IMG/VR virus record: IMGVR_UViG_3300043778_000063
Span: 8,707-72,706 of that record
Length of the DNA stretch: 64,000 nucleotides
Origin: a virus
Reading direction: 5' to 3' (one strand)
The notes under the pieces: generated by a model
The model's database searches: none
What the model was told of the DNA's origin: nothing
The model's input: the letters and a program-made list of their open reading frames with translations, nothing else
Position numbers and translations under genes: made by a program
Part shown: positions 1 to 64,000 of the stretch, piece after piece
Layout of the letters: each line of letters opens with the position of its first letter
How positions within the stretch are numbered: position 1 is the first letter of the stretch

Positions 1-126
1 CCTTGGATCTCGGCTCGACGTGATCCCTGGTTGGATAGAGCAGCGGCACATCGGTGCTCATCGGCCGCGCGCAATAGGTGCAGAGCTTGCCGTTCTGCCG
101 GCGGGACCTGACAAACGGCTTCGTCA

Positions 127-378
127 TCAGATCCCCGCCGCGATCTCGGTTGCTTGGCGCTTCAGGCGGTCCCAGATGCGACAGGCGCGCGCGAAGTCAG
201 TCTCATGGTGGAAGCGGCGGTAGGCCTTCTTGACGCGCCCGTAGACCCGCCTGCGGGCCTTGGGCAGCATGATCCAATGATCGCGGCACAGCCATTCGCT
301 GGCGTAGATGCCATCTCGGCCCGGGTTCCTGCGGGTATGCCGGCAGAAAGGGATGCAGCAGCCGATTCGGTCGCTCAC
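127..378 (-). CDS. Hypothetical phage protein (Cys-containing, basic)
   Basis: 83 aa ORF, 4-nt overlap with upstream gene; CCIPFC and WLCRDHW motifs. Confidence 0.7.
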   Translation of the reverse strand: MSDRIGCCIPFCRHTRRNPGRDGIYASEWLCRDHWIMLPKARRRVYGRVKKAYRRFHHETDFARACRIWDRLKRQATEIAAGI

Positions 379-593
379 GGAGCGATGCCCTCAGCGCAAA
401 AGGCCGCAATGACCTTCGGGACTGGACCCATCATTTCCCTTTCCCAAGCAATTCCTGTGCGAAGTTCTTCTCCGATACGAGCGGAAGCCTCAGCGAGACA
501 AGCCGCCCGATCTTGCTTTTGCTCAAAATCTAACCCGTGGAAATAAGGGCTGACAGGCGAATAGATCAGGATCAAGACGTAGGCGATATTCAT
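375..593 (-). CDS. Hypothetical protein
   Basis: 72 aa, ATGA-coupled with neighbours, GGAGGT RBS. Confidence 0.65.
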   Translation of the reverse strand: MNIAYVLILIYSPVSPYFHGLDFEQKQDRAACLAEASARIGEELRTGIAWEREMMGPVPKVIAAFCAEGIAP

Positions 594-799
594 CGGATAC
601 CTCCGGGCCCGGCGCGCAGCGGGCGAAAGGCCTTGATCATTCTGTCGAAGGCGGCAGCAGCTTCGGCGGCCGTCGCATAATGCGTGCTATCAACAAACCG
701 CTCCTCGGAAAGTCGAATGCGAGCATAGAATGGCTTTTTGCGGTGATCAGTTCGCATGCGGACTCCGCGGTAACCGTGCTTATTTCGCGAACAGGTCAA
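590..799 (-). CDS. AP2-domain DNA-binding protein
   Basis: N-K-H-G-Y-R-G-V...F-Y-A-R-I...Y-A-T-A-A-E-A-A-A-A-F-D matches the AP2/ERF pattern. Confidence 0.7.
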   Translation of the reverse strand: MTCSRNKHGYRGVRMRTDHRKKPFYARIRLSEERFVDSTHYATAAEAAAAFDRMIKAFRPLRAGPGGIR

Positions 800-1391
800 T
801 TTGCTTCCTCGCGTTATTCAGATTCGGCAGCGTCTTCGCAAATCGACTTACCGATGATCCGTCAAAACTGGTAACTCCAGCGTGCGCACATAGAAAGACG
901 CGCCGTTGCGTATTGACGCGGCCGACATGGCATATGGCACCGCACTCCCGAGCCAGCGCGCCCCACATTGCCATGGTCGATTCCTTCCACTCGGTGGTAC
1001 CTCCGACGAAGATACCGCAACGCTTGCCCAGTCGATGCATCACATCGCTCGGAACCATTCCGTCCTGAACCGCGATTAGCGCCACCATGCTGCGCTCCAG
1101 TACCCACGGTAGCCACTTTCGCGACAACTCGAGGCTTTGGAGGCCGCCGGCGACGATGTCCGGCACTACGACGAAATGTGCATTGGCTCCGATTTTGGCG
1201 ACAGCCTCCATGAAAGGCTCCGCCGGAAACGGCATGCTGGCGATGTGCGCGCTCCATGCGCCGTTATCCAGGGCATACTCAAGACCGTAGTTCTTCAAGC
1301 CCGTGGCGGGCGACAGGAGAACGCGCCAGTCCGCACCGCGCAATGCGGCCAAGCTTCTGCGATTCGTCGTATACGCCGCATACGCAATCAC
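780..1391 (-). CDS. dpdA: DpdA/tRNA-guanine transglycosylase-like protein (putative 7-deazaguanine DNA insertase)
   Basis: Compact TIM-barrel motifs ALDNGAW, VPDIV, AVQDG, IFVGG, HVGRVN, SFDGS in TGT/DpdA order. Confidence 0.7.
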   Translation of the reverse strand: MIAYAAYTTNRRSLAALRGADWRVLLSPATGLKNYGLEYALDNGAWSAHIASMPFPAEPFMEAVAKIGANAHFVVVPDIVAGGLQSLELSRKWLPWVLERSMVALIAVQDGMVPSDVMHRLGKRCGIFVGGTTEWKESTMAMWGALARECGAICHVGRVNTQRRVFLCAHAGVTSFDGSSVSRFAKTLPNLNNARKQIDLFAK

Positions 1392-1699
1392 CTGATACCT
1401 CCCGGTCCCGCCTTGAGCGGGAACCGCTCAACCGACGGGTAAAATCCGTATTCGCACTTCTCGCCGGCATCTGTGGTCAGACGCCCCGAGATTCCGTTGC
1501 GGCAGTCACCGCGGTATCGGCTGCTCTTGCTCGGCCGGAAGTGCTGGCAGTTCGAGCAGAGCTTCGGGATATCGCCGGCGTGCTGCGGAGAAGGGCGCCG
1601 CTGCTTTGGGATTGGGATCTCGGGGCGATCGGCTGGCTTCTTCATTGGGGGAGCCCAGGCTCGCGATGCGAGGTCTGCCACGGCTCGATTTTGAGCCAT
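1388..1699 (-). CDS. Hypothetical Cys-rich (Zn-finger-like) protein
   Basis: CSNCQHF...GDC...C motif; coupled to dpdA. Confidence 0.6.
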   Translation of the reverse strand: MAQNRAVADLASRAWAPPMKKPADRPEIPIPKQRRPSPQHAGDIPKLCSNCQHFRPSKSSRYRGDCRNGISGRLTTDAGEKCEYGFYPSVERFPLKAGPGGIR

Positions 1700-1932
1700 T
1701 CCTTTTGTCTATCGAACCGGTAGGCGGAACATGATTGCCGGTCCTCGCTCGCGTGCCGATCGTACGGCGTGCCAGAGCCATGCTCGGTCTTGGGATGATG
1801 AAAGCTCATTCGAGCATATGCTAATGATCTCCCGAAGTGATTCGCGCAGGATCGCGCGGCTGGGCAACTCCAGTCATCGCAATAGCTTTGGCGCCTCGGC
1901 TTGGTCAGTATGTCGTCGCGCGGACGCTTCAT
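1642..1932 (-). CDS. Hypothetical Cys-containing protein
   Basis: YCDDWSCPAARSC motif; start trimmed to MKRPRDD. Confidence 0.55.
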   Translation of the reverse strand: MKRPRDDILTKPRRQSYCDDWSCPAARSCANHFGRSLAYARMSFHHPKTEHGSGTPYDRHASEDRQSCSAYRFDRQKEWLKIEPWQTSHREPGLPQ

Positions 1933-2054
1933 ATCGGCACCGCAAAGACGCTCTGGGCCACGCATTGGATCTTGCAGAGGCCCATAAGCTCAAGTCGATC
2001 CAATCGCATCAAACAGCCCGATATCGAACATCGTGATCGTAAAGCACACATGCA

Positions 2055-2243
2055 TCACGCATCATCCTCTCGCACTTCGCCGTTGCGCTCGACGACCCGG
2101 AAACCTTCGCGCAATTCTTCGATGGCTGTCCCGAGGTAATGACCGGCAACGCCCTTGTTCACCGCATAGGCCTTTCCGTCGATGATGCTGACGACCACCG
2201 GAGAGCCAGCAGCGATGCGCTCGCCGGTCACGTAGAGTTCCAT
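2055..2243 (-). CDS. Small hypothetical protein (resembles DUF2190/cement-like beta fold)
   Basis: MELYVTGERIAAGSPVVV..GKAY..LGTA; TGATG coupling to upstream gene. Confidence 0.55.
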   Translation of the reverse strand: MELYVTGERIAAGSPVVVSIIDGKAYAVNKGVAGHYLGTAIEELREGFRVVERNGEVREDDA

Positions 2244-2461
2244 CAGGACCGTTCCTTCTTGCGGCGCCAATTCTTCTGAGCTTTGGCTTTCTGACGTCTC
2301 CGCTCGACACAGACCGGGCATTCATGCTTCGGCGCGGTTGAGACCTGAGCCGCCGTCAGCAGCGGAAGCGTACCATCGATATAGGTCAGCCAATCGCCGC
2401 GGGTCGAACCGAGGGTTCGAAGTCGACTGCCAAGTTGGTGAAGTTCGGAGCGGGTCATCAT
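2243..2461 (-). CDS. Hypothetical basic protein with CxxC
   Basis: 72 aa ORF just downstream of an inverted-repeat operator-like site. Confidence 0.6.
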   Translation of the reverse strand: MMTRSELHQLGSRLRTLGSTRGDWLTYIDGTLPLLTAAQVSTAPKHECPVCVERRRQKAKAQKNWRRKKERS

Positions 2462-2463
2462 GC

Positions 2464-2495
2464 GTAGATACTACATCCCGGCGCGTAGTGTCTAC
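2464..2495. promoter_or_regulatory. Inverted-repeat operator overlapping a probable minus-strand promoter
   Basis: GTAGATACTAC-10 nt-GTAGTGTCTAC (11-bp IR, 1 mismatch); minus strand reads GTAGAC-16-TAGTAT just before ATG 2461. Confidence 0.55.
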
Positions 2496-2497
2496 AG

Positions 2498-2815
2498 CTA
2501 TCTGACCTGCTTGATCATCCGCTGATACAGCCGGGCCGCCGCCACCGGGTCGTCGATCTGGACCACGTTGCCCTCGTGCTGGATGGTCTTCTGCTGGTCC
2601 GGCATGACCTGCGGGGCCTGGATGCTGGCTATCGCGCCTAGAATCGGGTGGACGAACCTGGCCGCGGCCTTGGCCATGTCGTCGCGGCGCTCCTTGGAGG
2701 CGCGGGGGTCGCGCATGATTCGGAGCATGTATTCCAGTGGGGTGACACCGGATTGAGCAACTACGGCCTCTCGTTTGGTGAGGGGGTTGACCTGTCTTTT
2801 GCTGCGGCGTGCCAT
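2498..2815 (-). CDS. Putative terminase small subunit
   Basis: TPLEYMLRIMRD...RRDDMAKAAARFVHP resembles alphaproteobacterial phage TerS-like proteins. Confidence 0.6.
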   Translation of the reverse strand: MARRSKRQVNPLTKREAVVAQSGVTPLEYMLRIMRDPRASKERRDDMAKAAARFVHPILGAIASIQAPQVMPDQQKTIQHEGNVVQIDDPVAAARLYQRMIKQVR

Positions 2816-2869
2816 TATTTGTACCTGATCGGTAAATGATATCAGATGGTTGTGTTGAAAATCGTCCTG

Positions 2870-3391
2870 TTATCCGAGGTCTGCAAGGTCGAGCGGCTTC
2901 TGCGGTGTAACCGTCCCATCGGCGCCTAAGGTTCTCTCCATGACCCATTCCTGGCGCGCGATCTGCCCCGGATCAAAAGAGGCGACGAAATCCAGCAGGC
3001 GCCGCAGATATGCGCTGCAAGTTTCGTCCTTGCTCTTGCCGCCCAACTCACCGGTCAGCATCAGCATCGATAGGACCGTCTCGCCTTCGGTATTCACCGT
3101 GCCCGCTGCGACAGTCTGGACTGAAACGCCGGCCGCGAGCCGTGCGGAGGCAGATTCGATCGGTTCGATCAGAACTGATTCGCCCTCAGCAGCCAGGATT
3201 GATCCTTCCGGCGGGTGGAAGTGGAAATGGCGGCCTGGCCCGTCAGCCTTGAGGATGGCCTCGATCGCATCGCCGAGCGCGCGCACAAGCGCCCTCTCGT
3301 AATCTGCAGCATGGCTGTCTTTTGGAGCCCGCTCGACCGGATCAAATGCTGCAAAAACAGCATCAGAAAATGCTTTGGCAATCTCACCCAT
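2870..3391 (-). CDS. Hypothetical protein
   Basis: 173 aa ORF with GAGGAGAGG RBS. Confidence 0.7.
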   Translation of the reverse strand: MGEIAKAFSDAVFAAFDPVERAPKDSHAADYERALVRALGDAIEAILKADGPGRHFHFHPPEGSILAAEGESVLIEPIESASARLAAGVSVQTVAAGTVNTEGETVLSMLMLTGELGGKSKDETCSAYLRRLLDFVASFDPGQIARQEWVMERTLGADGTVTPQKPLDLADLG

Positions 3392-3633
3392 TTTAACCTC
3401 TCCTCAATCTTTGCCGCCTAAGTTAACCGCACCACCACCAACTTCGAATCATCTGCGCATGCCGGCAAGCCGGTTCAACGTCGATGACGATGCGCAGCCA
3501 GTAGAGCGCAACGACCAACCCGACAAACGCTAAAACCTTGGGAATCCGTCTCATGTTCGCGCAACGCCTTATTCTCGTGATCGCCGCTACTGCCGCTTGC
3601 TCTTGGGCGCTCGGCGTCGCTGTGGTTCAGATC

Positions 3634-4020
3634 CTACTTTAGGGGTGGATTGTCCCCGGATGCAAGCTCGGATCCGCTGGAATCAACGAGGGCGGTGCGC
3701 GCGAGATTTCTCGCCGTATCGTACATTTTGAATGCCTCTTCCGCCTCTGGATCATCGGTCGAAGCTCCGATGATGGCGTTTCCGCATCTCAGCAGATCCT
3801 CCAACGCCTTCACGAGTTCGTCGTGCGCGTTGCAGGCCTTGACGATGAAGTCGGCGTTGGCGCGACGTTCCGGCTCCATCGCCTCAGAAATAAAGCCGCC
3901 GCCGATCTGTCGGATTTGAACGGCACATACATAGTGATCCGAAGGACCTCCGATGATCATGACCTGTTCTGGTCCCGTCCTTCCGTGGGCCCACGGTCCC
4001 GGCGTTCGCTGTGCCATCAA
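3634..4020 (-). CDS. Hypothetical phage protein (TPGPW...ANAxxI family)
   Basis: RTPGPW and ANADFIVKACNAHDELVKAL motifs. Confidence 0.75.
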   Translation of the reverse strand: MMAQRTPGPWAHGRTGPEQVMIIGGPSDHYVCAVQIRQIGGGFISEAMEPERRANADFIVKACNAHDELVKALEDLLRCGNAIIGASTDDPEAEEAFKMYDTARNLARTALVDSSGSELASGDNPPLK

Positions 4021-4232
4021 TATATCCTCCGCACGTCAGGATCATCGTCATCAAGCACCGATCTCAGGGCGTGAGCTCTGTCAGTCTGAGAATAATCGAA
4101 CGCCTCAAGCGCGGCGATTTCCTGCCGGAGGCGCCGGTTCTCGGACTTCAGTGAGGAGATCCTGACCAGCAACGCGCCGACGATCCCGTTGCTGATCAGA
4201 CTCGTGATGACCCAGACGTTCATGCCGGCCAC
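4017..4232 (-). CDS. Small membrane protein
   Basis: N-terminal hydrophobic helix followed by coiled coil. Confidence 0.55.
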   Translation of the reverse strand: MAGMNVWVITSLISNGIVGALLVRISSLKSENRRLRQEIAALEAFDYSQTDRAHALRSVLDDDDPDVRRIY

Positions 4233-4759
4233 CGGGACGGGTCGACCATCAGATCGTAGATGGCGAAAGCGTGAGCCTTGTCGACGATGGTCACAGTCGA
4301 CCAGAACCTTTCGTCATCCTCGACAGGAATCCCGATTCCCATATTTCGAGCGATGGCGATCGCCATCTTTGCGCGATCCGGCCGCAGCGGCGCTTCCTCT
4401 CGCCTAGCGAAAGTCGTGCTGAAACGCAGCGCGGACACGATCTGGGCGACCTCCGAAACCTCCAGCAGGTCGTCGACGTCAAACGCATCCTTGTCGTCGA
4501 CGCGCCGCGACACGAACCCGAGACGGACACAGCGTTCCAGCCGGTCGGCCAGCGCCTGCGGTTCGGGATGAGGGCCACCATTGGGCAGCAGCTCGACGCC
4601 GACGAACTGCTTCGTCTCGTAGGTGTTCGACGATTTCGCCATGAACTGCTCCACCTCGGGAGCAGAGACGTCGAACGTCGCGAATTCCTGTACGGCCGCA
4701 GCGCCTGCGACATGAGCCGCTGCATTGCAATTCTGGGTCTGGATGACGATTCGGATCAT
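4220..4759 (-). CDS. Hypothetical protein
   Basis: 179 aa, GAGGAG RBS. Confidence 0.7.
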   Translation of the reverse strand: MIRIVIQTQNCNAAAHVAGAAAVQEFATFDVSAPEVEQFMAKSSNTYETKQFVGVELLPNGGPHPEPQALADRLERCVRLGFVSRRVDDKDAFDVDDLLEVSEVAQIVSALRFSTTFARREEAPLRPDRAKMAIAIARNMGIGIPVEDDERFWSTVTIVDKAHAFAIYDLMVDPSRWPA

Positions 4760-4868
4760 GGCTATCTCCTCGTTGCGGAATCAAGTTTTAGCGACAATTA
4801 TCACCGCTGGCTATGGACAAATACGCAAATCGGTAGATAAATCTTGGTGGAACCCAGGAGATCCACCC

Positions 4869-5276
4869 ATGGCGATGGCCCCGATCAGCGAAAACGAACT
4901 CCGGAAACTCACCGCTTGCCAACGCAACATGCTGATTGGACACATCGATGGAGAGGTCGACGTCGCCGTCTGCGACCCGCACAAGGTCCAATCCAGGAAC
5001 GCGCTCATCGGCCAAGGCTACCTCCGGGGCTCGCCCACCGGAGCTGTGAGGCCCAGGACCACGGTCCTCACCGAGCGCGGCCGGGCCATGCTCGGCGTGG
5101 TTTTGGGCGATTACGCCGATGCGCTGATCCGCGCTGGCATCCTCAAGCAGCAGCATCCGCTTGAGGTTTTGAAGCATCTCAAGCTGTCGCGCGGCGACGC
5201 ACGTGATCAATTCCAGCCTGATGTTCCCAAAGCTCAGTTGGCATCGAGAAATTCCAAAATCCCTGATGGCCGTTGA
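4869..5276 (+). CDS. Hypothetical protein (possible winged helix)
   Basis: AGGAG RBS before ATG 4869; LTERGRAML wHTH-like end; only plus-strand gene in this block. Confidence 0.6.
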   Translation: MAMAPISENELRKLTACQRNMLIGHIDGEVDVAVCDPHKVQSRNALIGQGYLRGSPTGAVRPRTTVLTERGRAMLGVVLGDYADALIRAGILKQQHPLEVLKHLKLSRGDARDQFQPDVPKAQLASRNSKIPDGR

Positions 5277-5742
5277 TTTTGATCGGTTCATCGAATCGTC
5301 GAATATCCGACATCGGCCACGCCCAATTGCAATGCTCCAGCCGATCGCTGTCGTTGATCAGGGCTGCCCATTCTGGTTTTAGTTCGCAACTCAGAGTCGG
5401 CTTTCCGATCGTCGCCGTTCCGAGCAGCGCGGAGTGCTCGATTATGCCCATGCACTTGTGCGCTGACATCAGGCGGTCAAGAAGCGGCCGCGCCAGATCC
5501 GGGACCAATCCGGTTGATCCATCCTCGTCATCCAAGCGGGCCAGAAGGTCTCGAACTTCCGCCGGCTTGGTTGGTCGCGCGCCGGCATGAATTCCGATCG
5601 TGTCGCCAACGCGCACACCGACGCCGCGTGTAGCATAGTTCCAACTTCGAAATTCCCACGGCTTCGCGCCGATCATGATCAGGCTTGCCCAGGGCTGCCA
5701 TAACGTGATCACTTTGATTTCCTTGAACATGGCCATTTTCAT
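5179..5742 (-). CDS. ASCH domain protein
   Basis: KVITLWQPWASLIMIGAKPWEFRSW...IGIHAG...GHQGFW. Confidence 0.85.
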   Translation of the reverse strand: MKMAMFKEIKVITLWQPWASLIMIGAKPWEFRSWNYATRGVGVRVGDTIGIHAGARPTKPAEVRDLLARLDDEDGSTGLVPDLARPLLDRLMSAHKCMGIIEHSALLGTATIGKPTLSCELKPEWAALINDSDRLEHCNWAWPMSDIRRFDEPIKINGHQGFWNFSMPTELWEHQAGIDHVRRRATA

Positions 5743-6101
5743 TCATCCCCTCTGAGTGATGGTCTTTCATGATTCGGCCGCACGAGCTGCCGCTCGCCGT
5801 TGAAATCGACCACGGTCCACCCCATCGACAGCAGCAGCGGGAGCGATACCGTCGGGACGCCATTCGCATCAACCTGCAGCGGTTCGACTCCGGCCTGTTC
5901 GTAATCGCGCCGGATCGCCCGCTTCGTGGTCTCAAGAGTGAACTGCCGCGCGGATTCATGCCGCGCCGCCTCAGCGGCAGCCTCCTGTGCGGCGGTCGCT
6001 GCATTCCGCTCCTTCAGCCGGTCCAGATACGCGCGGCGCTCTGCGGCCTCATGGCGGTCGAAGATGTCCTCCGGTTCCCAGGGCTCGTTGAAGGATCTCA
6101 T
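5739..6101 (-). CDS. Hypothetical protein
   Basis: 120 aa, ATGA-coupled on both sides. Confidence 0.7.
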   Translation of the reverse strand: MRSFNEPWEPEDIFDRHEAAERRAYLDRLKERNAATAAQEAAAEAARHESARQFTLETTKRAIRRDYEQAGVEPLQVDANGVPTVSLPLLLSMGWTVVDFNGERQLVRPNHERPSLRGDE

Positions 6102-7042
6102 TCTGCGGCCCTCGCGAATAGAGGGCTGTCGTCGTCGACGCGGCGGCGGGCCATGGCGGCGTAGGAGGGATTGAGTTCGATGAGGATCGCGTTGCGGCCC
6201 TCGCGCGCGGCGACCATGCCCACTGTGCCGCTACCTCCGAACGGGTCGAGGACGATGCCACCGACCGGGCATCCTGCAAGGATGCATGGCGTAATCAGTG
6301 CCGGCGGGAATGTCGCAAAGTGTGCCTCGGGATAGGGATCTGTGACTGTGGTCCATACCGTGCGCTTGTTGCGTTTTGTGACAGGCCCAAGGGTGCTGGC
6401 CTGGAAGCTACGGTTGTGTCGGTTACCGCTTCCTGGTCGCGTCGCTTTCGGCGAATTTCCCGTGCCGCGTGAATGGGTATTGGGACTGCAGTCCTCGGCG
6501 ATCGCCGCTGCATCGTAAAAATATTGCTCGGACTTGGTAAGCATGAAGAGAAATTCGTGCGTACAGGTTGGTCTGTCCTTGACGTTCTCCGGTAGCGGGT
6601 TGAGCTTGTACCAAACGACATCCCGCCGCAACCACCAACCGGCATCACGCGCAGCGAAGGCGAATCGCCAGGGCATGCCAACCAAGTCCTTTGGTTTCAG
6701 GCCAGTCTTCCGCTTCTCTCGGCCGATGCGCGTCTCGCCGCCATGCAGATATCTCGTGTGTTTGCCCCCGATGGCGCCGCCCCCCTTGCCATCGTTGGCA
6801 TAGCAATCACCGAGGTTAACCCAAGCTACGCCATCGTTTCGCAGCACCCGCTTCACCTCGTTGAACACTTCGACCATGACTAGCAGCCAATCCTCGAAGT
6901 TTTCTTCCTGCCCGATCTGACCTTCGACCTCGTAATCTCGGAGCCCCCAATAGGGCGGCGACGTTACGACGCAATTCACGCTCTGGGCCGGCAGGAGTTT
7001 CAACTGCTCGAGCGCGTCGCCGATGATGATCTTGACAGTCAT
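6098..7042 (-). CDS. Site-specific DNA methyltransferase, beta class (N4-C/N6-A)
   Basis: VTSPPY catalytic motif, HFATFPPAL, VLDPFGGSGT SAM motif; start MTVKIIIGD coupled to upstream stop. Confidence 0.92.
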   Translation of the reverse strand: MTVKIIIGDALEQLKLLPAQSVNCVVTSPPYWGLRDYEVEGQIGQEENFEDWLLVMVEVFNEVKRVLRNDGVAWVNLGDCYANDGKGGGAIGGKHTRYLHGGETRIGREKRKTGLKPKDLVGMPWRFAFAARDAGWWLRRDVVWYKLNPLPENVKDRPTCTHEFLFMLTKSEQYFYDAAAIAEDCSPNTHSRGTGNSPKATRPGSGNRHNRSFQASTLGPVTKRNKRTVWTTVTDPYPEAHFATFPPALITPCILAGCPVGGIVLDPFGGSGTVGMVAAREGRNAILIELNPSYAAMARRRVDDDSPLFARAAE

Positions 7043-7707
7043 CGCTGCTCCTCGACCGTAGCGGCCAGCAGCGCGACCGCAGAGCGATTCTGATATTCTG
7101 CGATCTTCTTTCGCATCGCTGCTTCCTGCTCCGGCGTGAATTCCCGGATCGGTTCGGCGAGCAAGAGTTCGTTGAGTTTGCGTCGCACGGCCATGACCCG
7201 ATAGGTTTCCGTCATCGAGATCGTGCGCAACGTGGATGGGCCTGGCTGCCAAACATAATCGTACTTCTCACCGCACTCGCCGCGGTACCAACGCCGCATT
7301 GCCTCCTGGACGGCCCAACTCGGCACGTCCTCAAGCGCGGCCATGTAGGCCTCCCCTTTGGCGTCGCCGGCCATATCGCCGGCCTCTTTGCTCGGAAGGG
7401 CCATCGTCATCTTCGTCACGGTCGTGAGCGTTGAGACCCCATGCGTAGTGTCTTCCGCCGGCGTCATCTTCAGCACATCGTCCAATGCGGCCACATGCTG
7501 CTCAACGAGATGCTTTTGGTTGAGATCCAAAATCAAACCCTTCGGCATAATCGGCACCTCCCGATAGATCCCCTGCTTGTCCGGTTGACTTGCGCGTTTC
7601 AAGGAATCGCAACGCTGCTGCACCCATGGTGGCAACGTGGTGAGCTTCGCGGGCTGTCGCGCGTCCGGCGGACGAATCGGCTCGACTACCGTGAGTTCCG
7701 TTCCCAT
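7039..7707 (-). CDS. Putative helicase loader/replication protein (lambda P position)
   Basis: YMAALEDVPSWAVQEAMRRW..P motif directly after the initiator gene. Confidence 0.55.
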   Translation of the reverse strand: MGTELTVVEPIRPPDARQPAKLTTLPPWVQQRCDSLKRASQPDKQGIYREVPIMPKGLILDLNQKHLVEQHVAALDDVLKMTPAEDTTHGVSTLTTVTKMTMALPSKEAGDMAGDAKGEAYMAALEDVPSWAVQEAMRRWYRGECGEKYDYVWQPGPSTLRTISMTETYRVMAVRRKLNELLLAEPIREFTPEQEAAMRKKIAEYQNRSAVALLAATVEEQR

Positions 7708-8263
7708 TCGATATTCCTCCCTGTCGATTCAACTTCGGAGCTTCTCGGCGCATCCAGCCGTAGAATGTCGATCTCCAGTCCGCCTTACGTGCCACCGCTC
7801 GGTTGGCGTTTCCCCTGGCCCAGAGCCGCATGTCTTCTGCGCATCCATTGACTTGCTGCCGGGTGATCCCGAGCTTTTCGCCGTAGAGATAATCGGCCTC
7901 CAGGACTACCCAATCTTCCGCCAACGATGTCCCGCGTTTTGTCCCACTTTGTCCCGGGACATCAGATTTAGCTCTTCTTTCTTTCTTGTTAGAATCCTGA
8001 ATCTTACTACTATCTAAGGAAGGTATAGCGTTCACTACGTGTCCCGGGACATGTCCCGTCGATTTCTGGGACATTCGGAGACGGTAATCAGCCTTTCGCA
8101 AACGCTCCCTCTCGCGAAAATCAGCATCCGATCCCCTAGATCTAGTAGAGGTTCCCATCGCCGCCTCGACGGTGCGAGCTGTCTCAATGACGATGTCCCA
8201 TGGGACATTCTGGGACATCATCCTTTCGACCAGGTCGCAGATCGGGGTGGGCGTTTCCGTCAT
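7502..8263 (-). CDS. Putative replication initiator (lambda O-like architecture)
   Basis: RERERLRKADYR helix, low-complexity linker carrying iterons, C-terminal DWRSTFYGWMR domain. Confidence 0.7.
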   Translation of the reverse strand: MTETPTPICDLVERMMSQNVPWDIVIETARTVEAAMGTSTRSRGSDADFRERERLRKADYRLRMSQKSTGHVPGHVVNAIPSLDSSKIQDSNKKERRAKSDVPGQSGTKRGTSLAEDWVVLEADYLYGEKLGITRQQVNGCAEDMRLWARGNANRAVARKADWRSTFYGWMRREAPKLNRQGGISNGNGTHGSRADSSAGRATAREAHHVATMGAAALRFLETRKSTGQAGDLSGGADYAEGFDFGSQPKASR

Positions 8264-8285
8264 TTGTCCCGCTTGTCCCGGGACA
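7928..8285. repeat. Iteron cluster TGTCCC/GGGACA (candidate replication origin)
   Basis: TGTCCCGGGACA palindromes at 7950, 8040, 8274; TGTCCCATGGGACA at 8194; further half-sites at 7928, 7940, 8052, 8068, 8212, 8265; AT-rich 7965-8030 between. Confidence 0.75.
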
Positions 8286-8463
8286 GATCGACAGAAAACA
8301 GGTGGATCTTGCGGAGGATTTTTGAGGCAATTTCGGAGAGTCTTGTCGGCCTCCAGTCGCCGGCGTCCTCCTCGCAACCACGACGATATCGAAGCCGGGT
8401 ATCCCTTGGAATTGGGTAGCCATCGGCATCCAGGCCGTCGTCTTCCCAGTCGTCTTCGGGCAT
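8260..8463 (-). CDS. Hypothetical protein
   Basis: 67 aa, coupled to initiator start. Confidence 0.55.
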   Translation of the reverse strand: MPEDDWEDDGLDADGYPIPRDTRLRYRRGCEEDAGDWRPTRLSEIASKILRKIHLFSVDLSRDKRDK

Positions 8464-8516
8464 CGGAATCCCTTTGTGAAGGACCGATGAATTTTGCGGA
8501 AATGTGGGACAGGAGG

Positions 8517-8630
8517 TTGACGGCGGGCGGCGTTCGCCCTACATCTTGTGCCTATCCGATGCTCCCGCGAAGAACCATCGGTTTAGTTTGAACGGCCCGC
8601 CCTTTGCCCCGGCGGGTCGTTGCATTTTGT
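8517..8630 (+). ncRNA. Candidate antisense small RNA with its own promoter and terminator
   Basis: TTGACG-17-TACATC; hairpin CCGATG/CATCGG (8556-8581); hairpin AACGGCCCGCC/GGCGGGTCGTT (8591-8621) followed by GCATTTTGT. Confidence 0.45.
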
Positions 8631-8661
8631 ACGTCCGACTCGGTTCCGAAGTCAATGGCTG

Positions 8662-8862
8662 TCAGGAGCCCTTCCGAGCCTCCAGGAACGCGTCAATCGC
8701 GGCCCGGTCCTCCGGGTCGGCCACCTTCACCGCAAACGACGTGGCGCCAGCGGCGGGCTGGCGCGGGGCCGTTGCCTCGCGGAGCTCGTTCCGCTCGAGC
8801 GCGTACTGCCGGCGGGCCTTGGCGCGGCGGTCGACCTCTTTCTTGCGGAGATCACGCGGCAT
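8662..8862 (-). CDS. Hypothetical basic protein
   Basis: MPRDLRKK..., TGATG coupling. Confidence 0.6.
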   Translation of the reverse strand: MPRDLRKKEVDRRAKARRQYALERNELREATAPRQPAAGATSFAVKVADPEDRAAIDAFLEARKGS

Positions 8863-9065
8863 CAGTTGAGCCCGGCCGCTTCCTGGGCGGCCCACAGGAG
8901 GTCGAGGGCGCGGCAAAGGCGGCCTTCTATGCCCCGAATCACCTCATCCGTGAAGCTGCACCGCATGCTTCCAGGCGCAGCGGGCGCGCCGCGAATCAGC
9001 AATAGGGATTGTTGGCAGACACGCAGATTGAACCGCGCCAGGGTAACCACTTCAATCGGATCCAT
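8862..9065 (-). CDS. Hypothetical protein
   Basis: GGAGG RBS before MDPIEVV. Confidence 0.55.
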   Translation of the reverse strand: MDPIEVVTLARFNLRVCQQSLLLIRGAPAAPGSMRCSFTDEVIRGIEGRLCRALDLLWAAQEAAGLN

Positions 9066-9654
9066 CGTTTCCTCCTTTGCCATCGCGACGCAGCCAACAA
9101 AGTTCAGGTGCGGCGCCGTCATATCCGCGCTCCCATACCAGCCAGCAAAAGTCCATCTTGCCGCCTCCAGGTTTCAAGCCAGAGGCAATCGTGTGACCGG
9201 GCGGCATGCTCGGCCGCGGCGTCATCAGCCAGACCCGAATCAGCGGAGTTCCGCGCAGCCAGTGAGCGCCATTGAGGCGCGCGGTGGGGAAGATCATCGC
9301 TACTTTCTCGACGCGGTCCAGGGACAGCGCATGAAGGGCGAATCGACTCGCGATATTGAACGGAGGGTTGCAGACGATATGGCCCGCGAGCACACGCTGA
9401 GTTGTCAGGAAATCCTGTTTGCAAGCCAGCATGTGGAATCCTCGATCGGCGATATCCGTGCCAATCACATCCAGGCCAGCGCGAGCAGCCGCGATCGGGA
9501 TGCGCCCGAATCCGCAGCACGGATCCCAGACCCTCGGCGAAAAATTCTCTTCCTCAAACAACCTCTCGCTGCACCAAAAAGGCTCGACGTAATGCTCATT
9601 CGACTCGCGCGCCCATCTGTGCGCTTTTACCAGTGTCTTGCCCTTGGTCGCCAT
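9052..9654 (-). CDS. Small DNA N6-adenine methyltransferase
   Basis: VWDPCCGFG SAM motif, GTDI, QDFL, VCNPPF catalytic motif. Confidence 0.85.
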   Translation of the reverse strand: MATKGKTLVKAHRWARESNEHYVEPFWCSERLFEEENFSPRVWDPCCGFGRIPIAAARAGLDVIGTDIADRGFHMLACKQDFLTTQRVLAGHIVCNPPFNIASRFALHALSLDRVEKVAMIFPTARLNGAHWLRGTPLIRVWLMTPRPSMPPGHTIASGLKPGGGKMDFCWLVWERGYDGAAPELCWLRRDGKGGNDGSD

Positions 9655-9656
9655 GT

Positions 9657-10487
9657 TCAGACCCCGCAATGCCCTTCGCACTCATTTCCGAACAGATCAT
9701 TCTCGCCGCTCTTTGCCATAAGGTCAGCATGGGCGAGCGGGATGCGGCTATGATGCAGAAAAACCTCGCCATGGAAGCGTGCGACCTGAGCAGGCAAGCG
9801 GAGCCATCCGTCGAGTTCAAGGGTTTCGGACCACTCTTCCGGGCTGTCCCGCAGATCGCGCCATCCCTCATTGCCTTGGAACGGGCAGTATTTGCAGCGG
9901 GATTTCGGCGGGCGCCGATATTGGCGCTTTTCAAGCCAACTATAACAGCCTTGGCGGCTCATCCTCGCTTCGATGAGAATGTGGCGATTGTGGATGAAGC
10001 GGCATCCGCTAGGTTTGATCCGCTCGATTTCGTCGGTCGAGATGCCGATCCAACTTTCGACCGTATCGGGAGCAATATAGCCGCGCGGACCAACGCCCAA
10101 CAATTCGCGAATCATCCGCCTAATCGGGCGGATTTTCCAGTTTCGAGTGCAGTTCCGACCGCCCATACCGCCAGCGCCGACGAACCATGGGATACGAGCG
10201 CCGTCTTCATCACCCGCAACCAATGCCGCCTTGAGAGTGCGCGTTGGCCTTACTACGTGAATTGGAAAGGGAAGAACCCCCGGCGATGCCAGCCATGCCA
10301 GATGCTCGTAGACCGCTCTCGGCTCATCACCGGTATCGGCGAAGATCGCACAATCTGGCGCTGGAATTTCCCCGCGCGCGGCCATCAATGCAATAGTGGT
10401 GGACTGGACGCCGGCGCCGAGGCTCAAAACCCTGAGTTTTGGATTCGCCAGCGGGCGCGAAATGCCATCGTGCTGAAGTTCGATCAT
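9657..10487 (-). CDS. PAPS-reductase/PP-loop family protein with Cys cluster (phage type)
   Basis: LSLGAGVQST, IFADTGDE, CTRNWKI, WIGISTDE, PPKSRCKYCPF, NECEGHCGV. Confidence 0.8.
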   Translation of the reverse strand: MIELQHDGISRPLANPKLRVLSLGAGVQSTTIALMAARGEIPAPDCAIFADTGDEPRAVYEHLAWLASPGVLPFPIHVVRPTRTLKAALVAGDEDGARIPWFVGAGGMGGRNCTRNWKIRPIRRMIRELLGVGPRGYIAPDTVESWIGISTDEIERIKPSGCRFIHNRHILIEARMSRQGCYSWLEKRQYRRPPKSRCKYCPFQGNEGWRDLRDSPEEWSETLELDGWLRLPAQVARFHGEVFLHHSRIPLAHADLMAKSGENDLFGNECEGHCGV

Positions 10488-10490
10488 ATC

Positions 10491-10703
10491 CTATTCCGAG
10501 ATGATGGAGACGCCGAAATGCGCCCGCAGCAAACTGCTGTCGCGAAGTCCCTCCGCAATCACCTCGACTGGGCCGGGGATATCCCGATCGCCGGCTTCCC
10601 AGCGCCGCACCGCACGCCCGCTCGCGACGCGGACGAGCCGGGCAAAGGCCTCTGCGGAGAGGCCTAGGCTGCGGCGGATGGATTTGAGCTCAGAGGGGGT
10701 CAT
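10491..10703 (-). CDS. XRE/HigA-like HTH protein
   Basis: MTPSELKSIRRSLGLSAEAFARLV...VRRWEAGDRDIPGP. Confidence 0.85.
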   Translation of the reverse strand: MTPSELKSIRRSLGLSAEAFARLVRVASGRAVRRWEAGDRDIPGPVEVIAEGLRDSSLLRAHFGVSIISE

Positions 10704-10808
10704 GTCGAAATATCCATTGAAAATTATGTGCAGTCTTTCTTGGACCCGCGCACTGCACGGACGGGTTTGGCGCTGGGAGGACGCATGAACATCCTCCACG
10801 GCCAAGCT

Positions 10809-11000
10809 CTAGTGGGCGACCTCAACCGGCTTGCCGTCGAATTCAGTGGTATTGGCGGGCCACGCTTCGTCGCCGTCGTGCCAGGCTTGGTCTGATGCCA
10901 TCGCATCGCAGCCCTGGATGCCTTGGGTTTTCCAGTTTCCGGTCTGACCGTCGATGATGTCGTATGATTTGGTGATTTCGAGGTTTCGGAACTTGGCCAT
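10809..11000 (-). CDS. Small hypothetical protein
   Basis: GGAG RBS before MAKFRNL; downstream of a sigma70-like promoter. Confidence 0.6.
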   Translation of the reverse strand: MAKFRNLEITKSYDIIDGQTGNWKTQGIQGCDAMASDQAWHDGDEAWPANTTEFDGKPVEVAH

Positions 11001-11047
11001 CTGTCGTCTCCATCTCTGGCGGGCACCATTGCCCTGTCGACAAATGC

Positions 11048-11077
11048 AACATAGGGCCAAATGGACCATTCCGTCAA
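11048..11077 (-). promoter_or_regulatory. sigma70-type promoter of the 10491-11000 cassette
   Basis: Minus strand TTGACG-18-TATGTT with GGCCAA(A)TG repeats nearby. Confidence 0.55.
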
Positions 11078-11094
11078 GAGGCCAATGCAAAATT

Positions 11095-11418
11095 TTATGA
11101 ATATTTATCCCCGATGCCGGCGAATGCGCTCTCTGGATCACGGCGCACCGGAGCCCAAAGCGGCAGCCGGCGGCGCCGAGCGGCCTCCGCGGTCCGCCAG
11201 CGCTCGATCAGTTCGTATCCGAGCGGCGATGGCTTCACGAGCCAGCCGCGCCGGTGGATCAGCCCGGCCCGCGCCAGCGCCGCCAACGCGGCATCGAAAG
11301 CCGGGATACGATCGCCGCACGGCTTGACGCTCGCCCAGTCCCGACCCGCCACCGGGCTGTTGGGTCGGCATCCTCTGGAGATCGTGACTAGGACTTGCGT
11401 CAGATAGGCGGTGGACAT
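11095..11418 (-). CDS. Hypothetical winged-helix-like protein
   Basis: LAALARAGLI...LVKPSPLG. Confidence 0.5.
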   Translation of the reverse strand: MSTAYLTQVLVTISRGCRPNSPVAGRDWASVKPCGDRIPAFDAALAALARAGLIHRRGWLVKPSPLGYELIERWRTAEAARRRRLPLWAPVRRDPESAFAGIGDKYS

Positions 11419-11963
11419 GGCGGCAGGAACTCCCGAACCTCGATGCGCATGGCAGGCGTCGGGTCATAGCGCTTGATCACCCGCGCGTCGACGACCTGGC
11501 TGTCATCCCGCCAGACGATTTGATTCAAGGAATCTTGAACCAACTTCAGAAAATTGTCGCCATCGGGTTTTGACGTCGGCAAGATCGCGCCGGCACGCGC
11601 CTTGGCTTTATCGGTCTTGGACCAACTTTCGGGAATCGGTTTGAACGCGTGGACCAACAGCGCCACCGGGTTCTCGGTCGGCGCGCGCCCGCGCATGAAC
11701 AGCGCTGCAGCCTCGGCGAGGACTTTCTCGGCTTTCTCGGTAGTCGGATCGGGGTATTGCTGGATGAAGAGCTTCTTGACGTTCTCTTTGGGGATGAAGG
11801 AACTCCGCGCCGTGTGAACCCAGACCTCCCGCGGGATCACCAGCCGGGCCCGGTGCCGCGCCTTGTGCGCCGGCGGGCCCTCTAGTTCAAAGCACAGGAA
11901 GACATCAGGACCGGCCACGAGGGCCGGCCATTCGAGCGTCGGGAGGGTCGGCTGCGCGTCCAC
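11400..11963 (-). CDS. rusA: RusA Holliday junction resolvase
   Basis: KPDGDNFLKLVQDSLNQIVWRDDSQV. Confidence 0.9.
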   Translation of the reverse strand: MDAQPTLPTLEWPALVAGPDVFLCFELEGPPAHKARHRARLVIPREVWVHTARSSFIPKENVKKLFIQQYPDPTTEKAEKVLAEAAALFMRGRAPTENPVALLVHAFKPIPESWSKTDKAKARAGAILPTSKPDGDNFLKLVQDSLNQIVWRDDSQVVDARVIKRYDPTPAMRIEVREFLPPCPPPI

Positions 11964-11966
11964 GGC

Positions 11967-12458
11967 TCAGATAGGTCCGCCAGCGGCCTCGGCAACCTTG
12001 CGGGCGGCGGCGCCGATCTGGGTGACGTTGCCGCCCTCGGCCGCGCTGATATCGTCACCGGTCGCGCCCTTTCCCTTGCGGCCCTTGCGCGGCGGCTTGA
12101 CCGAATCGGCCGTCGCCGTGTCGATCTTGTCGTTGTCGAACATCTCCTCCTGCGCCTGGGCGCGCTTGAGGACGCCGAGCTTCTTGAGGCCGTCGATGAG
12201 GTGGTAAACCGTGACATGCAGGTCGAGGTCGTCCTCGATCGCGTCGAGAGCCAGGACGATCCGCATCGCGCGGCGGTCGACGTGTTCTTCCTCGACCAAA
12301 CGGGCCAGCACCTTGGAAAAGGTTCCATTCGCCGAAGATGCCCGCTTCTTTGCCGTTCGCTTCGCCTCGGCCGCCTCTTCCCATGCCGATTTCTTCGGGA
12401 ATATCAGCGTCGTGGCCTCGGTTACGCTTCCTTCTCCAGTTGCCGGTGATCTCGCCAT
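11967..12458 (-). CDS. GapR/DUF2312-like DNA-binding protein
   Basis: Helical segment ...LVEEEHVDRRAMRIVLAL... resembling GapR homologues; GAGGAG RBS. Confidence 0.5.
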   Translation of the reverse strand: MARSPATGEGSVTEATTLIFPKKSAWEEAAEAKRTAKKRASSANGTFSKVLARLVEEEHVDRRAMRIVLALDAIEDDLDLHVTVYHLIDGLKKLGVLKRAQAQEEMFDNDKIDTATADSVKPPRKGRKGKGATGDDISAAEGGNVTQIGAAARKVAEAAGGPI

Positions 12459-12480
12459 GTCGTCTCCTCAGGGTTGGGGT

Positions 12481-12699
12481 TCAGTTGAATGTGACGGTGC
12501 CGGCCTCGGCTCCGGAGGGGCGGTGCGCCTCATCGTCTTCAGCGAGCACGTCGTGAAGAAGGGGCGCTGCTACGCCGATCGGGTCCGCATGGCAAACGTC
12601 AGACAGGTTACGCAGGCGTGCGGCCGTCAGTGGGTCCAACGGGATGCTGATCCAGACGGTGTCTTGGGGGTCTTCCATCAGATTTTCCATGATTCGCAA
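12481..12699 (-). CDS. Small hypothetical protein (possible ribbon-helix-helix; cII position)
   Basis: WISIPLDPLTAARLRNLS... after cro. Confidence 0.5.
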   Translation of the reverse strand: MRIMENLMEDPQDTVWISIPLDPLTAARLRNLSDVCHADPIGVAAPLLHDVLAEDDEAHRPSGAEAGTVTFN

Positions 12700-12725
12700 T
12701 CCCTATCGGATTCGCGAATCGGGCG

Positions 12726-13010
12726 CTAGGAGCGCTTGTCGTCCACGAAGCCTGCGTCGATTTTTTTCCCCAACCTTCCGATGGGGGACGTCTGGGGCCA
12801 AGGCGCGCCTTTCGGCCATCTGGCCCGGAACCGATTCACCAACTGGTAGTACGTATTGACGCCGCACGAGATATCGCCGTTGAGAAACTCGCCGAAAAAG
12901 TCCCCATTTCCATGGATTTTCTTTCCCACGGTCACCATCGAAAGCCCGGTCGCCTCGGCGTAGGCCTGGGCGATCACGAATAGATTTTGGCGCATTGTTT
13001 GTTCTGACAT
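12726..13010 (-). CDS. Cro-like transcriptional regulator
   Basis: AYAEATGLSMVTVGKKIHGNGDFF...RWPKGAPWP typical of alphaproteobacterial phage Cro. Confidence 0.75.
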   Translation of the reverse strand: MSEQTMRQNLFVIAQAYAEATGLSMVTVGKKIHGNGDFFGEFLNGDISCGVNTYYQLVNRFRARWPKGAPWPQTSPIGRLGKKIDAGFVDDKRS

Positions 13011-13017
13011 GGCCGAC

Positions 13018-13097
13018 CGTCTAGCACCCGTGGAACAAATCGACAACCCGGAAATTTCAAAATTGTTGTGGACACAAGGGAGAATTATCCCTAGATT
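13018..13097. promoter_or_regulatory. Divergent early promoters with palindromic operator
   Basis: Plus: TGGACA(13069)-17-TAGATT with GGGAGAATTATCCC in the spacer; minus: TTGTCG(13046)-17-TAGACG just before cro ATG. Confidence 0.6.
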
Positions 13098-13133
13098 GAT
13101 CGGGCAACGTAACCCGGGAAAGGGGCGATTGAG

Positions 13134-13268
13134 ATGGACAGCAATATTTTGAATAATTTAGAGGCCGTGCAGAAGTTTTGCTTCCGCGCGGCCCTTTACT
13201 TTTTGGCGCTCGGCGCCACCGTCACGGCCCTCGCCGTTTGCGGCGCGATGTACGTCGGCCTGATCTGA
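13134..13268 (+). CDS. Small membrane protein (44 aa, not in ORF track)
   Basis: MDSNILNNLEAVQKFCFRAALYFLALGATVTALAVCGAMYVGLI; first ORF after the rightward promoter. Confidence 0.55.
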   Translation: MDSNILNNLEAVQKFCFRAALYFLALGATVTALAVCGAMYVGLI

Positions 13269-13468
13269 TGCCGTATGTATATTGCAACCAACTGATGGCC
13301 GACGATAGCGTGACACCGAGACGCGTGCTTGGGACTTTCAGCAGCCATTGGGCTGCATGCGCGGCGATGATCCGATTGAGCGATCCGGACTTCAAATCGC
13401 TCGGCGGCGACAAGCCGGAAGATCTCGCCACCGAATCGAAAATCCACCATATCGTCGGCCTGATCTGA
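13253..13468 (+). repeat. 16-bp direct repeat CGTCGGCCTGATCTGA
   Basis: Exact copies at 13253-13268 and 13453-13468. Confidence 0.85.
13268..13468 (+). CDS. Hypothetical protein
   Basis: TGATG-coupled, MPYVYCNQ...VGLI. Confidence 0.55.
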   Translation: MPYVYCNQLMADDSVTPRRVLGTFSSHWAACAAMIRLSDPDFKSLGGDKPEDLATESKIHHIVGLI

Positions 13469-13475
13469 GGATCCC

Positions 13476-14096
13476 ATGACGACCGCCAAAAAGGATCGAT
13501 TCGCCAAGTTCAAGGAATGGATCGTCGCGCGCGGTGCGGAACTGATGGCCCCGACCAATGAGTGGGAAGCCGTCCGATTCCGCGGAGAGGGACGCACATC
13601 AATCATCTATGTGAGCAAGGCCGGCAATATCACATTCACCGGCGAAGCCCGTGCGGCATGGGATGCTTTCGAGGCCGGTGGCCATTATCGCTTCGCTCCA
13701 CGCGCGCGCCGTGATCGTTTTGCCGCTCGCGCTTCAGTGGTCACACTGACGCTACTGGATCGTGACGGGCCGCGCTGCTTCTATTGCGCGGTCGATTTCT
13801 CGGATGATGTCAAACCGACGAAGGAACATCTCGTTCCGATCACCGCTGGCGGTCCGGATCATCTTGGAAATCTATTTCTCGCTTGCGAGCCTTGCAATCG
13901 CGATGTCGGGCACCGCTCGGCGGCGGAGAAGATTCGTTACCGCGATTTGAAACGGCGCGGTGCCGGAACGGCTCTGTTGATCGACATCCGGCCAATTCTT
14001 TGCGAACTCAACGGCGCGACGCCGACCGAGCTCATCGGCCGACTCGATGCCATCATCCACCACCAACCAAAGGACAACTCCGATGCCACTCCCTGA
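13476..14096 (+). CDS. HNH endonuclease with N-terminal domain
   Basis: RDGPRCFYC...TKEHLVP..GGPDHLGNLFLACEPCN. Confidence 0.88.
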   Translation: MTTAKKDRFAKFKEWIVARGAELMAPTNEWEAVRFRGEGRTSIIYVSKAGNITFTGEARAAWDAFEAGGHYRFAPRARRDRFAARASVVTLTLLDRDGPRCFYCAVDFSDDVKPTKEHLVPITAGGPDHLGNLFLACEPCNRDVGHRSAAEKIRYRDLKRRGAGTALLIDIRPILCELNGATPTELIGRLDAIIHHQPKDNSDATP

Positions 14097-14580
14097 AGGC
14101 TACCTTCCACGTCAGGACGACGAACTGCTGATCCGAGTCAAAGTCTCATACGATTGTGATGATGGCGAAAGCGATGTGCACATCCGACTTGTCGGCGCCG
14201 AGCACAAGACCGCAGTCCTCGGTCTGAGTAGCATCCACGCGCTGCATCTTCGTAATTGGCGGATCGGCGATACCATTTCCTATCCCTCCCTGTTCGAAGG
14301 CCCCGCCGAAGTGCTCGCGATCGACGGCCACGAAGTTTGGGTCCGCGACACCGAGAACCAGCGATGGACCATCGAGGCGAACGAGCTTGAAGCATACGTC
14401 GAGCCCGCGCCGGACGCGCTCACCGTCACCCCCATCTCGGGTGAAGTGAAGATCGGAGACACGATCACCGGCGCCGGGAATCCATACTATCCCGACGACG
14501 GCAAGATCGTCGCTGTCCTGCCGCCGTCCCCGCCCGCCGTCGATGCCGCTTCGATCGGCGACGATGACATGCCGATCTGA
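14083..14580 (+). CDS. Hypothetical protein with SSB-like acidic tail
   Basis: Beta-rich body, Pro-rich linker, ends DDDMPI. Confidence 0.7.
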   Translation: MPLPEGYLPRQDDELLIRVKVSYDCDDGESDVHIRLVGAEHKTAVLGLSSIHALHLRNWRIGDTISYPSLFEGPAEVLAIDGHEVWVRDTENQRWTIEANELEAYVEPAPDALTVTPISGEVKIGDTITGAGNPYYPDDGKIVAVLPPSPPAVDAASIGDDDMPI

Positions 14581-14621
14581 CGAATCGGATCCGATCGCAA
14601 CCAACCCAGAAGGAATCTCTG

Positions 14622-15512
14622 ATGTCTGATCTAAACCCACGCGCCGGGATCGGCGACAACGTCCAATCAATCGATTGGGCCGGGACGGAAACCGCCCGCC
14701 TGCAACTCGACTATGCGTACATCGGCAAATCGGTCGAGGAATTGCTTTCCGAGGCTGCCAAGTTCGAAGTCGTTACCGACGACGACGACAAGGGCAAGGT
14801 CACCAGCCTAATCAAGCGCATCCGCGATGAGGCCAAGCGAATCAATGGCCTGCACGAAATCGAGAAGGCTCCCCACTTCCGCCGCGGCCAGGCCGTCGAC
14901 CAGTTTTTCTTCGGCGCCGAGGACAAGCTCCTGAAGCGGGACAAGAAAGCGAAGGATGGTGCGGCCGACCGACTGGGATCGATCCTGACTGCCTATGATG
15001 TCCGCAAACTCGCCGAGGAGCAGGAGCGACGCCGCAAGGAAGCCGCTGAGGCCGCCAGGATCGCCTATGCCGCCGAGCAAGAGCGCCTCCGGCTCGAGCG
15101 GGAGGCCGAGGAAGCCAGATTGGCCGCCGAGCGCGCAAGGAAGCCGGAGACCACAGCGGCGAAGGCTGAGATTGCGGAGCAGAAGGCGGATGAGGCCAGC
15201 GCTGCGCGGGTCGATGAGGCCGTCGCAACTGCCGCCGCCGAGGAAGCCTATGTAGCAACACTGGCGCGGCCAGCCGACATCATGCGAGCTCGCGGCGATG
15301 ACGGAACCCTGTCGACCATGGGGACCGAGAAGTTCGCGGAAGTCACCGATCGGACCAAGATCGATTTGGAAAAGCTCCGGTCCTACCTGCCGATCGCAGC
15401 GATCGAGACCGCGCTCCGGAAATACGCCGAATCGGTCGGCTACAGCAACGATGCCTCGGTTCAGATCGCAGGCGCGCGATTCGGCAAGAAGCCTAAGTCT
15501 AAGGTGTATTGA
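14622..15512 (+). CDS. Coiled-coil protein (possibly Gam/Gp157-like)
   Basis: RAGIGDN N-terminal motif, long E/A/R coiled coil, recombination-module context. Confidence 0.65.
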   Translation: MSDLNPRAGIGDNVQSIDWAGTETARLQLDYAYIGKSVEELLSEAAKFEVVTDDDDKGKVTSLIKRIRDEAKRINGLHEIEKAPHFRRGQAVDQFFFGAEDKLLKRDKKAKDGAADRLGSILTAYDVRKLAEEQERRRKEAAEAARIAYAAEQERLRLEREAEEARLAAERARKPETTAAKAEIAEQKADEASAARVDEAVATAAAEEAYVATLARPADIMRARGDDGTLSTMGTEKFAEVTDRTKIDLEKLRSYLPIAAIETALRKYAESVGYSNDASVQIAGARFGKKPKSKVY

Positions 15513-15513
15513 G

Positions 15514-15852
15514 ATGGTCCGCACCGGATGGATTGGCGATCGGAACTGCAGCGGCTGCCGCTATTGGTCCGAGATGATCGCGATGGTTCAGGCCGGCGAA
15601 GTCGTCGCAATGTGCCTCGGAACCGACGCCCTGAAGGGCCGCTATACGACCGAGCGCCAGACCTGCGGGGCATTCGCTCGGAACACCCATGGCGCCGTGG
15701 ACGATCCGCCCGACTATGGCGAAGAAGTCCGCGCGATGTACGCAGCGCAGGCCGCTGAGAAATACCCCAATGGCGCACCGAAATACGCCGCCGATGGGAC
15801 AATGCTGGACGACCGCGGCGCGCGGTCAATCTTCGACGATGTCGACCTTTGA
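15514..15852 (+). CDS. Hypothetical Cys-rich protein
   Basis: CSGCRYW...C...C. Confidence 0.6.
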   Translation: MVRTGWIGDRNCSGCRYWSEMIAMVQAGEVVAMCLGTDALKGRYTTERQTCGAFARNTHGAVDDPPDYGEEVRAMYAAQAAEKYPNGAPKYAADGTMLDDRGARSIFDDVDL

Positions 15853-15863
15853 GGAGAAAAGAC

Positions 15864-16196
15864 ATGATAATCATCATCAACCCAGGTACTGAAGCAAAAT
15901 CTGGCGCCACCGAAGCGAACGCCATGATCATCTGCGATCGGATTTGCGATGACCTCGAAATCGATCGCGCAACTGTGTTTCGCCAATCGGCCGCAGACGA
16001 TGTGGCCGGAGGATGGTTTGGGTTCTCGTTCGCGAAGCCAAATGGTGATCGGTTCGAAGTCGATATCCCAGGCGACGATCCCGACCAAGTGTGCGAGGGG
16101 CGGCCATTCAAATCTCGGCGTCTCTACGTCGATGGTTCAAGTTGGCTTTACGGCTACGCTTTGAACCGAATCGAAGAACGAACGAAGGGAGAATAG
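15864..16196 (+). CDS. Hypothetical protein
   Basis: GAGGAG RBS; RLYVDGSSWLY motif. Confidence 0.7.
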   Translation: MIIIINPGTEAKSGATEANAMIICDRICDDLEIDRATVFRQSAADDVAGGWFGFSFAKPNGDRFEVDIPGDDPDQVCEGRPFKSRRLYVDGSSWLYGYALNRIEERTKGE

Positions 16197-16201
16197 GAGC
16201 C

Positions 16202-16393
16202 ATGAAGCAATATTCAATCGTAGGCCAGAAGCACCGCGGGCTTGACCCGTATCTGGCCGGCACGTTGCCGGGCGTTCCGGTCACCCTGGTTCGGGAGCCG
16301 ATGAACCAATACGACCCCATCGCGGATCTTATGAAGCGCCTCAAGGTCGCGCTCGAAGCGTCCGCCGATTGGTGCGATCAGATCCCGTTCTGA
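16202..16393 (+). CDS. Truncated HIRAN-like protein with DxIPF tail
   Basis: IVGQKHR...VTLVREPMNQYDP is the HIRAN N-half; ends CDQIPF. Confidence 0.55.
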   Translation: MKQYSIVGQKHRGLDPYLAGTLPGVPVTLVREPMNQYDPIADLMKRLKVALEASADWCDQIPF

Positions 16394-17391
16394 TGGTCTC
16401 TCCGATGACATTCGGGCCAGCGATGGAGCGCCCGAGATGCGGTGATTGTTCCGAATTCCGAGATGGTTGGTATTGCACGATGAACTGCGGTCCATCGGTG
16501 CCGATGAAGGGAAAAGAAATGGCCGCCGAGATGAAAGACGTCACGCCGACGAAAGAGCGCGTCAGAGTCCTGAATGCGACAGATGAGACGAGCCGCAAAA
16601 ATCCAATTGCCATGCGATCGCAGCCAAAGAATGTGCTCGCGATCATTGCGGATGCGGCGGCTAATCCGGCCATCAATCCGGCCACGATGCGCGAGCTCCT
16701 CGATATGCAGAAGGAAATCGTGGCAGAACAGGCGAGGCTCGCCTACACCGAGGCGAAGTTGGCCCTGAAGCGAAAGCTTCCCGTCATCAACAAGGATGGT
16801 CGAATCGAATTCAAGGACAAGGGCGCCGGCAAAGCCACGCTCCGATTCGCCAGCTTCGAAAATATAAACGAGATCATCGGGCCGCTGCTCGACGAGTTCG
16901 GATTTGATCTTTGGTTCTCCTCTGAACCCGGGCTGGCCGGAATGATAAACGTGATCGGGCATCTCGATCACAAAAGAGGTCATACCCGCGAGACGACGTT
17001 TCCGATGCCTCACGACGCCTCAGGAGGCAAGAGCGGTGCCCAGGGTTGGGCAAGCGCATTCTCTTTCGGCAAGCGCATCACAACAATCGGGCTTCTCAAT
17101 ATCCAGACGCGGGCGATGGAGGATCGCGATCGGGATGGCAGCGAGAAGAATCTGAAGCGCGCCAAGGGCGGCGGCCTGGCTGAGGTCCCCGACGAGGTCC
17201 CAACGATCACGGCTGCGCAAAAGGAAACGCTGCTGGAAAAGATCAATTGGTGCGGCGTCTCCCTCGCCAAATTCCACGAGCACTACGGCATCGAGAAGAC
17301 CGCAGACCTCCCCGCGAATCTCTTCGATGCTGCGGTGAAGGCCTGCGAAGATTTCCACGCGAACAAGCAGGCTAAGGAACGTCATGGCTAA
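16393..17391 (+). CDS. erf: ERF-family single-strand annealing protein (with in-frame Cys-rich N-extension; alternative start 16519)
   Basis: FASFENINEIIGPLL..FG, LDHKRGH, AQGWASAFSFGKR, DRDG. Confidence 0.85.
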   Translation: MVSPMTFGPAMERPRCGDCSEFRDGWYCTMNCGPSVPMKGKEMAAEMKDVTPTKERVRVLNATDETSRKNPIAMRSQPKNVLAIIADAAANPAINPATMRELLDMQKEIVAEQARLAYTEAKLALKRKLPVINKDGRIEFKDKGAGKATLRFASFENINEIIGPLLDEFGFDLWFSSEPGLAGMINVIGHLDHKRGHTRETTFPMPHDASGGKSGAQGWASAFSFGKRITTIGLLNIQTRAMEDRDRDGSEKNLKRAKGGGLAEVPDEVPTITAAQKETLLEKINWCGVSLAKFHEHYGIEKTADLPANLFDAAVKACEDFHANKQAKERHG

Positions 17392-18061
17392 GAAAGCAAC
17401 CGTCGCCATTCCGGCCGCGCCGAAGAGCCAGTTGGTAATCGTCGACGTGGCCCAAGGGAGTCAGGAGTGGTTCGAGGCGCGCCTTGGCATGCCATCGGCG
17501 TCAAATTTCGGCATCGTGATGGCGAGCGGCCGCGATGGCGACAAATCTCTGACGCGAACCGAATATCTCTATCGGATCGCTGGCGAGATCATCACCGGTC
17601 GCCCGGCTGAGGAGACGTTCAAGTCACGCGCCATGGAGCGCGGTAAGGAAATGGAGCCAGAAGCGATCGCCGATTATGAGATGCGCCATGGCGTCTCGGT
17701 ACGTCGCGTTGGTCTGGGCATTAATTTCTCTGGTTTGAAACGGTGCTGCGCCAGCCCAGATGGAATCGTCGGTTTCGATGGTGGCCTCGAGACAAAGACG
17801 ATGCGACCTGATCTGATGATTCCACTCCTTGAACGCGGTGCAAGAATGCCGTCGGAGCATAAGGCCCAGGTCATGGGAAACATGCTCGTCTTCGAGAAGG
17901 ATTTCTGGGATTTCAAGATCTTCTACCCGAGGATGCCTGACTTCACGGTTCGCGTCTATCGAGATGATTCTTACATCAAGGAGATGCACAACCAGATCGA
18001 AATCTTCAATCACGAAACGAAGCGCCTGGTCGAGAAGCTTCGCAGCATGGGAGCATCATAA
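17384..18061 (+). CDS. YqaJ/lambda exonuclease family
   Basis: QGSQEWFEARLG..SAS, MERGKEMEPEA, ASPDG, LETK, AQV. Confidence 0.92.
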   Translation: MAKKATVAIPAAPKSQLVIVDVAQGSQEWFEARLGMPSASNFGIVMASGRDGDKSLTRTEYLYRIAGEIITGRPAEETFKSRAMERGKEMEPEAIADYEMRHGVSVRRVGLGINFSGLKRCCASPDGIVGFDGGLETKTMRPDLMIPLLERGARMPSEHKAQVMGNMLVFEKDFWDFKIFYPRMPDFTVRVYRDDSYIKEMHNQIEIFNHETKRLVEKLRSMGAS

Positions 18062-18330
18062 TGGGTATGTTCAATCCGGATAAGGACGAGGAAAAATCCT
18101 TCGGCCCTCTGCCACAACCGCGGCAAATTGGAGACGGCGGCCCTGCGTTTCCGAGCGGAGATGGTCAAGCCGGCGGAGGACCGAATCACTACTATGGCAT
18201 GAGGCTTCGTGACTGGTTCGCTGGCCAGGTCCTCGCCGGATCGGCCCGCCAGTTCGACAAGCCGTCCGGCGCCGCGAAATGGGCCTATGACGTCGCAGAG
18301 GCGATGCTGAAAGAGCGGGAACGGACCTGA
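18061..18330 (+). CDS. Conserved phage hypothetical protein
   Basis: DGGPAFP...GMRLRDWFAGQVL...AYDVAEAML. Confidence 0.8.
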   Translation: MGMFNPDKDEEKSFGPLPQPRQIGDGGPAFPSGDGQAGGGPNHYYGMRLRDWFAGQVLAGSARQFDKPSGAAKWAYDVAEAMLKERERT

Positions 18331-18878
18331 TGCCGGCCGGCAAACCACGCAGCGCGAAGCTCCGACCAATCATCTGTATTTGGGACGGTCAGCATATGAT
18401 CCCCCTTCCCCGGTTCGATCGGCTTTGCGCTGCGCAGTTTGTCGTCAACGAAGAATACCCTCTGATGCTGGTCGAGAATCGTTCGCTGGCATCGCACAAC
18501 CATTATTTCGCGGCATTGACCGAGGCCTTCGAAAATTTGGCTGAAGAGTACGCCCAGGAATTCGATTCGGTGGAGCATCTTCGCGCGTGGTGTCTCTGCA
18601 TGGAGGGGTTTTGCACCCAGACACGATACGAACTCAATACGGCCGCCGATGCCAGGGTGCTACGAGACGTGCTGAAGGTGCAGGACAAGGCCACGATTGT
18701 GAAGATAAACGGGTCGGTCGCGATCGTCTACACGCCAGAGTCTCAGGCGATGTATGGCCCGAACAGAATGCATAAGGACAGGTTCCAGGCTAGTAAGGAT
18801 GCAGTCCTCGCTCGAGCTGCATCGATGGCGCGGACCACGCCGGCGGAACTGAAGAAGAACGCGGGGCAATCAGCATGA
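18330..18878 (+). CDS. NinB/DUF1367-like recombination accessory protein
   Basis: RSLASHNHYFAAL...EHLRAW. Confidence 0.6.
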   Translation: MPAGKPRSAKLRPIICIWDGQHMIPLPRFDRLCAAQFVVNEEYPLMLVENRSLASHNHYFAALTEAFENLAEEYAQEFDSVEHLRAWCLCMEGFCTQTRYELNTAADARVLRDVLKVQDKATIVKINGSVAIVYTPESQAMYGPNRMHKDRFQASKDAVLARAASMARTTPAELKKNAGQSA

Positions 18879-19201
18879 GCCTGAACGTATCGACACTGGC
18901 GCAGCAGATCGAGGCGATCGAGCAAGTCATCATCGCGCACCGGAGGCGAGGAGAGCCGGCCGGCAATGCGGAGATGTTCGAAGCGCTCACGGCGATTGCT
19001 GCGGATCTGCGGGCAAGGTCGAAGCTCCCGAACAGCGCCGCACTCACCGAGCTTGAAAAGGTCATGTTTCGGATGAAGGCGGCCAAGACCTCGCACGGCT
19101 GGTACGACGAAGGCAAGATGATTGCGGTCGCGAATGTAGTGGTCGCCAACTGGCACACGATCAGGCAGGCGCTGGAGAGATTCTCGGAGACGGAGACATG
19201 A
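18875..19201 (+). CDS. Hypothetical protein
   Basis: 108 aa, ATGA-coupled. Confidence 0.7.
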   Translation: MSLNVSTLAQQIEAIEQVIIAHRRRGEPAGNAEMFEALTAIAADLRARSKLPNSAALTELEKVMFRMKAAKTSHGWYDEGKMIAVANVVVANWHTIRQALERFSETET

Positions 19202-19380
19202 AGGATTACAACGGAAGGGAAATAAAAATCGGAGATCGGGTTTGCTGGGCCTCTGATCAATTGCGAGGATGGAAGCTTGGAGTCGTCGTCCAAATCGTCG
19301 ACGACAAAATGGTTACTCTGTCTGGCCCGTTCTGGAGGTCGGCCCGAGGTTTCGACTTAGTAGTCGAATCCGAATCATGA
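19198..19380 (+). CDS. Small SH3/KOW-like protein
   Basis: DYNGREIKIGDRV...GVVVQI. Confidence 0.65.
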   Translation: MKDYNGREIKIGDRVCWASDQLRGWKLGVVVQIVDDKMVTLSGPFWRSARGFDLVVESES

Positions 19381-19673
19381 GCGACCCGCACGAATACGAC
19401 GACGATCTTGACGACAGCGAGTGCTGGAATTGCGGCGGCGTCGGCCGGGTGAATGATTGCATCGACGGGTGCTGCGTTGATCAGGATGATCCGTGGTGCC
19501 CATACTGCTCGAAGCGCTGCGATATCTGCAATCCGAAACGGAAAGAGGAGAAGACCGATGTCGCATGTTACGGGTCCGAAGGAGATGCAGCGCAGACAAA
19601 TGCGGGAGGACCGCCACGCCAAGAAGAGCGGCAAGAAGCCCTCGACTTCGGACCTCAGAGCCCAGATTGCTAA
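19377..19673 (+). CDS. Cys-rich zinc-finger-like protein
   Basis: CWNCGG..CIDGCC..CPYC..CDIC. Confidence 0.6.
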   Translation: MSDPHEYDDDLDDSECWNCGGVGRVNDCIDGCCVDQDDPWCPYCSKRCDICNPKRKEEKTDVACYGSEGDAAQTNAGGPPRQEERQEALDFGPQSPDC

Positions 19674-19719
19674 GACGCAAGGGGCGAAGAAAATCAGGTC
19701 CGGCGGAAGGAAGAAATGA
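19558..19719 (+). CDS. Small basic protein
   Basis: GAGGAG RBS; GPKEMQRRQMRE; overlaps previous ORF. Confidence 0.5.
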   Translation: MSHVTGPKEMQRRQMREDRHAKKSGKKPSTSDLRAQIAKTQGAKKIRSGGRKK

Positions 19720-20192
19720 TGAAGCGCGAGCGCCCGCCAATGCCGCCTGTTGCTATATGCGCAATCGTCGCAGAACGGCAATTCCTTGCGATGAATCCAT
19801 CTGTCGGAGAGATCTATGCTCTTCTCAAGAAGGATTGGAGTACGACGCGCCGCTTGCAATGGATGCTGAGCCGGATATTCGAGGATGGCGAGAACGTCAC
19901 GCCGCATGCTCTTGATCACGATCCTGCTCTGATCCTGCGGCCCTACAATTCCCGCATCAGGGACGTCGCCGCGCGCTACACGCCGCACGCTCATTCCGCA
20001 GATCATCTGATCTACCGTGCGAAGGATGAACACCAGCAGAAGACCACCGGGCGACGCCCGGGCGCCGAGCGAACAATCACGACAAAGGGCAGCGATATCG
20101 GGATCAAAACCAAGTTCGCCCGGCTGGAACGCGGCCCGAGGCGTAAGGCGAAGATACCAAGCCATCCATTCCCGAAGAGGGCAAAGCGATGA
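19716..20192 (+). CDS. Degenerate HNH-like protein
   Basis: LDHDPALILR...HQQKT...SDI...KIPSHPF. Confidence 0.6.
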   Translation: MMKRERPPMPPVAICAIVAERQFLAMNPSVGEIYALLKKDWSTTRRLQWMLSRIFEDGENVTPHALDHDPALILRPYNSRIRDVAARYTPHAHSADHLIYRAKDEHQQKTTGRRPGAERTITTKGSDIGIKTKFARLERGPRRKAKIPSHPFPKRAKR

Positions 20193-20398
20193 CGACGCGA
20201 ACCGCAGTCCTGATCGACGAGCGCGACCGCCGAGTCGGGAAGGTCCAGGTCCCCGAGATCTGTTTCGTGATCCAGCACAATGGATGCACGTTCGTCCGGA
20301 CGGAGAAGACGGTTCGGCTGCACCACTCGCATCGCGCATTCGCGGTGGTGTTTGATCAGACGGAAATTTTCATCCGCGAGCGGCTGGAGGCGATATGA
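20189..20398 (+). CDS. Hypothetical protein
   Basis: 69 aa, coupled both sides. Confidence 0.6.
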   Translation: MTTRTAVLIDERDRRVGKVQVPEICFVIQHNGCTFVRTEKTVRLHHSHRAFAVVFDQTEIFIRERLEAI

Positions 20399-21054
20399 CC
20401 GAGCAGCTCGGGCTATTCGCCGGCGCTGTCGAGCCCCGCCAGCATCCTCGACCGTCGGAGCCGATCATTCGTTCGGCCGACATCGAAGGGCCGTACCGCT
20501 GGTCGATGACGCGCGCCTGGGGCGCTGGCCCGCATGTCCTATGGGGATTGCTCAACCCGTCTGACGCTGACGGCAGGCGAGACGATCCGACGACGCTTCG
20601 CATGATGCAGTTCAGCTATTCATGGGGCTTCGGGTCAATGACGGTCGTCAACGTCTATCCGTTCATTTCGTCCACGCCGAAGGAAATGATCGCTTGGCGG
20701 CACACGTTCGATCACAAGACGCACGAAGCACTCGGGATGCCACTGTGGGAAACCGGCATCGACCGCGGAAGTTGGTCCGCCTTCCTGCATAATCAGCGGA
20801 TCATTTCCGGGCTGATCACCGAGGAAACTACCTGCGTCGCCGCTTGGGGTCTCGGCCCCGACCCGATCGACCTGCAGAACTTCCTGGTCGGCGTCTGCAT
20901 GCGCGTTCAGGACACCGAGTATGGCTGCGTTCCGATCCCGCCGACGTGGCATTGCATCGGAACGACATCCGATGGAAGCCCGATCCACCCTCTCGCGCGC
21001 GGACGCAACCGCGTCCCCGAAGGAACCGAATTGCGGAAATGGAAGAGGACGTGA
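20395..21054 (+). CDS. DUF1643 family protein
   Basis: YRWSMTRAWG..LLNPSDAD..DDPT..GFG..VVNVY..AAWG..GSPIHPL. Confidence 0.85.
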   Translation: MTEQLGLFAGAVEPRQHPRPSEPIIRSADIEGPYRWSMTRAWGAGPHVLWGLLNPSDADGRRDDPTTLRMMQFSYSWGFGSMTVVNVYPFISSTPKEMIAWRHTFDHKTHEALGMPLWETGIDRGSWSAFLHNQRIISGLITEETTCVAAWGLGPDPIDLQNFLVGVCMRVQDTEYGCVPIPPTWHCIGTTSDGSPIHPLARGRNRVPEGTELRKWKRT

Positions 21055-21287
21055 TGGACGGAATCGAAATCGGAGAACGGTGGCGACATCGCAAACGCGG
21101 TATCGTTTACGAGATCATCGCTACCAGTGCGAACCTGCAGTGCTCGGCCGCACCGGAGTTCGAAGCAATGTTCGATGATGACCATTTCATCGTCTACAAA
21201 AGCGTCAGAACCGGAGCATTTTGGATTCGTCCTGCTCCAGAATTTTTGGATGGTCGGTTTGAGAAGGTAGAACAGGAAGAATCATGA
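21054..21287 (+). CDS. DUF1653 family protein
   Basis: WRHRKRGIVYEII...VYKS..FWIRPAPEFLDGRF. Confidence 0.8.
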   Translation: MDGIEIGERWRHRKRGIVYEIIATSANLQCSAAPEFEAMFDDDHFIVYKSVRTGAFWIRPAPEFLDGRFEKVEQEES

Positions 21288-22105
21288 GCAAATATTTCGA
21301 CGACCAGCCGATTGTCCGCGGCGCCGATGTGATCTATCGGCCGGCTGGAAATGCCGGCGAATACGCTCCGTTGGCGACCAATCCGTGGAAGGGTTGCGGG
21401 CATGGCTGCAAATATTGCTATGTTCCGAACGCCACCCACATCGATCGCAAACTATTCAATGCTGGAGCCATCTATCGGGGGCCCGAATACGAGCGGCGGC
21501 TGGACCGCGACATCGACCGCCACCGGCATCTGTCAGGGACGGCGGCCGAGCAGGTCTTCATCACGTTCAGCAGCGATCCGTTCCACCCGCATGGCCGTCT
21601 GATCGAGACCACCGGCGTCGTAATGGAAAAACTTCGGCTGGGTGGTCTCGCCTATTGCACGCTGTCAAAGGGCGGCACCCGGGCACTACCGTTCCTGAAA
21701 TGCTACCGGCCAGATCGCGATGCCTATGCTTGCACGCTGACGACGCTTGATGATGATTTCTCGCGGAAATGGGAACCGAACGCCGCATTGCCGGCGGATC
21801 GAATTGAAGCCTTGCAGGCCTTCCACAACGCCGGCATCTTCACGTGGGTCTCGCTCGAGCCAACGCTTGATGTCGACGCCAGCCTCAACATCGTTTGGGA
21901 GACGCATCAGTTCGTTGATCTCTACAAGATCGGCCGCGCTAACTACCTCAAAGAGATCACGCGAACTACAGACTGGCGCGATTACACCATCCACATGATT
22001 GCGCTCTGCCAGGACCTCGGCGTTAGGCACTACATCAAGAAGGACCTGCAAGAATTTTTGCCGCCCGGCTATCCCAACCCGCTGCGGGTTCAGCAGCATC
22101 ACTAG
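21284..22105 (+). CDS. Radical SAM protein (spore-photoproduct-lyase-like)
   Basis: NPWKGCGHGCKYCY (CxxxCxxC), SDPF, WEPNA...RIEAL, VSLEP. Confidence 0.88.
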   Translation: MSKYFDDQPIVRGADVIYRPAGNAGEYAPLATNPWKGCGHGCKYCYVPNATHIDRKLFNAGAIYRGPEYERRLDRDIDRHRHLSGTAAEQVFITFSSDPFHPHGRLIETTGVVMEKLRLGGLAYCTLSKGGTRALPFLKCYRPDRDAYACTLTTLDDDFSRKWEPNAALPADRIEALQAFHNAGIFTWVSLEPTLDVDASLNIVWETHQFVDLYKIGRANYLKEITRTTDWRDYTIHMIALCQDLGVRHYIKKDLQEFLPPGYPNPLRVQQHH

Positions 22106-22114
22106 GAGAACGAA

Positions 22115-22813
22115 ATGACGATCGAAACGCATGTGGTGGACATGAGCAAATACGCCGTCAGAGGGAAGCTTTCCGTGACCCGATCTGAATCCGCGCCATC
22201 CTCGTTAATGGACGCTGACCTGAGCGACGCAGCATTGATTCACCGTGCGTCCGTGATCGTCGGCTATGCGGCGGCGATTACCGCGGCAATCCTGATGCTG
22301 ATCTTTATCGCGGTTCTCATTTTCATCCCGATCCCGGCAAAAGCCGAGAGCGCCGGCAAGATCACGATTGCCCAAGCCGCCGCGATGACCACGGCGCTGC
22401 GCAACATGGACGGCCACATTATCGTCGTGAAACAGGGCGGCATCGACAACATGGTGATGATCCCGTGGGACTTCGGGTCGGCATCCCTGCGGCTCCGAAT
22501 CGCGAGCGACATTGCGATCCTTGATGGCGTCGCGAGATCGGTCGAAGCATCCCGGCAGGCGATCATTAAGGAACTCCTCGCAAAGGCGAATGAGCGGACC
22601 CCGGACAAGTCGGTGACCGAGATCAAGCCGAGCACGCCCGAATATGACGAGTTCCAGCGCCAGTACGCCGACCTCAATGCGAGCCCCGCGCCTGGAACCC
22701 AGGACCTCGCCCGGATCAAGGCCAGCGAACTCCACATGGACCGGAACGATATACCGGTGACGGTCCTTTCCGCGCTTGGCCCCATCCTAGACGACGACGT
22801 TTCCGCCAAATAG
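22115..22813 (+). CDS. Hypothetical membrane-anchored/exported protein
   Basis: Long hydrophobic segment ending IPAKA|ESA. Confidence 0.7.
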   Translation: MTIETHVVDMSKYAVRGKLSVTRSESAPSSLMDADLSDAALIHRASVIVGYAAAITAAILMLIFIAVLIFIPIPAKAESAGKITIAQAAAMTTALRNMDGHIIVVKQGGIDNMVMIPWDFGSASLRLRIASDIAILDGVARSVEASRQAIIKELLAKANERTPDKSVTEIKPSTPEYDEFQRQYADLNASPAPGTQDLARIKASELHMDRNDIPVTVLSALGPILDDDVSAK

Positions 22814-22938
22814 ACCCGCGCCGGGCCGCATTCTGGCCCATGCGCGTCATTCCGAACCGTCCGCTACGGTCGTCTACCCCAAAACCAACCGCGCCCAGCG
22901 GCCTCCTCTGGGGCGTCATCCCGAAACAGGAGTTCCCC

Positions 22939-23481
22939 ATGGCACCACCCTTTGTCGAGCGACTTCGCGACCGCCAGATGGCCGAAGCCGTCCTTTCCAT
23001 GCCAGATCCGGAATCGATTCGAACGGTTCCCCGCGCCCGCGACAATCCGATCCTCCGCGCCGCCGAGGACCTCGCCGCCAGTTGGGAGGAGATGCGCCTG
23101 GAACGCGACGAGGCGCGCCTTGCCGCCGAGCGGGACCGGCAGGAGAACCTGCGCCTGAGCGAACGGGTTGACGCGCTCGAGCGCGAGCTCCGGGAAAAAG
23201 TCGCGTTCCTGGTCGAGGAGGCCGACGACGAGAAGCGGCGCGCCCTGGACTTTCACGGCCAGGCGCAGGGGCTCCGGGCAAGTTTCTCGGTCATCGTGCA
23301 GGCGCTGCTTTATGTGGTCCAAGCCGATGCCGCCGCCGGCGGCGTTCTTCCCAAGCCGCCCCCGATCGAGGAGCAGCCCGCAGCGCACCCTGCGCCTGAG
23401 GGTCGTGCCATCCATCCGATGGACCTCGACGATATCTCCAGCATCCTGCAGCGGCTGCCGCCGAACAGCCTGAAGAGGTAA
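22939..23481 (+). CDS. Coiled-coil hypothetical protein
   Basis: AGGAG RBS; heptad-rich centre. Confidence 0.7.
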   Translation: MAPPFVERLRDRQMAEAVLSMPDPESIRTVPRARDNPILRAAEDLAASWEEMRLERDEARLAAERDRQENLRLSERVDALERELREKVAFLVEEADDEKRRALDFHGQAQGLRASFSVIVQALLYVVQADAAAGGVLPKPPPIEEQPAAHPAPEGRAIHPMDLDDISSILQRLPPNSLKR

Positions 23482-23484
23482 CCA

Positions 23485-23622
23485 ATGAACCGCAACAGCA
23501 TATTCGACCCCACCGCATGGATCATGATACCAATCGGCATCACGCTTGCTTTTTGGCAGGCGGTTCTTATGGGCAATCCGCCGCCGGTCATGCGCGATAG
23601 GTTGGGGAAATTGGGCAAGTGA
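23485..23622 (+). CDS. Small membrane protein (45 aa, not in ORF track)
   Basis: GAGG RBS; WIMIPIGITLAFWQAVL hydrophobic helix. Confidence 0.45.
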   Translation: MNRNSIFDPTAWIMIPIGITLAFWQAVLMGNPPPVMRDRLGKLGK

Positions 23623-23822
23623 GCGCCCTTGAGCCGATCGGGCATCGATCCTGCTCGAACTGCGGCAACTGGAACAAATCGATCTCGGTTCCAGAGGATG
23701 ACGTGATGAAAGCGTTGTGCTGCGTCGACAATGAGGTCCGGAGCGGCGGCTATCGGTGCGGATCGTGGATTCGAAGGATCGACTGGCTCAAGGCGCCTCC
23801 GGCTCGACCTTACGAAATGTGA
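23619..23822 (+). CDS. Small Cys-rich protein
   Basis: CSNCGNW...CC...C. Confidence 0.55.
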   Translation: MSALEPIGHRSCSNCGNWNKSISVPEDDVMKALCCVDNEVRSGGYRCGSWIRRIDWLKAPPARPYEM

Positions 23823-23976
23823 CCTCCCAGGTCTCGCCGATCGCGAATTGAACGATCGCCTTTGAGATCTGGCCCATCAGATGCGATCCGCCGTCCAGCG
23901 GATCAGGCTTCAGCAGGAACATGTCCTCCCCGTTCTTCGATACGGTCGCGAGGCATTTCCACTGCACCGAGGCCAT
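23788..23976 (-). CDS. Hypothetical protein (last gene of late operon)
   Basis: 62 aa immediately after upstream stop. Confidence 0.55.
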   Translation of the reverse strand: MASVQWKCLATVSKNGEDMFLLKPDPLDGGSHLMGQISKAIVQFAIGETWEVTFRKVEPEAP

Positions 23977-23977
23977 G

Positions 23978-24601
23978 TCACTTCTGCGATTGATTTTTCA
24001 ACTCGACCTCGAGCTTTGAAATCCTCTCGATCAGGGACTCCAGCGACGGAAGCTTGTCGCGTTCGTCGGACCTGATCTGGTCAATTTCCTTTTCAGTTAT
24101 GGACTGCCTGGTCTGGAGATTCCCGCGCTCGACGTTCTCACCGGCATGCTCCACAATCCGATTGGTTTCGTCGTCCTTCAGTTTAGCGACATCCATAGAA
24201 TCGATCTGCACGTGAGTTTGGAGGCTGCCCAATTGAATCGCGCCGGAGATAAGCGCGATCACTATCGCCACGATGATGCTGACTCCTCCGATCAGGATCG
24301 CGGGATTGGTCTTTCCCAGCAGATCGACCTTGTCGGAGAGCGCCTTATATTGGGCGTTGTATTCGATCGACTTTACGAACGTGATATTCTGATCGATCAA
24401 AGTCTGACGAAACTCGTTGACGCTATCGAATCGCTTCTCAAGCGCCTTTCCTGCGACATCAACTGCGGCAAGAGCGGCTGCGAATCTTTCTTGCGCCAAT
24501 TCCTTCGCCGCACCGATTCTCTCGATCGATAGATCCTCGGCTTTGGATAGGCGGTCCTCGAATTCCTTTTTGGTGACCAAGCGATGAACCTCGGCGGTCA
24601 T
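23978..24601 (-). CDS. Membrane protein with coiled coils (lysis region)
   Basis: Central TM AILIGGVSIIVAIVIALISG flanked by coiled coils. Confidence 0.7.
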   Translation of the reverse strand: MTAEVHRLVTKKEFEDRLSKAEDLSIERIGAAKELAQERFAAALAAVDVAGKALEKRFDSVNEFRQTLIDQNITFVKSIEYNAQYKALSDKVDLLGKTNPAILIGGVSIIVAIVIALISGAIQLGSLQTHVQIDSMDVAKLKDDETNRIVEHAGENVERGNLQTRQSITEKEIDQIRSDERDKLPSLESLIERISKLEVELKNQSQK

Positions 24602-24605
24602 GTCC

Positions 24606-25049
24606 CTATCCCCAATACCATGCCGTCGAGACTACAACGGCCGCGACCGACAGCATCCACGGCCAATTCCCAAGCGCTCGTTGCGTCAGGAAATAGGTCA
24701 CCCCGACGCGCCCAATGATCAGGAAGAACGCCCCGATGATCATCAGCGTGACCTGGGTGGAATTCATAGGACCGCCCCCACCTCCGATCCCGATCCGGCG
24801 CCAATACCAGACGGTAACCCGCGTGATGGCGGCGCCGGCGCCCTCGAAACACAGCAGCCCGGCGACGCCGATCAGGCATCGATAGATGTCGTCCTCGTCG
24901 AATCTCTCGAACTTGATCGGGCTGAGATGCCCGCTCAGAAGCCGAAATAGCTCGTAAATGTAGACGAACAAAACGAGGAGCATGATCACAGCGACGATGG
25001 CCGACTCTGTGTTCGCGTATTCATTGAGAGCGATCAGCGTTTGCATCAT
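24606..25049 (-). CDS. Multi-pass membrane protein (lysis region)
   Basis: About four hydrophobic helices. Confidence 0.7.
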   Translation of the reverse strand: MMQTLIALNEYANTESAIVAVIMLLVLFVYIYELFRLLSGHLSPIKFERFDEDDIYRCLIGVAGLLCFEGAGAAITRVTVWYWRRIGIGGGGGPMNSTQVTLMIIGAFFLIIGRVGVTYFLTQRALGNWPWMLSVAAVVVSTAWYWG

Positions 25050-25228
25050 TCGTCATCCTCATGTTCTTCATTGAAGTGGATGGATATCGCGATCAGAGGA
25101 TCAAGCTTGGCGCATAGAATCGATGTGCGCTCTTTGAGACGTTCCGCAGCGACGTGAACTCGATCTGATTCGTCGAGGCGATGAGGCCTGCCGGTCAGTT
25201 TTTCCCACAGCCTCACCCATATGGTCAT
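25046..25228 (-). CDS. Small hypothetical protein
   Basis: MTIWVRLWEK..., ATGA-coupled both sides. Confidence 0.55.
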   Translation of the reverse strand: MTIWVRLWEKLTGRPHRLDESDRVHVAAERLKERTSILCAKLDPLIAISIHFNEEHEDDE

Positions 25229-25518
25229 CGCCGGCCTCGCCCATTCGGCTTCACGTTCAGAACTCGATCGAAAATTCCGTTCGTTGACCGTTGCACTTCG
25301 GCCATCTTGTCGATTGCGCTCGCGGTGTCGTTCATTGATTCGGTGGTGTCTCTCGACACCTGCTTCAGCTCGGCCTGTGCCGATTTCCGCTCGTCCCGTT
25401 CCATCCACCACCTGAACTCCGCGGACACCCACAGGATCGCGAAGGCTCCAGCGATCCCATGTGCTGCGATGAACGCGAACACTTTTTCGAGAAAATCGCC
25501 CAAGCTCTCCAGGGTCAT
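25225..25518 (-). CDS. Putative holin-like membrane protein
   Basis: One TM (FIAAHGIAGAFAILW) plus coiled coil, basic C-terminus. Confidence 0.5.
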   Translation of the reverse strand: MTLESLGDFLEKVFAFIAAHGIAGAFAILWVSAEFRWWMERDERKSAQAELKQVSRDTTESMNDTASAIDKMAEVQRSTNGIFDRVLNVKPNGRGRR

Positions 25519-25644
25519 CGGGTAGCATCCTACTCTCCGAAATTGTCCTGGGCGACCAAAAACAAACGGCCCTGATTCCTGCATATATGGAATCAAGGCC
25601 GGTTGCATCAGTTGTCATGATTCGCGCGATGCGCGCGATCCGAT

Positions 25645-26385
25645 TCAGAACTCGACAGCGACGCCGGCGAGATACTTCGTCCCGACGGTCGACGTCACGC
25701 CGACCGGGCCACCGAACGTGACGCCTTTGTTTTGAAATACGGTCTCGACGTACTCGCGAACGGCAGAACCGTTGCTGAGTTGCTCCATCAGGTCGAACTC
25801 GATTTTTGGCGAGAACGACCAGACTTTGTTGGATCCGGCGCCGAGAAAGGCGACCGTGACGTCGTCCGCGCGGAAGCCTGCGCCAAAGCCGGCTTGAACG
25901 TTACTTGCAGTGACGCCGACCGGCAGCAACGGGAACGGGGCTACGCTGCTGAACGGATTCGGCAAGCTCAGCAGACCCAACGCGTTCTGGATGGTCGAAA
26001 CAGGCGTCCATATCAGTCCGGTACCCTCGAATGAGACCGGGCCCGAGACCGAGAAGCCAGCGTTGGCGCCGTTGAAATTAGTCGCGCTGACTTTGCCCTC
26101 GATCGCATAGGCGAACATGCTGCTTTTGCTGCCCCAGGCATAGCCGGCATTCAGGCCAACACCCGCCGTGGTCGTGGTCAGGCTGGCCGGGTTAACGCCA
26201 GGGACACTGGCGACCACCGGGCCGCCGCCGGCCTCGGTGAAGATGCCGGCGTAGAAGCCGGAAGTGCCGAACGGATAGCCGGTAAAGACGGGGGTTGCTG
26301 GCGCCTTGACGGCCATGTCCGCAGCAAGCGCGGGACCGGCCAGGAAAGCCGCGGCGATCGCCGCAATGCGGAGGAAGTTCTTCAT
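25645..26385 (-). CDS. Outer-membrane beta-barrel protein (Omp25/RopB-like)
   Basis: Signal peptide ..ALA|ADMAVKAP, SGFYAG, GLNAGY amphipathic strands, C-terminal Phe. Confidence 0.8.
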   Translation of the reverse strand: MKNFLRIAAIAAAFLAGPALAADMAVKAPATPVFTGYPFGTSGFYAGIFTEAGGGPVVASVPGVNPASLTTTTAGVGLNAGYAWGSKSSMFAYAIEGKVSATNFNGANAGFSVSGPVSFEGTGLIWTPVSTIQNALGLLSLPNPFSSVAPFPLLPVGVTASNVQAGFGAGFRADDVTVAFLGAGSNKVWSFSPKIEFDLMEQLSNGSAVREYVETVFQNKGVTFGGPVGVTSTVGTKYLAGVAVEF

Positions 26386-26502
26386 GGAGTGTCCTCTCAA
26401 GGGGTGACGGAATGCGCAGGAAGGTACGCGCCGACCACGTCAGGCCGAAAGAGGATTTACGGCGGCGCGCGTCAGATTATCTCCGACTGCGGCATTTATA
26501 CA

Positions 26503-26745
26503 TCACCGCCGTTCGCCGGTCTGTTCGCATCCGTAGCGGCCGCAGGGATGATAGCCAGCCTCGATAGCATCCTTGGACCACGATTGCGGGATCCAAAATC
26601 GCTGTTCCGAATCCAGCGATAGCGGCACACCGCGGACTTGAGCGCTGGTCGTGCAGCAATCCGGAGTTACCGAAAACATCACCATGCGTTCGGCCGCGGC
26701 CGCAGGAATCACCGAGGCCAGCAGCGCCGCAATGACCCGGTTCAT
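26503..26745 (-). CDS. Small secreted Cys-containing protein
   Basis: Signal peptide MNRVIAALLASVIPAAAA; CC..C..C. Confidence 0.55.
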   Translation of the reverse strand: MNRVIAALLASVIPAAAAERMVMFSVTPDCCTTSAQVRGVPLSLDSEQRFWIPQSWSKDAIEAGYHPCGRYGCEQTGERR

Positions 26746-27458
26746 GCGGCCGTCAGCGGCGCCGTGGGGGGAACGAGGAAGCTCGGCGGGGCTGTTGCCG
26801 AAGGCACAATGGGGCGGTCCGTGACCGGAACCGGCGGCTCCGGGCTGTCCTTGTGCGCGTCGGCGATGATGGCGGCGCCTGCGGTCGTCTGCGGGATGGC
26901 ATCGATGATTTTGGCGGCGACCACGTCGGGCGTCAGGCCGAACCGCTTGAGCACCCCGGGTATTGCCAGCGACGCCTGATTCGCCGCGCGCGCCAACATC
27001 GCGTTATCGACCTGCACGGACTTCCCGCTCATTCTGACGGCGCCATCGGAGATCAGCGACGCAGCGCGGTTCTGGAGGAACGTCGTCAGCGCGTTGCGAT
27101 GCCCCTGGTCGAGGTCGATATTCCACTTCGATTTCAGCACGGTTGCCATGTAGCCGACGAGCGCCAGGATCAGCGCATTGGCAACCGAGTCGATGTACGG
27201 CTCAAGCCAGCCGAAGGCGGAAAACTGGATGAGGCCACCGGAGGGCGGCGCCGGCGCCGAAATCAGCGCAACCTTGCCGCCATCATCCTTCTGCAGCTGC
27301 GCCTGTCCGATCGCCACCGGACCGCCCACTCGCTGGGACGCCACCACATCGGCCGTCGCCGGCATCGGCACGCCCTCCGGGTGGATGTTATTGAACTGCG
27401 CGGCCGCCGGCAGAACCAAGGCCAGCAGCATGGCCGGGACGATGAGAAGTCGGCGCAT
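26742..27458 (-). CDS. Holin-like membrane protein with N-terminal signal peptide
   Basis: Signal peptide, TM helix, then HRNALTTFL...IPGVLKRFGLTPDVVAAKI; next to endolysin. Confidence 0.55.
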   Translation of the reverse strand: MRRLLIVPAMLLALVLPAAAQFNNIHPEGVPMPATADVVASQRVGGPVAIGQAQLQKDDGGKVALISAPAPPSGGLIQFSAFGWLEPYIDSVANALILALVGYMATVLKSKWNIDLDQGHRNALTTFLQNRAASLISDGAVRMSGKSVQVDNAMLARAANQASLAIPGVLKRFGLTPDVVAAKIIDAIPQTTAGAAIIADAHKDSPEPPVPVTDRPIVPSATAPPSFLVPPTAPLTAA

Positions 27459-27467
27459 CAGGATCTC

Positions 27468-27671
27468 CTATTCGGGGAAAATTCTGTCTATCACGGCGCA
27501 GAAGGCGGCGTAAGCGTCTTTCAGCTCTTTCATGCCGTTCTCGAACTGCGCCGCAGCAGCGGGAACGCCCTCGCCGATGCCGTTGGTGGCGCAGTTGGCC
27601 GCGCGCGCCTTGGTCGCGTCGATCAGGCCATCCTTGACCGCCTGCAGCATCTCCGCCCGGGACAGGGTCAC
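27468..27671 (-). CDS. Hypothetical protein
   Basis: GTG start coupled to endolysin stop. Confidence 0.55.
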   Translation of the reverse strand: MTLSRAEMLQAVKDGLIDATKARAANCATNGIGEGVPAAAAQFENGMKELKDAYAAFCAVIDRIFPE

Positions 27672-28522
27672 GTCGAGGTCTTCGGCGCCGCTGGCTCTTC
27701 CTTCGGCGCGTCGAGCGCGGCCAGCGCTTCCTTGAGCGCGGCCACCGTCTCGGGCCCGGCGAAGTCGACCCTGAGGTTGTAGCTGCGCTGGAAATGCTCC
27801 ACCGCCTTTTTCGTCTTGTCTCCGTAGCTGCCATCGACGTGCAGCGGGGGTTCCCAGCCGAGCCGATTCAGTGCCGTCTGAATCCATTTGGTGTCGACGC
27901 CGGTCTCAGGCGCCGCGATGCCGGAATGGATCGGCGGCGCAATCGCTGCGCTCGGCAGCGCCAGCGACGGATCAATCTCGACCATCCGGCGGGCGACCGG
28001 GATGATGCCCAACTGCTCGTCCATCACGGTTGGATCATAAACGTGATCTCTCACGTATTTGCCAGGGGTTTGAATGTTCGTTCCTCCCCATAGATAGCTG
28101 GTGTGCTGATGATGCTCATCGCGCGGTCCAAACCCGTTAAAAAGTTCTCCATAGAAGCAGATCAATTCCCAGATCCAGTTGGGCGCGCCAACGCGATCAA
28201 GTCCATTCAGATGGTACGCAGCAATCGCCGAATCCGCCCACGTCCGGAAGGGTCCATTCTTCGGAACGTCCTTCGATATGCTGTTCAAGGGCCAACCTTG
28301 ACCTGCGTTTCTAGTGAAATCCGAACCGGATTCGCGCTCGAATAGCGTCGCCATGAAGACGATCGGCACGCCGGTCGCCACGCTCACGGACTGATACCGC
28401 GGTTTGAACCCGATCAACTTCATCGCGACGTGGTCGACCTCGGCGCGGCATTCCTTCCGGACCACCATCGCGGAGAGCAGTTGCGAATATTCCGGCTTCA
28501 GGATCTCGAAAGGATGACGCAT
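27668..28522 (-). CDS. Endolysin (lysozyme-family protein with C-terminal peptidoglycan-binding domain)
   Basis: RES, ELFNGFG, SYLWGGT, GKYVRDH catalytic motifs; IQTALNRLG..VDGSYGDKTKKAVEHFQ PG-binding-1. Confidence 0.9.
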   Translation of the reverse strand: MRHPFEILKPEYSQLLSAMVVRKECRAEVDHVAMKLIGFKPRYQSVSVATGVPIVFMATLFERESGSDFTRNAGQGWPLNSISKDVPKNGPFRTWADSAIAAYHLNGLDRVGAPNWIWELICFYGELFNGFGPRDEHHQHTSYLWGGTNIQTPGKYVRDHVYDPTVMDEQLGIIPVARRMVEIDPSLALPSAAIAPPIHSGIAAPETGVDTKWIQTALNRLGWEPPLHVDGSYGDKTKKAVEHFQRSYNLRVDFAGPETVAALKEALAALDAPKEEPAAPKTST

Positions 28523-28534
28523 CGATCCAACTCC

Positions 28535-29695
28535 TCAGTTCTGGGATTCCTTCGAGACGATGAAGTTCGATACGAACCCCGTCGGGTTGGCGACCATGAT
28601 AGCACCGTTGTACGACCGGATGTTGAGGCAATCGTTCAGATTGAGCCACATGCTGGCGCTGACTTTCGTGGTCTGCACGCCACCAGTGCCATTCTCCTCA
28701 TCCGCCTTGATGATGCCGCCGTTGACGTACAGCGACACGTAGAACACGGTATTCGGCGGCGCAGAGGGGAAATACAGCGTCGCGTCGGCATGGTACACAC
28801 CTGCGACATGCGGCGTGAAACAGCCTGTGGCCGGATTATAATCCCCGTTCAAATCGGTGTAGATCAGATCCGGCACGAGGAATTGCGGCGTCGGCGTCGC
28901 CGAGAGCGCGACCGCCTCTTGCCAGCCGACTGACGTCAACGTCGGACCGCCGAGCGTGACCGGGATTCCAGCCAGATAGCTCATGACGTCTTGGTTGAAA
29001 TACCCAGGCTGGTGACCCAACGTCCGGATCGTGAGCAGAGAGCAACTGGCGCCGACCGCTGGACAGAATATCGACGACGTCAGATTCTCCGGGACGGTCG
29101 AGTCGTTGTCCCCGTGCCAGATCTGGATCGGAACGCCTACAAAATTTGCTGCATTCAGATTCGGCGTGACTGAACTCTGGATCGCCGAAAATCCGGCCGC
29201 CGTCACGCCATATGCGCTGTATAGCGACGCCTGAAGCGACGGGAAGACAGCAGGGTCGGTCACGGGGAAAACTGCCGCGATCCGAGCGCACATCGAGGCC
29301 GGAGCATTGAAATTTTGCAAGCCTCCGCGCGATTGCGCATAGCAATTCGGTTTCGCCGCTAGCGAATAATTCGACGTGATAAACGCAGCGAATGGTCCCA
29401 ACTGCGCGGCGTTATAGCCGTAGTCGTCGAGCCCGCCATCGGCCCCAGGAATCCACATGCCGACCACGGTCTGGCAAAATGGCTGCTGCGATAGGCCGGC
29501 TATCAAAGGGAGTGGTGCGGCATATCCGAGGCCGCCATTTGACACCGGCCCGGTCGGCATGATCAGCGTCCATTGATTGCCCGTGCAGCCGGCTGCGGGC
29601 GTATTCATGAAATATGTGAACCCATTCCATGTCAGAGCATTTGCGGGAAGACATCCGATCGACAACAGGAGCAGTGCTGCTAATATTTTTTTCAC
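28535..29695 (-). CDS. Secreted alpha/beta-hydrolase (esterase) with C1q-like C-terminal domain
   Basis: Signal peptide; AQSRGG elbow, WHGDNDSTV, LGH triad; YNPATGCFTPHVAGVY C1q-like. Confidence 0.7.
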   Translation of the reverse strand: MKKILAALLLLSIGCLPANALTWNGFTYFMNTPAAGCTGNQWTLIMPTGPVSNGGLGYAAPLPLIAGLSQQPFCQTVVGMWIPGADGGLDDYGYNAAQLGPFAAFITSNYSLAAKPNCYAQSRGGLQNFNAPASMCARIAAVFPVTDPAVFPSLQASLYSAYGVTAAGFSAIQSSVTPNLNAANFVGVPIQIWHGDNDSTVPENLTSSIFCPAVGASCSLLTIRTLGHQPGYFNQDVMSYLAGIPVTLGGPTLTSVGWQEAVALSATPTPQFLVPDLIYTDLNGDYNPATGCFTPHVAGVYHADATLYFPSAPPNTVFYVSLYVNGGIIKADEENGTGGVQTTKVSASMWLNLNDCLNIRSYNGAIMVANPTGFVSNFIVSKESQN

Positions 29696-29707
29696 GTTGA
29701 TTCCTTG

Positions 29708-31798
29708 CTATGGTGAATAATGCTCAAGAACGTAGATTGATCCGACAGCCCCCGCTCCGCCAGGTTGGCCTGTAGATGCCGTGCCTGCAGCCCCTCCCGC
29801 GCCAACGCTATAGGAATAAGTCGCGCTCGGCGCATTGACTATCTTGCTGAAACATCCTCCTGCGCCACCTCCAGTTCCAGCTCCAGCGCCAGCAAGCGCC
29901 GTTCCGCCGCTGCCTCCTCCCCCTGAATTTGTGATCCCGGCCGTGCCTGCATTTCCCGGTGTCGAGATTGGACCACCGCCACTATAAAATCCGCTATCAC
30001 CTCCGATTCCAGCGTTTCCGGTTGTCCCGGTTCCCGGGCCGCCGGCTCCTCCTGTAAAATTCAGATCTCCTCCTGTGGCCGTACCGCCGTTGACCGCGGC
30101 GCCATTATTACCATTGCCTGCGCCACCGCCGTTTGCGGTCAAGAATGATGATCCAAATGTCGTGGCAGATCCTGCTGTGGCTGCAACTGTCGTTCCGGTT
30201 CCTCCGAACCCGCCGCCGCCGCCGCCGCCGCAGCCGCGAATCTCCAGCCACGATACGGCACCGTTGGCGGTCGGTGTCGTGTACGTTCCGGAAACAAATC
30301 CGCCTGTTCCGGTTGCTGTACCAGAGTTGAGAGCCGTGCTAACCGTGATCGGTCCGGTGCCCTTGATGGTGGTGGCGCTGGCAAATACTGCAGCCTGGCC
30401 GGCCGCTGGTGTGCCGCTGGTCGAGACGTTTCCTGATCCAGCTGGCGTTTGCCATGTGCCATCTCCGCGCCAGAAAGTGGATGAGGATGCGCTCGTTCCG
30501 CTATTCAAGTTCGTGACTGGCAGATTTCCGGTGACACCGCCATTGCCCGATGAGGCTAGATTCGCGGCCGACATGAACGAGCCAGAAACCGTCCCCGAAT
30601 TGATCTCCGATCCGGCAATCGACTTGTTCGTGAGCGTTTGCGTATCGGTCGTCCCAACGATCAACCCGCTTGCGGGGAAGGTCTGCGCGGTCCCGCTGAC
30701 CGTAAGAGCGGTGAATGCTCCCGTGCTCGGCGTTCCCGACCCGATCGGACCCGGCGTCGCGAAATTGGCGCCATTGATAAATGATGCGTTTAGATTCGCG
30801 ACCACTGTGGTCGACGCCACTGAGAATGGTGCGGTACCTGTTGCGAGGGTCGATGCGATCTGACCTGACGTCGTCATCGTACCCGTGATCGCTGGTGTGA
30901 TCATCGTTGGCGATGTATTGAGCACATAGCCGCCAGTCCCGGTTGGTGCGGTACCGTTGTTGTAAATGAGGCCTGCAATATTGAGGGTGCTGATGCCCTT
31001 GTCACCCCCGGTCGGCGATCCGATCGTGATGCCGCCGCTGGCATTCTGGCATAGTCCATTGGCCAATATCGCCGAGGCGATCGGTGTCGTCGCCACGCAA
31101 GCCTGGCTGCCCTGATGCCCGGACGAGATGTTCTCCGCCGCATAGATCCGATAAGATGCAATCGCCGTCGTCGTCAGACCCGCGCCGTTGTACGCCCATG
31201 AGTTGAACGATCCGACCTCGGTGCCCGATGTGATCGCGGTTGGACTCGCGTTGGTCCCGCCGTACGAAACCCCGGAGAACGTCGATGGCTGACCGAACGC
31301 GTTGAGTTGGATGCGGCCGACCACGCCATTCGCCGCTCCGACGTTCAATGCAGCACCCGCGATCGCCGCCGGCAACGTGGTGGCGTTCAGGTTGATGATC
31401 TGCTCGGCGGCAAATGTGTTCGTGGCGTTTATGACCGCACACGTCGCGCACGGGCCAACCCCGATCGGACCGACCGTTGATCCGTTGACCTGGAAGAAAA
31501 ATCCGGCAGCGGTATCCCAGACGTCTCCATTGATGGGTGATGTCGCAGGTACGCCAGGCGCAATATTGAACCCGGAACGCGATGCCGTTGATGGCGCCGT
31601 GGTCAACTCGCCGGTCATGATTCCGCCGGACGTCAAGACCGGAGGTGCTCCAAGATAATCTTGCTTCGATGCCCACTCCTCGTTCCATTGCGCTGTGGTT
31701 GGAACTTGCCCGTAAGTCCAGCCGGGGTTGCTCTGCGCCAGCGCGGCGCTCGGCAGGAGCGCCAGCAACGCGAAGAGGGCCGCTTTCAAATGGCGCAT
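29708..31798 (-). CDS. Glycine-rich tail fibre/appendage protein with signal peptide
   Basis: [11 protein letters not shown]-domain, [35 protein letters not shown], Gly-rich C-terminal domain. Confidence 0.8.
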
Positions 31799-31807
31799 CG
31801 ATTTCCC

Positions 31808-32680
31808 TCAGTTCTGGAACGGTGGCAGTTTCCACGCATCGACATTCGCCGTGGTCAGATCGGCGACATCCGACATCGCCTGCGCCGCCCATCGGTGAAT
31901 CGATTCGACCGTCTTCCTGTTGGCCTCTCGCGCCAGCATGAAGGCGTGATCGGCGGGTGATCTGGTCTTCGCCATCAGGCCAGGCCGGTCGGCATAGGCG
32001 GCCTCGGCTTGCTTCACCACCGCAGCCTGATCGGCGATCGGCTGATCAAGCGCTTTTGCTGCCGCCAGATCAGAGGCAATCACCGCGCCGAGCCCGGTCA
32101 GAGACTGCATCGCCGCTCCGATCAGTCCCGGCTGCTCGGCGGCCAACTTCATCTCAATTTTCTCTTGCTGGCTATTGAGAGCGGCCAACTTGTTCCGTTC
32201 ATTGTCAACCGCGCGCAGCGATTGCTCAACGGCTGCGGCATCCGCCACCTGTATGTCGGCGGCGCGAAACTCGGCGGCGCGCAGCTTCGCCGCCGGGATG
32301 ACTTTCTCGATCTGCGCTACCTCGGCCTCCTGGATCTGACCGATCAACGCCTGCTTCTTCGCCGCAAGAACCTGATCCGGTGTCGGGCCATCGTCCACGA
32401 TGACATAGTTCGGTCCGGTATCATCGACCGCGCCAGCAACAATGGCAGGAGCGATCGGCGGCGGGAACGGCGCGTGCGCTTTTTCCTTCGGCACGCCAGC
32501 GGCCTTGTCTGCAGCGACCGCAGCCATGTGAGCCTTCCAATCCGTCATTTCCTTGGCATAGGCTGCGACGTCCGCCTGGAACGTCGGGCCCACCTGAGAC
32601 TTCAGAATCTTCGCCGGCTCAGCGGCAAAGACCGTCGACGTGAAAAATATCGCGATGAGAAGCAGAGCTGCGCGTTTCAT
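31808..32680 (-). CDS. Putative tail-fibre assembly/accessory protein with signal peptide
   Basis: Coupled to fibre gene; MKRAALLLIAIFFTSTVFA|AEP; helical, ends VDAWKLPPF. Confidence 0.6.
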   Translation of the reverse strand: MKRAALLLIAIFFTSTVFAAEPAKILKSQVGPTFQADVAAYAKEMTDWKAHMAAVAADKAAGVPKEKAHAPFPPPIAPAIVAGAVDDTGPNYVIVDDGPTPDQVLAAKKQALIGQIQEAEVAQIEKVIPAAKLRAAEFRAADIQVADAAAVEQSLRAVDNERNKLAALNSQQEKIEMKLAAEQPGLIGAAMQSLTGLGAVIASDLAAAKALDQPIADQAAVVKQAEAAYADRPGLMAKTRSPADHAFMLAREANRKTVESIHRWAAQAMSDVADLTTANVDAWKLPPFQN

Positions 32681-33891
32681 AGTTTGATAATCCATATGCC
32701 GATCATGGCTCGAGGCGTGTTATTGGCCGGCGTGTTGAAAAGACCGTTACCGCCATCGGTGGCGCCGTTGACGACATGCGTGTGGTTGGCGCTCTCGGTG
32801 CTCGTCGTGAACGAATAGGCGTGCTGATGACGCGTGCTGGCGCCTGACGTGTTGACGTTCGAATTGTTGAAGCTACCTCCGCCAGCGACATTCGCACCAC
32901 CGCCGCCGAATCCCTCGACCGAGTGGAAATGATCCGGACTATCGTTTCCGGTCGTGCCGGATCCGGTATGCGTATGGGCGGCGCTCTCGATGCTGCTCGT
33001 GATGTTGATGTTGTGCGTGTGCGCCGGGAGTTCGCCGACAGTGTTGGTGTGAAAGACCTCGCCGATCAATGATAGATTGAAGTTCGGGCCGCCGCCGAAA
33101 ATGACCGGGACGCTATTCAGAACCCCTGTGCCCTGGTCGTTCCCCATCTGCATGGAGCCAGCCATCGAAAACACGGCGATTTGCTTGTTCGCTGCGTAAT
33201 CCGCTGCAGCATTGGCTCCTCGGCCGCCAGTGACCGGGCACTGCGTGTTCGAGCAATTATTCCACAGCAGAACGTACAGAAGTTGCGTCGTCGAGTTGGC
33301 CACTGTCGCACCGGACGACGCATTACCTATCGTAGTCGAGGCGTTCAGGTTGACCCATCCAGAGGGTACGGTCGTCCAGGTCCACGCGATCGAGCCGGTC
33401 TGATACGTGCTCGGCAGCGGCACCCAATTCGTCCCGCCAGTGTCCGGGTTCGAGGTGTTGTTGTCGGCGGTCGAAAGCCAGAAGTCACCTGGAACGATCG
33501 TAGATTGGAGAATGGCTCCCTTCGGGTATCCATTCGCGGCTCCGGTCGCAAACGTCGCGTCGTAGAATGTCGGGCCGCCTGCGGATGTCCACTGATCCCA
33601 TTGCGTGATCTGCCGCAGAATGCCGTTGAAGTCCTGCCCGAACGGCGCGCAGCCGCCGGCAGCGGCCGGCACGAAAGTGAGCGGCGGAAAACCATCCGTG
33701 AGCGAGGCCGAGCAATTCGTGATGCCGATCTGAGACGGCTGCGGAATCGATCGGATGTACGGCGTCGCCGCAAACGCGCCCCAGGTCAGCGCGAACTTTG
33801 GCGGGACATTGGCCTGCTGGATGGCGCCCGCACCGCTCGCGCCGAACAGCGCCAGAGCCGCGACAAAGGCTGCTATGATTCGGTTCTTCAT
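32677..33891 (-). CDS. Baseplate-attached tail fibre (collar domain, HxH tip) with signal peptide
   Basis: ASLTDGFPPLT..GQDFNGIL, GYPKGA, NNTSNPD N-domain; PSGWV collar; multiple HxH motifs. Confidence 0.85.
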   Translation of the reverse strand: MKNRIIAAFVAALALFGASGAGAIQQANVPPKFALTWGAFAATPYIRSIPQPSQIGITNCSASLTDGFPPLTFVPAAAGGCAPFGQDFNGILRQITQWDQWTSAGGPTFYDATFATGAANGYPKGAILQSTIVPGDFWLSTADNNTSNPDTGGTNWVPLPSTYQTGSIAWTWTTVPSGWVNLNASTTIGNASSGATVANSTTQLLYVLLWNNCSNTQCPVTGGRGANAAADYAANKQIAVFSMAGSMQMGNDQGTGVLNSVPVIFGGGPNFNLSLIGEVFHTNTVGELPAHTHNINITSSIESAAHTHTGSGTTGNDSPDHFHSVEGFGGGGANVAGGGSFNNSNVNTSGASTRHQHAYSFTTSTESANHTHVVNGATDGGNGLFNTPANNTPRAMIGIWIIKL

Positions 33892-33908
33892 GCGGTAATT
33901 CTCTCCCA

Positions 33909-34586
33909 TCATGACGGCGGAGCTGTGATGTTAATACCGACGCCAGCCGGATCGGGCAAGACGCCAGGGGTCTGCAGGATCGCGAGGTCGACCGGCGTAA
34001 GGGGAAAGCTGAACGTATAGGTCGCCGTCATGTTCTGATTGTCGGCGATGTAGGCGGTCCCGCGGCCGGGGAAAAGCTGCAGCAGGATGCTGTTCGTCGA
34101 TTGGATGGATCCGTCGGAGATGTTGCCCGCAGCTTTGGCCAGGATGAGCCGCCGAAAATCGGAGTCCTGCAGGATGAAATTGGAAACCGACGACGAGCCG
34201 CTGGCGAAGCTGCCCTGGTTGAACCCGGTCCAACTGTTCGCCTCATTGAACCCAAAGCTCGGGGTGAGACCAGAGAATTTCAGCACCCTGGTGACACCGA
34301 CGATCCTGCCCAGCACATCGAGACCGTAGCCGACCGCGGTCGTGATATCGACCTCATTCTCCAGGAACTGCTCGTAGAACTGCGTCAGGTCCATCGCCGC
34401 GTTGAACGACGTGATCAGACCAGTGATGATTGGACTGTTTGCGTATTGGCTGAGAACGATCGTCCATGGATCCCACGGCGAAAGTTCGCCGAGCGGACTC
34501 ACGCCGATGGAAAAAGTCCCAATCGCATTCGATCCTGGCGTGAAACCTGGAGCGAACCGGGGATAGGGCGGGCCCGTGTCGGTCAT
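33909..34586 (-). CDS. DUF2612 baseplate wedge protein
   Basis: [38 protein letters not shown]. Confidence 0.88.
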
Positions 34587-36448
34587 GTGTGCGAAACCAA
34601 AATGTTCGCCGCGGTGAGCTGCGGCACCTGATTCGCGTTGACCTGGATCACGATCTGATCGGCAGATGCCGCAGTGAATACTCCGTTGGTGGTGAGCGCC
34701 GCACCGCTCGACGTCGTGGTGTTGCTCGTCACGTAAACGCCAGCACCGCCGGGCGTGCCGCTGGTTTGGTTGACGATGATGGTATTGGACGGAACGCCGG
34801 TACCGGTCAGAACATTGCCGTTTACAATCACGCCGGTCACAGCCGTCACGGTCAAGTTAAAACCTGATCCCGTGCCCGTGAACGTCGCGCCAAATAGCGT
34901 CTGGGGTTGGTTGACCGTATAGACGCCGACGCCGCCCGGGGTGCCGCTGGTCTGGCCGGTGATATAGGTGGCATTCAGCGTGAGATTGAGCACGTCGAAC
35001 AGCGCATCATTCGTGATCAACGTCCCTGACGTCACCGCAGTGACCGTCAGATTATTCCCGGAAATATTCCCAACCACGACCGCATCGGATTCATTGGCCG
35101 ATCCGATACCGATCGCAGCGACCTGCGCCCATGTCCCCAACGCCGCCACAGCTGGGACGTACTGGATCGCGTATAACTGAGAATTGATCCGCGCCCGCGG
35201 AATCGTCGTCCCGGTGGTGGTGGTCGCCGAAGTCATCGGCTCGCTGGTGACGGTCTGCGCCACGCTGACCGAATAGGTGCCGATTCCTCCGGTCCCGGTG
35301 CCGAAACCGGTGATCGTCGTGTTGGCGACCAGATTGCCGGTGAGGTCATCGATCGTCTGGCCGATTGACAGCGTTCCGGAATTCACCGCGCTGACGGTAA
35401 GCGTCGTCCCCGCCACCGAGCCCGTGAAATTGGCCTGCAGGGATTGCCCCGAGAATGCTGCGAGGATCGCGCTCTGGATCTGGGTCTGGAATGTCGATGG
35501 GACCAGCGGGCCGTTCGCGACCACGATCTTGAACAGCACCTGAAGCGCTGGCGGGATCTCGTAGGTGATCTGGTACGGAACCGGCGCGGAATACAGCGGA
35601 TTCGAATCGTAGACCGTGACCGTGGTGTTTCCCACCATCGGCGAGCCCGGGCTCTTTTTGGACCAAATCGCCTGCGCCACGGCCGCTGGCGCGCCGCCGG
35701 CAACGCAGATGTACGTCGAATAGGCCGCGATCGAGACCCCGTTGATGACCACGGTCCCGTTCGTGGGATTGGCGACACCGTAATAGTCGAGAACCCCTGG
35801 CACCTCGGCGACGGCGCCGATGATGGCACCGACCGGGCCGAAACTGTTGCCGGCGACGCTATCCTGCCGCCGCGTTTCAAATGCCGCGCGGCTCTCGACG
35901 TTGCGTCCGATCGCGCCCGACAGCACCGTGGCGGAATCCCATCCGGGGATGAGCTGCGTCAGGGTCACCGCGGCAGGTACCGCCAGCGGGCCCGGCACCA
36001 CTGCGGCAAACGACAGCGTGATCGCCCCTCCGACTGGGATCGTGCCGGCCTGGACGCACTGATAGAGGTTGTTGTTGATGTCCTGGACCAGCGCGCCGAT
36101 CGGAATTATGACGCCTTGGGCGCCGTTGCAGATGATCTGGAGTGCGGTCGGTTCCGAGGGCTGCCGGGCGAAGCCGGGGATCAGCCGCCCCAGCGCATCC
36201 TGAAACCTGCCGGACGCATAGGCCGGATCGAACTGTTGAGCGTAATAGACCGCAGTCGAATACGTATTGACGACGATCGCGCCCCAGGACTGCGCCAACT
36301 GCCCCTGCGGTGTCGTGAGCCCGTAGTTGAGCGCGCTACCGAACGCGCCGCTGATGTCGAGTTGCACGCCGGCGAGAACGGACGGGCCCGATGGCGCCAG
36401 AAACCCGGCCGACGTCCATTGTATTTGGGGGACCGACGTTCCGGCCAT
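34583..36448 (-). CDS. Baseplate J-like protein with three inserted beta domains
   Basis: [35 protein letters not shown]. Confidence 0.9.
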
Positions 36449-36449
36449 C

Positions 36450-36830
36450 TCATCCGATTCCTTGCGGGTTAATGACGGCGAAACTGGCGAACGAGGTCTG
36501 ACCTGTCGACGCGCTGGTAACCTGGATTTGGCCGGAAATCGAGCGGCCGCTCACCGACGAGATGAAGCACACCGCAGAACCGACATCGGGCACCGTCAGA
36601 GCAGCACCTACGAACAGCCCCTTGATCTGCGCCAACGAAGGATTGCCGCCGAAGACGATACCCAGATAATCGATGCCGAGCGTCGTATCGAAATAGCACT
36701 CCCCAATGAATGTCTTGATCGCCGAGGCGGCATCTTGCGCAAGGGAGTATGGCTCGCTGGCGACCGCGATGTTCCCCGAACTATCGAGGGTCAAATCCCA
36801 TTGGGTTCTGTCCAGCAACAAAGTGCTCAT
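36450..36830 (-). CDS. Baseplate wedge/sheath initiator (gp25-like)
   Basis: [34 protein letters not shown]. Confidence 0.85.
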
Positions 36831-37588
36831 ACCGGCGGCCCCGAATCTCCACCGCCGGTCTGAACTCCGCTATGCACATGAGTGGCCAAACTCTTGCCGC
36901 CGCCGACGACATCGGCCGCAGTGACCGTGCCGGTAAGCACGATGTTCCCAAAATACGTTCCACCCGCCTCGCTCTGTATCGTCCCGCCGAGCTGAAAATT
37001 TTGCGTCACGACAAGCGCTCCGTTGATGGTCACCGGCTGGCCGGACTTCGGCGTGATCGACCATCCTGTCGATGAACTGACTACCATATTTCCGTCGACA
37101 TCGACGAACTTCAAATGACCGTCGGCCGTGAACTGGATGTAGCAGGTTGGGGCCGGGTTCAGGATCGCGCCGACATAGACGCTGTCCGCGAGGTTGTACC
37201 GGCGCCGCGAGCCCGGCAGCGCCGCGGCCTTGGTGTTCTTAACCTTGGACATATCCCGGCTTGCCGCAACGATAAACCCGATGTCCCCCACCACCGGATC
37301 GCAGATGATGGCGTTTTTCCCGCCCTGGATCCGCGACCATGGGATGCCATGCACTGTCCCGTGGGGCGTCCCATAGCCATTGCCGTCAATCTGGCTAATG
37401 AGCGGCTGGACGTCCACCGTGCCAGCCGCTGGCGGCGTTCCCGCGCCTGCGGTGACCGCCAGCACCTTCACCGGTGTCATGGTCGAGATCTTGGCGACGA
37501 CCTGCCGCGCGAGGAACAGCACCGATCGATAGTCGGAGCCCGAATCGTTGGGGGTTTCGTGGCCATAGCCGAATGTGGTGTCGCTCAC
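36827..37588 (-). CDS. Gp138-family baseplate spike
   Basis: VDVQPL, PVVGDIG, R..NLAD, C-terminal THVHSGVQTG. Confidence 0.9.
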   Translation of the reverse strand: MSDTTFGYGHETPNDSGSDYRSVLFLARQVVAKISTMTPVKVLAVTAGAGTPPAAGTVDVQPLISQIDGNGYGTPHGTVHGIPWSRIQGGKNAIICDPVVGDIGFIVAASRDMSKVKNTKAAALPGSRRRYNLADSVYVGAILNPAPTCYIQFTADGHLKFVDVDGNMVVSSSTGWSITPKSGQPVTINGALVVTQNFQLGGTIQSEAGGTYFGNIVLTGTVTAADVVGGGKSLATHVHSGVQTGGGDSGPPV

Positions 37589-38607
37589 ATCCCGCCTCCC
37601 TGCGGCGGGACCGGCGCCGCGAATCCCTTGGGATAGCAGATCATCGTTGCATCCCAGCGCCCCTTGGGGACCAGCGAATCAAGCGCCAACGATAGCCTCT
37701 GCACTACCCAATCGCGATTAGCCTGCGGTACCGCTACGCTGGTGATGTGGATGACACCGCCGAAGGCGATTTGCGGGTTGAACAGCGATTTCACGACCGC
37801 ATAGCCGTTGGGCGCGAAGCTCGGCGCGCCGATCATGCCGGTATCCTTCGACACCAGCGGGACTGGTCCGTTGGTGTTGCGCTGGCTGCCGATCGGCCAG
37901 ATCGCCAGAACCTGCTGGCCTCCGCTGCCGGGCAGGATCTCGGCGTTGATATGCGCGTGCTCGGCGCATTCCCGGATCTGATCCCGCAAGGTACCCGGGA
38001 AATAGCTCGAGGGCAGTTGGATCGTGACACCGTTATTTTCGAATCCGGCCGGGATCTGCCGAGCGAATCCGGCCATGATCGTTGCCACATCGGTCGAGCC
38101 CGGGAAGCTCGATGCGGGGATCGGCACCGTCCCAGCGATCAGTCCAGTCCGGCACTCGAAATGCATGGCCACTTGCGGCATCCCGCTGAAGTCCGGAAAC
38201 GCGAAGGCGATCGTCCCCGTGAACACAGGCGTCAGCCCAGCCTGCGCATCCCCTGCGGATATCGTGATGCTATTTTTCTGGACCATGTCGAAAATCATGC
38301 CGAGCGTCGACAATTGATTCACGAGGTTCGGCGCCAGTCCATAAATCGAGACGGTGGCGCTACAATCCACGCCGCCGCTGTTCTCGATTCGAACCGACGT
38401 TCGGAAACCCGATAGCGTGATCGTATCGGAATCGGTGCCGGCGAATTTATTCGGCTGGTTGGTCTGCTGATTCGCCTGAAGCGAGATCGTCAATTCGATC
38501 AGGCGTTGGACGAAGCTCTGCTGACCCTGGAATGGAGGTTGAGGGGCGATCGTTGAGGTGTCGGTCGTTCCGCCGGTGATGATGACCTTCGTAGGTCCAT
38601 CCGCCAT
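37585..38607 (-). CDS. Baseplate hub protein
   Basis: ATVSIYGL, ISAGD..VFTGTI, TGMIGAP, LFNPQI. Confidence 0.85.
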   Translation of the reverse strand: MADGPTKVIITGGTTDTSTIAPQPPFQGQQSFVQRLIELTISLQANQQTNQPNKFAGTDSDTITLSGFRTSVRIENSGGVDCSATVSIYGLAPNLVNQLSTLGMIFDMVQKNSITISAGDAQAGLTPVFTGTIAFAFPDFSGMPQVAMHFECRTGLIAGTVPIPASSFPGSTDVATIMAGFARQIPAGFENNGVTIQLPSSYFPGTLRDQIRECAEHAHINAEILPGSGGQQVLAIWPIGSQRNTNGPVPLVSKDTGMIGAPSFAPNGYAVVKSLFNPQIAFGGVIHITSVAVPQANRDWVVQRLSLALDSLVPKGRWDATMICYPKGFAAPVPPQGGGM

Positions 38608-38610
38608 GTG

Positions 38611-38931
38611 TCAGCCTCCCGGCAGGTCGGTCGTCTCCAGATAGATCAATTGATAGCGGGTTCCGAGGCCGGTGAACACCGGATCCGACGGGCTGCTACC
38701 GCCCTGGGTGTCCAGAAAGCAGAAATCCCCAACGAATCCGAAATAGGCGTCACGCACGATCCGGTTGAGATTTTCGCAAATCACGCTGCCGACCACCAAC
38801 GAATTGCCGACGAACAGCGTCATGAACATCCCGTAGGTGAGTTGCTGGAGTTCGATCACGCATGGCTGATTCGCGACCTGGACCTGAAAGGTCTGATTCG
38901 GGATCGGCTGGACCGGAATCACCTGGGACAT
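38611..38931 (-). CDS. Baseplate plug protein
   Basis: IPVQPIPNQTF..GFVGDFCFLDTQG..DP..GLGTRYQLIY. Confidence 0.85.
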   Translation of the reverse strand: MSQVIPVQPIPNQTFQVQVANQPCVIELQQLTYGMFMTLFVGNSLVVGSVICENLNRIVRDAYFGFVGDFCFLDTQGGSSPSDPVFTGLGTRYQLIYLETTDLPGG

Positions 38932-39551
38932 CATTGCACCAATGAATTGCCGCTACTGTCCGTCAGGCCCTGAGTAACCGAGCTCGACGGCGTCGTCGGC
39001 GCCACGCTGCCGGTGTTCTGCTGGCCGGCCACCGCAGGCTGTTGCGTGTTCGAATAGGTCGACGTCGATGTGACCCGGATCTCGACGAACCAGATGTCGA
39101 TCACGATCAAGCCCACGCCATTCGTTGCCGTGCGCTTGAAATCGACATGCGTGATGTTGCAGCTCGAGAACGTATATTCGGGCGTCACCACGTCATAGAG
39201 ATCGAGCCCGTTCGCAGCACCGAGGACGGAATTCAGCAACGCCTCCCGATCGGATTCGGCACCCCCCGAGGCAACGCGAACTTTGACGTCAAACGGCAAC
39301 TGGACCTTGTCGTAAGACTGAAACCCGCCGTCCTCGACCTGATAGTCCGAGACCGGGAAATCCTGTTTGTAGTCGAAATCGACCACCGAGTTGTATTCGA
39401 ATGCCTGCTCACCATCCAGGAAGATGCCCCACGGTGACCCGAACGAGCCGCCAAATATCGCCGTCGCTACATCGGCCGCCAGCAGCACAATATCGCTCAC
39501 GCTGTAGCTCGAGAGGTCCGGCACGCCGGGAAGTTGCGGCACATCTGCCAT
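38931..39551 (-). CDS. Baseplate/tube-initiator (Dit-like) protein
   Basis: WGIF, SDYQVEDGGFQSYDKVQLPF, YDVVTPE. Confidence 0.82.
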   Translation of the reverse strand: MADVPQLPGVPDLSSYSVSDIVLLAADVATAIFGGSFGSPWGIFLDGEQAFEYNSVVDFDYKQDFPVSDYQVEDGGFQSYDKVQLPFDVKVRVASGGAESDREALLNSVLGAANGLDLYDVVTPEYTFSSCNITHVDFKRTATNGVGLIVIDIWFVEIRVTSTSTYSNTQQPAVAGQQNTGSVAPTTPSSSVTQGLTDSSGNSLVQ

Positions 39552-39552
39552 A

Positions 39553-41025
39553 TCACACCAGCCCTGAATTTGCCGGAGACGTGATCGCCGAGCGCTTCAT
39601 CGCCGGGCCGATCTCGCGCGCGATCCCGTCGGCATCGGTCGCGTTTGGCGCGTTGATGTGCATATTGTTGATATTGACCTCGGACGTGGATGTCGACGTG
39701 ATGGTCGAGCCGCCGCCACGCGCTGCGGCCGCACCGCGGGCGCCCTGACTCGTCCCCTCGGCGCGGCGGATCGCATCGATCAGCCTGGGGTCCTGATTGT
39801 TGACGATGTCTGCGCCCCTGATCCCTAGAGTGCCGCCAACGGTCCCCTCCCATGCCTGACTGCCCTCAGCGTACCGGGCTGCGAACTGATCCAACGTGAG
39901 GCCGCTATAGGACGTGCCGGTGACCAGCGCGACCTGGGCGGCGCCGCCGAGAGATGGCGTCGGAAAGATCGCAAAGCCGCGCTCATCCTGGCCTGTGGCG
40001 CCATGCGCCTGGGCGAAGGCGCCAAACTTGATGTTGCCAGGGTTGTTGTTGCGGTCACCGCGAGTCGTGCCGCCCGCTGGCGCGCCGCCGCCCGCCGCTC
40101 CGAACCGATCGTTGAACGATGCCCCTTCCCCTGATGATGATACGGCGGCTGGCGCCGGCGTGCGGCCAAGGAGCTTCCCCAGCCAACTGTCCGGCGAAAT
40201 GAAGATGCCCCTGCTCAGTTCCTGGATGATCTGCTTCGTGCGATCGAGGAACTGAACTAGCGACGGCGTCAGTTTCACGACCAGCACGCGCTCAAGGCCC
40301 TCGGCCGAGATCGATAATTGGTTCAGGCTCTCCTGATATGCGATCGCCTCCGCCGCGCTTTCCTTCGTCGCGGTACCGGCCGCCTTGGCCGCAGCCTCCA
40401 ACTTCTGAAGGTTGGAGAGCATCACGTTGATCATGTTCTGATTCATGCCGGGGACCCAAGACATTTCTGTCGCCGCCATACTCGGCGACATTCGACCAGC
40501 GCTGATCTGTTCGGTGAAATAAGCCTGAAGTTGACGAAGAATCTGATCTGCGTTTTTTCCTTGCAATCCTCCTATTTGATTCAGCAGAAAACCAAACTTA
40601 TTATCAACCATGCCATTCCCGACCACGACATTATTAATTGCCCCTTGCAGCGCCGACATCGTTGCCGTCGCTTCTTCGGCCGATCCACCGACCTGACGGA
40701 TCATTCCCTGCCAGGTCGACAGGTTCTCGACGTTCGTGCCGATCGTCTTCGCCCACCGCCCAGTCGCGGCGTCCATATTGTTGAGGTGGTTGATGATCGC
40801 GAGGCCTTCATACCCACCGATCGCGCCCGCCGCGCCGAGGAGCCCCTTTTTGATGGCCCCAAAGATCTCGGTGAATTTCAGGCCCTGCGCGTCGATGTCC
40901 TTGCCGAATTCCTCGGCGCCATCGCGCGTTTTCTTGAACGCGGCGAGAGCATCCCGCTGACCCTCAGTGAATTTCCTCGGGTCGATTCCTAGTTCAATAA
41001 TCAATTCATCAATAACGGTCATCAT
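39553..41025 (-). CDS. Tape measure protein with C-terminal lytic (RNNNPGNI) domain
   Basis: VIDELIIELGID N-terminus, helical body, RGDRNNNPGNI..FAIF..YA..AIRRAE. Confidence 0.85.
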   Translation of the reverse strand: MMTVIDELIIELGIDPRKFTEGQRDALAAFKKTRDGAEEFGKDIDAQGLKFTEIFGAIKKGLLGAAGAIGGYEGLAIINHLNNMDAATGRWAKTIGTNVENLSTWQGMIRQVGGSAEEATATMSALQGAINNVVVGNGMVDNKFGFLLNQIGGLQGKNADQILRQLQAYFTEQISAGRMSPSMAATEMSWVPGMNQNMINVMLSNLQKLEAAAKAAGTATKESAAEAIAYQESLNQLSISAEGLERVLVVKLTPSLVQFLDRTKQIIQELSRGIFISPDSWLGKLLGRTPAPAAVSSSGEGASFNDRFGAAGGGAPAGGTTRGDRNNNPGNIKFGAFAQAHGATGQDERGFAIFPTPSLGGAAQVALVTGTSYSGLTLDQFAARYAEGSQAWEGTVGGTLGIRGADIVNNQDPRLIDAIRRAEGTSQGARGAAAARGGGSTITSTSTSEVNINNMHINAPNATDADGIAREIGPAMKRSAITSPANSGLV

Positions 41026-41246
41026 GGAGCCATGTGGTTATAGACCCATGTCTTGTCACATGGCCGCCATTCTGGAAAATAATCGTCAAGATCCGGATCC
41101 TCTGGAACAGTATTGCCGTTCTCCAATAGGAAATAATCATCTGATCCTTGATGATTCTTCCAAGCTATAAATTTGGCCATCTTCCATTGGCCGGAAACCA
41201 GAATTTCGACCGATTGTCCGTGCGTTGGTTTTGTCGTGATCATCAT
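41022..41246 (-). CDS. Small AT-rich inserted gene
   Basis: 74 aa ORF of lower GC between chaperone and tape measure. Confidence 0.6.
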   Translation of the reverse strand: MMITTKPTHGQSVEILVSGQWKMAKFIAWKNHQGSDDYFLLENGNTVPEDPDLDDYFPEWRPCDKTWVYNHMAP

Positions 41247-41259
41247 GTGTCTCGCTACA

Positions 41260-41897
41260 TTATTCGTATTTTCTCAACTTTTGAAGGACTCGGTCATTGT
41301 ATGCGTCCACCTGAATCACCTCAAGCAGATCATACATATCACGAAGGCTGAGCGTTTGCGTCAGCGGCCCGATCAGCGATTTGTCGTGAGAAAGCAGCAT
41401 GCCGATCCGCGGCGGAACGTTCACGTACTCGCGGAGGCCGGGGACTTCGTCATAATCGAGGAGATCAAGGCCGACAGAGCGTCGGCCGGCGAAAAATTTG
41501 TGTGAAGTTTTATCACCTCGCTTCTCAGCCAGAGGCGGGTTGCGACCTCCTCGATATCGTCGGGAGATGTGATCGGCTGCGAAACCTCCATGTTTTTCTT
41601 GTCCAGGATGATCCGGACGCATTCCAGCAGTTCGTTCAGCAGCGGGATCAGTTCGGCCGCTTCCATGCTGCCGCGCAAGAAGGTGTTGATCCCGAGGATC
41701 GCGATCCCCTCCATCCCGATGCCGGCCAGATCCATCGGAAGCGAGCCGGATGATTTGTTGAGCGCGAAGGTCATCCGGAGACCCCATTCCTCGGCGTGCG
41801 CGGCTGGCCACTCGGTGATGAGAAACAGCTTGCCGAGATCCCGGTTGCGGGTGCCGGGGAAACTCGGGACCGTTACCAATTGGCTCTGTCTCGCCAT
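41260..41897 (-). CDS. Tail assembly chaperone G/GT pair (G 41421-41897; GT via -1 frameshift to stop 41260)
   Basis: RDLGKLFLITE..A..AEEW; slippery A AAT TTT at 41499-41493 leads into EYVNVPPRIG..DMYDLLEVIQVDAYN. Confidence 0.8.
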
Positions 41898-42097
41898 CAG
41901 GACCTTCCGAGCTTGGGGTAATCGTCAGGTTGATCGGCGCCGGGCGCGCTGCGGACCTGCGGCATGTCTGCCGGCGTCAGGAACTCAACCCGGGCGATCG
42001 TCTGACCGTCGGCGGCGAACGTGACGGCCTTGACGTAGGGACATTGAATCAACGGATGATGCCACGCATCGCCGCAGCGCGGGCAAGCCTCGGTCAT
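41897..42097 (-). CDS. Small Cys/His protein
   Basis: CPRCG..H...CPYVKAV; coupled both sides. Confidence 0.6.
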   Translation of the reverse strand: MTEACPRCGDAWHHPLIQCPYVKAVTFAADGQTIARVEFLTPADMPQVRSAPGADQPDDYPKLGRS

Positions 42098-42522
42098 GCC
42101 GGCGCGACCGCCATCGACTGGAAGATCATCTGGTAGCGGCGGGGCTGCATGACCTTTTTCGCCGACGGCGCCTTGTAGGAGCTCAGGAACCCTGCGTTCA
42201 GCGCGATCTTCGTCGATGTACCCGGAATTTTCACGGAGCCGAACAATTGATAGGTCGATTTGGTCGCCTGCTGCTGACCCCAGATCCGGTCGAAGATCGC
42301 GTTCGAGGCCGAATCCGCCTGCAGCACGATGTCCCACGGGATTTCGACGAAAACGAATCCGGCCGACAGAACGCCATCCACGCCCATCGTTGATTCGATC
42401 GACTTGATCGCCGGAATGTCGAAGACGTCATCCGCCGCAAAGCCCTGGAGTTGCTGCGGCGTCGGGTAGAGCAGCGCCTGCGTCAGCGTCAGCACGACAT
42501 CGGATGCGGTGATCACGCCCAT
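42094..42522 (-). CDS. Tail tube protein
   Basis: QLQGFAADD, MGVDGVLSAGFV, LQADSAS; follows sheath. Confidence 0.88.
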   Translation of the reverse strand: MGVITASDVVLTLTQALLYPTPQQLQGFAADDVFDIPAIKSIESTMGVDGVLSAGFVFVEIPWDIVLQADSASNAIFDRIWGQQQATKSTYQLFGSVKIPGTSTKIALNAGFLSSYKAPSAKKVMQPRRYQMIFQSMAVAPA

Positions 42523-42534
42523 TTCAGATGCTCC

Positions 42535-44532
42535 TCATTGGATGGCGACGCTCGACAGGCTGATGCTTTGCGCTGAGCCCCTATCAAGGTACCAGAACGT
42601 GATTGCCCACGGTCCACGGTTCAGCCGAATGTTGGTCGCCTGCTGCAGGACCTGGAGGTAGTAGCCCTGAGCCTGCAGCGTGTCGGTGATGTTGAGGCTG
42701 GGATTGCCGGCGTTCGCTCCAGCCTGCGAGTTCACTGCGGCGATTTGTGCCGGAGAAATGGTGCCGGGCGCAAAGGCATTGAAATTGAGACCGGCCTGGA
42801 TCGGCGAAGCCAGCGCGGCCTCGATGAGCGCCGCGCCGACCGTGTTGAACGGGATCGACAGCGAGTTGTTCATCAGGTTGAGCAGCGCGAGTTGCAGGTT
42901 GCTGTTCAGCCAGATCTGATTGACGTAACTGTCGGCCCAAAGGAATGATCCGGTGATGATCCCGCGCTGGAGCCACGTGAAATTGGCATTTCCGGAGCCG
43001 ACGGCACCATAATAATTGTAGCCGTTGCCGCGGTCGCCGAGGACCTGCGGATTGCCACCGATATTGATCGCGGTCTGCCCGGATACGACATCGGAGACCA
43101 AGCCGGTCTGACTTCGGAAGGCGAAATCAGTTCGGCCATTGGTCTGGTTGAAATTGATCGACGCCGCGATTCCCATTACGAAAGCGGCTTGGTTGAGATC
43201 GGTGAGTTCGGAGATCAGGAACGTCCCGGAATCGCCATTGCCGGCTAGAATCTGCCCGAGCGTTTCCGATTGCGGCGGGTTCGACCGCACCAACACGTCG
43301 GTGTCGCCCGGCACGTACATGTAGCGGTTCGGGAACGTGTTTTTCCAAGCGGCAAAGGCTTGCTTGAGCGTGTTTCCGACGCCGCCATCCGGATCCACCG
43401 TGGTCGTATAGGTGGCCCAGTTGGTGGTGATCGCGACCACGGCGTTCATGACACTAGCCGGCGTCGCCGCCGCGGCACCCTGCGAGAGGAACGCGCCGGT
43501 CGCCGAGGTCAGCAGCAGCGAGGCCGCCAGCGTCCCGGTGGCGAATGCCGAGGTCGAGGCGGCTCCGGTGATCCCCGAGGTGATCACGAACGCCCCGGAC
43601 TGGGAATCGAACGTCACCAGGGGAGCAGTCGCGATCGCCGTCATGGCCTCGCTGGCGACCTGCTGTTGCGCACCGCTGAGCCGATAGGTTCCGACGCCGC
43701 CTGCGGGCCCGGTGAGTTGCGCGGTGATCGTCGGCGCGCCCGTGACCCCGGCGCCGACCACGGTCTGGCCGACCACCAGCGACACGACGGATTCCACCGT
43801 GACATTGAGGACCGTGCTCGAGCCGACGCACGCCGCACCGGAGGCAGTGCCGCTCAGGCTGGTGACGTAGACGCCAGCCCCGCCCGTGGTCCCGGAGGTC
43901 TGGGAAACGATCGTGGTGTTCGCCGCGACGCCGGTTCCGGTGACGGTGTCGCCGATCGAAATCAGCCCGGTGACGGCCGTCGTCGTCATGTTGGTGCCGG
44001 CCTGTGTCGCCGTGAAGGTGGCGCCGATGGCCGCGGTAAAGGAGGCCTCCGTCGGATCGGTAAATGCCGCCTGGATCGCGGCAGCAGCGGCCGAGAAGCT
44101 GTTCGATGAGGCCAAACTGATCGACGCGATCGCGTGCGCGTAGCCGTCCATGACGATGTTGAGGGAACCGTTCAGGGCTTGCAGTTGCGCCAGCGTCAGG
44201 GCCGCACCGGCGTTGCCGCCCCACAGATACGCCGCGACGGCGGCGGCATTGTACTGCGCGAACAGCAGCGCGCCCGGCAGCGAATTGGAGTTGGTGAACC
44301 CGCCGAAATAGCCGGTCCCCTTGCCGCCGCCGCCGCCGGCCATCAGGGCTTCCTGGGAGGACGAGCCGAAGAACGCCGCGACCGCCGTGGCGCTCGCGAA
44401 GCTATAGACGGCCCCTAGAGGAACCCGGTTGCTGCCGGTCAGGATCAGGCCATTGAGACTGACGGCCTGGCCGACGGTCGAGAGGACGGATGGGACGACG
44501 TTTACGAAGAGACTCGCAGGAATCGTCGTCAT
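42535..44532 (-). CDS. Tail sheath protein (DUF3383) with two inserted beta domains
   Basis: IPAS..VNVVPSVL, NWAT, GYNYYG, WADSYVNQIWL, WYLDRGS. Confidence 0.92.
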   Translation of the reverse strand: MTTIPASLFVNVVPSVLSTVGQAVSLNGLILTGSNRVPLGAVYSFASATAVAAFFGSSSQEALMAGGGGGKGTGYFGGFTNSNSLPGALLFAQYNAAAVAAYLWGGNAGAALTLAQLQALNGSLNIVMDGYAHAIASISLASSNSFSAAAAAIQAAFTDPTEASFTAAIGATFTATQAGTNMTTTAVTGLISIGDTVTGTGVAANTTIVSQTSGTTGGAGVYVTSLSGTASGAACVGSSTVLNVTVESVVSLVVGQTVVGAGVTGAPTITAQLTGPAGGVGTYRLSGAQQQVASEAMTAIATAPLVTFDSQSGAFVITSGITGAASTSAFATGTLAASLLLTSATGAFLSQGAAAATPASVMNAVVAITTNWATYTTTVDPDGGVGNTLKQAFAAWKNTFPNRYMYVPGDTDVLVRSNPPQSETLGQILAGNGDSGTFLISELTDLNQAAFVMGIAASINFNQTNGRTDFAFRSQTGLVSDVVSGQTAINIGGNPQVLGDRGNGYNYYGAVGSGNANFTWLQRGIITGSFLWADSYVNQIWLNSNLQLALLNLMNNSLSIPFNTVGAALIEAALASPIQAGLNFNAFAPGTISPAQIAAVNSQAGANAGNPSLNITDTLQAQGYYLQVLQQATNIRLNRGPWAITFWYLDRGSAQSISLSSVAIQ

Positions 44533-44611
44533 TTTCGGGATCTCCGGGCGATAGTTCCCAATTCAGGTGCTGCGAGCGATAACACGATATGCCAGAATCC
44601 ACAATTACGGA

Positions 44612-45361
44612 CTACGGAAGCGGATATTTCGCATCCACACTCACCGGGGTAAGGACGGCGCTGTCGGCGAAGGTTTGTGGGACAGAAATGACGATATTCG
44701 ACTGTAAAATGCATTCCGAGACCCAACGCCACTCGATTTGCGATTCCTCATTCAGGAACGGCATCTGGCGCGCATCATCGGCGTAGAGTGGCGCCACGCC
44801 GTAATAGGGCGATTGTCCCTGAAATTGCAGCACGGCGAATTCATCCCGGAACAGGGCGCTCACGGTCGCCGCCATATCGCCGGCCGAACTCAAATCAGCA
44901 CTATGGAAATCGAGTTGGATCGTGTGCTTGGTCGGCATCATGATTTGCTTGGTGCCGGTCGAGATGGTCAGCGGCCCAACGGTCTGGGGTGGGGATACCG
45001 TATAGGTCCCGATCTGGCCAGTTCCGGTCAGGATCGCGCTCACCGAGGTCCCGGCCGTGATCCCGACGCCGAAGATGGTGCCGCCGACCCCGATCTGCGC
45101 GTTCGGAAACTTGGGATTCACTGCGGTGATCGTCAAAGTCGTTCCGGCGATCGACCCCGTGAACACGCCATCGGCGTAGCCATCGACGTTCGTCTCAAGC
45201 CGCTCCTGGCGGATCTGCGTCATCACGACAAAATCGACCCCGGCAGGCTCAGGCACCCGGTTCTGCTGCGCTGGAACCACCACGACACCGGCCGGCAGGA
45301 CCGATAGCAAAAAGCTCCGGAGTTGCGCGAAGACGTTCGACTGGGTTGGCGATGGTGTCAT
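44612..45361 (-). CDS. Neck/tail terminator protein with inserted beta domain
   Basis: [25 protein letters not shown]. Confidence 0.82.
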
Positions 45362-45402
45362 TTCTATCTTGGATAGGAGGAAGCGAGCATTTCATTCCTG
45401 GG

Positions 45403-46722
45403 TCATGGACCAAATCCAGACGCAAATCCAGACGGGACAGGCTGTGTCAACTGAGAGGCCGAAAAGTTTGACGTTAGTTGGTCGCCCGTGGCCTCAATCA
45501 TAGCTATCGGATATCGCTTTCCGGTACCTAGCGGACCCGTGCTTACTCCGCCAACTCCAGTGGACGGGTTAGCTGATCCGTTACCGTTCCAAGATTGCGC
45601 CACGCCTGATCTAACTCGCCGAAACCAAGCCAAGTTAGCCGTAAAATCCTGACATTCCTGTATGATGTCGCCACCTGTCCACGTCGCCGCCGCTGCTAAT
45701 GTCGTTCCGTTTATTTCTATCGCGCCAGTGTCGAAGTATCCGATGCTGTTATTGTCTCCGGTCCCTGGCTGGAACGCGCCATTGTATTCGTTGGCGGTAT
45801 TGACCAATCCGACAATTAGAAGATTGTTGAAGGCGTCTGCCGAGATTTCCCAACAGTACTTTCCAGACGAGACGCCTGGGAACCCTCGCACTTGACGATT
45901 TCCAAAACCGGATAAATTAGTGATAGTTCGATTGCCATTCGAAAGCACACCCGATGATGCGATATCGATCGGACTGAATGTCAAAGGCGCCTGAATTTGG
46001 GTTCCAGGGTGCTTCATGACGCTGACTATTTGAGGCTCGGCAATCGTTGCTAAGGTATAATACCCGAGCGCCGTGAGGTGCACACAGTCCGATTGATAGT
46101 AGGTTGCGTTGCAAGCGCCAGCTTGCGTGGAAAACGCAGGGTTGGCAAAAAAATCCACGAGTGCGTCGGCACTAAGATCCGAGTTCCAATACGATCTGAT
46201 AAGCCCATTTAGGCTTATGATCGTCGGCATTTCCTGCGTCGTATCGTTGGAGTTATTTCTTGCAATCAAAGTGGCGATAGTTACACGCTGAAATCCCGCC
46301 GCCCGCGCATCTGCGATAATGCTACGTAAGGTCACGTAGATCGCTGAGGCGCTGGTACCGCTGTTGACATCATTTGTCCCGGCGAACAGAATTTCAACAT
46401 TAAGCGCCTTCGTCGCATCGAAATCGGAGACGTATTGCGATGGATAATTGGCTAAAATAGTCGCTGCGGTGATCCCGCTCACGCCATGGTTGAGCGTCGT
46501 GTAGGCGGGACCGTGAGGCAACAGGAACGAGACTTGATCTGGGTAATCGAATGGCGGCGAAACGAATAAACCCGCCGTTAAGCTGTCACCCACGTAAGTC
46601 AGTTTGACGCTCGATGGAAGCCCCGATCCACTCATGATAAGCAGACGACAGGCCCCGGTGCAGGCTCTGGTCTCCGACAGGAACGCCAGAGTTACAAATA
46701 GGGCGATCAGAATTTTCCTCAT
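45403..46722 (-). CDS. Secreted SGNH/GDSL hydrolase with SPRY/B30.2-like domain
   Basis: Signal peptide; GDSLT, GVSG, GTND, DCVH; SSGKYCWE..GDII..D..WF..PSGF. Confidence 0.85.
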   Translation of the reverse strand: MRKILIALFVTLAFLSETRACTGACRLLIMSGSGLPSSVKLTYVGDSLTAGLFVSPPFDYPDQVSFLLPHGPAYTTLNHGVSGITAATILANYPSQYVSDFDATKALNVEILFAGTNDVNSGTSASAIYVTLRSIIADARAAGFQRVTIATLIARNNSNDTTQEMPTIISLNGLIRSYWNSDLSADALVDFFANPAFSTQAGACNATYYQSDCVHLTALGYYTLATIAEPQIVSVMKHPGTQIQAPLTFSPIDIASSGVLSNGNRTITNLSGFGNRQVRGFPGVSSGKYCWEISADAFNNLLIVGLVNTANEYNGAFQPGTGDNNSIGYFDTGAIEINGTTLAAAATWTGGDIIQECQDFTANLAWFRRVRSGVAQSWNGNGSANPSTGVGGVSTGPLGTGKRYPIAMIEATGDQLTSNFSASQLTQPVPSGFASGFGP

Positions 46723-47570
46723 GGATCGCTCACATAGGGAGGTCGGTTTTTATATGGATTGTTCGCCGGAAGATTTGACCCGTTTTTCCCGTCATACCAA
46801 CTTTCCCACCCCTCCAGTTTAGCAACCTCGCTAGCCGTCAGAACCCTGTTGAAACAAAATGCTTGTTGGATGACGCCCGTGAATGGCGAGCCACCATTCG
46901 AGTTTGCCCCGATAGCACCTCCGGCAGTTCCGGTGGCTGGCGTGCTCAGCGTTGCTGTTTGGGTGACCCCGTCTGCAGTGACGGATGCGGCCGTTCCATT
47001 CTGATTCCACACGATCATTCGATCAACCGAACTCCACCCGAAGGTTGTGAAAAAATCGCTCGTAAAGAGGCCGGCGTCGATCGTGCTGCCTGAAACACGA
47101 AGCATTCTCCAACTAAGATTTGATCCATTGTAACCGTATCCAAACACGCCGACTGTGTTTGTCGTGGCATATGCTGCCAGAGCCAGCGATCCGGGGGACG
47201 CGCCGGAAGGAAACCCAGTTTGCGCAAACGAGAGAAATTGGCTCCCGTTGAAAGTAAGACCAGGTTTTCCGTTCCTGGCGGTAGTGCTATAACCGGGCTG
47301 AGCAGATCCAGTTACTTGCGTTGCCGCAATGCCAGATGCCTTATCAGACCATGATGAAACTGTCGTGCTGTTGAATATTATGCTTGGAAAATTCTGCGCG
47401 TCCCACCACGCTACGAGGGACGACCCAATGTTCAGCGGTGTCCACAGTTTATTGCCACTCATCAGCAACAACCGCCGCCCACTCTGCGCATCCGCCGATC
47501 CGAACCCAAGCGCCAGCAGCTCGGATACCGCCAGTGCGGCTACGACAGTGATGGAAGACCGCCGGCGCAT
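46719..47570 (-). CDS. Secreted LamG/concanavalin-like protein
   Basis: Signal ..SADA|Q; LVAWWDA..VSSWSDK..NGKPGL..NRVLT..KLEG..LPANNPYK. Confidence 0.75.
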   Translation of the reverse strand: MRRRSSITVVAALAVSELLALGFGSADAQSGRRLLLMSGNKLWTPLNIGSSLVAWWDAQNFPSIIFNSTTVSSWSDKASGIAATQVTGSAQPGYSTTARNGKPGLTFNGSQFLSFAQTGFPSGASPGSLALAAYATTNTVGVFGYGYNGSNLSWRMLRVSGSTIDAGLFTSDFFTTFGWSSVDRMIVWNQNGTAASVTADGVTQTATLSTPATGTAGGAIGANSNGGSPFTGVIQQAFCFNRVLTASEVAKLEGWESWYDGKNGSNLPANNPYKNRPPYVSDP

Positions 47571-47571
47571 C

Positions 47572-48174
47572 TCAATTCTCTTTGTAGGTTCGCAGGAAAT
47601 ACGAATGCTTTTCGCTGGCGATCGGCGTGTAGGCGCCGATCTCTTCCATGGCATAGATGGTCGCTTGCGGTTCTTGCGATGGAATCGGCTGCATGGTCGT
47701 CAGCATCAGACTCGAGCCGGAGCATTCCGAGAAATATTGCGCGGTGGCATCGTTCGTCGGCTGCCACGCCGAGCAGGTAAGATTCCCAAGATAGATGTTG
47801 GCGGCGAGGTCGGCGGCGTAGGGGCCCACGTAGGCGCTACCATCGACGAGGCCTGTCGTGGTCGGCTTGGCAGAATAGAGCCACAACGTCGACGTCCCCG
47901 GCTTGTTGGTGCCGTTCGAATAGATGAGCGCCTTGATCGTGAGCGCCTGACCGGCGGGAACGCTGTTGAGAACGATCGGCGACGCCACGGCGCTGCCACT
48001 ATTGTTCAGCGCGAATAGTTGATTCCCCGTGTATGGAGTCGTCCCGGCGAAGTGCGTCGTGCTCCCGAGCCCATTGTAGGCGGTCTGGGAAAACGCTGCC
48101 GAGGCGAACATGATCAGCCCGAGGACGACGTAGGCGACGGTCAGCCACGTTTTCAACGTTGATTTCGGTTTCAT
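47572..48174 (-). CDS. Secreted hypothetical (probable virion appendage) protein
   Basis: Signal ..ASAAFS|QTAY; beta-rich body. Confidence 0.65.
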   Translation of the reverse strand: MKPKSTLKTWLTVAYVVLGLIMFASAAFSQTAYNGLGSTTHFAGTTPYTGNQLFALNNSGSAVASPIVLNSVPAGQALTIKALIYSNGTNKPGTSTLWLYSAKPTTTGLVDGSAYVGPYAADLAANIYLGNLTCSAWQPTNDATAQYFSECSGSSLMLTTMQPIPSQEPQATIYAMEEIGAYTPIASEKHSYFLRTYKEN

Positions 48175-49082
48175 GTTTCGACTTCCGTTTTGCAGGGCGC
48201 GCTGTCCAAGGTCTTTGCGAGTCTTCGTTTCCGTTCTACGGCTTTGACCCAAGAAGCCCTGATCGTTATGCCTTCTGAGATTAAAACCCTACGAATTTCT
48301 CTGCGGCCAGCTCCATATTTCCTGACAATGAAATCGACGCTTTTGCCATCTAAGTATTCGGATACGATCAATTTTGCATCTGTTATTATAGATTTAGCCC
48401 TACTGCCCAATGGGTGAATTTTTATCCCGGCACCAATCACAATATTACGTATCGCATCATCATGGGTATGATATATTTTCTTGAGGGTGGCAGTCCCCTT
48501 ACCGGATGCATACAGTGCTATGATTTCTGATTTGATTTGATCCGAAGCGATATTTTCAAAACAATTGGACGGCTTCTTTCCTGTTCTTATGGCCGATATC
48601 TTAGTTCTGAATTCTGGCGAACGCTTTCCTGGACTGCCTTTTCCGCCGCGCTTCGCTGATGCAGCTTTTTCTCGGGCGGATGCTGACCATACGCGCTCCC
48701 GATTTGATTTGGCAGTTCTTTCCCGCTGATCTTTCGAAGGTGATCTTCTAGGGCTATTGGCTGACATTTTAGCCCTGGCTTCATCCGACTGTTTCGTGCC
48801 TAAACGGCTTCCGGCAATAAGGCATGAATTATAATTTGGCTTCAAAATATCGATAGCGCGCTGCTCAAACATCAATAAGTCTGATGGACGACATACCAAA
48901 AGTCGAATGAAGCTCAGATTCTCTAATCCATATTTGTTGCAAGCGCGTTGAAGTGCTCGGCTGTGATGAATGCCCCTCCGCAAATGGGATTTGTGCATGT
49001 ACCATCGCATATTGAAATTGACCGCACTTCCGACGTAGAATCCGCCAGATGGTGATTTGATCTGGTAAATTCCAGAATTCAT
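48171..49082 (-). CDS. GIY-YIG homing endonuclease with NUMOD3-like repeats
   Basis: SGIYQI..FYVGSA..RW..H..L; GTKQSDEARAKMS; low GC. Confidence 0.92.
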   Translation of the reverse strand: MNSGIYQIKSPSGGFYVGSAVNFNMRWYMHKSHLRRGIHHSRALQRACNKYGLENLSFIRLLVCRPSDLLMFEQRAIDILKPNYNSCLIAGSRLGTKQSDEARAKMSANSPRRSPSKDQRERTAKSNRERVWSASAREKAASAKRGGKGSPGKRSPEFRTKISAIRTGKKPSNCFENIASDQIKSEIIALYASGKGTATLKKIYHTHDDAIRNIVIGAGIKIHPLGSRAKSIITDAKLIVSEYLDGKSVDFIVRKYGAGRREIRRVLISEGITIRASWVKAVERKRRLAKTLDSAPCKTEVET

Positions 49083-49083
49083 C

Positions 49084-49686
49084 TCAGTTTCCATTCTGCA
49101 AGGTGATCACACATTTTGTCCATCCAGCAGTCAGCCCCCAAGGCTCAGGGACCAGCGTCACAAGCCACACTGTTCCGTCAGGCAATCGTATCAGATCGCC
49201 ACCCTTGAGCAAAACGCGCACCACTCCGTTCAGCGTTCCCGACACATAAAGCGCGCGCATTTCTCCCTGAAGGTTGAGCCCTTCCGTCTGATGGAGATCG
49301 CGCGTTGATAATGCCTGGACCTGCCCGATCAGGTTGAGCGCGGTGGTCATCGCCTCCGAGGCGATGGGCGTCGGCTGGATTTGGCTGAGGAGGTAGGTTC
49401 CGAGCCCCCCGGTGGTTCCCGTCAGTTGCGACGTGATCGTGGTGGCCGGCAGCAGCGCTCCGGCGTCGGATAGCGTCTGGCCGGCCTGCAGGACCCCGCT
49501 GGCGACGTTGGTGACGGTCAGGACATCGCCCGAGACCGAGGCAGTGATTGCGCCTGGGGTGGCGAACGAGGGCGCCTGACTGCCATCTGGATTCTGCGCG
49601 CCGGGCCCGGTGCTGATCTGGACAGTCACCGGGATCAGAGGGTTGACCGCACCGACGTAGGGAGAAACGAGGCCGTGAAGGTTGAT
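49084..49686 (-). CDS. Head closure/neck protein with inserted beta domain (probable ATC start)
   Basis: (I)NLHGLV..GAVNP..ISTG; QVQALS..DL..GLNLQG..KGGDL..WLV..E.W..W.K..LQ. Confidence 0.8.
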   Translation of the reverse strand: MNLHGLVSPYVGAVNPLIPVTVQISTGPGAQNPDGSQAPSFATPGAITASVSGDVLTVTNVASGVLQAGQTLSDAGALLPATTITSQLTGTTGGLGTYLLSQIQPTPIASEAMTTALNLIGQVQALSTRDLHQTEGLNLQGEMRALYVSGTLNGVVRVLLKGGDLIRLPDGTVWLVTLVPEPWGLTAGWTKCVITLQNGN

Positions 49687-49696
49687 CGCAGCCTCC

Positions 49697-50338
49697 TCAA
49701 TTCATTCCAAATACCTGCAAAAATGCGAATATCGCATCGGTGGCCGTCGCCGCATTGATCGTCACCGCAACCGAGATCGCGGCGGACTCGTTCAGCGTGA
49801 GCAATGAAAATGCGGTGAGCGTGGCTAGATCCGCGCCACATTGACCGGCTTCGTGGATCGCGATTTGCGTATTCGAACCTGCGGCGCCATACTTGAACAC
49901 ATTGGCCGTGAGTTGCCAGCCGCCTGCCGAGGTCGTGGTGACGGGACCAAGTGCGGCGACAGTCGTGCCGCCGCTGACAATTGATCCAACGGCCGGCGCC
50001 GTCGCACCCATGATGATTTTGAACGTCTTGCTGGTCGCATTCAGTGCCGAGCCGGCTGCCATGATGTTGATGCCGCGATTCGCGATATCAAAGGCACCAA
50101 CCGGAATACTCCCCACCGCCACCACATAGTCGCTCCCGGTCCCTGCAGGATTTCGACCGGCCGCTATGGTCTGAACGATCAGATTGCCGTCATCGCCCAT
50201 CTGCAACGGGTTGTTGGCATTGGCGCCGAATGTTGCAGCACCGTTACCAAGCGATGCCCCGATCGCGGCAGCTTGGGCAGCGTTCAGATTGACATCGCCA
50301 AGCGACGACCAAAGCACGAGGGAACTTTTGAGGGCCAT
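49697..50338 (-). CDS. Probable virion structural protein
   Basis: Ala/Gly/Thr-rich beta protein within head-neck block; AGGAG RBS. Confidence 0.65.
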   Translation of the reverse strand: MALKSSLVLWSSLGDVNLNAAQAAAIGASLGNGAATFGANANNPLQMGDDGNLIVQTIAAGRNPAGTGSDYVVAVGSIPVGAFDIANRGINIMAAGSALNATSKTFKIIMGATAPAVGSIVSGGTTVAALGPVTTTSAGGWQLTANVFKYGAAGSNTQIAIHEAGQCGADLATLTAFSLLTLNESAAISVAVTINAATATDAIFAFLQVFGMN

Positions 50339-50381
50339 GGTAGAACTCCTTCAGGTTTGCTCTGGGCGCCGAGGCGAATGA

Positions 50382-50891
50382 TTACCCGACTGCGGAGGTC
50401 GGCGGAAGCGGCTTGTGGATCTCGGCTTGGAGGGCGGCGGCGGCCGCAGCCTCATCGGTCGGCGGGGCGGGCGGCGCGGGAGCCTTGGCGGCCGCGGCGG
50501 CGATCTCTGCGGCCTGAGCGGCGGCGACATCTTCGGGCGAACTGGTCGAGGAATACGGTGGGGGCGGGTATTTTGCGGCGCTGTAGCCGGCCGCAACCCA
50601 CTGCTCGATGGTCGGGCCGCCGGACTGGAGCGCCGGCGCTGATTCGCCGCGGACAGTCGGAGCGGCGGGCGGCAGCGGGACCGCGGCGCTCGGCGCGGCT
50701 GGCGTTGCCGCCAGCACGTGATCGCCACCAAGCGGCGTCATCGGGTTGCTCGGCGGCAGCGGCGCATTGATCTGGGCCGCGAGTTCGGCGCTGATCGCCG
50801 GTTCCGCATTCACCCGTTCCCAATCGTCAATCATCGGAGCAACGCGCGCCTTGAAGGCCCGGTAGTCGGCATAGAAGCTGTCGAGATCCAT
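50382..50891 (-). CDS. Pro/Ala-rich hypothetical protein
   Basis: GPTIEQWVAAGYSAAKYPPPPYSS motif; GAGGAGG RBS. Confidence 0.7.
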   Translation of the reverse strand: MDLDSFYADYRAFKARVAPMIDDWERVNAEPAISAELAAQINAPLPPSNPMTPLGGDHVLAATPAAPSAAVPLPPAAPTVRGESAPALQSGGPTIEQWVAAGYSAAKYPPPPYSSTSSPEDVAAAQAAEIAAAAAKAPAPPAPPTDEAAAAAALQAEIHKPLPPTSAVG

Positions 50892-50912
50892 AGGACCCTC
50901 CTCAGGTTGGGT

Positions 50913-51446
50913 TTACGTCACTTCGTGGCTGATCGACCCCAGGAGCATCCCTGTCCAGACCAAAGGTTTGGTCGAGGTGCCGGCCGAAGCCGTGTGACCC
51001 TGGGCGACCAAGCCGCGAGCCGCTGCGACATCTCTAGCACGAATGTCCCAAGGATTCGTCCAGAAAAACTCGCGCAGGACCAGCGTGACAGGGCTAAGGG
51101 GCGGCGTGTTCGTGTCCACGATCGATTGCCGCAATTGACCGGCAATGCCCTCGCCGACCATGTTGAGCGTCGCGGTCGCATCGTAGCCGTTGGCGACCAG
51201 CAGCGCGCCAGCGGCCGGGCCCCATTCATGGCTTTTGGCAGCGATCATGTTGCGGAAGAACGGCCGCGGGGGAATGCCAGCGCGGGGGGCACCGAATTCC
51301 TGTATGGCGGCCACAGTGGCTACCTTGGTGCCGTTGGGATAGGTCGCGTTCTCAAGGAATCCGACCTTGACGGTCTGCGCCGACGTTACGGCACCGGCCA
51401 TCTTCTGCAATTGGGCTTGGAATTTGTTCCCGCCGCGGACAGGCAT
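50913..51446 (-). CDS. Neck/tail completion protein
   Basis: VKVGFLENATYPNG..VA..QEFG..IPPRPFFR..KPLVWTG. Confidence 0.85.
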   Translation of the reverse strand: MPVRGGNKFQAQLQKMAGAVTSAQTVKVGFLENATYPNGTKVATVAAIQEFGAPRAGIPPRPFFRNMIAAKSHEWGPAAGALLVANGYDATATLNMVGEGIAGQLRQSIVDTNTPPLSPVTLVLREFFWTNPWDIRARDVAAARGLVAQGHTASAGTSTKPLVWTGMLLGSISHEVT

Positions 51447-51449
51447 GGT

Positions 51450-51953
51450 TCAATATCCGCCGCGCCACCGGCCGCCATACGGGAAGAGCAAGCTGTTTTC
51501 TGGCAGGATCGTCGGCTGCGCGACGTAGAAACCCTGCCGATAATTTGCGCTGGCAAACCAAAATTCTGCACCATAGCGCGTGGTCATAAACCATGCCTGC
51601 GACGGCGAGCCCTCGTTGGCGTCCCCCATGTCGGCACCCACCGACACCGAGCCCTCCGAGGCCGTGTTGATTCGCCCCACGATCGGCGAGGCGGGCTGGC
51701 CGGTCGCGGCCGGGTTTCCGAACGCATCCCGCGGCGCGTTGAGCCACGCGATGTGCGCCGTCAGCAGGTAGAGCAGCCCCGTCAGTATCCCGCCGGTCGG
51801 GTCCTGCTGATAGGCCGGGTTGCAGGTATCGTTGCTGCAGAAATTGGTGGCCCGGTTGAACCACGCCTGCGCCGCCACCGGGTTCACAGCCGAGAACTCG
51901 CCGAATTGCGCGATCCAGTCCGTGAATACGAATGTGATCGCTGGCGTCGTCAT
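51450..51953 (-). CDS. DUF4054 head-tail adaptor
   Basis: LLYLLTAHIA..VGRINTASEGSVSV..WF.TT.YG..FW. Confidence 0.9.
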   Translation of the reverse strand: MTTPAITFVFTDWIAQFGEFSAVNPVAAQAWFNRATNFCSNDTCNPAYQQDPTGGILTGLLYLLTAHIAWLNAPRDAFGNPAATGQPASPIVGRINTASEGSVSVGADMGDANEGSPSQAWFMTTRYGAEFWFASANYRQGFYVAQPTILPENSLLFPYGGRWRGGY

Positions 51954-52306
51954 TCCGCAGCCTGATCGGTGACTTTTGGTTCCTGCTCGGTCTTGTCCTC
52001 GTTCTCGCCTGCCAGCGCGTTGTCTCCGAGCATCTTCGCTTTGAATGCGCGCACTGCCGCAGTCTCGGCGCGGATTGCCACTTCAATTGCCTTCGCGCCC
52101 TTGGCCTCTTCCATGAGCTCGGCCGCCGCAGCCACGACGCCGAGTTCTACCTGATCAATGACCTGCTTGACCTGGTCGAACATGGCACCGAGCCTTCCCG
52201 CCAACCGCTTCCCACCGATCTCCTGAGGCATCATCACGTCCTTCAAAGGCGCCGCCAGAACGCGGTCAAGTTCCTGACTCTTCGCGAGCGTCTCCGCGAA
52301 GGTCAC
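51950..52306 (-). CDS. Hypothetical helical protein
   Basis: GTG start coupled to upstream stop. Confidence 0.6.
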   Translation of the reverse strand: MTFAETLAKSQELDRVLAAPLKDVMMPQEIGGKRLAGRLGAMFDQVKQVIDQVELGVVAAAAELMEEAKGAKAIEVAIRAETAAVRAFKAKMLGDNALAGENEDKTEQEPKVTDQAAE

Positions 52307-52659
52307 AGCGTAGGGTTTGACTTGGCTTCCTCCTCGAGGAGAAAGATCTGCTTCAGTTGGACGGCCGGGTTCAGCCTGTTCTGCGCCAGCCATTTGCCCC
52401 ACCATTCCGCGTCGACGTCCGTGATCCCAGGCTCAAGATCGTCCGGACTAGTGTTGCCGGCTCCCGTGTGCAGAGGGGACGGACCGTTGAGCCGGATGCC
52501 GGGTCCATCATGGACCGTCGGCTTGACGCCGGTGCCGTCATCCCAACCCACTTTCGAGAGACGGATTGCGACGCCGTTCGGGATGCGGCAGGCGATGCGC
52601 ACCGTCTTCCGTTCCGGCTGCATCTCGCTAGACGCCTTTTCTTGGTCTGGTTTCAACAT
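52303..52659 (-). CDS. Hypothetical protein, paralogue of upstream gene
   Basis: VRIACRIPNG..IRLNG..GITDVDAEWWGKWLAQN..IF. Confidence 0.75.
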   Translation of the reverse strand: MLKPDQEKASSEMQPERKTVRIACRIPNGVAIRLSKVGWDDGTGVKPTVHDGPGIRLNGPSPLHTGAGNTSPDDLEPGITDVDAEWWGKWLAQNRLNPAVQLKQIFLLEEEAKSNPTL

Positions 52660-53317
52660 CGCTGACCTCTTCCCGGGTGGGCTTGGCGAACGCCCTGATG
52701 CGCGGATCGGACTTCGGATTGATCGGCTCCAGGCCACTCAGGATCGCCGCCTGTTCGGTCGCCTGCCCGCGCACCATATCCTCTTTTTCATGGGCGAAGA
52801 TCAACCCATTCATCACGAGCGCGCTGCGCTTGTTCTGGTCCAACCACTGATCGAACCAGTCCTTGTCGATCCCGTAGTTCAGCGCGGCGCCGCCGACCAT
52901 GACCGGAGGGTCGGGAAATTCCGATGGCTTCGCGCCTCGAGGATAGGCCGTGCCGCGGAGCCGGACAACTGACCCGGTCCGCCGTCCCTGCATCCGCTTC
53001 CGCGAGCCGGTCTGCGTCTCCTCGTTGACCTCGATCATCTCGCAAAGCTGCAGGTTGACATACGGCACGCCGATCTTGCAGGCGACGATCACCTTTGCGC
53101 CGGCGCGCTGGGGCTGCGCGACACCCCCAGAGGCGGCCGCAACGGCGCCAGGATCAGCGAACGCCTTCTGATTCAGCGCCTGGATTTGCTCGGATGTCGG
53201 GCCATTGGATTCGCGTGGAGCGGCGCCTGCCATTTCGGCCCGGGCCTGCGCGGCGCCCTCGGCCCGCAGACGATCCTCACGCTCTGCTCGCTTCTGCTTG
53301 GCCGTCAGTGTCGACAT
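52628..53317 (-). CDS. Conserved post-capsid protein
   Basis: VIVACKI..VRLRG..GIDKDWFDQWLDQN..NGLIFA..SGLEPI. Confidence 0.8.
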   Translation of the reverse strand: MSTLTAKQKRAEREDRLRAEGAAQARAEMAGAAPRESNGPTSEQIQALNQKAFADPGAVAAASGGVAQPQRAGAKVIVACKIGVPYVNLQLCEMIEVNEETQTGSRKRMQGRRTGSVVRLRGTAYPRGAKPSEFPDPPVMVGGAALNYGIDKDWFDQWLDQNKRSALVMNGLIFAHEKEDMVRGQATEQAAILSGLEPINPKSDPRIRAFAKPTREEVSDVETRPRKGV

Positions 53318-53342
53318 GATCTCTTCCCTTCGTTGTGAGCCC

Positions 53343-53369
53343 GCCTCTCCACGTTATATATGGAGAGGC
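53343..53369 (-). terminator. Stem-loop downstream of major capsid gene (terminator/attenuator or stabiliser)
   Basis: GCCTCTCCA-9 nt-TGGAGAGGC perfect 9-bp stem; no strong U tract. Confidence 0.5.
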
Positions 53370-53427
53370 TAAGGCTTCATACACAATTTTCCCCGGGAAG
53401 GGTTTCGATCCACGCCCTCGTGAGCGA

Positions 53428-54540
53428 CTAAACGCCGAGCATCCCAGCTATGCCAACCGGCATTCTCGTGACAACACCGAAGATCCCGCTCGTGTATTTC
53501 TGCAGCCAACTTGAGGCCTGCGGGATCAGTTTGTGTGCGCGGAGCTTCTCGTTGTAGGCTGGATAGGCGACTTTGCCGCCATCGATGTTATCGACGATGA
53601 TCTGAAACACGTTCCCGATGGCGGAATCGCCCTGGGTGTTGTTGGTGGTTTTCTGCCCGTACTGCGGCGCGGGGACAATTTTCATGTTCGGGAAGCCGCG
53701 CTTCAGGAGATCCTTGACGAAGACGCCGAACGAGTTCGCGAATTCCAGGGCAAGTTGCGACTGCGGCGATAGCGCCAGCGTCATCGGCGAGTCCATCTCA
53801 ACCGCACCGTTGGTCTGATTGATGATCTGCTCGACCACCGCCAGGATGTCGTTGTAGACCTCGTTGGCAGTTGCGGCCGGCGAGCCGGCGTTGAACCATG
53901 ATGTCCCGCCCCACGCCTTGATGGCGGGCGTCAAAAACGCCGAGAGGTACGGGTTGTTGATCAAGCCGTAGTTCTGCAGGCCAGCCAGGCCGAAGGCATA
54001 TCCGAGGTTTCCGAATCGATTGAGCAATCCGGCCGCAGCGCTGGTGAGTTCGCCGACGTAGTTGATCCGCATCAAGCCGGCGCGCTCGGTCTCCCGCTCG
54101 CCGTAGTTGACGAAGGTCTGGAACAGATAGGACTGGAGTTGCGGGTAATTGAAGTTGATGCCGGTGCGGCCGTTGTTCGAATAATCGTCGTAGCTGGAAA
54201 CTTCGCCGTTCTCCTCGATGACCGGGAAGATGTAGGTTTCCATTAGCCAGTCGCCGACCTTGCGCTCACCACCGAGGATCTTGGCGATCTGCAGCGGGGC
54301 AAATACGAACCGGATCACATCCGGGCTGATGCCGGTGGTGAGCATCGCGGGGAGCGCCGCATTCGGATCGGTGCCCAAGGTGCCGGCGGCATCGAACGCC
54401 ATTTGTCTGAGCGACTTGTCCCCCGTGTTCTTCCACTCATCGGGAATGAACATTCGGGCGCCATCGAAAATAACCCCGCCCTCGTGGTTAAGGACGTGCC
54501 TCACCTTGTTAAACTCGGCGATTGCTTGGTTCCGGTCCAT
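53428..54540 (-). CDS. Major capsid protein (DUF2184)
   Basis: GE.KVGDW, E..GEVSSY.DYS, QSYLFQT..YGERE, YGLINNP. Confidence 0.92.
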   Translation of the reverse strand: MDRNQAIAEFNKVRHVLNHEGGVIFDGARMFIPDEWKNTGDKSLRQMAFDAAGTLGTDPNAALPAMLTTGISPDVIRFVFAPLQIAKILGGERKVGDWLMETYIFPVIEENGEVSSYDDYSNNGRTGINFNYPQLQSYLFQTFVNYGERETERAGLMRINYVGELTSAAAGLLNRFGNLGYAFGLAGLQNYGLINNPYLSAFLTPAIKAWGGTSWFNAGSPAATANEVYNDILAVVEQIINQTNGAVEMDSPMTLALSPQSQLALEFANSFGVFVKDLLKRGFPNMKIVPAPQYGQKTTNNTQGDSAIGNVFQIIVDNIDGGKVAYPAYNEKLRAHKLIPQASSWLQKYTSGIFGVVTRMPVGIAGMLGV

Positions 54541-54605
54541 CGATGAAGCTCCTGCTTTCCCGTTTCAATCCGCCTCAAACGAGACGTCAAAAAGTGACAA
54601 CCCTA

Positions 54606-55571
54606 TCAGTTACCGCCGGCGTCCTTGAACGAACTGATCTTCACGGGCTCGAGCGGCAGGCCAGTCGAGCGCGCGTAGAAGGCGGTTTCGACCGCGAGGC
54701 TGGCTACAATCGTATTCGATGTGACGGTTTGGGTCGGATTCACGGCCATCGTTCCGCCCGTGCCGCCCGTGCCCGTGATATTGGCGGTGATCGTGGTGCC
54801 AGCCACGACAGTCGGGCCAGTAAGCACATCCCCCACCGCGAATGTTCCGGTCGCGGTACCGATGGTCAGGATTCCATAGGTGCCTGAAATCGTCTCTGAT
54901 GCGGCCGTGATCTCACCCACGTTAAGGGAATATGTTCCCACTCCTCCGGGAGTTCCAGTCAATTGGGCCACGATCAGCGGAGCCGGTGCGGTCGGTATCG
55001 AAGTGCCGGAAATTGCAGCTCCAGGTGTGACGGTGCCAGAACCGACGTTCGTGACCGTCATGATATTGCCGGAGATCGAACCGGTCACCGAGAACGTGGC
55101 CGGAGCGATGGTGCTGGTCGTCGCCGAGGCGCCACCGAAGGCTGTCCCGGTCGGTGCGAACGCCACCTTGCCGGTAGCAACGAATGCGAATGCTTTCTGG
55201 CCGTACTCAGCCTCGGTAGTACCGTCGTTCTGAACTGCGAAGTCGCCGGCGATCTGCAGCGCCGTCTGAGCGCCTGGTTGGACTTGCAAGCCGGCATTTG
55301 AGAGGAACGTCGTGTTCAGTGCCTGCTGCACGCCAAGCAGGAAGCCATTCGGAGGCCCGTTGCCGAAGCTGTTCGCGATGGTCGGGCCACCGTTCGGATC
55401 CAGCGGCGGGGTCACCCACGCGAAACGGCCGACGAAGAGCGACGCTCCAGATACCAGCCCGCCAGGGCCGGCATCGAAACTGAAGAGCGGATTCACACTC
55501 GTTCGATTGCCTGGAATAAATGCCGCAGGTTGCACGGCCACTTGGACCTGCCAGCCGCCCGTTCCGCTCAT
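54606..55571 (-). CDS. Capsid cement/decoration protein with two inserted beta domains
   Basis: QPA..PG..S.NP..AG.GGLV..VGRFAW..P.GF..GDF; between scaffold and MCP. Confidence 0.82.
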   Translation of the reverse strand: MSGTGGWQVQVAVQPAAFIPGNRTSVNPLFSFDAGPGGLVSGASLFVGRFAWVTPPLDPNGGPTIANSFGNGPPNGFLLGVQQALNTTFLSNAGLQVQPGAQTALQIAGDFAVQNDGTTEAEYGQKAFAFVATGKVAFAPTGTAFGGASATTSTIAPATFSVTGSISGNIMTVTNVGSGTVTPGAAISGTSIPTAPAPLIVAQLTGTPGGVGTYSLNVGEITAASETISGTYGILTIGTATGTFAVGDVLTGPTVVAGTTITANITGTGGTGGTMAVNPTQTVTSNTIVASLAVETAFYARSTGLPLEPVKISSFKDAGGN

Positions 55572-55636
55572 GATTTGACTCCTTCGTCGATGGGGGCGAA
55601 CCCCGGAATTAATAAAAAGTCCGTTTCGCTACGCGG

Positions 55637-56707
55637 TCAGAGCGTGGTCGAGATGTTGGCGAAATCGGGAGCCAGAGCGACAACCGCAGCGCGGTCGGAT
55701 GAATCCATGGCAATATGCTCGCCACCGCCGTTGTTTTCGGGAGCCCGGGCGCCGTTCTTCGGCAACGTCTTCAGGATCGGCAACAGCGCATCGGCGTGCA
55801 GCGTCTTGGCGCCATCGACGCCGCGCATCACGAGCGCGTGGCGGTGGACGTCGGCGGCGGTATCGAACGCCATGGTCGCCGGAAGCTCGCCGACCCAGGG
55901 ATGGACCTCGGCGATTGCCGCGCGGACGCCGCGTTCGTTGTCGCGCACCTTGGCCAGTTCCTTTTGAAACACAACGGCTTGAGCTTTCAGCGCGGCATCC
56001 ATGGCGCCGGGCGTGACCTTGTCTTTGTCCATTTCGGCGTCCTTTACTGCTTTGTCGGCGGCGGCCTTTTCTTCTTCCTTCTTTTTCTTTTCCTCGGGAG
56101 TCAACTCGGCGTCCCCGGTGATGTCGGATTTCGGCATCATGTCGCACGCCTTCATGATGTCGTCCTCACCCATGCCCTTTCCGCGGAGGAAGTTCTTGAA
56201 CGGCTCGGCGTCGAAGCCCTTCTCGCCGGGCTCCTTGCGGGGCTCCGTGACGTCGAGCGGGCCGACCGTGGCCGCGTTCTCCATCTCCTCGGGCTTCGGG
56301 GCCTCCTCGTCGACGCCGGCGCCGCTCATGTTCTCGTTGAAGGCGTCGATCGCCTTGGCGAAATTCTGCATGCTGCCGTCAAGGGCGAGGCCCTTGCGCA
56401 GCTTGCCGTCCAGCGCGAGACGAACGCCGGCCAGCAACTTATCGCGGCCGGTCTTGAAGTTCTTGCTGGTCAGCCCCTTGAACAGGTCAACCGGGAGCGT
56501 CGCCTTCTGGTCCATCGCCAGAAGCGGTGCGACGTGTGCCGCAGTGATCGAGAGCGCGACCGCGCCGAACCGGGTTGCCTTCATCGGATTTGCTCCATCA
56601 TAAGCGAGGCGGGAGATGTCGAGTAGGGCTTCATCGAGGCCGAGCGCCCGCAGGGCTTCCCGGGGCGTTTTGTACTTTTTCCGGAGTTCGTCACCGAGCT
56701 TACCCAC
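55637..56707 (-). CDS. Scaffold/prohead core protein
   Basis: Charged coiled coil, AMDAAL, V.P.VG..AFD.A..V.R.AL; upstream of cement gene. Confidence 0.75.
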   Translation of the reverse strand: MGKLGDELRKKYKTPREALRALGLDEALLDISRLAYDGANPMKATRFGAVALSITAAHVAPLLAMDQKATLPVDLFKGLTSKNFKTGRDKLLAGVRLALDGKLRKGLALDGSMQNFAKAIDAFNENMSGAGVDEEAPKPEEMENAATVGPLDVTEPRKEPGEKGFDAEPFKNFLRGKGMGEDDIMKACDMMPKSDITGDAELTPEEKKKKEEEKAAADKAVKDAEMDKDKVTPGAMDAALKAQAVVFQKELAKVRDNERGVRAAIAEVHPWVGELPATMAFDTAADVHRHALVMRGVDGAKTLHADALLPILKTLPKNGARAPENNGGGEHIAMDSSDRAAVVALAPDFANISTTL

Positions 56708-56786
56708 TCATCTCCCTCGGAGGATTCGGGGATTGATGCCGCAATCTTTCGCTTATTTTGGGAAAATCTGATAGTGCGTCAGATTA

Positions 56787-56981
56787 TTAGCCGCCTCGAA
56801 GTGCCTGATCGACAACTTCGGGAGCGTACGCGATGATGGCGAGAAGGACTCTTGCATGCATCGTGGGTTCGCGACGATGCTGCTCCCATTCGCGTATCGT
56901 AGCCAGATTCAGGCTGAAGCGCTTCGCGAATTGCTCTTGCGTCAGATTGAGGGAAATTCGGATGGCGCGGGCGTCGATCAT
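56787..56981 (-). CDS. HigA-like HTH antitoxin (orphan)
   Basis: IDARAIR..LTQEQFAKRF..TIREWEQHRREP..ARVLL.II..PEVV. Confidence 0.85.
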   Translation of the reverse strand: MIDARAIRISLNLTQEQFAKRFSLNLATIREWEQHRREPTMHARVLLAIIAYAPEVVDQALRGG

Positions 56982-58249
56982 GTCGTCATGTCCATCATTG
57001 CCCGCTCGATCGCGGCCCACTGCAATTCGACGGCAGAATCCTCCACCTGGCATTCCGATCCGGCTCGACCATCGCCGACAATCGTTAAATGGTTGCCGGA
57101 CAGTTGCGTCATGATTCCGTCGAAAGGCTCTCCCTTGAAAACGCCCGGGGTCATCAACGGTACATAAAAATACCCGCAACTCAATTCCTTCATCTCCTCG
57201 GATTCGATGAGGTCGATTCCTTCTTGCGTCCAAACAACCAGGCTGTTTTGCAAGAACGGAGAATTGAATTTCGCATTCGTCCCGGTCGTCCCAATGATGT
57301 CGTTTTTTTTATGATCCTCTGCATTCACCGGCGTGTGCTTCTTGAGAAGTTGAATCCCATTGAAGGTTTCTGCCGCTTTTTCCAATTCTTCGCCCGGGCA
57401 ATAGAGATTGTAGATTTTGTCCGGATCCAATCCCAGCTTGTGGGTCTGGGTAGCGTCATCCCAGCCGGGAATTTCTCGACCGACATAGGGCCTGATCTGC
57501 TCTTTGCTCAGATTGGCAATGGCAACCCGCATGCGGCCATCACGGTCGAAGGATCTGACGCTGTCCCGGTCCATGGCGATGACGAACGCCGAATCAGTCG
57601 CGCCGAGCTTCTTTCCGGCCCCGCCGCAGTCCTCGCACTTGCAGCCAGGGCCTGCGAGCTCACCAGTCCCGCCGCAGGTCGGGCAAGCGTCTGCCGCACG
57701 GCCGCGTTCGGCCTCTTCATCGGCAAGTTTCGACCATGCAACCAGCCCGTCGCGCGCGCCGCCCAGGTCATCGCCAAGCTTGTTCTTAAGCATCGACTCG
57801 ACTGCGGGGTGGATCGGCCGCGGCAGCTCGCTCAGCGGAAACCAGCCAGCGCCGTTGTGCTCGTCGTTCAGTTGCGGCCAGAATTTCTTCGCTACTGATT
57901 GGGCGAAGGTGTGGAACGCCATCCCGGTCGGGGTCACCTTCTGATCGAGGACCTTGAAGCTCTTGGGGTCCGTGTCGACGCCCATCTCTTCCTTGGCCTC
58001 GCGCGCGGCGCCGGCCTCTGGTGTCTCGCCCTCCTCGACGCCGCCGCCTGGCAGCGACCAATGACCCACGAAATTGTCTTTCCCCGGCGTCCCGGTGCGC
58101 CGCAACAGCAGGATATCGCCGTCCGGTGCAACAAACAGCACGCCGGCCGCATGTTTTGTGATCCCAGATGCATCAAAAGCGGTCTTGCGGCGGAGGCCGG
58201 CGGGGATGGCAGCGTTCGGGGCGAGTGAGAGCATCATCGCCTCTATCAC
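56978..58249 (-). CDS. NUDIX hydrolase + CxxCxGxG finger + DUF2213 prohead protease fusion
   Basis: GGGVEEGETPEAGAAREAKEEMG Nudix box; CPTCGGTG/CEDCGGAG; PYVGREIP..ELSCGY..NHLTIV..GRAG. Confidence 0.88.
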   Translation of the reverse strand: MIEAMMLSLAPNAAIPAGLRRKTAFDASGITKHAAGVLFVAPDGDILLLRRTGTPGKDNFVGHWSLPGGGVEEGETPEAGAAREAKEEMGVDTDPKSFKVLDQKVTPTGMAFHTFAQSVAKKFWPQLNDEHNGAGWFPLSELPRPIHPAVESMLKNKLGDDLGGARDGLVAWSKLADEEAERGRAADACPTCGGTGELAGPGCKCEDCGGAGKKLGATDSAFVIAMDRDSVRSFDRDGRMRVAIANLSKEQIRPYVGREIPGWDDATQTHKLGLDPDKIYNLYCPGEELEKAAETFNGIQLLKKHTPVNAEDHKKNDIIGTTGTNAKFNSPFLQNSLVVWTQEGIDLIESEEMKELSCGYFYVPLMTPGVFKGEPFDGIMTQLSGNHLTIVGDGRAGSECQVEDSAVELQWAAIERAMMDMTT

Positions 58250-58270
58250 GGCGGCGAGGTTCCACGCAAG

Positions 58271-58299
58271 AAAAAGGCCCCGGGTTCAAAACCGAGGCC
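58271..58299 (-). terminator. Rho-independent terminator
   Basis: Minus strand GGCCTCGG..CCGGGGCC followed by TTTTT. Confidence 0.65.
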
Positions 58300-58454
58300 A
58301 AGGATCTCTGGCAGTCCAATCACCGAGCGCAGTCTACGCCGATCGGCCGAACAGCGCAATTCAGCAATTTTGGCAAATCGACCGCGGCCCCTTCGGGATC
58401 GGAGGAATGCAATCCGGCGCATCGCTTTGGGTGTCGATGCACTCCTGGCCGTTC

Positions 58455-58706
58455 TCAGCGAAAGGGATGGCTCAATCCGCCCAGCCCTCCCATGGCGCCG
58501 ACGAGGCATGACAGCAGCGCGAAGATGATGACGATGCAGATGATCGCGATCACGACCCAAATGACGATGTTGATGATCTGAACGACGAGCGGCGGCAAAT
58601 GAGCCATCAGGAAAGGCAGGAACAGCTTGATGATCGCCCACAGGCCCATGCAGATGACGACCAGGATGCACATACGCTCCATAAAATCGAGAGAGAAGCA
58701 GGACAT
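58455..58706 (-). CDS. Small two-TM membrane protein
   Basis: Two long hydrophobic helices; GGAGG RBS. Confidence 0.75.
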   Translation of the reverse strand: MSCFSLDFMERMCILVVICMGLWAIIKLFLPFLMAHLPPLVVQIINIVIWVVIAIICIVIIFALLSCLVGAMGGLGGLSHPFR

Positions 58707-58759
58707 AGCGTAGTCCTCCGGTGAACTGAGCCAATTCGCCGCAGGAACAAAAGTTCCCG

Positions 58760-59002
58760 TCAGTTCATCGATCGCTTCGTCGGCATCCAATCCTGAGCGC
58801 ATGGGACCGTCGCCTGAAACAATGCCTCGCGCGCCTCGGTCACCAAGCGCTGGATCTCGAGCAACCGCTCTCCGACCAAGGTCCGCGCCTGGAAGGCCGC
58901 CGCCTCGACCTCGTTCACGCCGGGTATCGTAGCGACGCGACACCAGAAGAAACCGGCATCCATCTGAGCGACTGGGATAGGGCATGTGGCTGGAGCGGTC
59001 AT
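58760..59002 (-). CDS. Hypothetical protein
   Basis: GGAGG RBS, coupled to upstream stop. Confidence 0.55.
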   Translation of the reverse strand: MTAPATCPIPVAQMDAGFFWCRVATIPGVNEVEAAAFQARTLVGERLLEIQRLVTEAREALFQATVPCAQDWMPTKRSMN

Positions 59003-59184
59003 AGCGGGTGCCTCCGTGCTTCTTCGGCGCGCCGGAACGCCACGTCTGCGACCGCTTCCCAAATGATGGCCTGATATTCCGGCGGCCAATTCTTGATAGT
59101 TCGCCCGAAGTCTGCAACGGCGATCTCAGCCATCGCCGCAATCTTCGTAGCCAATTCAACTGCCTGCGTCGCTTGATTTCTCAT
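58999..59184 (-). CDS. Hypothetical protein
   Basis: 61 aa, WPPEYQAIIWEAVA. Confidence 0.6.
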   Translation of the reverse strand: MRNQATQAVELATKIAAMAEIAVADFGRTIKNWPPEYQAIIWEAVADVAFRRAEEARRHPL

Positions 59185-59202
59185 TTTCTCATTGCCTGCT
59201 CA

Positions 59203-59424
59203 TTATCGCCACCTCCCTGGCCGTTCGAATTTGTCTTTGGCGGCATTGTCCAGCGCCCGCGGGGCCGACTTCGGGTGCCGCAGGTTACCGATCTCGGTTT
59301 CTCTGGCGATGATCGTCGCCTGCAGCGAGCCGACAGAGGCCTGAAGGCGCGCCACGGCCGCGCGGAGTTCCCGGTTCTCGACCTCCAGTTCTTCCCGGGC
59401 TTTGGGGTATCGGTCGTCGCTCAT
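59203..59424 (-). CDS. Coiled-coil small protein
   Basis: MSDDRYP.. coupled to upstream stop. Confidence 0.6.
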   Translation of the reverse strand: MSDDRYPKAREELEVENRELRAAVARLQASVGSLQATIIARETEIGNLRHPKSAPRALDNAAKDKFERPGRWR

Positions 59425-59807
59425 GTCATGCTCCCCGGCATGAAGCACCTGATTCCATACCCGTGCTTGGTGCCATCCCACATCGGAAATGGCCACACCA
59501 TGGTCCGACCGGCGCGGTTTGGTTCGGTGATTACCGCATCGGGCGGAACGTCGTACCAATCGCCATCAATGCGCACGCGATATTTCCCGTCCATGGAATC
59601 CCAGTCGACATCGGAAAGCGCGGTACCGTCTGCATCGCTGCAGCAGAGCCCCTTGCCGCTTGAGAGGTGGTCGAACCATGGCTTAAGTGGCGATCCGGCG
59701 TAGCGACCGTCATCGCGGGCCTGCGCGCGGTGGACATACGCCTCTACGAGGAAGATAGACAGGCACACCCACATGGTCGCCGCAACTGCTACTGCCATCT
59801 TGAACAT
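59421..59807 (-). CDS. Secreted Cys-containing protein
   Basis: Signal ..AQA|RD; WFDHL..CCSDADG..W.DVP..AVI..PN..IRCF.PG. Confidence 0.75.
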   Translation of the reverse strand: MFKMAVAVAATMWVCLSIFLVEAYVHRAQARDDGRYAGSPLKPWFDHLSSGKGLCCSDADGTALSDVDWDSMDGKYRVRIDGDWYDVPPDAVITEPNRAGRTMVWPFPMWDGTKHGYGIRCFMPGSMT

Positions 59808-59818
59808 CGAAAAACCTC

Positions 59819-60868
59819 CTATGAGAATCCAGGGACAACCGTGCGGCTCACACATCGGCAGTTAATGAGTTGGCCAGGCCAGATGAATCTCCGAACCTTG
59901 GGGTCGCTATCGAACCAGCCCTTGGCCGGGTCATAGGTCTTGCCGGAGTTGGCAAGATGCGTGGGCCGGGGTTCCTTCCCACCGTGCGAATGCAACCATA
60001 CAGCCTGGAGCCCTGCCTGAATTTGCCTGACCCGAATGAAGCTGCTCGTTGCTAGGTTGTTTTGGTGGTGCGCAATCAGGGCGGCCCGCCGGCGCGTGAC
60101 GCCAAACCGCTGCTCGAGCTCGCGGGTCAGGCCGCCGACGTCGCGGCCGGTCGAGACTGAGCGCATTACCATCCCGGTGATTTCGGAGTGATACTGCGAT
60201 CCGATTGATTTGATCAGGGACACATTTTCCGCGACCGTCGCGTTCATGACATCCCGCATCATTGGGGTCGTGTCGAACCGCACCGACATGCCGCCGTCCC
60301 GCAGCACTTTCTTGAGGCCGTCTTCGGACCGCTTGCCGGCGGTTTGCGCGAACCACCGGGCGAGCTTCGGTGCCGCCTCATCGAATCTGGCTTCCCACCG
60401 CGCACCGAGTTTGTCGATGGTCTCCTGCAGGTTCTGGGCGGGCGTGAACTCGACCGGCAGGTTCGCCAGCGACACCGGATCGAGGCGCCCACCGAGCGGC
60501 ACCGGCTTGGTCAGCACCATGTTCAGGCCGCTGCTGCGCAACCCCCCGGTCTCAGCCGCATCCCGGCTCCGGAACGTCCGCAGCGCGCCGCGGCGGTCCA
60601 TTAGCGGCCGCCCGTCGACGTAGGCCAGCCACACCACGTTTCGCGAGCCGATCTCGGCCTGCACCGCGGTCACGCGTGCCGGCGCGCCGGTGTCGGGTGC
60701 CTTGTCCTGGGCGATCTCGGGCTGATTCGCGCGGTAGGCCGCGGTCAGCCAGAATTCGTAGGATGCCTGCATGTCGGATATCAGGTCGTCGAGGCGGCGG
60801 CGGTACTCAACCGACACGCCGACATTGGGATGTACGGGCCGCAGTATTTTTCCCTTGGCTGCCCTCAC
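59819..60868 (-). CDS. Head morphogenesis/minor head protein (SPP1 gp7/MuF)
   Basis: ENVSLIKSI..RRAALIA..WLHS..PRPTH..PGQLINCRC; GTG start coupled to upstream stop. Confidence 0.9.
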   Translation of the reverse strand: MRAAKGKILRPVHPNVGVSVEYRRRLDDLISDMQASYEFWLTAAYRANQPEIAQDKAPDTGAPARVTAVQAEIGSRNVVWLAYVDGRPLMDRRGALRTFRSRDAAETGGLRSSGLNMVLTKPVPLGGRLDPVSLANLPVEFTPAQNLQETIDKLGARWEARFDEAAPKLARWFAQTAGKRSEDGLKKVLRDGGMSVRFDTTPMMRDVMNATVAENVSLIKSIGSQYHSEITGMVMRSVSTGRDVGGLTRELEQRFGVTRRRAALIAHHQNNLATSSFIRVRQIQAGLQAVWLHSHGGKEPRPTHLANSGKTYDPAKGWFDSDPKVRRFIWPGQLINCRCVSRTVVPGFS

Positions 60869-61206
60869 CTGACGGTGACCTCTACATTGTAGGTTGGAGG
60901 CAGGCCGCTCATTGCAGATTCTGCCGCGGCCTGAAGAATATCCCACCCGGAATTGGAGTGACGAATCGGCCCCTTGGTCTGCATGGCCTCAAAAAGCGCA
61001 TGCTGAAGGGCATTGTGAAGCCATTCGTGAGCTTCTTTGGCGGTCATTTGAGGTGGGATCATCTTCGTGCGGATGGTGGCCGATATTTGGCCCATCCGTA
61101 TCAATGAAGGCCTTGGCAGCTTCATCAACGAATCAGCCCGCACGATCGCAGGAGCCGCCAGAGTAGTAGCCAAGCCAGCGAGAAACTGGCGGCGGGGAAG
61201 GATCAT
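60865..61206 (-). CDS. Hypothetical protein with twin-arginine-like leader
   Basis: MILPRRQFLAGLATTLAAPAIVRA|DSLM; AGGAG RBS. Confidence 0.7.
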   Translation of the reverse strand: MILPRRQFLAGLATTLAAPAIVRADSLMKLPRPSLIRMGQISATIRTKMIPPQMTAKEAHEWLHNALQHALFEAMQTKGPIRHSNSGWDILQAAAESAMSGLPPTYNVEVTVR

Positions 61207-61372
61207 CGGCCAATCTCCTGCAATTTTCACCATGCCCTCCCGTAACAGATAGCCAGCGCCGCCGATATCATCGCGCCGCCAACAAGACAAATGATCAGCC
61301 AGCCGACGAACGCCGATAGACGAGGTGCTGAGCGGACTGGGGCGGGCTCGAATCGCTCTGGCGGCCAGTGTC

Positions 61373-61573
61373 TCACTTTTTGTCTCCATCGGCAGAGCGA
61401 AGTGCGGAAAGCGCCACTCGCTCAGCGAGCCATGGGAAGGTGTCGCTCAGTTCAGTCAGCAAATCTGCAGAGCGTTGCTGACCTAACGTTAGTCCGACCC
61501 TGCGAAACATGGTTTTTAGAACGCATATTCCGAGATATGCCGCGTAGATTGCATCTTTCTGTTCTTCGCTCAC
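61373..61573 (-). CDS. Hypothetical protein
   Basis: 66 aa, coupled to upstream gene. Confidence 0.6.
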   Translation of the reverse strand: MSEEQKDAIYAAYLGICVLKTMFRRVGLTLGQQRSADLLTELSDTFPWLAERVALSALRSADGDKK

Positions 61574-62649
61574 TTCCCATCCCCCTTGGTATCGGCGAGG
61601 GCGTAGATGGTCCGATATTCGAAGGAATCGGGATTATTGTGATCTGGTGTAACCCCGAACCATCCTCCTTCGCTACCTCTGAATTTCGCTTGTTTTCCCG
61701 CCTCGATCACCGCCACTCTGTCCACGTCTGTTGGCAGGAGTTTGATGACAGCATCAGCGGCATCCAATGCCAGATTTTGGGCTGCTTCCTCGGCGTTTTG
61801 ATAGCCGCGCCCGCCGCCAACCTTTCGGCAGCCAGTGAGCAGCACATCCTCGTCCCACTTGGCCCCTAGGTCTTCTCGCCAGTTTTCAATGAGTGCTTTG
61901 CGAATTGCCTGAGCGAGCGCCGCTCTGTCCACGGCGGGAGGGGCGGCGAGAATGGAAATCAGTTTCTTTTCGTCGGCTGTCTGAGGCAACGGAGAATGTT
62001 TTGGTTTCGATGCCTGCTTCGCCCGGATCTGATCAATCTTGGTCCAGACGCGCGCCAATTCGGTTTCGCCCCCCTGATGCATATCAAGATCGTTCGCCAA
62101 GCACAGCGCGGCCAATGTCACCATGACGCCGCCGATCTCCTGGTTGACCTCTCCCTGGTCACGGCCATAGACGTAATCGACAAGCTGATGTGCCTCACTG
62201 GCGGTGCATCCAAGAGCTTGTACGAGCTCAAGCGCCTCTTCAAGAAAGCGGTGATTGCGCTCGATGGTGTCGCGACAGACTTCCATGGAGAACGTAGCCA
62301 TCATCCAATCCTGAGCGCGACGCTGGAATGTTGGCGCATCAGCCGACATCTTCACCGCGGGAGGAGCAGCATCTCGCCTAACCATCCAATCCGGCATTGC
62401 ATTGGCCCGTTTAGCCGCAGAATCCAACGCCGGCTGCAACCAACCGGGTTCTGGAGCTGTCGGCAGAGCGGCGGCCGCCTTCACCGCATAGCTCAGCGCG
62501 TGCATGGCTTTGTGGATCTGGGGCGGGATGTCATGAACGCGTCCCATGATCTCAATCCCCGCCTTGAGATTGTCGTGCGCGTCTCGGATGGCGTCGGCCG
62601 GCCCGCTCGCCTGGCGCGAGGCCGCATCGTGGATTGCCGGGTCGGTCAT
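61570..62649 (-). CDS. Mosaic protein with MazG-like NTP pyrophosphohydrolase domain
   Basis: FQRR..W..F...ERNHRFLEEALELVQ...QEIGGVMVTLAALC. Confidence 0.7.
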   Translation of the reverse strand: MTDPAIHDAASRQASGPADAIRDAHDNLKAGIEIMGRVHDIPPQIHKAMHALSYAVKAAAALPTAPEPGWLQPALDSAAKRANAMPDWMVRRDAAPPAVKMSADAPTFQRRAQDWMMATFSMEVCRDTIERNHRFLEEALELVQALGCTASEAHQLVDYVYGRDQGEVNQEIGGVMVTLAALCLANDLDMHQGGETELARVWTKIDQIRAKQASKPKHSPLPQTADEKKLISILAAPPAVDRAALAQAIRKALIENWREDLGAKWDEDVLLTGCRKVGGGRGYQNAEEAAQNLALDAADAVIKLLPTDVDRVAVIEAGKQAKFRGSEGGWFGVTPDHNNPDSFEYRTIYALADTKGDGK

Positions 62650-62733
62650 TGGAACCTCCATTCGGTCATTATCGCTGTTCCGCCCATATTGCACAATCGG
62701 GGATAAATATCTACGATTTATTGATGCGACCTA

Positions 62734-62761
62734 TTGACGTATTCTCGGAAGGGCGTATGGT
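62734..62761 (+). promoter_or_regulatory. sigma70-type promoter for plus-strand accessory genes
   Basis: TTGACG-16-TATGGT with AT-rich upstream tract. Confidence 0.55.
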
Positions 62762-62788
62762 TCGGTCATCGGCAAACGGAGAAATCAG

Positions 62789-62989
62789 ATGTCCCACGGT
62801 TCCCAAGTTTACAATCGATGCATCGCTCATCTGGCCTTCAAGGCCGGTGGTGCGGCTTTCTGCAAATCGCAAGGTCATATCAGCATCATTCCGGCCGACG
62901 CGCACAAATGGCAGGTTTGCAAGCGCTGCGAGGCCAAATATCGGAAGATGCAAGAGGCAACCGCGAGGAGGGAGGCGAGAGCCTCCTAA
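62789..62989 (+). CDS. Small Cys/His protein
   Basis: GGAG RBS; H..C...CKRC. Confidence 0.6.
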   Translation: MSHGSQVYNRCIAHLAFKAGGAAFCKSQGHISIIPADAHKWQVCKRCEAKYRKMQEATARREARAS

Positions 62990-63078
62990 CTCCACATGGA
63001 CCTCCTCGCCGCCTCCGTCACCGTCGCAATGCTCTATGCCATCTTCATGCTGGTAACAGCGAACTGAAGGATCACACC

Positions 63079-63387
63079 ATGACCAAATTCTACGCCAATA
63101 TCCGCGGTGAAATGCACCAAGGAGATCTGAAGTGGCTATCGGAATGCTACTGCGAGATCCGAGACGAGAGCGGCGAGGGCTGTTCCACTTTCCGCCCCGT
63201 CAACGTCTACATCTCCGGCACCACTGAGGCCATCGGGCACATCTCCTATAACGGCCGCATCTGGGATCAGCCACTCAGCAACAAGTTCGACGCCTTCACG
63301 GGCTTCTTGGATACCAGCAAGCTTCTGTATGACAATCGCTTGCTGCCCGTCCCGCCCGCCTCGGTCCTCACCGAGATCCTGGGCTAA
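63079..63387 (+). CDS. Hypothetical protein
   Basis: AAGGA RBS; IRDESGEG..GHISYNGRIW. Confidence 0.7.
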   Translation: MTKFYANIRGEMHQGDLKWLSECYCEIRDESGEGCSTFRPVNVYISGTTEAIGHISYNGRIWDQPLSNKFDAFTGFLDTSKLLYDNRLLPVPPASVLTEILG

Positions 63388-63459
63388 CCCGCTCTCCCGC
63401 AGACTGGCGCGCCAATGCACCATTTTCTTCAACCCATCTACAAAATCACGGAGGCTACA

Positions 63460-64000
63460 ATGATTGACCTTGCTACCATCCCCGCCGAGCGTCTCGAAAT
63501 GCTCGATACTGCGCCGCTATTTCATGGCTCACACGGCGGCGGTACCGGCGGTCCGGACTGCCAGCACTGCGCCCGCGAACTGCTATTCGAAGTGGTGACC
63601 GGCAAGCATGAGGATGCCACGCCGCCCGGCTGCTCGCGCTGGATAGACACTCTCCCGCAACTCAATGACGGTCCATGGCGCAATGAAGAGCACCGGACCG
63701 GCGTGATGCGTCCGTATCTGCGCAAGATGCTATTGCTTGATCCTGCTCGGGATATTGATCGGATCTGGCCAGTTACGGATTACTCATTGCGCATAATGGC
63801 GGCGGAAGTCTGCGATTTTCTGAAGTTAGATGAGCATGCGATGGCACTGCGGGATCTGGCCCCGATTGTCGATCAAGCATCTCTGAGGCTCGCAGAGCCG
63901 GTCCTGGAGAAGGCCAACAAGGCCGACCTCGCCCTCGCCCGCGCCCTCGCCCTCGCCCGCGACCTCGCCCTCGCCCTCGCCCGCGCCCTCGCCCTCGCCC
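63460..64000 (+). CDS. Hypothetical protein with Ala-Leu-Ala-Arg repeats (runs off window)
   Basis: GGAGG RBS; open from ATG 63460 to window end: LFHGSH..C..D.P..C..LND then DLALARALALAR. Confidence 0.75.
   Translation, partial: MIDLATIPAERLEMLDTAPLFHGSHGGGTGGPDCQHCARELLFEVVTGKHEDATPPGCSRWIDTLPQLNDGPWRNEEHRTGVMRPYLRKMLLLDPARDIDRIWPVTDYSLRIMAAEVCDFLKLDEHAMALRDLAPIVDQASLRLAEPVLEKANKADLALARALALARDLALALARALALA
63925..64000 (+). repeat. Hexamer tandem repeat GCCCTC/GCCCGC/GACCTC
   Basis: At least 12 consecutive hexamer units to window end. Confidence 0.9.

Follow-up and report, generated by a model that had tools for sequence, protein, structure and literature searches.

In textbook accounts, tailed phages assemble their virions entirely within the cytoplasm, a reducing compartment. 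Proteins that they are known to export include the Sec-exported or SAR endolysins fOg44 Lys44, P1 Lyz, and phage 21 R21, with disulfides involved in P1 Lyz; SAR domains are the uncleaved signal anchors of some endolysins. Lambda Lom and Bor, T5 Llp, and phi80 Cor each have a signal peptide or a lipoprotein signal and are encoded near tail fiber genes, and T5 Llp and lambda Lom/Bor are exported proteins acting in the host envelope. In filamentous phages, the receptor-binding protein pIII is made with a signal peptide that is cleaved off, acquires its disulfides through DsbA, and joins the particle outside the cytoplasm. The sheath of Agrobacterium phage Milano is a disulfide-cross-linked virion protein without a leader. 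A siphovirus tail tube is likewise cross-linked by disulfides, which stabilize this part of the virion, and the excerpted text of PMC13576161 states that no phage disulfide machinery has been described, host DsbA or spontaneous oxidation being assumed (PMC13576161). P1 Lyz is also mentioned in an excerpt of PMC3556154. Our literature searches retrieved no description of leader-bearing, disulfide-type tail fibers.

Here, we analyzed a window of 64,000 nucleotides within a 72.7-kb myovirus record, in which four consecutive late genes are predicted to encode proteins with Sec-type leaders. The described relatives of the first of these proteins, F1, are gp31 of Bcep781, the vB_E177 fiber, and the phiAO1 and Orisa03 homologues, all of phrog_12796, which have the docking domain in common with F1 (36 to 49% identity over ~135 to 195 residues). 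The genes of the leaderless Bcep781-like fibers likewise come straight after baseplate J and DUF2612, but these fibers have Met at the mature start of F1, no leader, and Gly and Val/Ile/Thr in the columns of the F1 Cys pair. The other systems compare as follows. (i) Exported endolysins are late tailed-phage proteins that host Sec places in the periplasm before lysis, but they are nonvirion lysis enzymes, whereas here the adsorption apparatus is predicted to be exported and the endolysin is leaderless. (ii) pIII works in a way similar to the route proposed below for F1, with no relation in sequence or fold; filamentous phages extrude through the envelope without lysis, whereas the window phage is contractile tailed and has a lytic cassette. 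(iii) Lom/Bor, Llp, and Cor are not fiber homologues and have no baseplate-docking domain. (iv) The tail tube and Milano sheath proteins have no signal peptide and are oxidized after assembly, whereas the window proteins appear to be directed to the Dsb compartment in advance.

Results

The late genes in this region are all on the minus strand, and ORF reading gave the consecutive order J, DUF2612, F1, 295-aa ORF, F2, and 386-aa protein, followed by the endolysin. The baseplate J-like wedge protein (621 aa; 34583..36448; Pfam Baseplate_J, 2e-10; phrog_6, 8.8e-35) and the DUF2612 baseplate/structural protein (225 aa; 33909..34586; Pfam DUF2612, 1.5e-47; phrog_587) precede F1 (411 aa; 32677..33912), which is the sole baseplate-docking fiber gene in the 72.7-kb record. 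The next ORF has a full extent of 295 aa (31808-32695) and encodes, from its sixth codon, a helix-rich protein of 290 aa (31808..32680). It is followed by F2, a fiber-like protein of 696 aa with a Gly-rich C-terminal part (29708..31798), by a 386-aa protein with a C1q-like C-terminal domain and a possible alpha/beta-hydrolase N-domain (28535..29695), and by an endolysin-like protein with PG_binding_1 (27668..28522; Pfam, 1e-12; phrog_1493). Near-identical records of 71.6 to 73.2 kb are present in other samples, which argues for an active lineage.

The first-pass annotation had assigned Sec-type leaders to the four genes between baseplate and endolysin, and we found the ORFs and leaders as it had described them; the translations also bore out its mature Cys counts of 4 in F1, 0 in the 295-aa protein, 6 in F2, and 8 in the 386-aa protein. 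The F1 leader (33823..33912) comprises 30 residues, or 23 from a second ATG at 33891, and consists of a basic n-region, an Ala/Gly-rich h-region, and an A-G-A site, with a cut before Ile31 (ATC) predicted from our leader rule and the homologue alignment. The predicted leaders of the 295-aa ORF (counted from the sixth codon), F2, and the 386-aa protein have 19, 21, and 20 residues, respectively. Real starts downstream of the leaders would have undone this assignment, but the upstream starts carry SD sites or ATGA overlaps in all four genes. The F1 ATG at 33912 shares an ATGA with the stop of DUF2612, and the second ATG is preceded 9 nt upstream by GGGAGAG; the ATG at 32680 of the 295-aa ORF overlaps the F1 stop (ATGA); the F2 ATG is preceded by GAGGGA; and AAGGA lies 6 nt upstream of the GTG start of the 386-aa ORF, with no SD-type site before its downstream ATG (residue 30). 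The leader genes are translationally coupled to the baseplate genes, and we found no excess of promoters or terminators in the window that would separate the two groups. Since Ile31 is encoded by ATC and there is no in-frame start or SD nearby, a leaderless F1 isoform with an intact N terminus cannot be made here.

Leaders were called with our own rule-based test (basic n-region, uncharged hydrophobic h-region, small residues at -3/-1), which is not a dedicated predictor and in its lenient form flags ~15 of the 95 ORFs of the record. The rule called leaders in the four proteins and in three ORFs downstream of the endolysin, whereas baseplate J, DUF2612, and the endolysin were negative. The earlier view that the pattern is specific to the fiber region consequently holds toward the baseplate side, where J and DUF2612 are leaderless, but not in full, given the three further leader ORFs and the F2-type leaders that are common in relatives beside a leaderless F1. 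In 118 non-redundant related loci, the same rule flagged genes upstream of F1 in 0 to 13% per position, and the gene directly after F1 in 21/25 cases after a leader-bearing F1 versus 13/68 after a leaderless F1. The leader pattern around F1 exceeds chance.

Of the three additional ORFs, one encodes a leader-bearing 238-aa protein that also has an internal hydrophobic stretch; this neighbor of the lysis cassette (26742..27458, minus strand; phrog_17576, unknown function) has leader-bearing homologues in loci L098, L153, and L178. An 80-aa protein combines a leader with 4 mature Cys (26503..26745, minus strand). The third is a 251-aa outer-membrane-protein-like ORF without a family match (25645..26400, minus strand; leader from the ATG at 26385), which is probably cargo outside the fiber module and may be of the Lom/Bor/Llp/Cor kind.

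That F1 is a baseplate-docking fiber, as first proposed, was corroborated by its place after J and DUF2612 and by the phrog_12796 profile (tail fiber, 8e-27), which aligns F1 residues 33 to 220 with profile positions 3 to 187. The synteny J-DUF2612-F1 is kept in nearly all of >200 related loci, and part of the N-domain matches the N-terminal part of a solved tailspike, 24qi (E, 1.4e-4). Unlike its phrog_12796 relatives, F1 does not begin at the docking domain but has the 30-residue extension ahead of it. A total of 141 phage records match F1 in tblastn, and among the 30 matches listed, alignments start at residue 32 or later. The statement in the first-pass annotation that homologues begin at about the predicted mature start proved accurate for the four cultured-phage homologues inspected (vB_E177, Bcep781, phiAO1, and Orisa03), in all of which Met1 falls at F1 residue 30 to 32; more broadly, Met1 occupies the +1 column in 30 of 31 leaderless homologues in the alignment. 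In 83 leader-bearing F1 homologues, the cleavage site is nearly invariant (-3, A in 76 and V in 5, 81/83; -1, A in 75, G in 6, and S in 1, 82/83), while the remainder of the leader varies; these leaders have ordinary Leu-rich h-regions with frequent Pro at -4 to -6. The +1 Met is kept in 34 of the 83 and replaced in 49. The docking domain is the best-conserved part of leader-bearing F1, and ORFs with leader features are kept in homologues down to ~40% identity while the leader sequence diverges.

The alignments also answered whether leaders and Cys pairs co-occur. Among 238 non-redundant F1 N-domains, the pair is present in 104/113 leader forms versus 1/125 leaderless forms: the remaining 9 leader forms have no pair, and the leaderless forms divide into 123 without the pair, 1 with it, and 1 with a single Cys. 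The pair consists of Cys67 and Cys88 in the docking domain (33649..33714), columns that hold Gly and Val/Ile/Thr in leaderless F1; an AF2 monomer model has a pLDDT of 77.5, and the pairing of the two residues is predicted from this both-or-neither column pattern. As for Cys220 and Cys225 (CxxxxC; 33238..33255), Cys225 is common to both groups (81/82 in the Cys-pair group, 29/32 in the others), and position 220 is Cys in 78/82 of the Cys-pair group and Phe in 25/32 of the others; by these counts, a second Cys was added beside an otherwise lone Cys225 in the Cys-pair group. Even mature Cys numbers were observed in 93/105 leader forms of F1 versus 58/129 leaderless forms and in 53/56 complete leader forms of F2; leaderless F2 have 0, 0, 1, 1, 1, 2, 2, and 4. 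A control comparison showed no Cys gain in DUF2612 and J of leader-type loci. The nine F1 with leader but no pair and two F2 with leader and 0 Cys indicate that disulfides cannot be the sole reason for export.

The leader state of the 295-aa protein equals that of F1 in 16/16 unique loci (5 with, 11 without). Its homologues occur in 15/30 loci with a window-like F1 C terminus versus 0/106 loci in which only the N-domain is alike. A gene directly after the fiber gene that varies with the fiber C-terminal part is what is expected of a tail fiber chaperone, and the protein is a candidate fiber partner or chaperone on these grounds; it has no match in Pfam, PHROG, or NCBIfam and hence no homology to a described chaperone family. 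Of the unique members of the F2 N-domain family, 68 carry a leader and 10 do not, one of the latter being cut. F2 has an Atlas lead to Mtd_N/PTL_trimer of high score, no PHROG or Pfam match, and an N-domain without a counterpart in 50,697 cultured-phage records. A leader-bearing F2 stands beside a leaderless F1 in 34 unique loci, so that export of a fiber-like protein is compatible with a docking fiber that stays in the cytoplasm, which leaves room for a nonvirion role of F2.

The label "esterase-C1q" for the 386-aa protein stood in part. Its esterase half is a weak Atlas lead, of a score below that of F2, and Pfam gave no alpha/beta hydrolase match in the N-terminal 250 residues of the window protein; a distant relative, P0175, scores above threshold for Hydrolase_4 and Peptidase_S9. 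Its C1q half falls below the Pfam cutoff in the window protein (18.3 versus 23.7 bits), but the homologues P0154 (25.1) and P0155 (27.9) pass. P0154 has a leader, and P0155 and P0156 start at the mature N terminus of the window protein. A lipoprotein signal was considered for the S-I-G-C of the window protein and rejected, as P0154 has no lipobox and the leaderless homologues align after A-N-A.

Each of the four families thus also has leaderless members, whose Met1 corresponds to the predicted mature start. Since these families are nonhomologous and each has both forms, at least four independent gains of leaders are implied for the module. Within F1, leader and Cys states are strongly clade structured, and the well-supported branches of the tree force at least 3 state changes, with no more than these 3 forced; an independent-pairs test is without power at this number, and Fisher values ignore relatedness. 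The combination of predicted leader and Cys pair reaches well beyond the window and is found in many relatives.

Discussion

As judged from their sequences, the leaders of F1, the 295-aa protein, F2, and the 386-aa protein are very probably real, conserved, cleavable looking, and tied to disulfide-type Cys patterns. The proposal that such fibers are exported and folded with disulfides in an oxidizing compartment has gained strong comparative support: the conserved AxA junction, the leader-bound Cys pairs, the even Cys numbers, and the agreement of the partner leader with that of F1 make export and periplasmic disulfide folding of the leader-bearing fibers a well-supported prediction. Under the pathway that we propose, the four proteins would form a distal adsorption module, synthesized late, each with a cleavable Sec signal peptide, and exported to the periplasm, where signal peptidase I would cut at the AxA site and the host Dsb system would oxidize the proteins, with Cys67-Cys88 and Cys220-Cys225 as the F1 pairs. 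Capsid, tail, and baseplate would be built fiberless in the cytoplasm. The absence of a leader in the endolysin leads us to expect a large-hole holin, which would open the inner membrane for this enzyme so that the compartments mix, and the N-terminal docking domain of mature F1 would then attach to the baseplate, so that the particle is finished at lysis or immediately before it. Joining after lysis may be inefficient owing to rapid dilution. The selective gain is likely Dsb access for Cys-rich, environmentally stable fibers.

The part of this pathway that invites most debate is the destination of the exported proteins. We lean slightly toward their being the virion's own fibers, which join after the membrane breach, because F1 is the sole docking fiber, its docking domain is kept, its mature N terminus equals the leaderless Met1, and the endolysin is leaderless. 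An unlikely alternative is that they are nonvirion factors in the envelope of infected cells or lysogens that cover or alter the receptor, shut out superinfecting phages, or stop progeny from adhering to debris. The frequency of F2-type leaders beside a leaderless F1 (the 34 loci), the absence of the F2 N-domain from cultured-phage records, the OMP-like cargo gene nearby, and a 386-aa protein that possibly joins a hydrolase to a C1q-type binding domain, suiting receptor modification, would all fit such a role. It is harder to reconcile with F1: the sole docking fiber cannot be made without its leader, and a phage whose only fiber misses the particle would not infect, while the near-identical records speak for an active lineage. 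Moreover, the docking domain is best conserved in precisely the leader forms, the predicted mature end coincides with Met1 of virion fibers, and the leader genes are coupled to the baseplate genes without a separating excess of promoters or terminators.

The two destinations could be combined if part of each fiber escaped export or started internally and built virions in the cytoplasm, leaving a second job to the exported part. An internal start is conceivable in the 34 of 83 leader-bearing F1 that keep the old Met at +1, but Met is replaced in the other 49, and the window has ATC there with no SD or start nearby; a cytoplasmic F1 pool would also have four unpaired Cys, and the even Cys numbers point to selection on the oxidized form, so that we hold two pools to be rather improbable. 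Still less probable are uncleaved, SAR-like signal anchors that would keep the fibers tethered to the inner membrane, on its periplasmic side, until depolarization. Ala, Gly, and Ser abound in the window F1 h-region, as they do in SAR domains, but the Leu-rich h-regions and the Pro at -4 to -6 of the homologues, together with the nearly invariant small-x-small site at the domain junction, form a cleavage signature, and a retained hydrophobic N terminus of 20 to 30 residues would sit on the docking end; a SAR domain was rejected for F1 on account of this family-wide conserved site. Finally, the leaders could be an artifact, with true starts downstream and untranslated or chance hydrophobic stretches ahead of them. 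Gene callers do disagree, as the 386-aa protein begins at residue 30 in one public call and P0102 and P0007 have the Cys pair with a truncated or absent leader. This explanation is already largely refuted and scarcely credible, given the SD sites or ATGA overlaps at the upstream starts, the lack of an alternative F1 start near the mature end, and the persistence of leader features to ~40% identity despite diverging leader sequences.

We consider the chances evenly balanced that, as a whole, a widespread soil myovirus group (Alphaproteobacteria phages; Acidobacteriota by one MAG record) completes its virions outside the cytoplasm, with fibers and partner Sec exported, cut by signal peptidase, oxidized by Dsb, and added between holin action and outer-membrane rupture. 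If so, this would be a new step in Caudoviricetes assembly with host Sec and Dsb as assembly factors of tailed phages, infectivity would depend on both, and the adsorption module as a whole would have switched compartments repeatedly in evolution. The export route would also explain Cys-rich fibers in soil phages, and the source of virion-protein disulfides bears on the statement in the excerpted text of PMC13576161 that no phage machinery has been described. In practical terms, annotation pipelines that drop signal-peptide proteins as nonstructural would miss such receptor-binding proteins, and recombinant production of leader-type fibers would need periplasmic expression. Related modules are also found in culturable lysogens, e.g., in Bradyrhizobium and Rhizobium records (L004 and L016).

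Four consecutive genes of the fiber module encode leader-bearing proteins

The source record comprises 72,706 bases, is linear, and is 94% complete according to CheckV; near-identical records of 71,585 and 73,218 bases are known elsewhere. The window contains a full myovirus structural set, namely, major head protein, head protease, sheath, tube-like protein, tape measure, baseplate hub and wedge, the J-like wedge protein J (Pfam, 2e-10), and the baseplate/structural protein DUF2612 (Pfam, 1.5e-47), all encoded on the minus strand. On the same strand, the first gene after DUF2612 encodes the baseplate-docking tail fiber F1 (32677 to 33912; 411 amino acids), of which the whole record holds a single copy. 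It is followed by a 295-residue protein, a candidate F1 partner or chaperone (31808 to 32695), the fiber-like protein F2 (29708 to 31798; 696 amino acids), and a C1q-tailed 386-residue protein, a possible hydrolase (28535 to 29695), located between F2 and an endolysin-like protein with a PG_binding_1 domain (27668 to 28522). Three ORFs of 238, 80, and 251 amino acids lie beyond the endolysin. A promoter and terminator scan gave counts inside the range of shuffled sequences and has little bearing on operon structure.

F1, the 295-residue protein, F2, and the 386-residue protein all begin with the leader (a predicted Sec-type N-terminal signal peptide) quoted for them in the first-pass annotation, and the 4, 0, 6, and 8 cysteines that it counted in the respective mature parts were confirmed on reading the ORFs. 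In all four genes the leader-including start carries the translation signals: F1 and the 295-residue gene start in ATGA overlaps with the preceding gene (DUF2612 and F1, respectively), the ATG of F2 is preceded by GAGGGA, and the GTG of the 386-residue gene is preceded by AAGGA, a type of site that its downstream ATG lacks. Leaders were scored with a rule of our own that requires (i) a net positive charge, followed by (ii) at least 8 uncharged hydrophobic residues and (iii) small residues at positions -3 and -1. The rule was positive for the four proteins and the three ORFs beyond the endolysin and found no leader in J, DUF2612, or the endolysin. In a lenient form, in which several starts were tried, it flagged 15 of the 95 ORFs of the whole record, several of them weakly, so that the rule alone proves little and the weight rests on comparison. 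Across 118 non-redundant loci, leaders were flagged upstream of F1 in 0 to 13% of cases per gene position, and the gene directly after a leader-bearing F1 was flagged in 21 of 25 cases.

F1 is related to docking fibers of cultured phages

The initial description of F1 as an otherwise normal baseplate-docking fiber is borne out by profile searches, in which residues 33 to 220 match positions 3 to 187 of phrog_12796 (8e-27), annotated as 'tail fiber protein'. By tblastn, F1 matched 141 cultured-phage records; none of the alignments in the 30 listed rows starts before residue 32. The first-pass annotation also placed the start of homologues near the predicted mature N terminus, and this holds for vB_E177, Bcep781, phiAO1, and Orisa03, in which the annotated fiber gene begins 0 to 3 codons before the match and is located downstream of J and a DUF2612-type gene. 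In addition, the F1 family profile matches the N-terminal part of the solved Acinetobacter-phage tailspike 24qi (E value of 1.4e-4). The AF2 monomer of F1 has a pLDDT of 77.5 and gave no Foldseek match in the PDB at an E value of ≤0.001. By these sequence relationships, F1 is a genuine docking fiber with an added leader.

Leader and cysteine pair co-occur in F1

A search over 5.8 billion proteins was made with F1, and the best 120 matches plus the query were classed by the presence of a leader and of cysteines at F1 columns 67 and 88, the Cys pair of the docking domain. Both features were present in 85 sequences and neither in 31. Two leaderless sequences have both cysteines, one with a truncated leader and one starting at the junction (the predicted cut between leader and mature chain); two have a leader without these cysteines, and one leaderless sequence has a single one. 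The set was then enlarged by 66 genome, 80 metagenome, and 80 IMG/VR loci, which resulted in 238 F1 N-domains after removal of duplicates. The co-occurrence proposed for checking at the outset was upheld: 104 N-domains have leader and pair, and 123 have neither, the exceptions being 9 with a leader but no pair, 1 leaderless with the pair, and 1 leaderless with one cysteine. These counts exclude sequences of fewer than 140 residues, identical N-domains, 10 locus matches unclassifiable by the rule (by eye, 8 leaderless, 1 with a leader, and 1 cut), and 6 proteins with ambiguous N termini (by eye, all with the Cys pair and a leader, either full or truncated).

Cys225 is common to both groups (81/82 in the Cys-pair group and 29/32 in the others), whereas position 220 is Cys in 78/82 of the former and Phe in 25/32 of the latter; the exported forms thus appear to partner a lone cysteine. 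An even number of mature cysteines occurs in 93/105 leader forms versus 58/129 leaderless forms, and neither DUF2612 nor J, used as controls, gains cysteines at leader-type loci. Leader and Cys states follow clades in a FastTree phylogeny of the N-domain built with the Cys columns removed. On this tree the leader changes 11 times, with only 3 changes forced by well-supported branches, and a tree-based independent-pairs test, with 3 pairs on starred branches, has no power. The p-values of Fisher tests of the association ignore the relatedness of the sequences, and we do not claim statistically independent coevolution.

The other proteins of the module also occur in both forms

Homologues of the 295-residue protein were found only beside F1 proteins with a window-like C-terminal part (15/30 loci versus 0/106 with only the N-domain alike), a distribution that matches the behavior of fiber-specific chaperones or adaptors. 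Among its 16 unique versions, 5 have a leader, all beside leader-bearing F1, and the remaining 11, all beside leaderless F1, begin where the mature chain would. Prediction of a complex of three copies of F1 residues 200 to 411 with residues 20 to 290 of the 295-residue protein gave scores of 0.03 and 0.00, from which no conclusion is drawn either way. Neither this protein nor F2 has a match in Pfam, NCBIfam, or PHROGs.

Counted over unique cases, the conserved N-domain of F2 comes immediately after a leader in 68 and immediately after the start Met in 10, including one interrupted by a contig end. These 10 leaderless F2 are all found beside leaderless F1, and leader-bearing F1 is accompanied by leader-bearing F2 in 33/33 cases. 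Complete leader-bearing F2 proteins have up to 20 cysteines, in even number in 53 of 56; two leader-bearing F2 have none. Against cultured phages, the F2 N-domain gave one weak partial match only. For the 386-residue protein, we found a leader-bearing relative (P0154; 42% identity) and two leaderless relatives (P0155 and P0156) that start at its mature N terminus; C1q is above the Pfam cutoff in two relatives. A lipoprotein reading of its leader was considered and dropped on homologue comparison. Four unrelated families of one module thus each occur in leader-bearing and leaderless forms.

Other arrangements of the F2 N-domain exist among the relatives (loci L099, L103, L112, L181, and L184 and loci L124, L126, L131, L139, L142, L144, L146, and L148). 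Some have two consecutive leader-bearing F2-type genes; in others, a gene upstream of F1 encodes a short protein that combines a leader with the F2 N-domain. It seems that the exported F2 N-domain can be reused as a module.

Processing site and alternative explanations

Alignment of 83 leader and 31 leaderless F1 forms revealed a junction that looks like a signal-peptidase site. In the leader forms, position -3 is Ala in 76 and Val in 5, position -1 is Ala in 75, Gly in 6, and Ser in 1, position -2 is variable, and Pro is common at positions -4 to -6; it is with this putative site that the rival reading of the leader as an uncleaved signal anchor has to be reconciled. For 30 of the 31 leaderless forms, the +1 column holds Met1, so that predicted processed F1 would share the N terminus of cytoplasmic fibers, which fits a docking end needing exactness. 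Among the leader forms, Met is retained at +1 in 34 and replaced in 49. The rival reading of the pattern as an artefact of mis-called starts would have to account for the translation signals at the leader-including starts.

Another rival explanation supposes two fiber pools, one cytoplasmic and one exported. In the window, the +1 codon of F1 is ATC and there is no in-frame start nearby, so that a leaderless isoform with an intact N terminus is impossible. The exported proteins might also have a non-virion role in the envelope. They are probably the virion's own fibers, because F1 is encoded only once in the record, because it keeps the conserved docking domain and an exact mature end and is translationally coupled to the baseplate genes, and because the near-identical records argue for a living lineage.

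Proposed export and assembly of the adsorption module

The best-supported reading of these comparisons is that the distal adsorption module would undergo Sec export, cleavage, and Dsb oxidation. The 9 F1 with a leader but no Cys pair and the 2 F2 with a leader but no cysteine are a limit of the comparison. A leaderless endolysin needs a holin that makes large lesions, and such a holin would thus be required here. After these lesions and before rupture of the outer membrane, particles and periplasmic fibers would be in one compartment, and fiber attachment would be a final, spontaneous step. In T4, fiber attachment is classically the last, spontaneous assembly step. On the boldest reading, the final assembly step of a tailed phage would occur outside the cytoplasm, which would be a new kind of step.

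By descent, leaderless docking fibers are closest to F1, whereas by mode of action the module is closest to Sec-exported or SAR endolysins and to pIII of filamentous phages. Within the full texts and terms searched, no description of Sec-exported tail fibers in tailed phages was found, and according to PMC13576161 no machinery of phages for disulfide formation has been described.

Other features of the window and related loci

J (34583 to 36448, minus strand) has a long C-terminal extension past its Pfam domain (residues about 335 to 621) with three similar Gly/Thr-rich repeats, which matches phrog_38233, labeled tail fiber (8.8e-9). A single ORF at 56978 to 58249 (minus strand) combines a NUDIX/MutT-like N-terminal part (residues 20 to 157; phrog_1198, 7.4e-24) with a head maturation protease part (residues 224 to 408; phrog_2229, 4e-80). 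Between the tail and head genes (45400 to 49000), the G+C content drops to 0.54 to 0.55 compared with about 0.60; this stretch includes an ORF at 47572 to 48252 (minus strand; 226 amino acids) with a leader-like N terminus and no PHROG match and may be inserted cargo.

At the expected spanin position after the endolysin, two minus-strand ORFs encode leader-bearing proteins with no lipobox: an 80-residue protein with 4 cysteines (26503 to 26745) and a 238-residue protein with an internal hydrophobic stretch (26742 to 27458), homologues of which recur at related loci. The 251-residue ORF (25645 to 26400, minus strand), with a classic leader, an outer-membrane-protein-like composition, and no family match, probably represents prophage-expressed cargo. 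The N terminus of its product is similar to the porin leaders of Bradyrhizobium-type bacteria, a hint at the host.

Leader-bearing, Cys-pair F1-like genes are also found at four places on one contig of an Alphaproteobacteria MAG (L008 to L011) in the absence of J or DUF2612. One of them (L009:2870-11219) belongs to a small element that also encodes a primase/helicase-like protein (phrog_906, 1.1e-31) and a terminase-large-subunit-like protein (phrog_2, 3.9e-19), and from its gene content this element looks like a phage satellite that would bring its own exported fiber.

Follow-up and report, generated by a model that had tools for sequence, protein, structure and literature searches.

The uncultured soil-type myovirus described here carries nine copies of a single Thr/Ser/Gly-rich domain of ~68 aa, placed at six sites in five virion proteins from head to baseplate: three copies in baseplate J, two in the DUF3383 sheath, one in the neck/tail terminator, one in a phrog_1912 head protein and two in an XM1-gp53-like cement protein. 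Orthologues of these host proteins occur with and without the domain, and in variable copy number, and the domain is an accessory virion module. The most likely role of the copies, to which we assign a probability of about 0.55, is that of an exterior accessory decoration, old at each site, which would give the particle an uncharged, hydroxyl-rich coat capable of weak multivalent contacts with polysaccharide; the fold, exterior position, number per virion and binding are the parts of this reading that we infer. The window, the whole stretch of 64,000 nucleotides that was analysed (positions 8,707 to 72,706 of IMG/VR record IMGVR_UViG_3300043778_000063), encodes all five domain-bearing ORFs on the minus strand. 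The proteins and their copies are listed below, with i-E-values from the domain HMM and from models built without the copies of the protein concerned (leave-out).

34583..36448, minus strand: baseplate J-like wedge protein, 621 aa, three copies at two insertion sites (Pfam Baseplate_J, phrog_6)
35213..35437, minus strand: bpJ_1, aa 338-412, site A (HMM 7.4e-24; leave-out 1.6e-15)
34883..35086, minus strand: bpJ_2, aa 455-522, site B (HMM 6.5e-24; leave-out 1.6e-14)
34664..34891, minus strand: bpJ_3, aa 520-595, site B (found by HMM and leave-out HMM; 67% identical to sheath_1)
42535..44532, minus strand: DUF3383-type tail sheath, 665 aa, two-copy insertion (Pfam DUF3383 and PDB sheaths)
43837..44046, minus strand: sheath_1, aa 163-232 (HMM 4.3e-19; leave-out 2.3e-13)
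43627..43845, minus strand: sheath_2, aa 230-302 (HMM 1e-21; leave-out 1.6e-9)
44612..45361, minus strand: neck/tail terminator protein, 249 aa, one inserted copy (Pfam Phage_tail_terminator_9; NCBIfam NF047498)
44954..45172, minus strand: term_1, aa 64-136 (HMM 1e-21; leave-out 4.4e-10)
49084..49686, minus strand: phrog_1912 "head protein" in the neck-gene region (phrog_1912 8.5e-20)
49336..49557, minus strand: hc_1 (HMM 3.3e-26; leave-out 3.8e-19)
54606..55571, minus strand: minor head/cement-like protein (P0005), 321 aa, two C-terminal copies (phrog_2122)
54879..55097, minus strand: cem_1, aa 159-231 (HMM 5.2e-23; leave-out 4.5e-15)
54666..54890, minus strand: cem_2, aa 228-302 (HMM 2.3e-16; leave-out 8.8e-6)

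The baseplate protein matches Baseplate_J (PF04865) at 2e-10 over aa 84-347 (40.8 bits, cut-off 21.1) and the phrog_6 baseplate wedge at 8.8e-35. The sheath matches DUF3383 (PF11863) at 1.5e-87 (295 bits), and the PDB sheaths 9b42 gp32 and E217 gp31 (504 aa) align with it at aa 29-195 and 355-628 only. The terminator matches Phage_tail_terminator_9 (PF23961) at 1.5e-16 in two stretches (60.9 bits, cut-off 27) and the NF047498 phage neck terminator at 3.9e-11 (42.8 bits, cut-off 28). The head protein, termed head closure in an earlier note on this DNA, has no match in Pfam or NCBIfam. Its first canonical start is a GTG at 49629; upstream translation and conservation among orthologues show that the conserved N-terminus reaches upstream of this codon, and the start is probably an ATC at 49686, which has a GAGGAGG motif 5 nt ahead of it. 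The cement-like protein has no Pfam match at E<=0.1, including PF23982 XM1_gp53_minor_capsid and PF22758 Phage_cement. Its cement assignment follows from its match to the phrog_2122 minor head protein (1.1e-19), from the 36% identity (E 8e-17) of its N-terminal core to protein P0054, which itself matches XM1_gp53_minor_capsid and Phage_cement, and from its position adjoining the major capsid gene.

The nine copies can be aligned over ~70 columns at pairwise identities of 27-51%, with the pair bpJ_3 and sheath_1 (67%) as the sole exception. The leave-one-protein-out HMMs, from which the copies of the target protein were omitted and which were scored on the six-frame translation of the window, make the detection non-circular, and they found every copy of each omitted protein (i-E-values cited as spanning 8.8e-6 to 1.6e-15). 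An HMM search of the whole 72.7-kb virus record gave nine domain copies in total and one further partial match of 22 residues (E about 1e-3), which is regarded as chance. The earlier note had described one domain family in nine copies within five recognisable virion proteins and had held that a failure of the copies to align significantly would count against it; the family is confirmed, all nine copies are retrieved by the leave-out HMMs, and the positions agree with those first proposed to within ~35 bases. It could be argued that Thr/Gly-rich low-complexity stretches merely appear alignable, since T, S or G make up half of the residues and a tblastn search of the cement tandem against cultured phages gave no match, for which the low-complexity filter that was on is possibly responsible. 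However, the matches span the full 70 positions in a fixed register, leave-out E-values reach 1e-15, invariant Gly and Tyr positions stand at 93-97%, and the covariation ladders described below agree with a fold. This compositional reading, to which we attach practically no probability, is refuted by the leave-out HMMs together with the covariation.

Domain-free orthologues exist for all five proteins, and alignments with them show clean loop insertions. Two such insertions are seen in baseplate J; the sheath insertion is missing from orthologues of 505-516 aa; and terminator orthologues of 177-201 aa have about 8 residues in its place. The cement copies come after the conserved core, near the C-terminus, whereas in the other four proteins the copies lie within loops. 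Copy counts were taken from complete ORFs only, at 110 related loci that were located with the sheath protein as query. The cement protein carries 0, 1, 2 or 3 copies in 6, 5, 24 and 4 cases (n=39), the sheath in 14, 21, 46 and 3 (n=84) and baseplate J in 15, 33, 8 and 7 (n=63); the terminator carries 0, 1 or 2 copies in 34, 39 and 13 cases (n=86), and the head protein has none in 59 and one in 13 (n=72). The sheath copy-number state has undergone at least 16 changes on a tree of 87 sheath cores, and natural variants within a well-sampled clade range from 0 to 10 domain copies per structural module. Had the domain been a constant part of these proteins in all relatives, the earlier note would have been undercut; the domain-free versions of all five show that it is not.

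Among 50,697 cultured phage records, the best relatives are the Burkholderia thailandensis phages PE067, phiE131, phiE058 and the vB_E series, with identities of about 42% for the sheath, 48-50% for the terminator and about 45% for baseplate J. These matches span core parts only, with at least 80% query coverage in none of the 173 sheath, 39 terminator and 255 baseplate J records; thus, none of these nearest cultured relatives has the domain in the three proteins. Its presence in phages of soil-type hosts and absence from Acetobacter, Bordetella and Burkholderia phages is a comparison confounded with phylogeny.

The earlier note had further proposed that the nine copies arose by domain shuffling inside this genome. 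All nine do form one family, bpJ_3 and sheath_1 are 67% identical, and some cement and sheath copies are intermixed on the tree of copies. However, on that tree, which comprises 169 domain copies, the host-protein label requires 27 changes against a mean of 95.9 for shuffled labels, and none of 200 shuffles gave a value as low. From phage to phage, the grouping of copies follows insertion site and not genome, and the sheaths of those phages are only 40-70% identical. Terminator copies fall into one clade in 36 of 38 cases (96% support), while the remaining two, both from locus L013, fall among sheath and cement copies. Furthermore, every one of the nine window copies scores higher to copies in the same protein elsewhere (57-84% identity) than to its own paralogues (44-67%), and paralogue identity is otherwise low, at 27-51%. 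The cross-site affinities that remain are those of bpJ_3 with sheath_1 and of cement with sheath; the DNA alignment of the former pair has a mean column identity of 74% with many third-position differences, and the same affinity recurs in other phages. Because the copies cluster by site and all nine are nearer to same-site copies elsewhere, the spread among proteins is old. Each window copy is orthologous to the same-site copy in other phages, and the arrangement is therefore old and maintained rather than the product of a recent shuffle. On these sequence comparisons recent intragenomic shuffling is not supported and is already contradicted, and we consider it very improbable.

No model in the Pfam or NCBIfam libraries searched covers the nine copies, and PDB sequence searches with two domain profiles returned only noise (antibody light chains, latrotoxin; E>=0.15). 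The domain is thus not one already characterised in these resources, which was the other half of the same refuting condition in the earlier note, and no solved structure or family model offers a functional precedent for it. The observation that its consensus does not resemble a Big, FN3 or I-set pattern also held, with no Ig-family match in Pfam: HMMs for Big_2, FN3, I-set and He_PIG gave no match in the five proteins at E<=0.01 or in the nine copies at E<=10. Literature searches outside subscription journals, on FCCH in phages, capsids and tails, on DUF3383, and on decoration, tail sheaths and Ig-like domains, gave no description of the domain. For FlgD_tudor, a score of 1.5e-7 was obtained with one relative (P0025), but this is the sum of weak partial matches in which no single stretch passes, and it was treated as compositional. 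PF25919 appears in precomputed annotation on 3 of 120 matches, is not in the Pfam release searched and returned 0 papers; because it occurs on only 3 of 120 proteins, all of them domain-bearing, it probably does not model the domain in general. A search for a diversity-generating retroelement found no reverse transcriptase in the virus record.

The fold was approached by mean-field DCA of 1267 copies (effective number 1006), with five column-shuffled alignments as the control. Thirty-eight pairs lie above the maximum of the five controls, and 32 of these can be assigned to eight antiparallel ladders or turns, which together complete a closed barrel. This covariation indicates that the domain may be a small closed six-stranded antiparallel beta-barrel of Greek-key type, with a predicted strand order of 1-2-5-4-3-6. 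Strands 4 and 5 are joined by a strongly conserved Gly-rich turn with a Tyr at its end. Thr, Ser and Gly make up 50% of residues, Lys and Arg 1.1%, and Asp and Glu 1.9%. Alternate strand positions, which we read as outward-facing, are 75-92% Thr/Ser, and are conserved and not hypervariable. Conservation is highest at glycines, at core hydrophobics and at a single Tyr that shows covariation with the core; aromatic residues are found chiefly at positions 3, 42 and 52, and both 3 and 52 show such covariation. Carbohydrate-binding modules usually carry a conserved aromatic or charged surface patch, and no such patch is visible in the copy alignment.

A profile search shows that the domain is widespread: it recovers 7521 cluster representatives at E<=1e-3, and 2583 with the cut-off at E<=1e-10. 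A large group of related phages has it in common, as a decoration that is old, optional and variable in copy number. In five whole bacterial genomes with related prophages, all 21 domain matches fall within prophage regions. Partners in phage proteins include cement, sheath, baseplate J, terminator, tail-fibre collar and pectate-lyase domains, and those in giant proteins include F5/8 type C, GLEYA/PA14, Laminin_G_3, PATR, NHL, He_PIG and E1_FCCH. Tandem arrays reach 29 copies in giant proteins, and long arrays are also found in fibres. The lectin-like, tail-fibre collar and pectate lyase partners fit an extracellular, matrix-facing role; on the other hand, aromatic or charged positions are nearly absent from the surface of the domain.

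In the decoration that we propose, the copies would stand out from the exterior of the capsid, the neck, the sheath and the rim of the baseplate. Their number would be roughly a thousand per virion, on the assumption that the capsid is T=9 as in E217 and that the 490-aa tape measure determines tail length. Jointly they would form an uncharged, hydroxyl-rich coat, and this coat could make weak multivalent contacts with polysaccharide of the host capsule, EPS or biofilm matrix, in parallel with what has been proposed for Ig-like domains on other phages. Exterior exposure is suggested by analogy with extra sheath domains, as treated in PMC9230969 and PMC10329688, and with solved 504-aa sheaths that lack the inserted stretch.

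The same domains may instead touch neighbouring subunits and so cement the capsid, neck, sheath and baseplate, raising stability in harsh environments. One host protein is itself a cement protein, and stabilisation by contacts of the extra domains is among the hypotheses given in a sheath review (PMC9230969). Yet at each site close relatives differ freely in whether the domain is present and in how many copies, and domain-free versions exist, including in the closest cultured phages for the sheath, terminator and baseplate J queries, which is unexpected for load-bearing contacts; the same domain also occurs in the long arrays of fibres and giant surface proteins. We therefore regard reinforcement as rather unlikely. 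Much the same weight goes to an inert coat without a specific ligand, in which the domains would be rigid spacers or form a hydrated layer that cuts non-productive sticking to clay, humics and debris. The low content of charged (3%) and aromatic (4.3%) residues agrees with it, as do the retention of Thr/Ser at alternate strand positions and the stalk-like appearance of the giant-protein arrays; an inert hydrophilic layer, or sites of glycosylation, would be just as compatible with the uniform Thr/Ser surface as polysaccharide contact. The co-occurrence with lectin-like and fibre domains, however, also fits adhesion, and weak polysaccharide contact by an exterior decoration remains the role we prefer.

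Accessory virion domains influence where phages dwell and how hosts are reached. To our knowledge, nearly all work on such domains concerns the Ig-like domains of enteric phages. We tentatively suggest, as a wider and more doubtful proposal, that few phage surface modules still lacking a family model and a solved structure are as widespread as this domain, and that it is a new small-barrel family forming a tunable whole-virion coat. Soil and rhizosphere phages might tune the number of copies at six loop sites distributed from capsid to baseplate, and so set their stickiness or mobility in polysaccharide and soil matrices. If true, this would be a soil equivalent of adherence by Ig-like domains and Hoc, achieved with a different fold. 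The natural variants with 0 to 10 copies offer a ready comparative series for coat function in soil, the domain is an obvious candidate for a new family model and for a first structure determination, and the insertion points provide a set of permissive sites in cement, neck, sheath and baseplate proteins.

The proteins that carry the domain are of the type known from E217/PB1-type myoviruses, with sheath gp31, tube gp32 and cement gp24 (PDB 8FUV, 8FVG, 8FRS; PMC10329688). The window sheath matches 9b42 and E217 gp31, the tube protein of the virus matches Pfam E217_Gp32, and relatives of the window cement protein match Phage_cement (E217 gp24/Pam3 gp6). In contrast, the solved proteins lack the domain, and their sheath has 504 aa against 665 aa in the window virus.

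A close known system is the E1_FCCH-like domain (PF16190), a small domain of about 70 residues described as a six-stranded closed antiparallel Greek-key barrel, fused to phage structural proteins and facing outward, for example on the siphovirus tail tube proteins gp39 and gp13 (PMC13576161). The predicted strand order with closure would fit this barrel by verbal description only. Both domains are present in the same giant proteins, but where they share one protein they are separate modules. At E<=10, PF16190 (gathering score 29.5 bits) matches none of the nine copies and nothing in the whole virus record, and when 142 copies were compared by hhalign with 90 phage FCCH-like domains, taken from 63 proteins, the probability was 0.44% (E 0.13, 18 columns). 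A language-model feature search returned unnamed clusters, with the FCCH cluster at ranks 27 and 24 (scores 0.87 and 0.86), which serves as a lead only.

The Ig-like phage domains (Big_2, FN3, I-set; T4 Hoc) are similarly optional, exchangeable beta domains on capsid decoration, tail and baseplate proteins. Weak carbohydrate binding is proposed for Ig-like accessory domains (PMC9230969), T4 Hoc is given as one of them (PMC10385173), and extra sheath domains sit away from the tube (PMC9230969). In contrast to the two-sheet beta-sandwich of about 85-100 residues that characterises Ig-like domains, the window domain is shorter, at ~68 aa, and its covariation ladders are predicted to close into a barrel. 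It also differs in its deployment, since in this virus a single family fills six sites, spread over five proteins from head to baseplate.

The best-supported reading of the nine Thr/Ser/Gly-rich segments is that they are copies of a decoration module on the exterior of the virion, one that is optional, old and tied to particular sites. The segments were cut from the translations of five ORFs and align over about 70 columns. The earlier note had taken them for one domain, which the alignment and the searches below bear out, and had placed them correctly to within about 35 bases. Run against six-frame translations of the window and the entire record, an HMM of the nine copies found exactly those nine. 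Because a search with all nine copies is circular, the HMM was rebuilt five times, each time without all copies of one protein, and every omitted copy came back at i-E-values between 8.8e-6 and 1.6e-15. Pairwise identity among the copies is 27-51%, save for baseplate copy 3 (34664-34891) and sheath copy 1 (43837-44046), which are 67% identical; the DNA of this pair averages 74% identity per column and differs at many third positions. The sole further HMM match (22 residues, E about 1e-3, first third of the domain model) lies at aa 145-166 of an early-region ORF (13981-14577, plus strand) and was rejected as a tenth copy, being too short.

The host proteins belong to a complete myovirus structural module on the minus strand, from about 24 kb to 58 kb of the window, in an uncultured 72.7-kb record with an estimated completeness of 94%, of which the window covers bases 8707-72706.

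Gene order of the structural module (all minus strand)
NUDIX-protease fusion and scaffold-like protein
Cement-like protein and major capsid protein
Neck genes
GIY-YIG endonuclease, lectin-like virion protein, GDSL esterase
Terminator, DUF3383 sheath, E217-gp32-like tube
Chaperones and tape measure
Baseplate hub and wedge, baseplate J among them
Fibres and endolysin

Several genes of the module have features of their own, all on the minus strand. The 423-aa ORF at 56978-58249 joins an N-terminal NUDIX hydrolase to a C-terminal DUF2213/prohead-protease-like domain. The head-protein gene probably has a non-canonical start: a conserved N-terminus is encoded at 49629-49701, ahead of GTG at 49629, which is the first canonical start, and orthologues begin M-N-L-H with a Met that aligns with the window codon ATC at 49686-49684, five bases downstream of GAGGAGG. 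A GIY-YIG/NUMOD3 homing-endonuclease gene (48171-49094) overlaps the end of this ORF by 11 bases and separates the head/neck protein from the next virion gene. Between the neck genes and the terminator, two genes (45403-47654) encode a 439-aa GDSL/SGNH esterase and a 311-aa virion protein that weakly matches concanavalin-A-like lectins/glucanases, a pair that suggests interaction of the particle with polysaccharide.

Searching with the sheath protein gave 110 related loci, of which 80 are viral (40-97% identity) and 30 come from named bacterial genomes or MAGs; copies were counted at each site in complete ORFs.

Domain copies per protein among the 110 loci (complete ORFs only)
Cement, 39 ORFs: 0 copies in 6, 1 in 5, 2 in 24, 3 in 4
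Head protein, 72 ORFs: 0 in 59, 1 in 13
Terminator, 86 ORFs: 0 in 34, 1 in 39, 2 in 13
Sheath, 84 ORFs: 0 in 14, 1 in 21, 2 in 46, 3 in 3
Baseplate J, 63 ORFs: 0 in 15, 1 in 33, 2 in 8, 3 in 7

Zero-copy orthologues of all five proteins rule out that the domain is a constant part of its host proteins in all relatives, an alternative raised in the earlier note. Among the 28 loci with all five proteins complete the total ranges from 0 to 10, and the nine copies of the window are close to the maximum. Alignments against domain-free orthologues show clean insertions at fixed points, one each in the terminator, the sheath and the head protein (near its N-terminus) and two in baseplate J; in the cement protein the copies stand between the conserved core and a short C-terminal tail. 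A tree built from 87 sheath cores, after excision of the domain, requires at least 16 changes in copy-number state. The closest cultured phages, whose hosts are Burkholderia thailandensis, match the cores only.

In some relatives a sixth host protein, small and with a signal-peptide-like N-terminus, carries one copy and a conserved C-terminal part; the window holds no counterpart. In the first locus listed its gene lies between the head/neck protein and the terminator.

Sixth host protein (related locus: coordinates)
L004:825-1502
L005:7258-7848
L024:1710-3119
L039:3775-4374
L040:9117-9764
L060:391-981

In a tree built from 169 non-redundant copies over 71 columns, in which many forks are unresolved, grouping follows host protein and position rather than genome. 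The host-protein label changes 27 times, against a mean of 95.9 after shuffling, and none of 200 shuffles was as low. A single clade (96% support) holds 36 of the 38 terminator copies; the two exceptions come from locus L013 and fall among sheath and cement copies. Head-protein copies cluster together, and so do baseplate copies 1 and 2, in a clade of 28 rows; baseplate copy 3 groups with sheath copy 1, and sheath copy 2 with cement copies. With two near-identical relatives left out, the best same-protein copy elsewhere (72-106 bits, 57-84% identity) outscores the best paralogue in the same genome (39-84 bits, 44-67%) for all nine window copies. Since the copies group by site and match their counterparts better than their own paralogues, the sequences place the entry of the domain into its host proteins before diversification of the phage clade. 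The same two results speak against the shuffling within this genome that the earlier note had proposed, as a recent event. The continuing process is gain and loss of copies, perhaps with occasional exchange among sheath, baseplate and cement sites. Copies from the baseplate-3 and sheath-1 sites intermix in several other phages as well, and their sequences suggest a repeated or old exchange between the two. A role as target of a diversity-generating retroelement was rejected, since no reverse transcriptase was found in the record.

The fold was approached by mean-field DCA on 1267 distinct copies (effective number 1006) pooled from all proteins and loci collected. Thirty-eight pairs scored above the highest value of five column-shuffled controls; such controls are blind to relatedness, and the regularity of the ladders is itself a check, 32 of the 38 pairs falling in eight antiparallel ladders or turns. 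Strand 1 pairs with 2, 2 with 5, 5 with 4 and 4 with 3, and the two halves of the long final strand have different partners, the first pairing with strand 1 and the second with strand 3. Because the last strand thus bridges strands 1 and 3, the covariation indicates a closed barrel of strand order 1-2-5-4-3-6. The arrangement matches six-stranded Greek-key barrels such as EF-Tu domain 2 and the FAD-binding domain of ferredoxin reductase.

Half of all residues in the domain are Thr, Ser or Gly, with 1.1% Lys and Arg and 1.9% Asp and Glu; charged residues make up 3.1% of the window copies versus 8.3% of the cores of the same five proteins. As hydrophobic positions (90-100% hydrophobic) alternate along the strands with Thr/Ser positions (75-92%), the barrel surface would be uncharged and hydroxyl-rich. 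Conservation is strongest in a Gly-rich turn between strands 4 and 5 that ends in Tyr (turn glycines and Tyr at 93-97%), and this Tyr covaries with core positions. Neither a hypervariable patch nor a conserved aromatic face was seen in the domain.

At E<=1e-3 a profile search of 1.84 billion cluster representatives matched 7521 proteins, of which 2583 reach E<=1e-10 and 115 reach E<=1e-30. A profile search beyond this genome, which the earlier note had advised for phage proteomes, thus reveals a widespread domain. Tandem arrays are common among these representatives, with up to 29 matched stretches. A Pfam scan of 44 of them covered the domain itself in none and identified the partners listed here.

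Partner families in 44 representatives (number of proteins)
XM1_gp53/Phage_cement: 6
Tail-fibre Collar: 2
DUF3383: 1
Baseplate_J: 1
Terminator: 1
Pectate-lyase-like: 1
RHS: 1
FN3 with Gly_rich_2: 1
EGF_2: 1

Sixteen giant proteins added F5/8 type C, GLEYA/PA14, Laminin_G_3, PATR, Fib_succ_major, NHL, He_PIG, FG-GAP and E1_FCCH. In five whole bacterial genomes with related prophages, all 21 domain matches lie inside prophage regions. Prophages that carry the domain are found in Bradyrhizobium, Rhizobium, Roseomonas and Rhodopila, those of Bradyrhizobium oropedii Pear76 and Rhizobium sp. HT1-10 among them, and domain-bearing loci also in MAGs labelled as Terracidiphilus, Acidothermaceae and Verrucomicrobia; domain-free versions were seen in Acetobacter, Gluconobacter, Achromobacter, Bordetella and Frateuria, a host pattern that is confounded with phylogeny. 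The highest sheath identity among named bacterial assemblies (70% over residues 362-665) is on a very short contig of a Terracidiphilus-labelled MAG (L082), and a second short contig of that MAG (L086) gives a nearly full-length match at 57%. Together they hint at an acidobacterial host, although contigs this small (1.6-2.4 kb) may have been binned wrongly.

The sheath insertion is flanked on either side by sequence that aligns with solved E217-type sheaths (504 aa). As described in the available part of PMC10329688, the E217 sheath has pyocin-like domains B and C plus an extra domain A, and the E217 cement trimers protrude from the surface at threefold and quasi-threefold positions. In excerpts of a sheath survey (PMC9230969), additional domains lie away from the tube-contacting core, with adhesion or stabilisation listed as possible roles. 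We infer that the domains lie on the virion exterior. Assuming a T=9 head like that of E217, with 540 cement subunits, and about 18 sheath rings (490-aa tape measure, ~1.5 Å per residue, E217 ring rise of 40.8 Å), each particle would carry an estimated ~1080 head copies and ~216 sheath copies, plus a few dozen at the neck and baseplate.

For a decoration module so placed, the most likely activity would be weak multivalent contact of the exterior copies with polysaccharide matrices. Reinforcement of contacts between subunits is disfavoured because copy number varies freely, which is unexpected for load-bearing contacts. An inert hydrophilic or anti-fouling coat would be a plausible alternative, since the domain has no aromatic or charged face.

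No Pfam family covered the domain in the five proteins (E<=0.01) or in isolated copies (E<=10), and NCBIfam names only the terminator core among the five. PHROGs includes the domain solely as a segment within two larger families, phrog_21413 and phrog_38233 (tail fibre), and PDB chain sequences gave no match better than E 0.15 with profiles of 9 and of 142 copies. Newer precomputed Pfam annotation marks PF25919 on just 3 of 120 domain-bearing matches, so this family is unlikely to be a general model of the domain; it was absent from the Pfam version searched and from the searchable papers. The FCCH barrel, as described verbally in the accessible text of PMC13576161, fits the strand arrangement from DCA. 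Membership in E1_FCCH was rejected, as every sequence test made failed: PF16190 matched neither the nine copies nor the genome, and hhalign against 90 phage FCCH-like domains gave a probability of 0.4%. In three database proteins with both, the FCCH match forms a module of its own next to the domain arrays, and two of the three modules exceed the Pfam cut-off.

E1_FCCH-type modules beside domain arrays
P0170: aa 795-856
P0053: aa 786-852
P0082: aa 1493-1556

In these giant proteins the two kinds of small barrel are thus employed together. As a kind, accessory beta domains attached to structural proteins of phages are already known. What is new is a domain family without a family model or solved structure, which differs from Ig-like domains in sequence and apparently in fold class too, and which is present at six positions spread over five proteins, from the capsid down to the baseplate, across a large clade.
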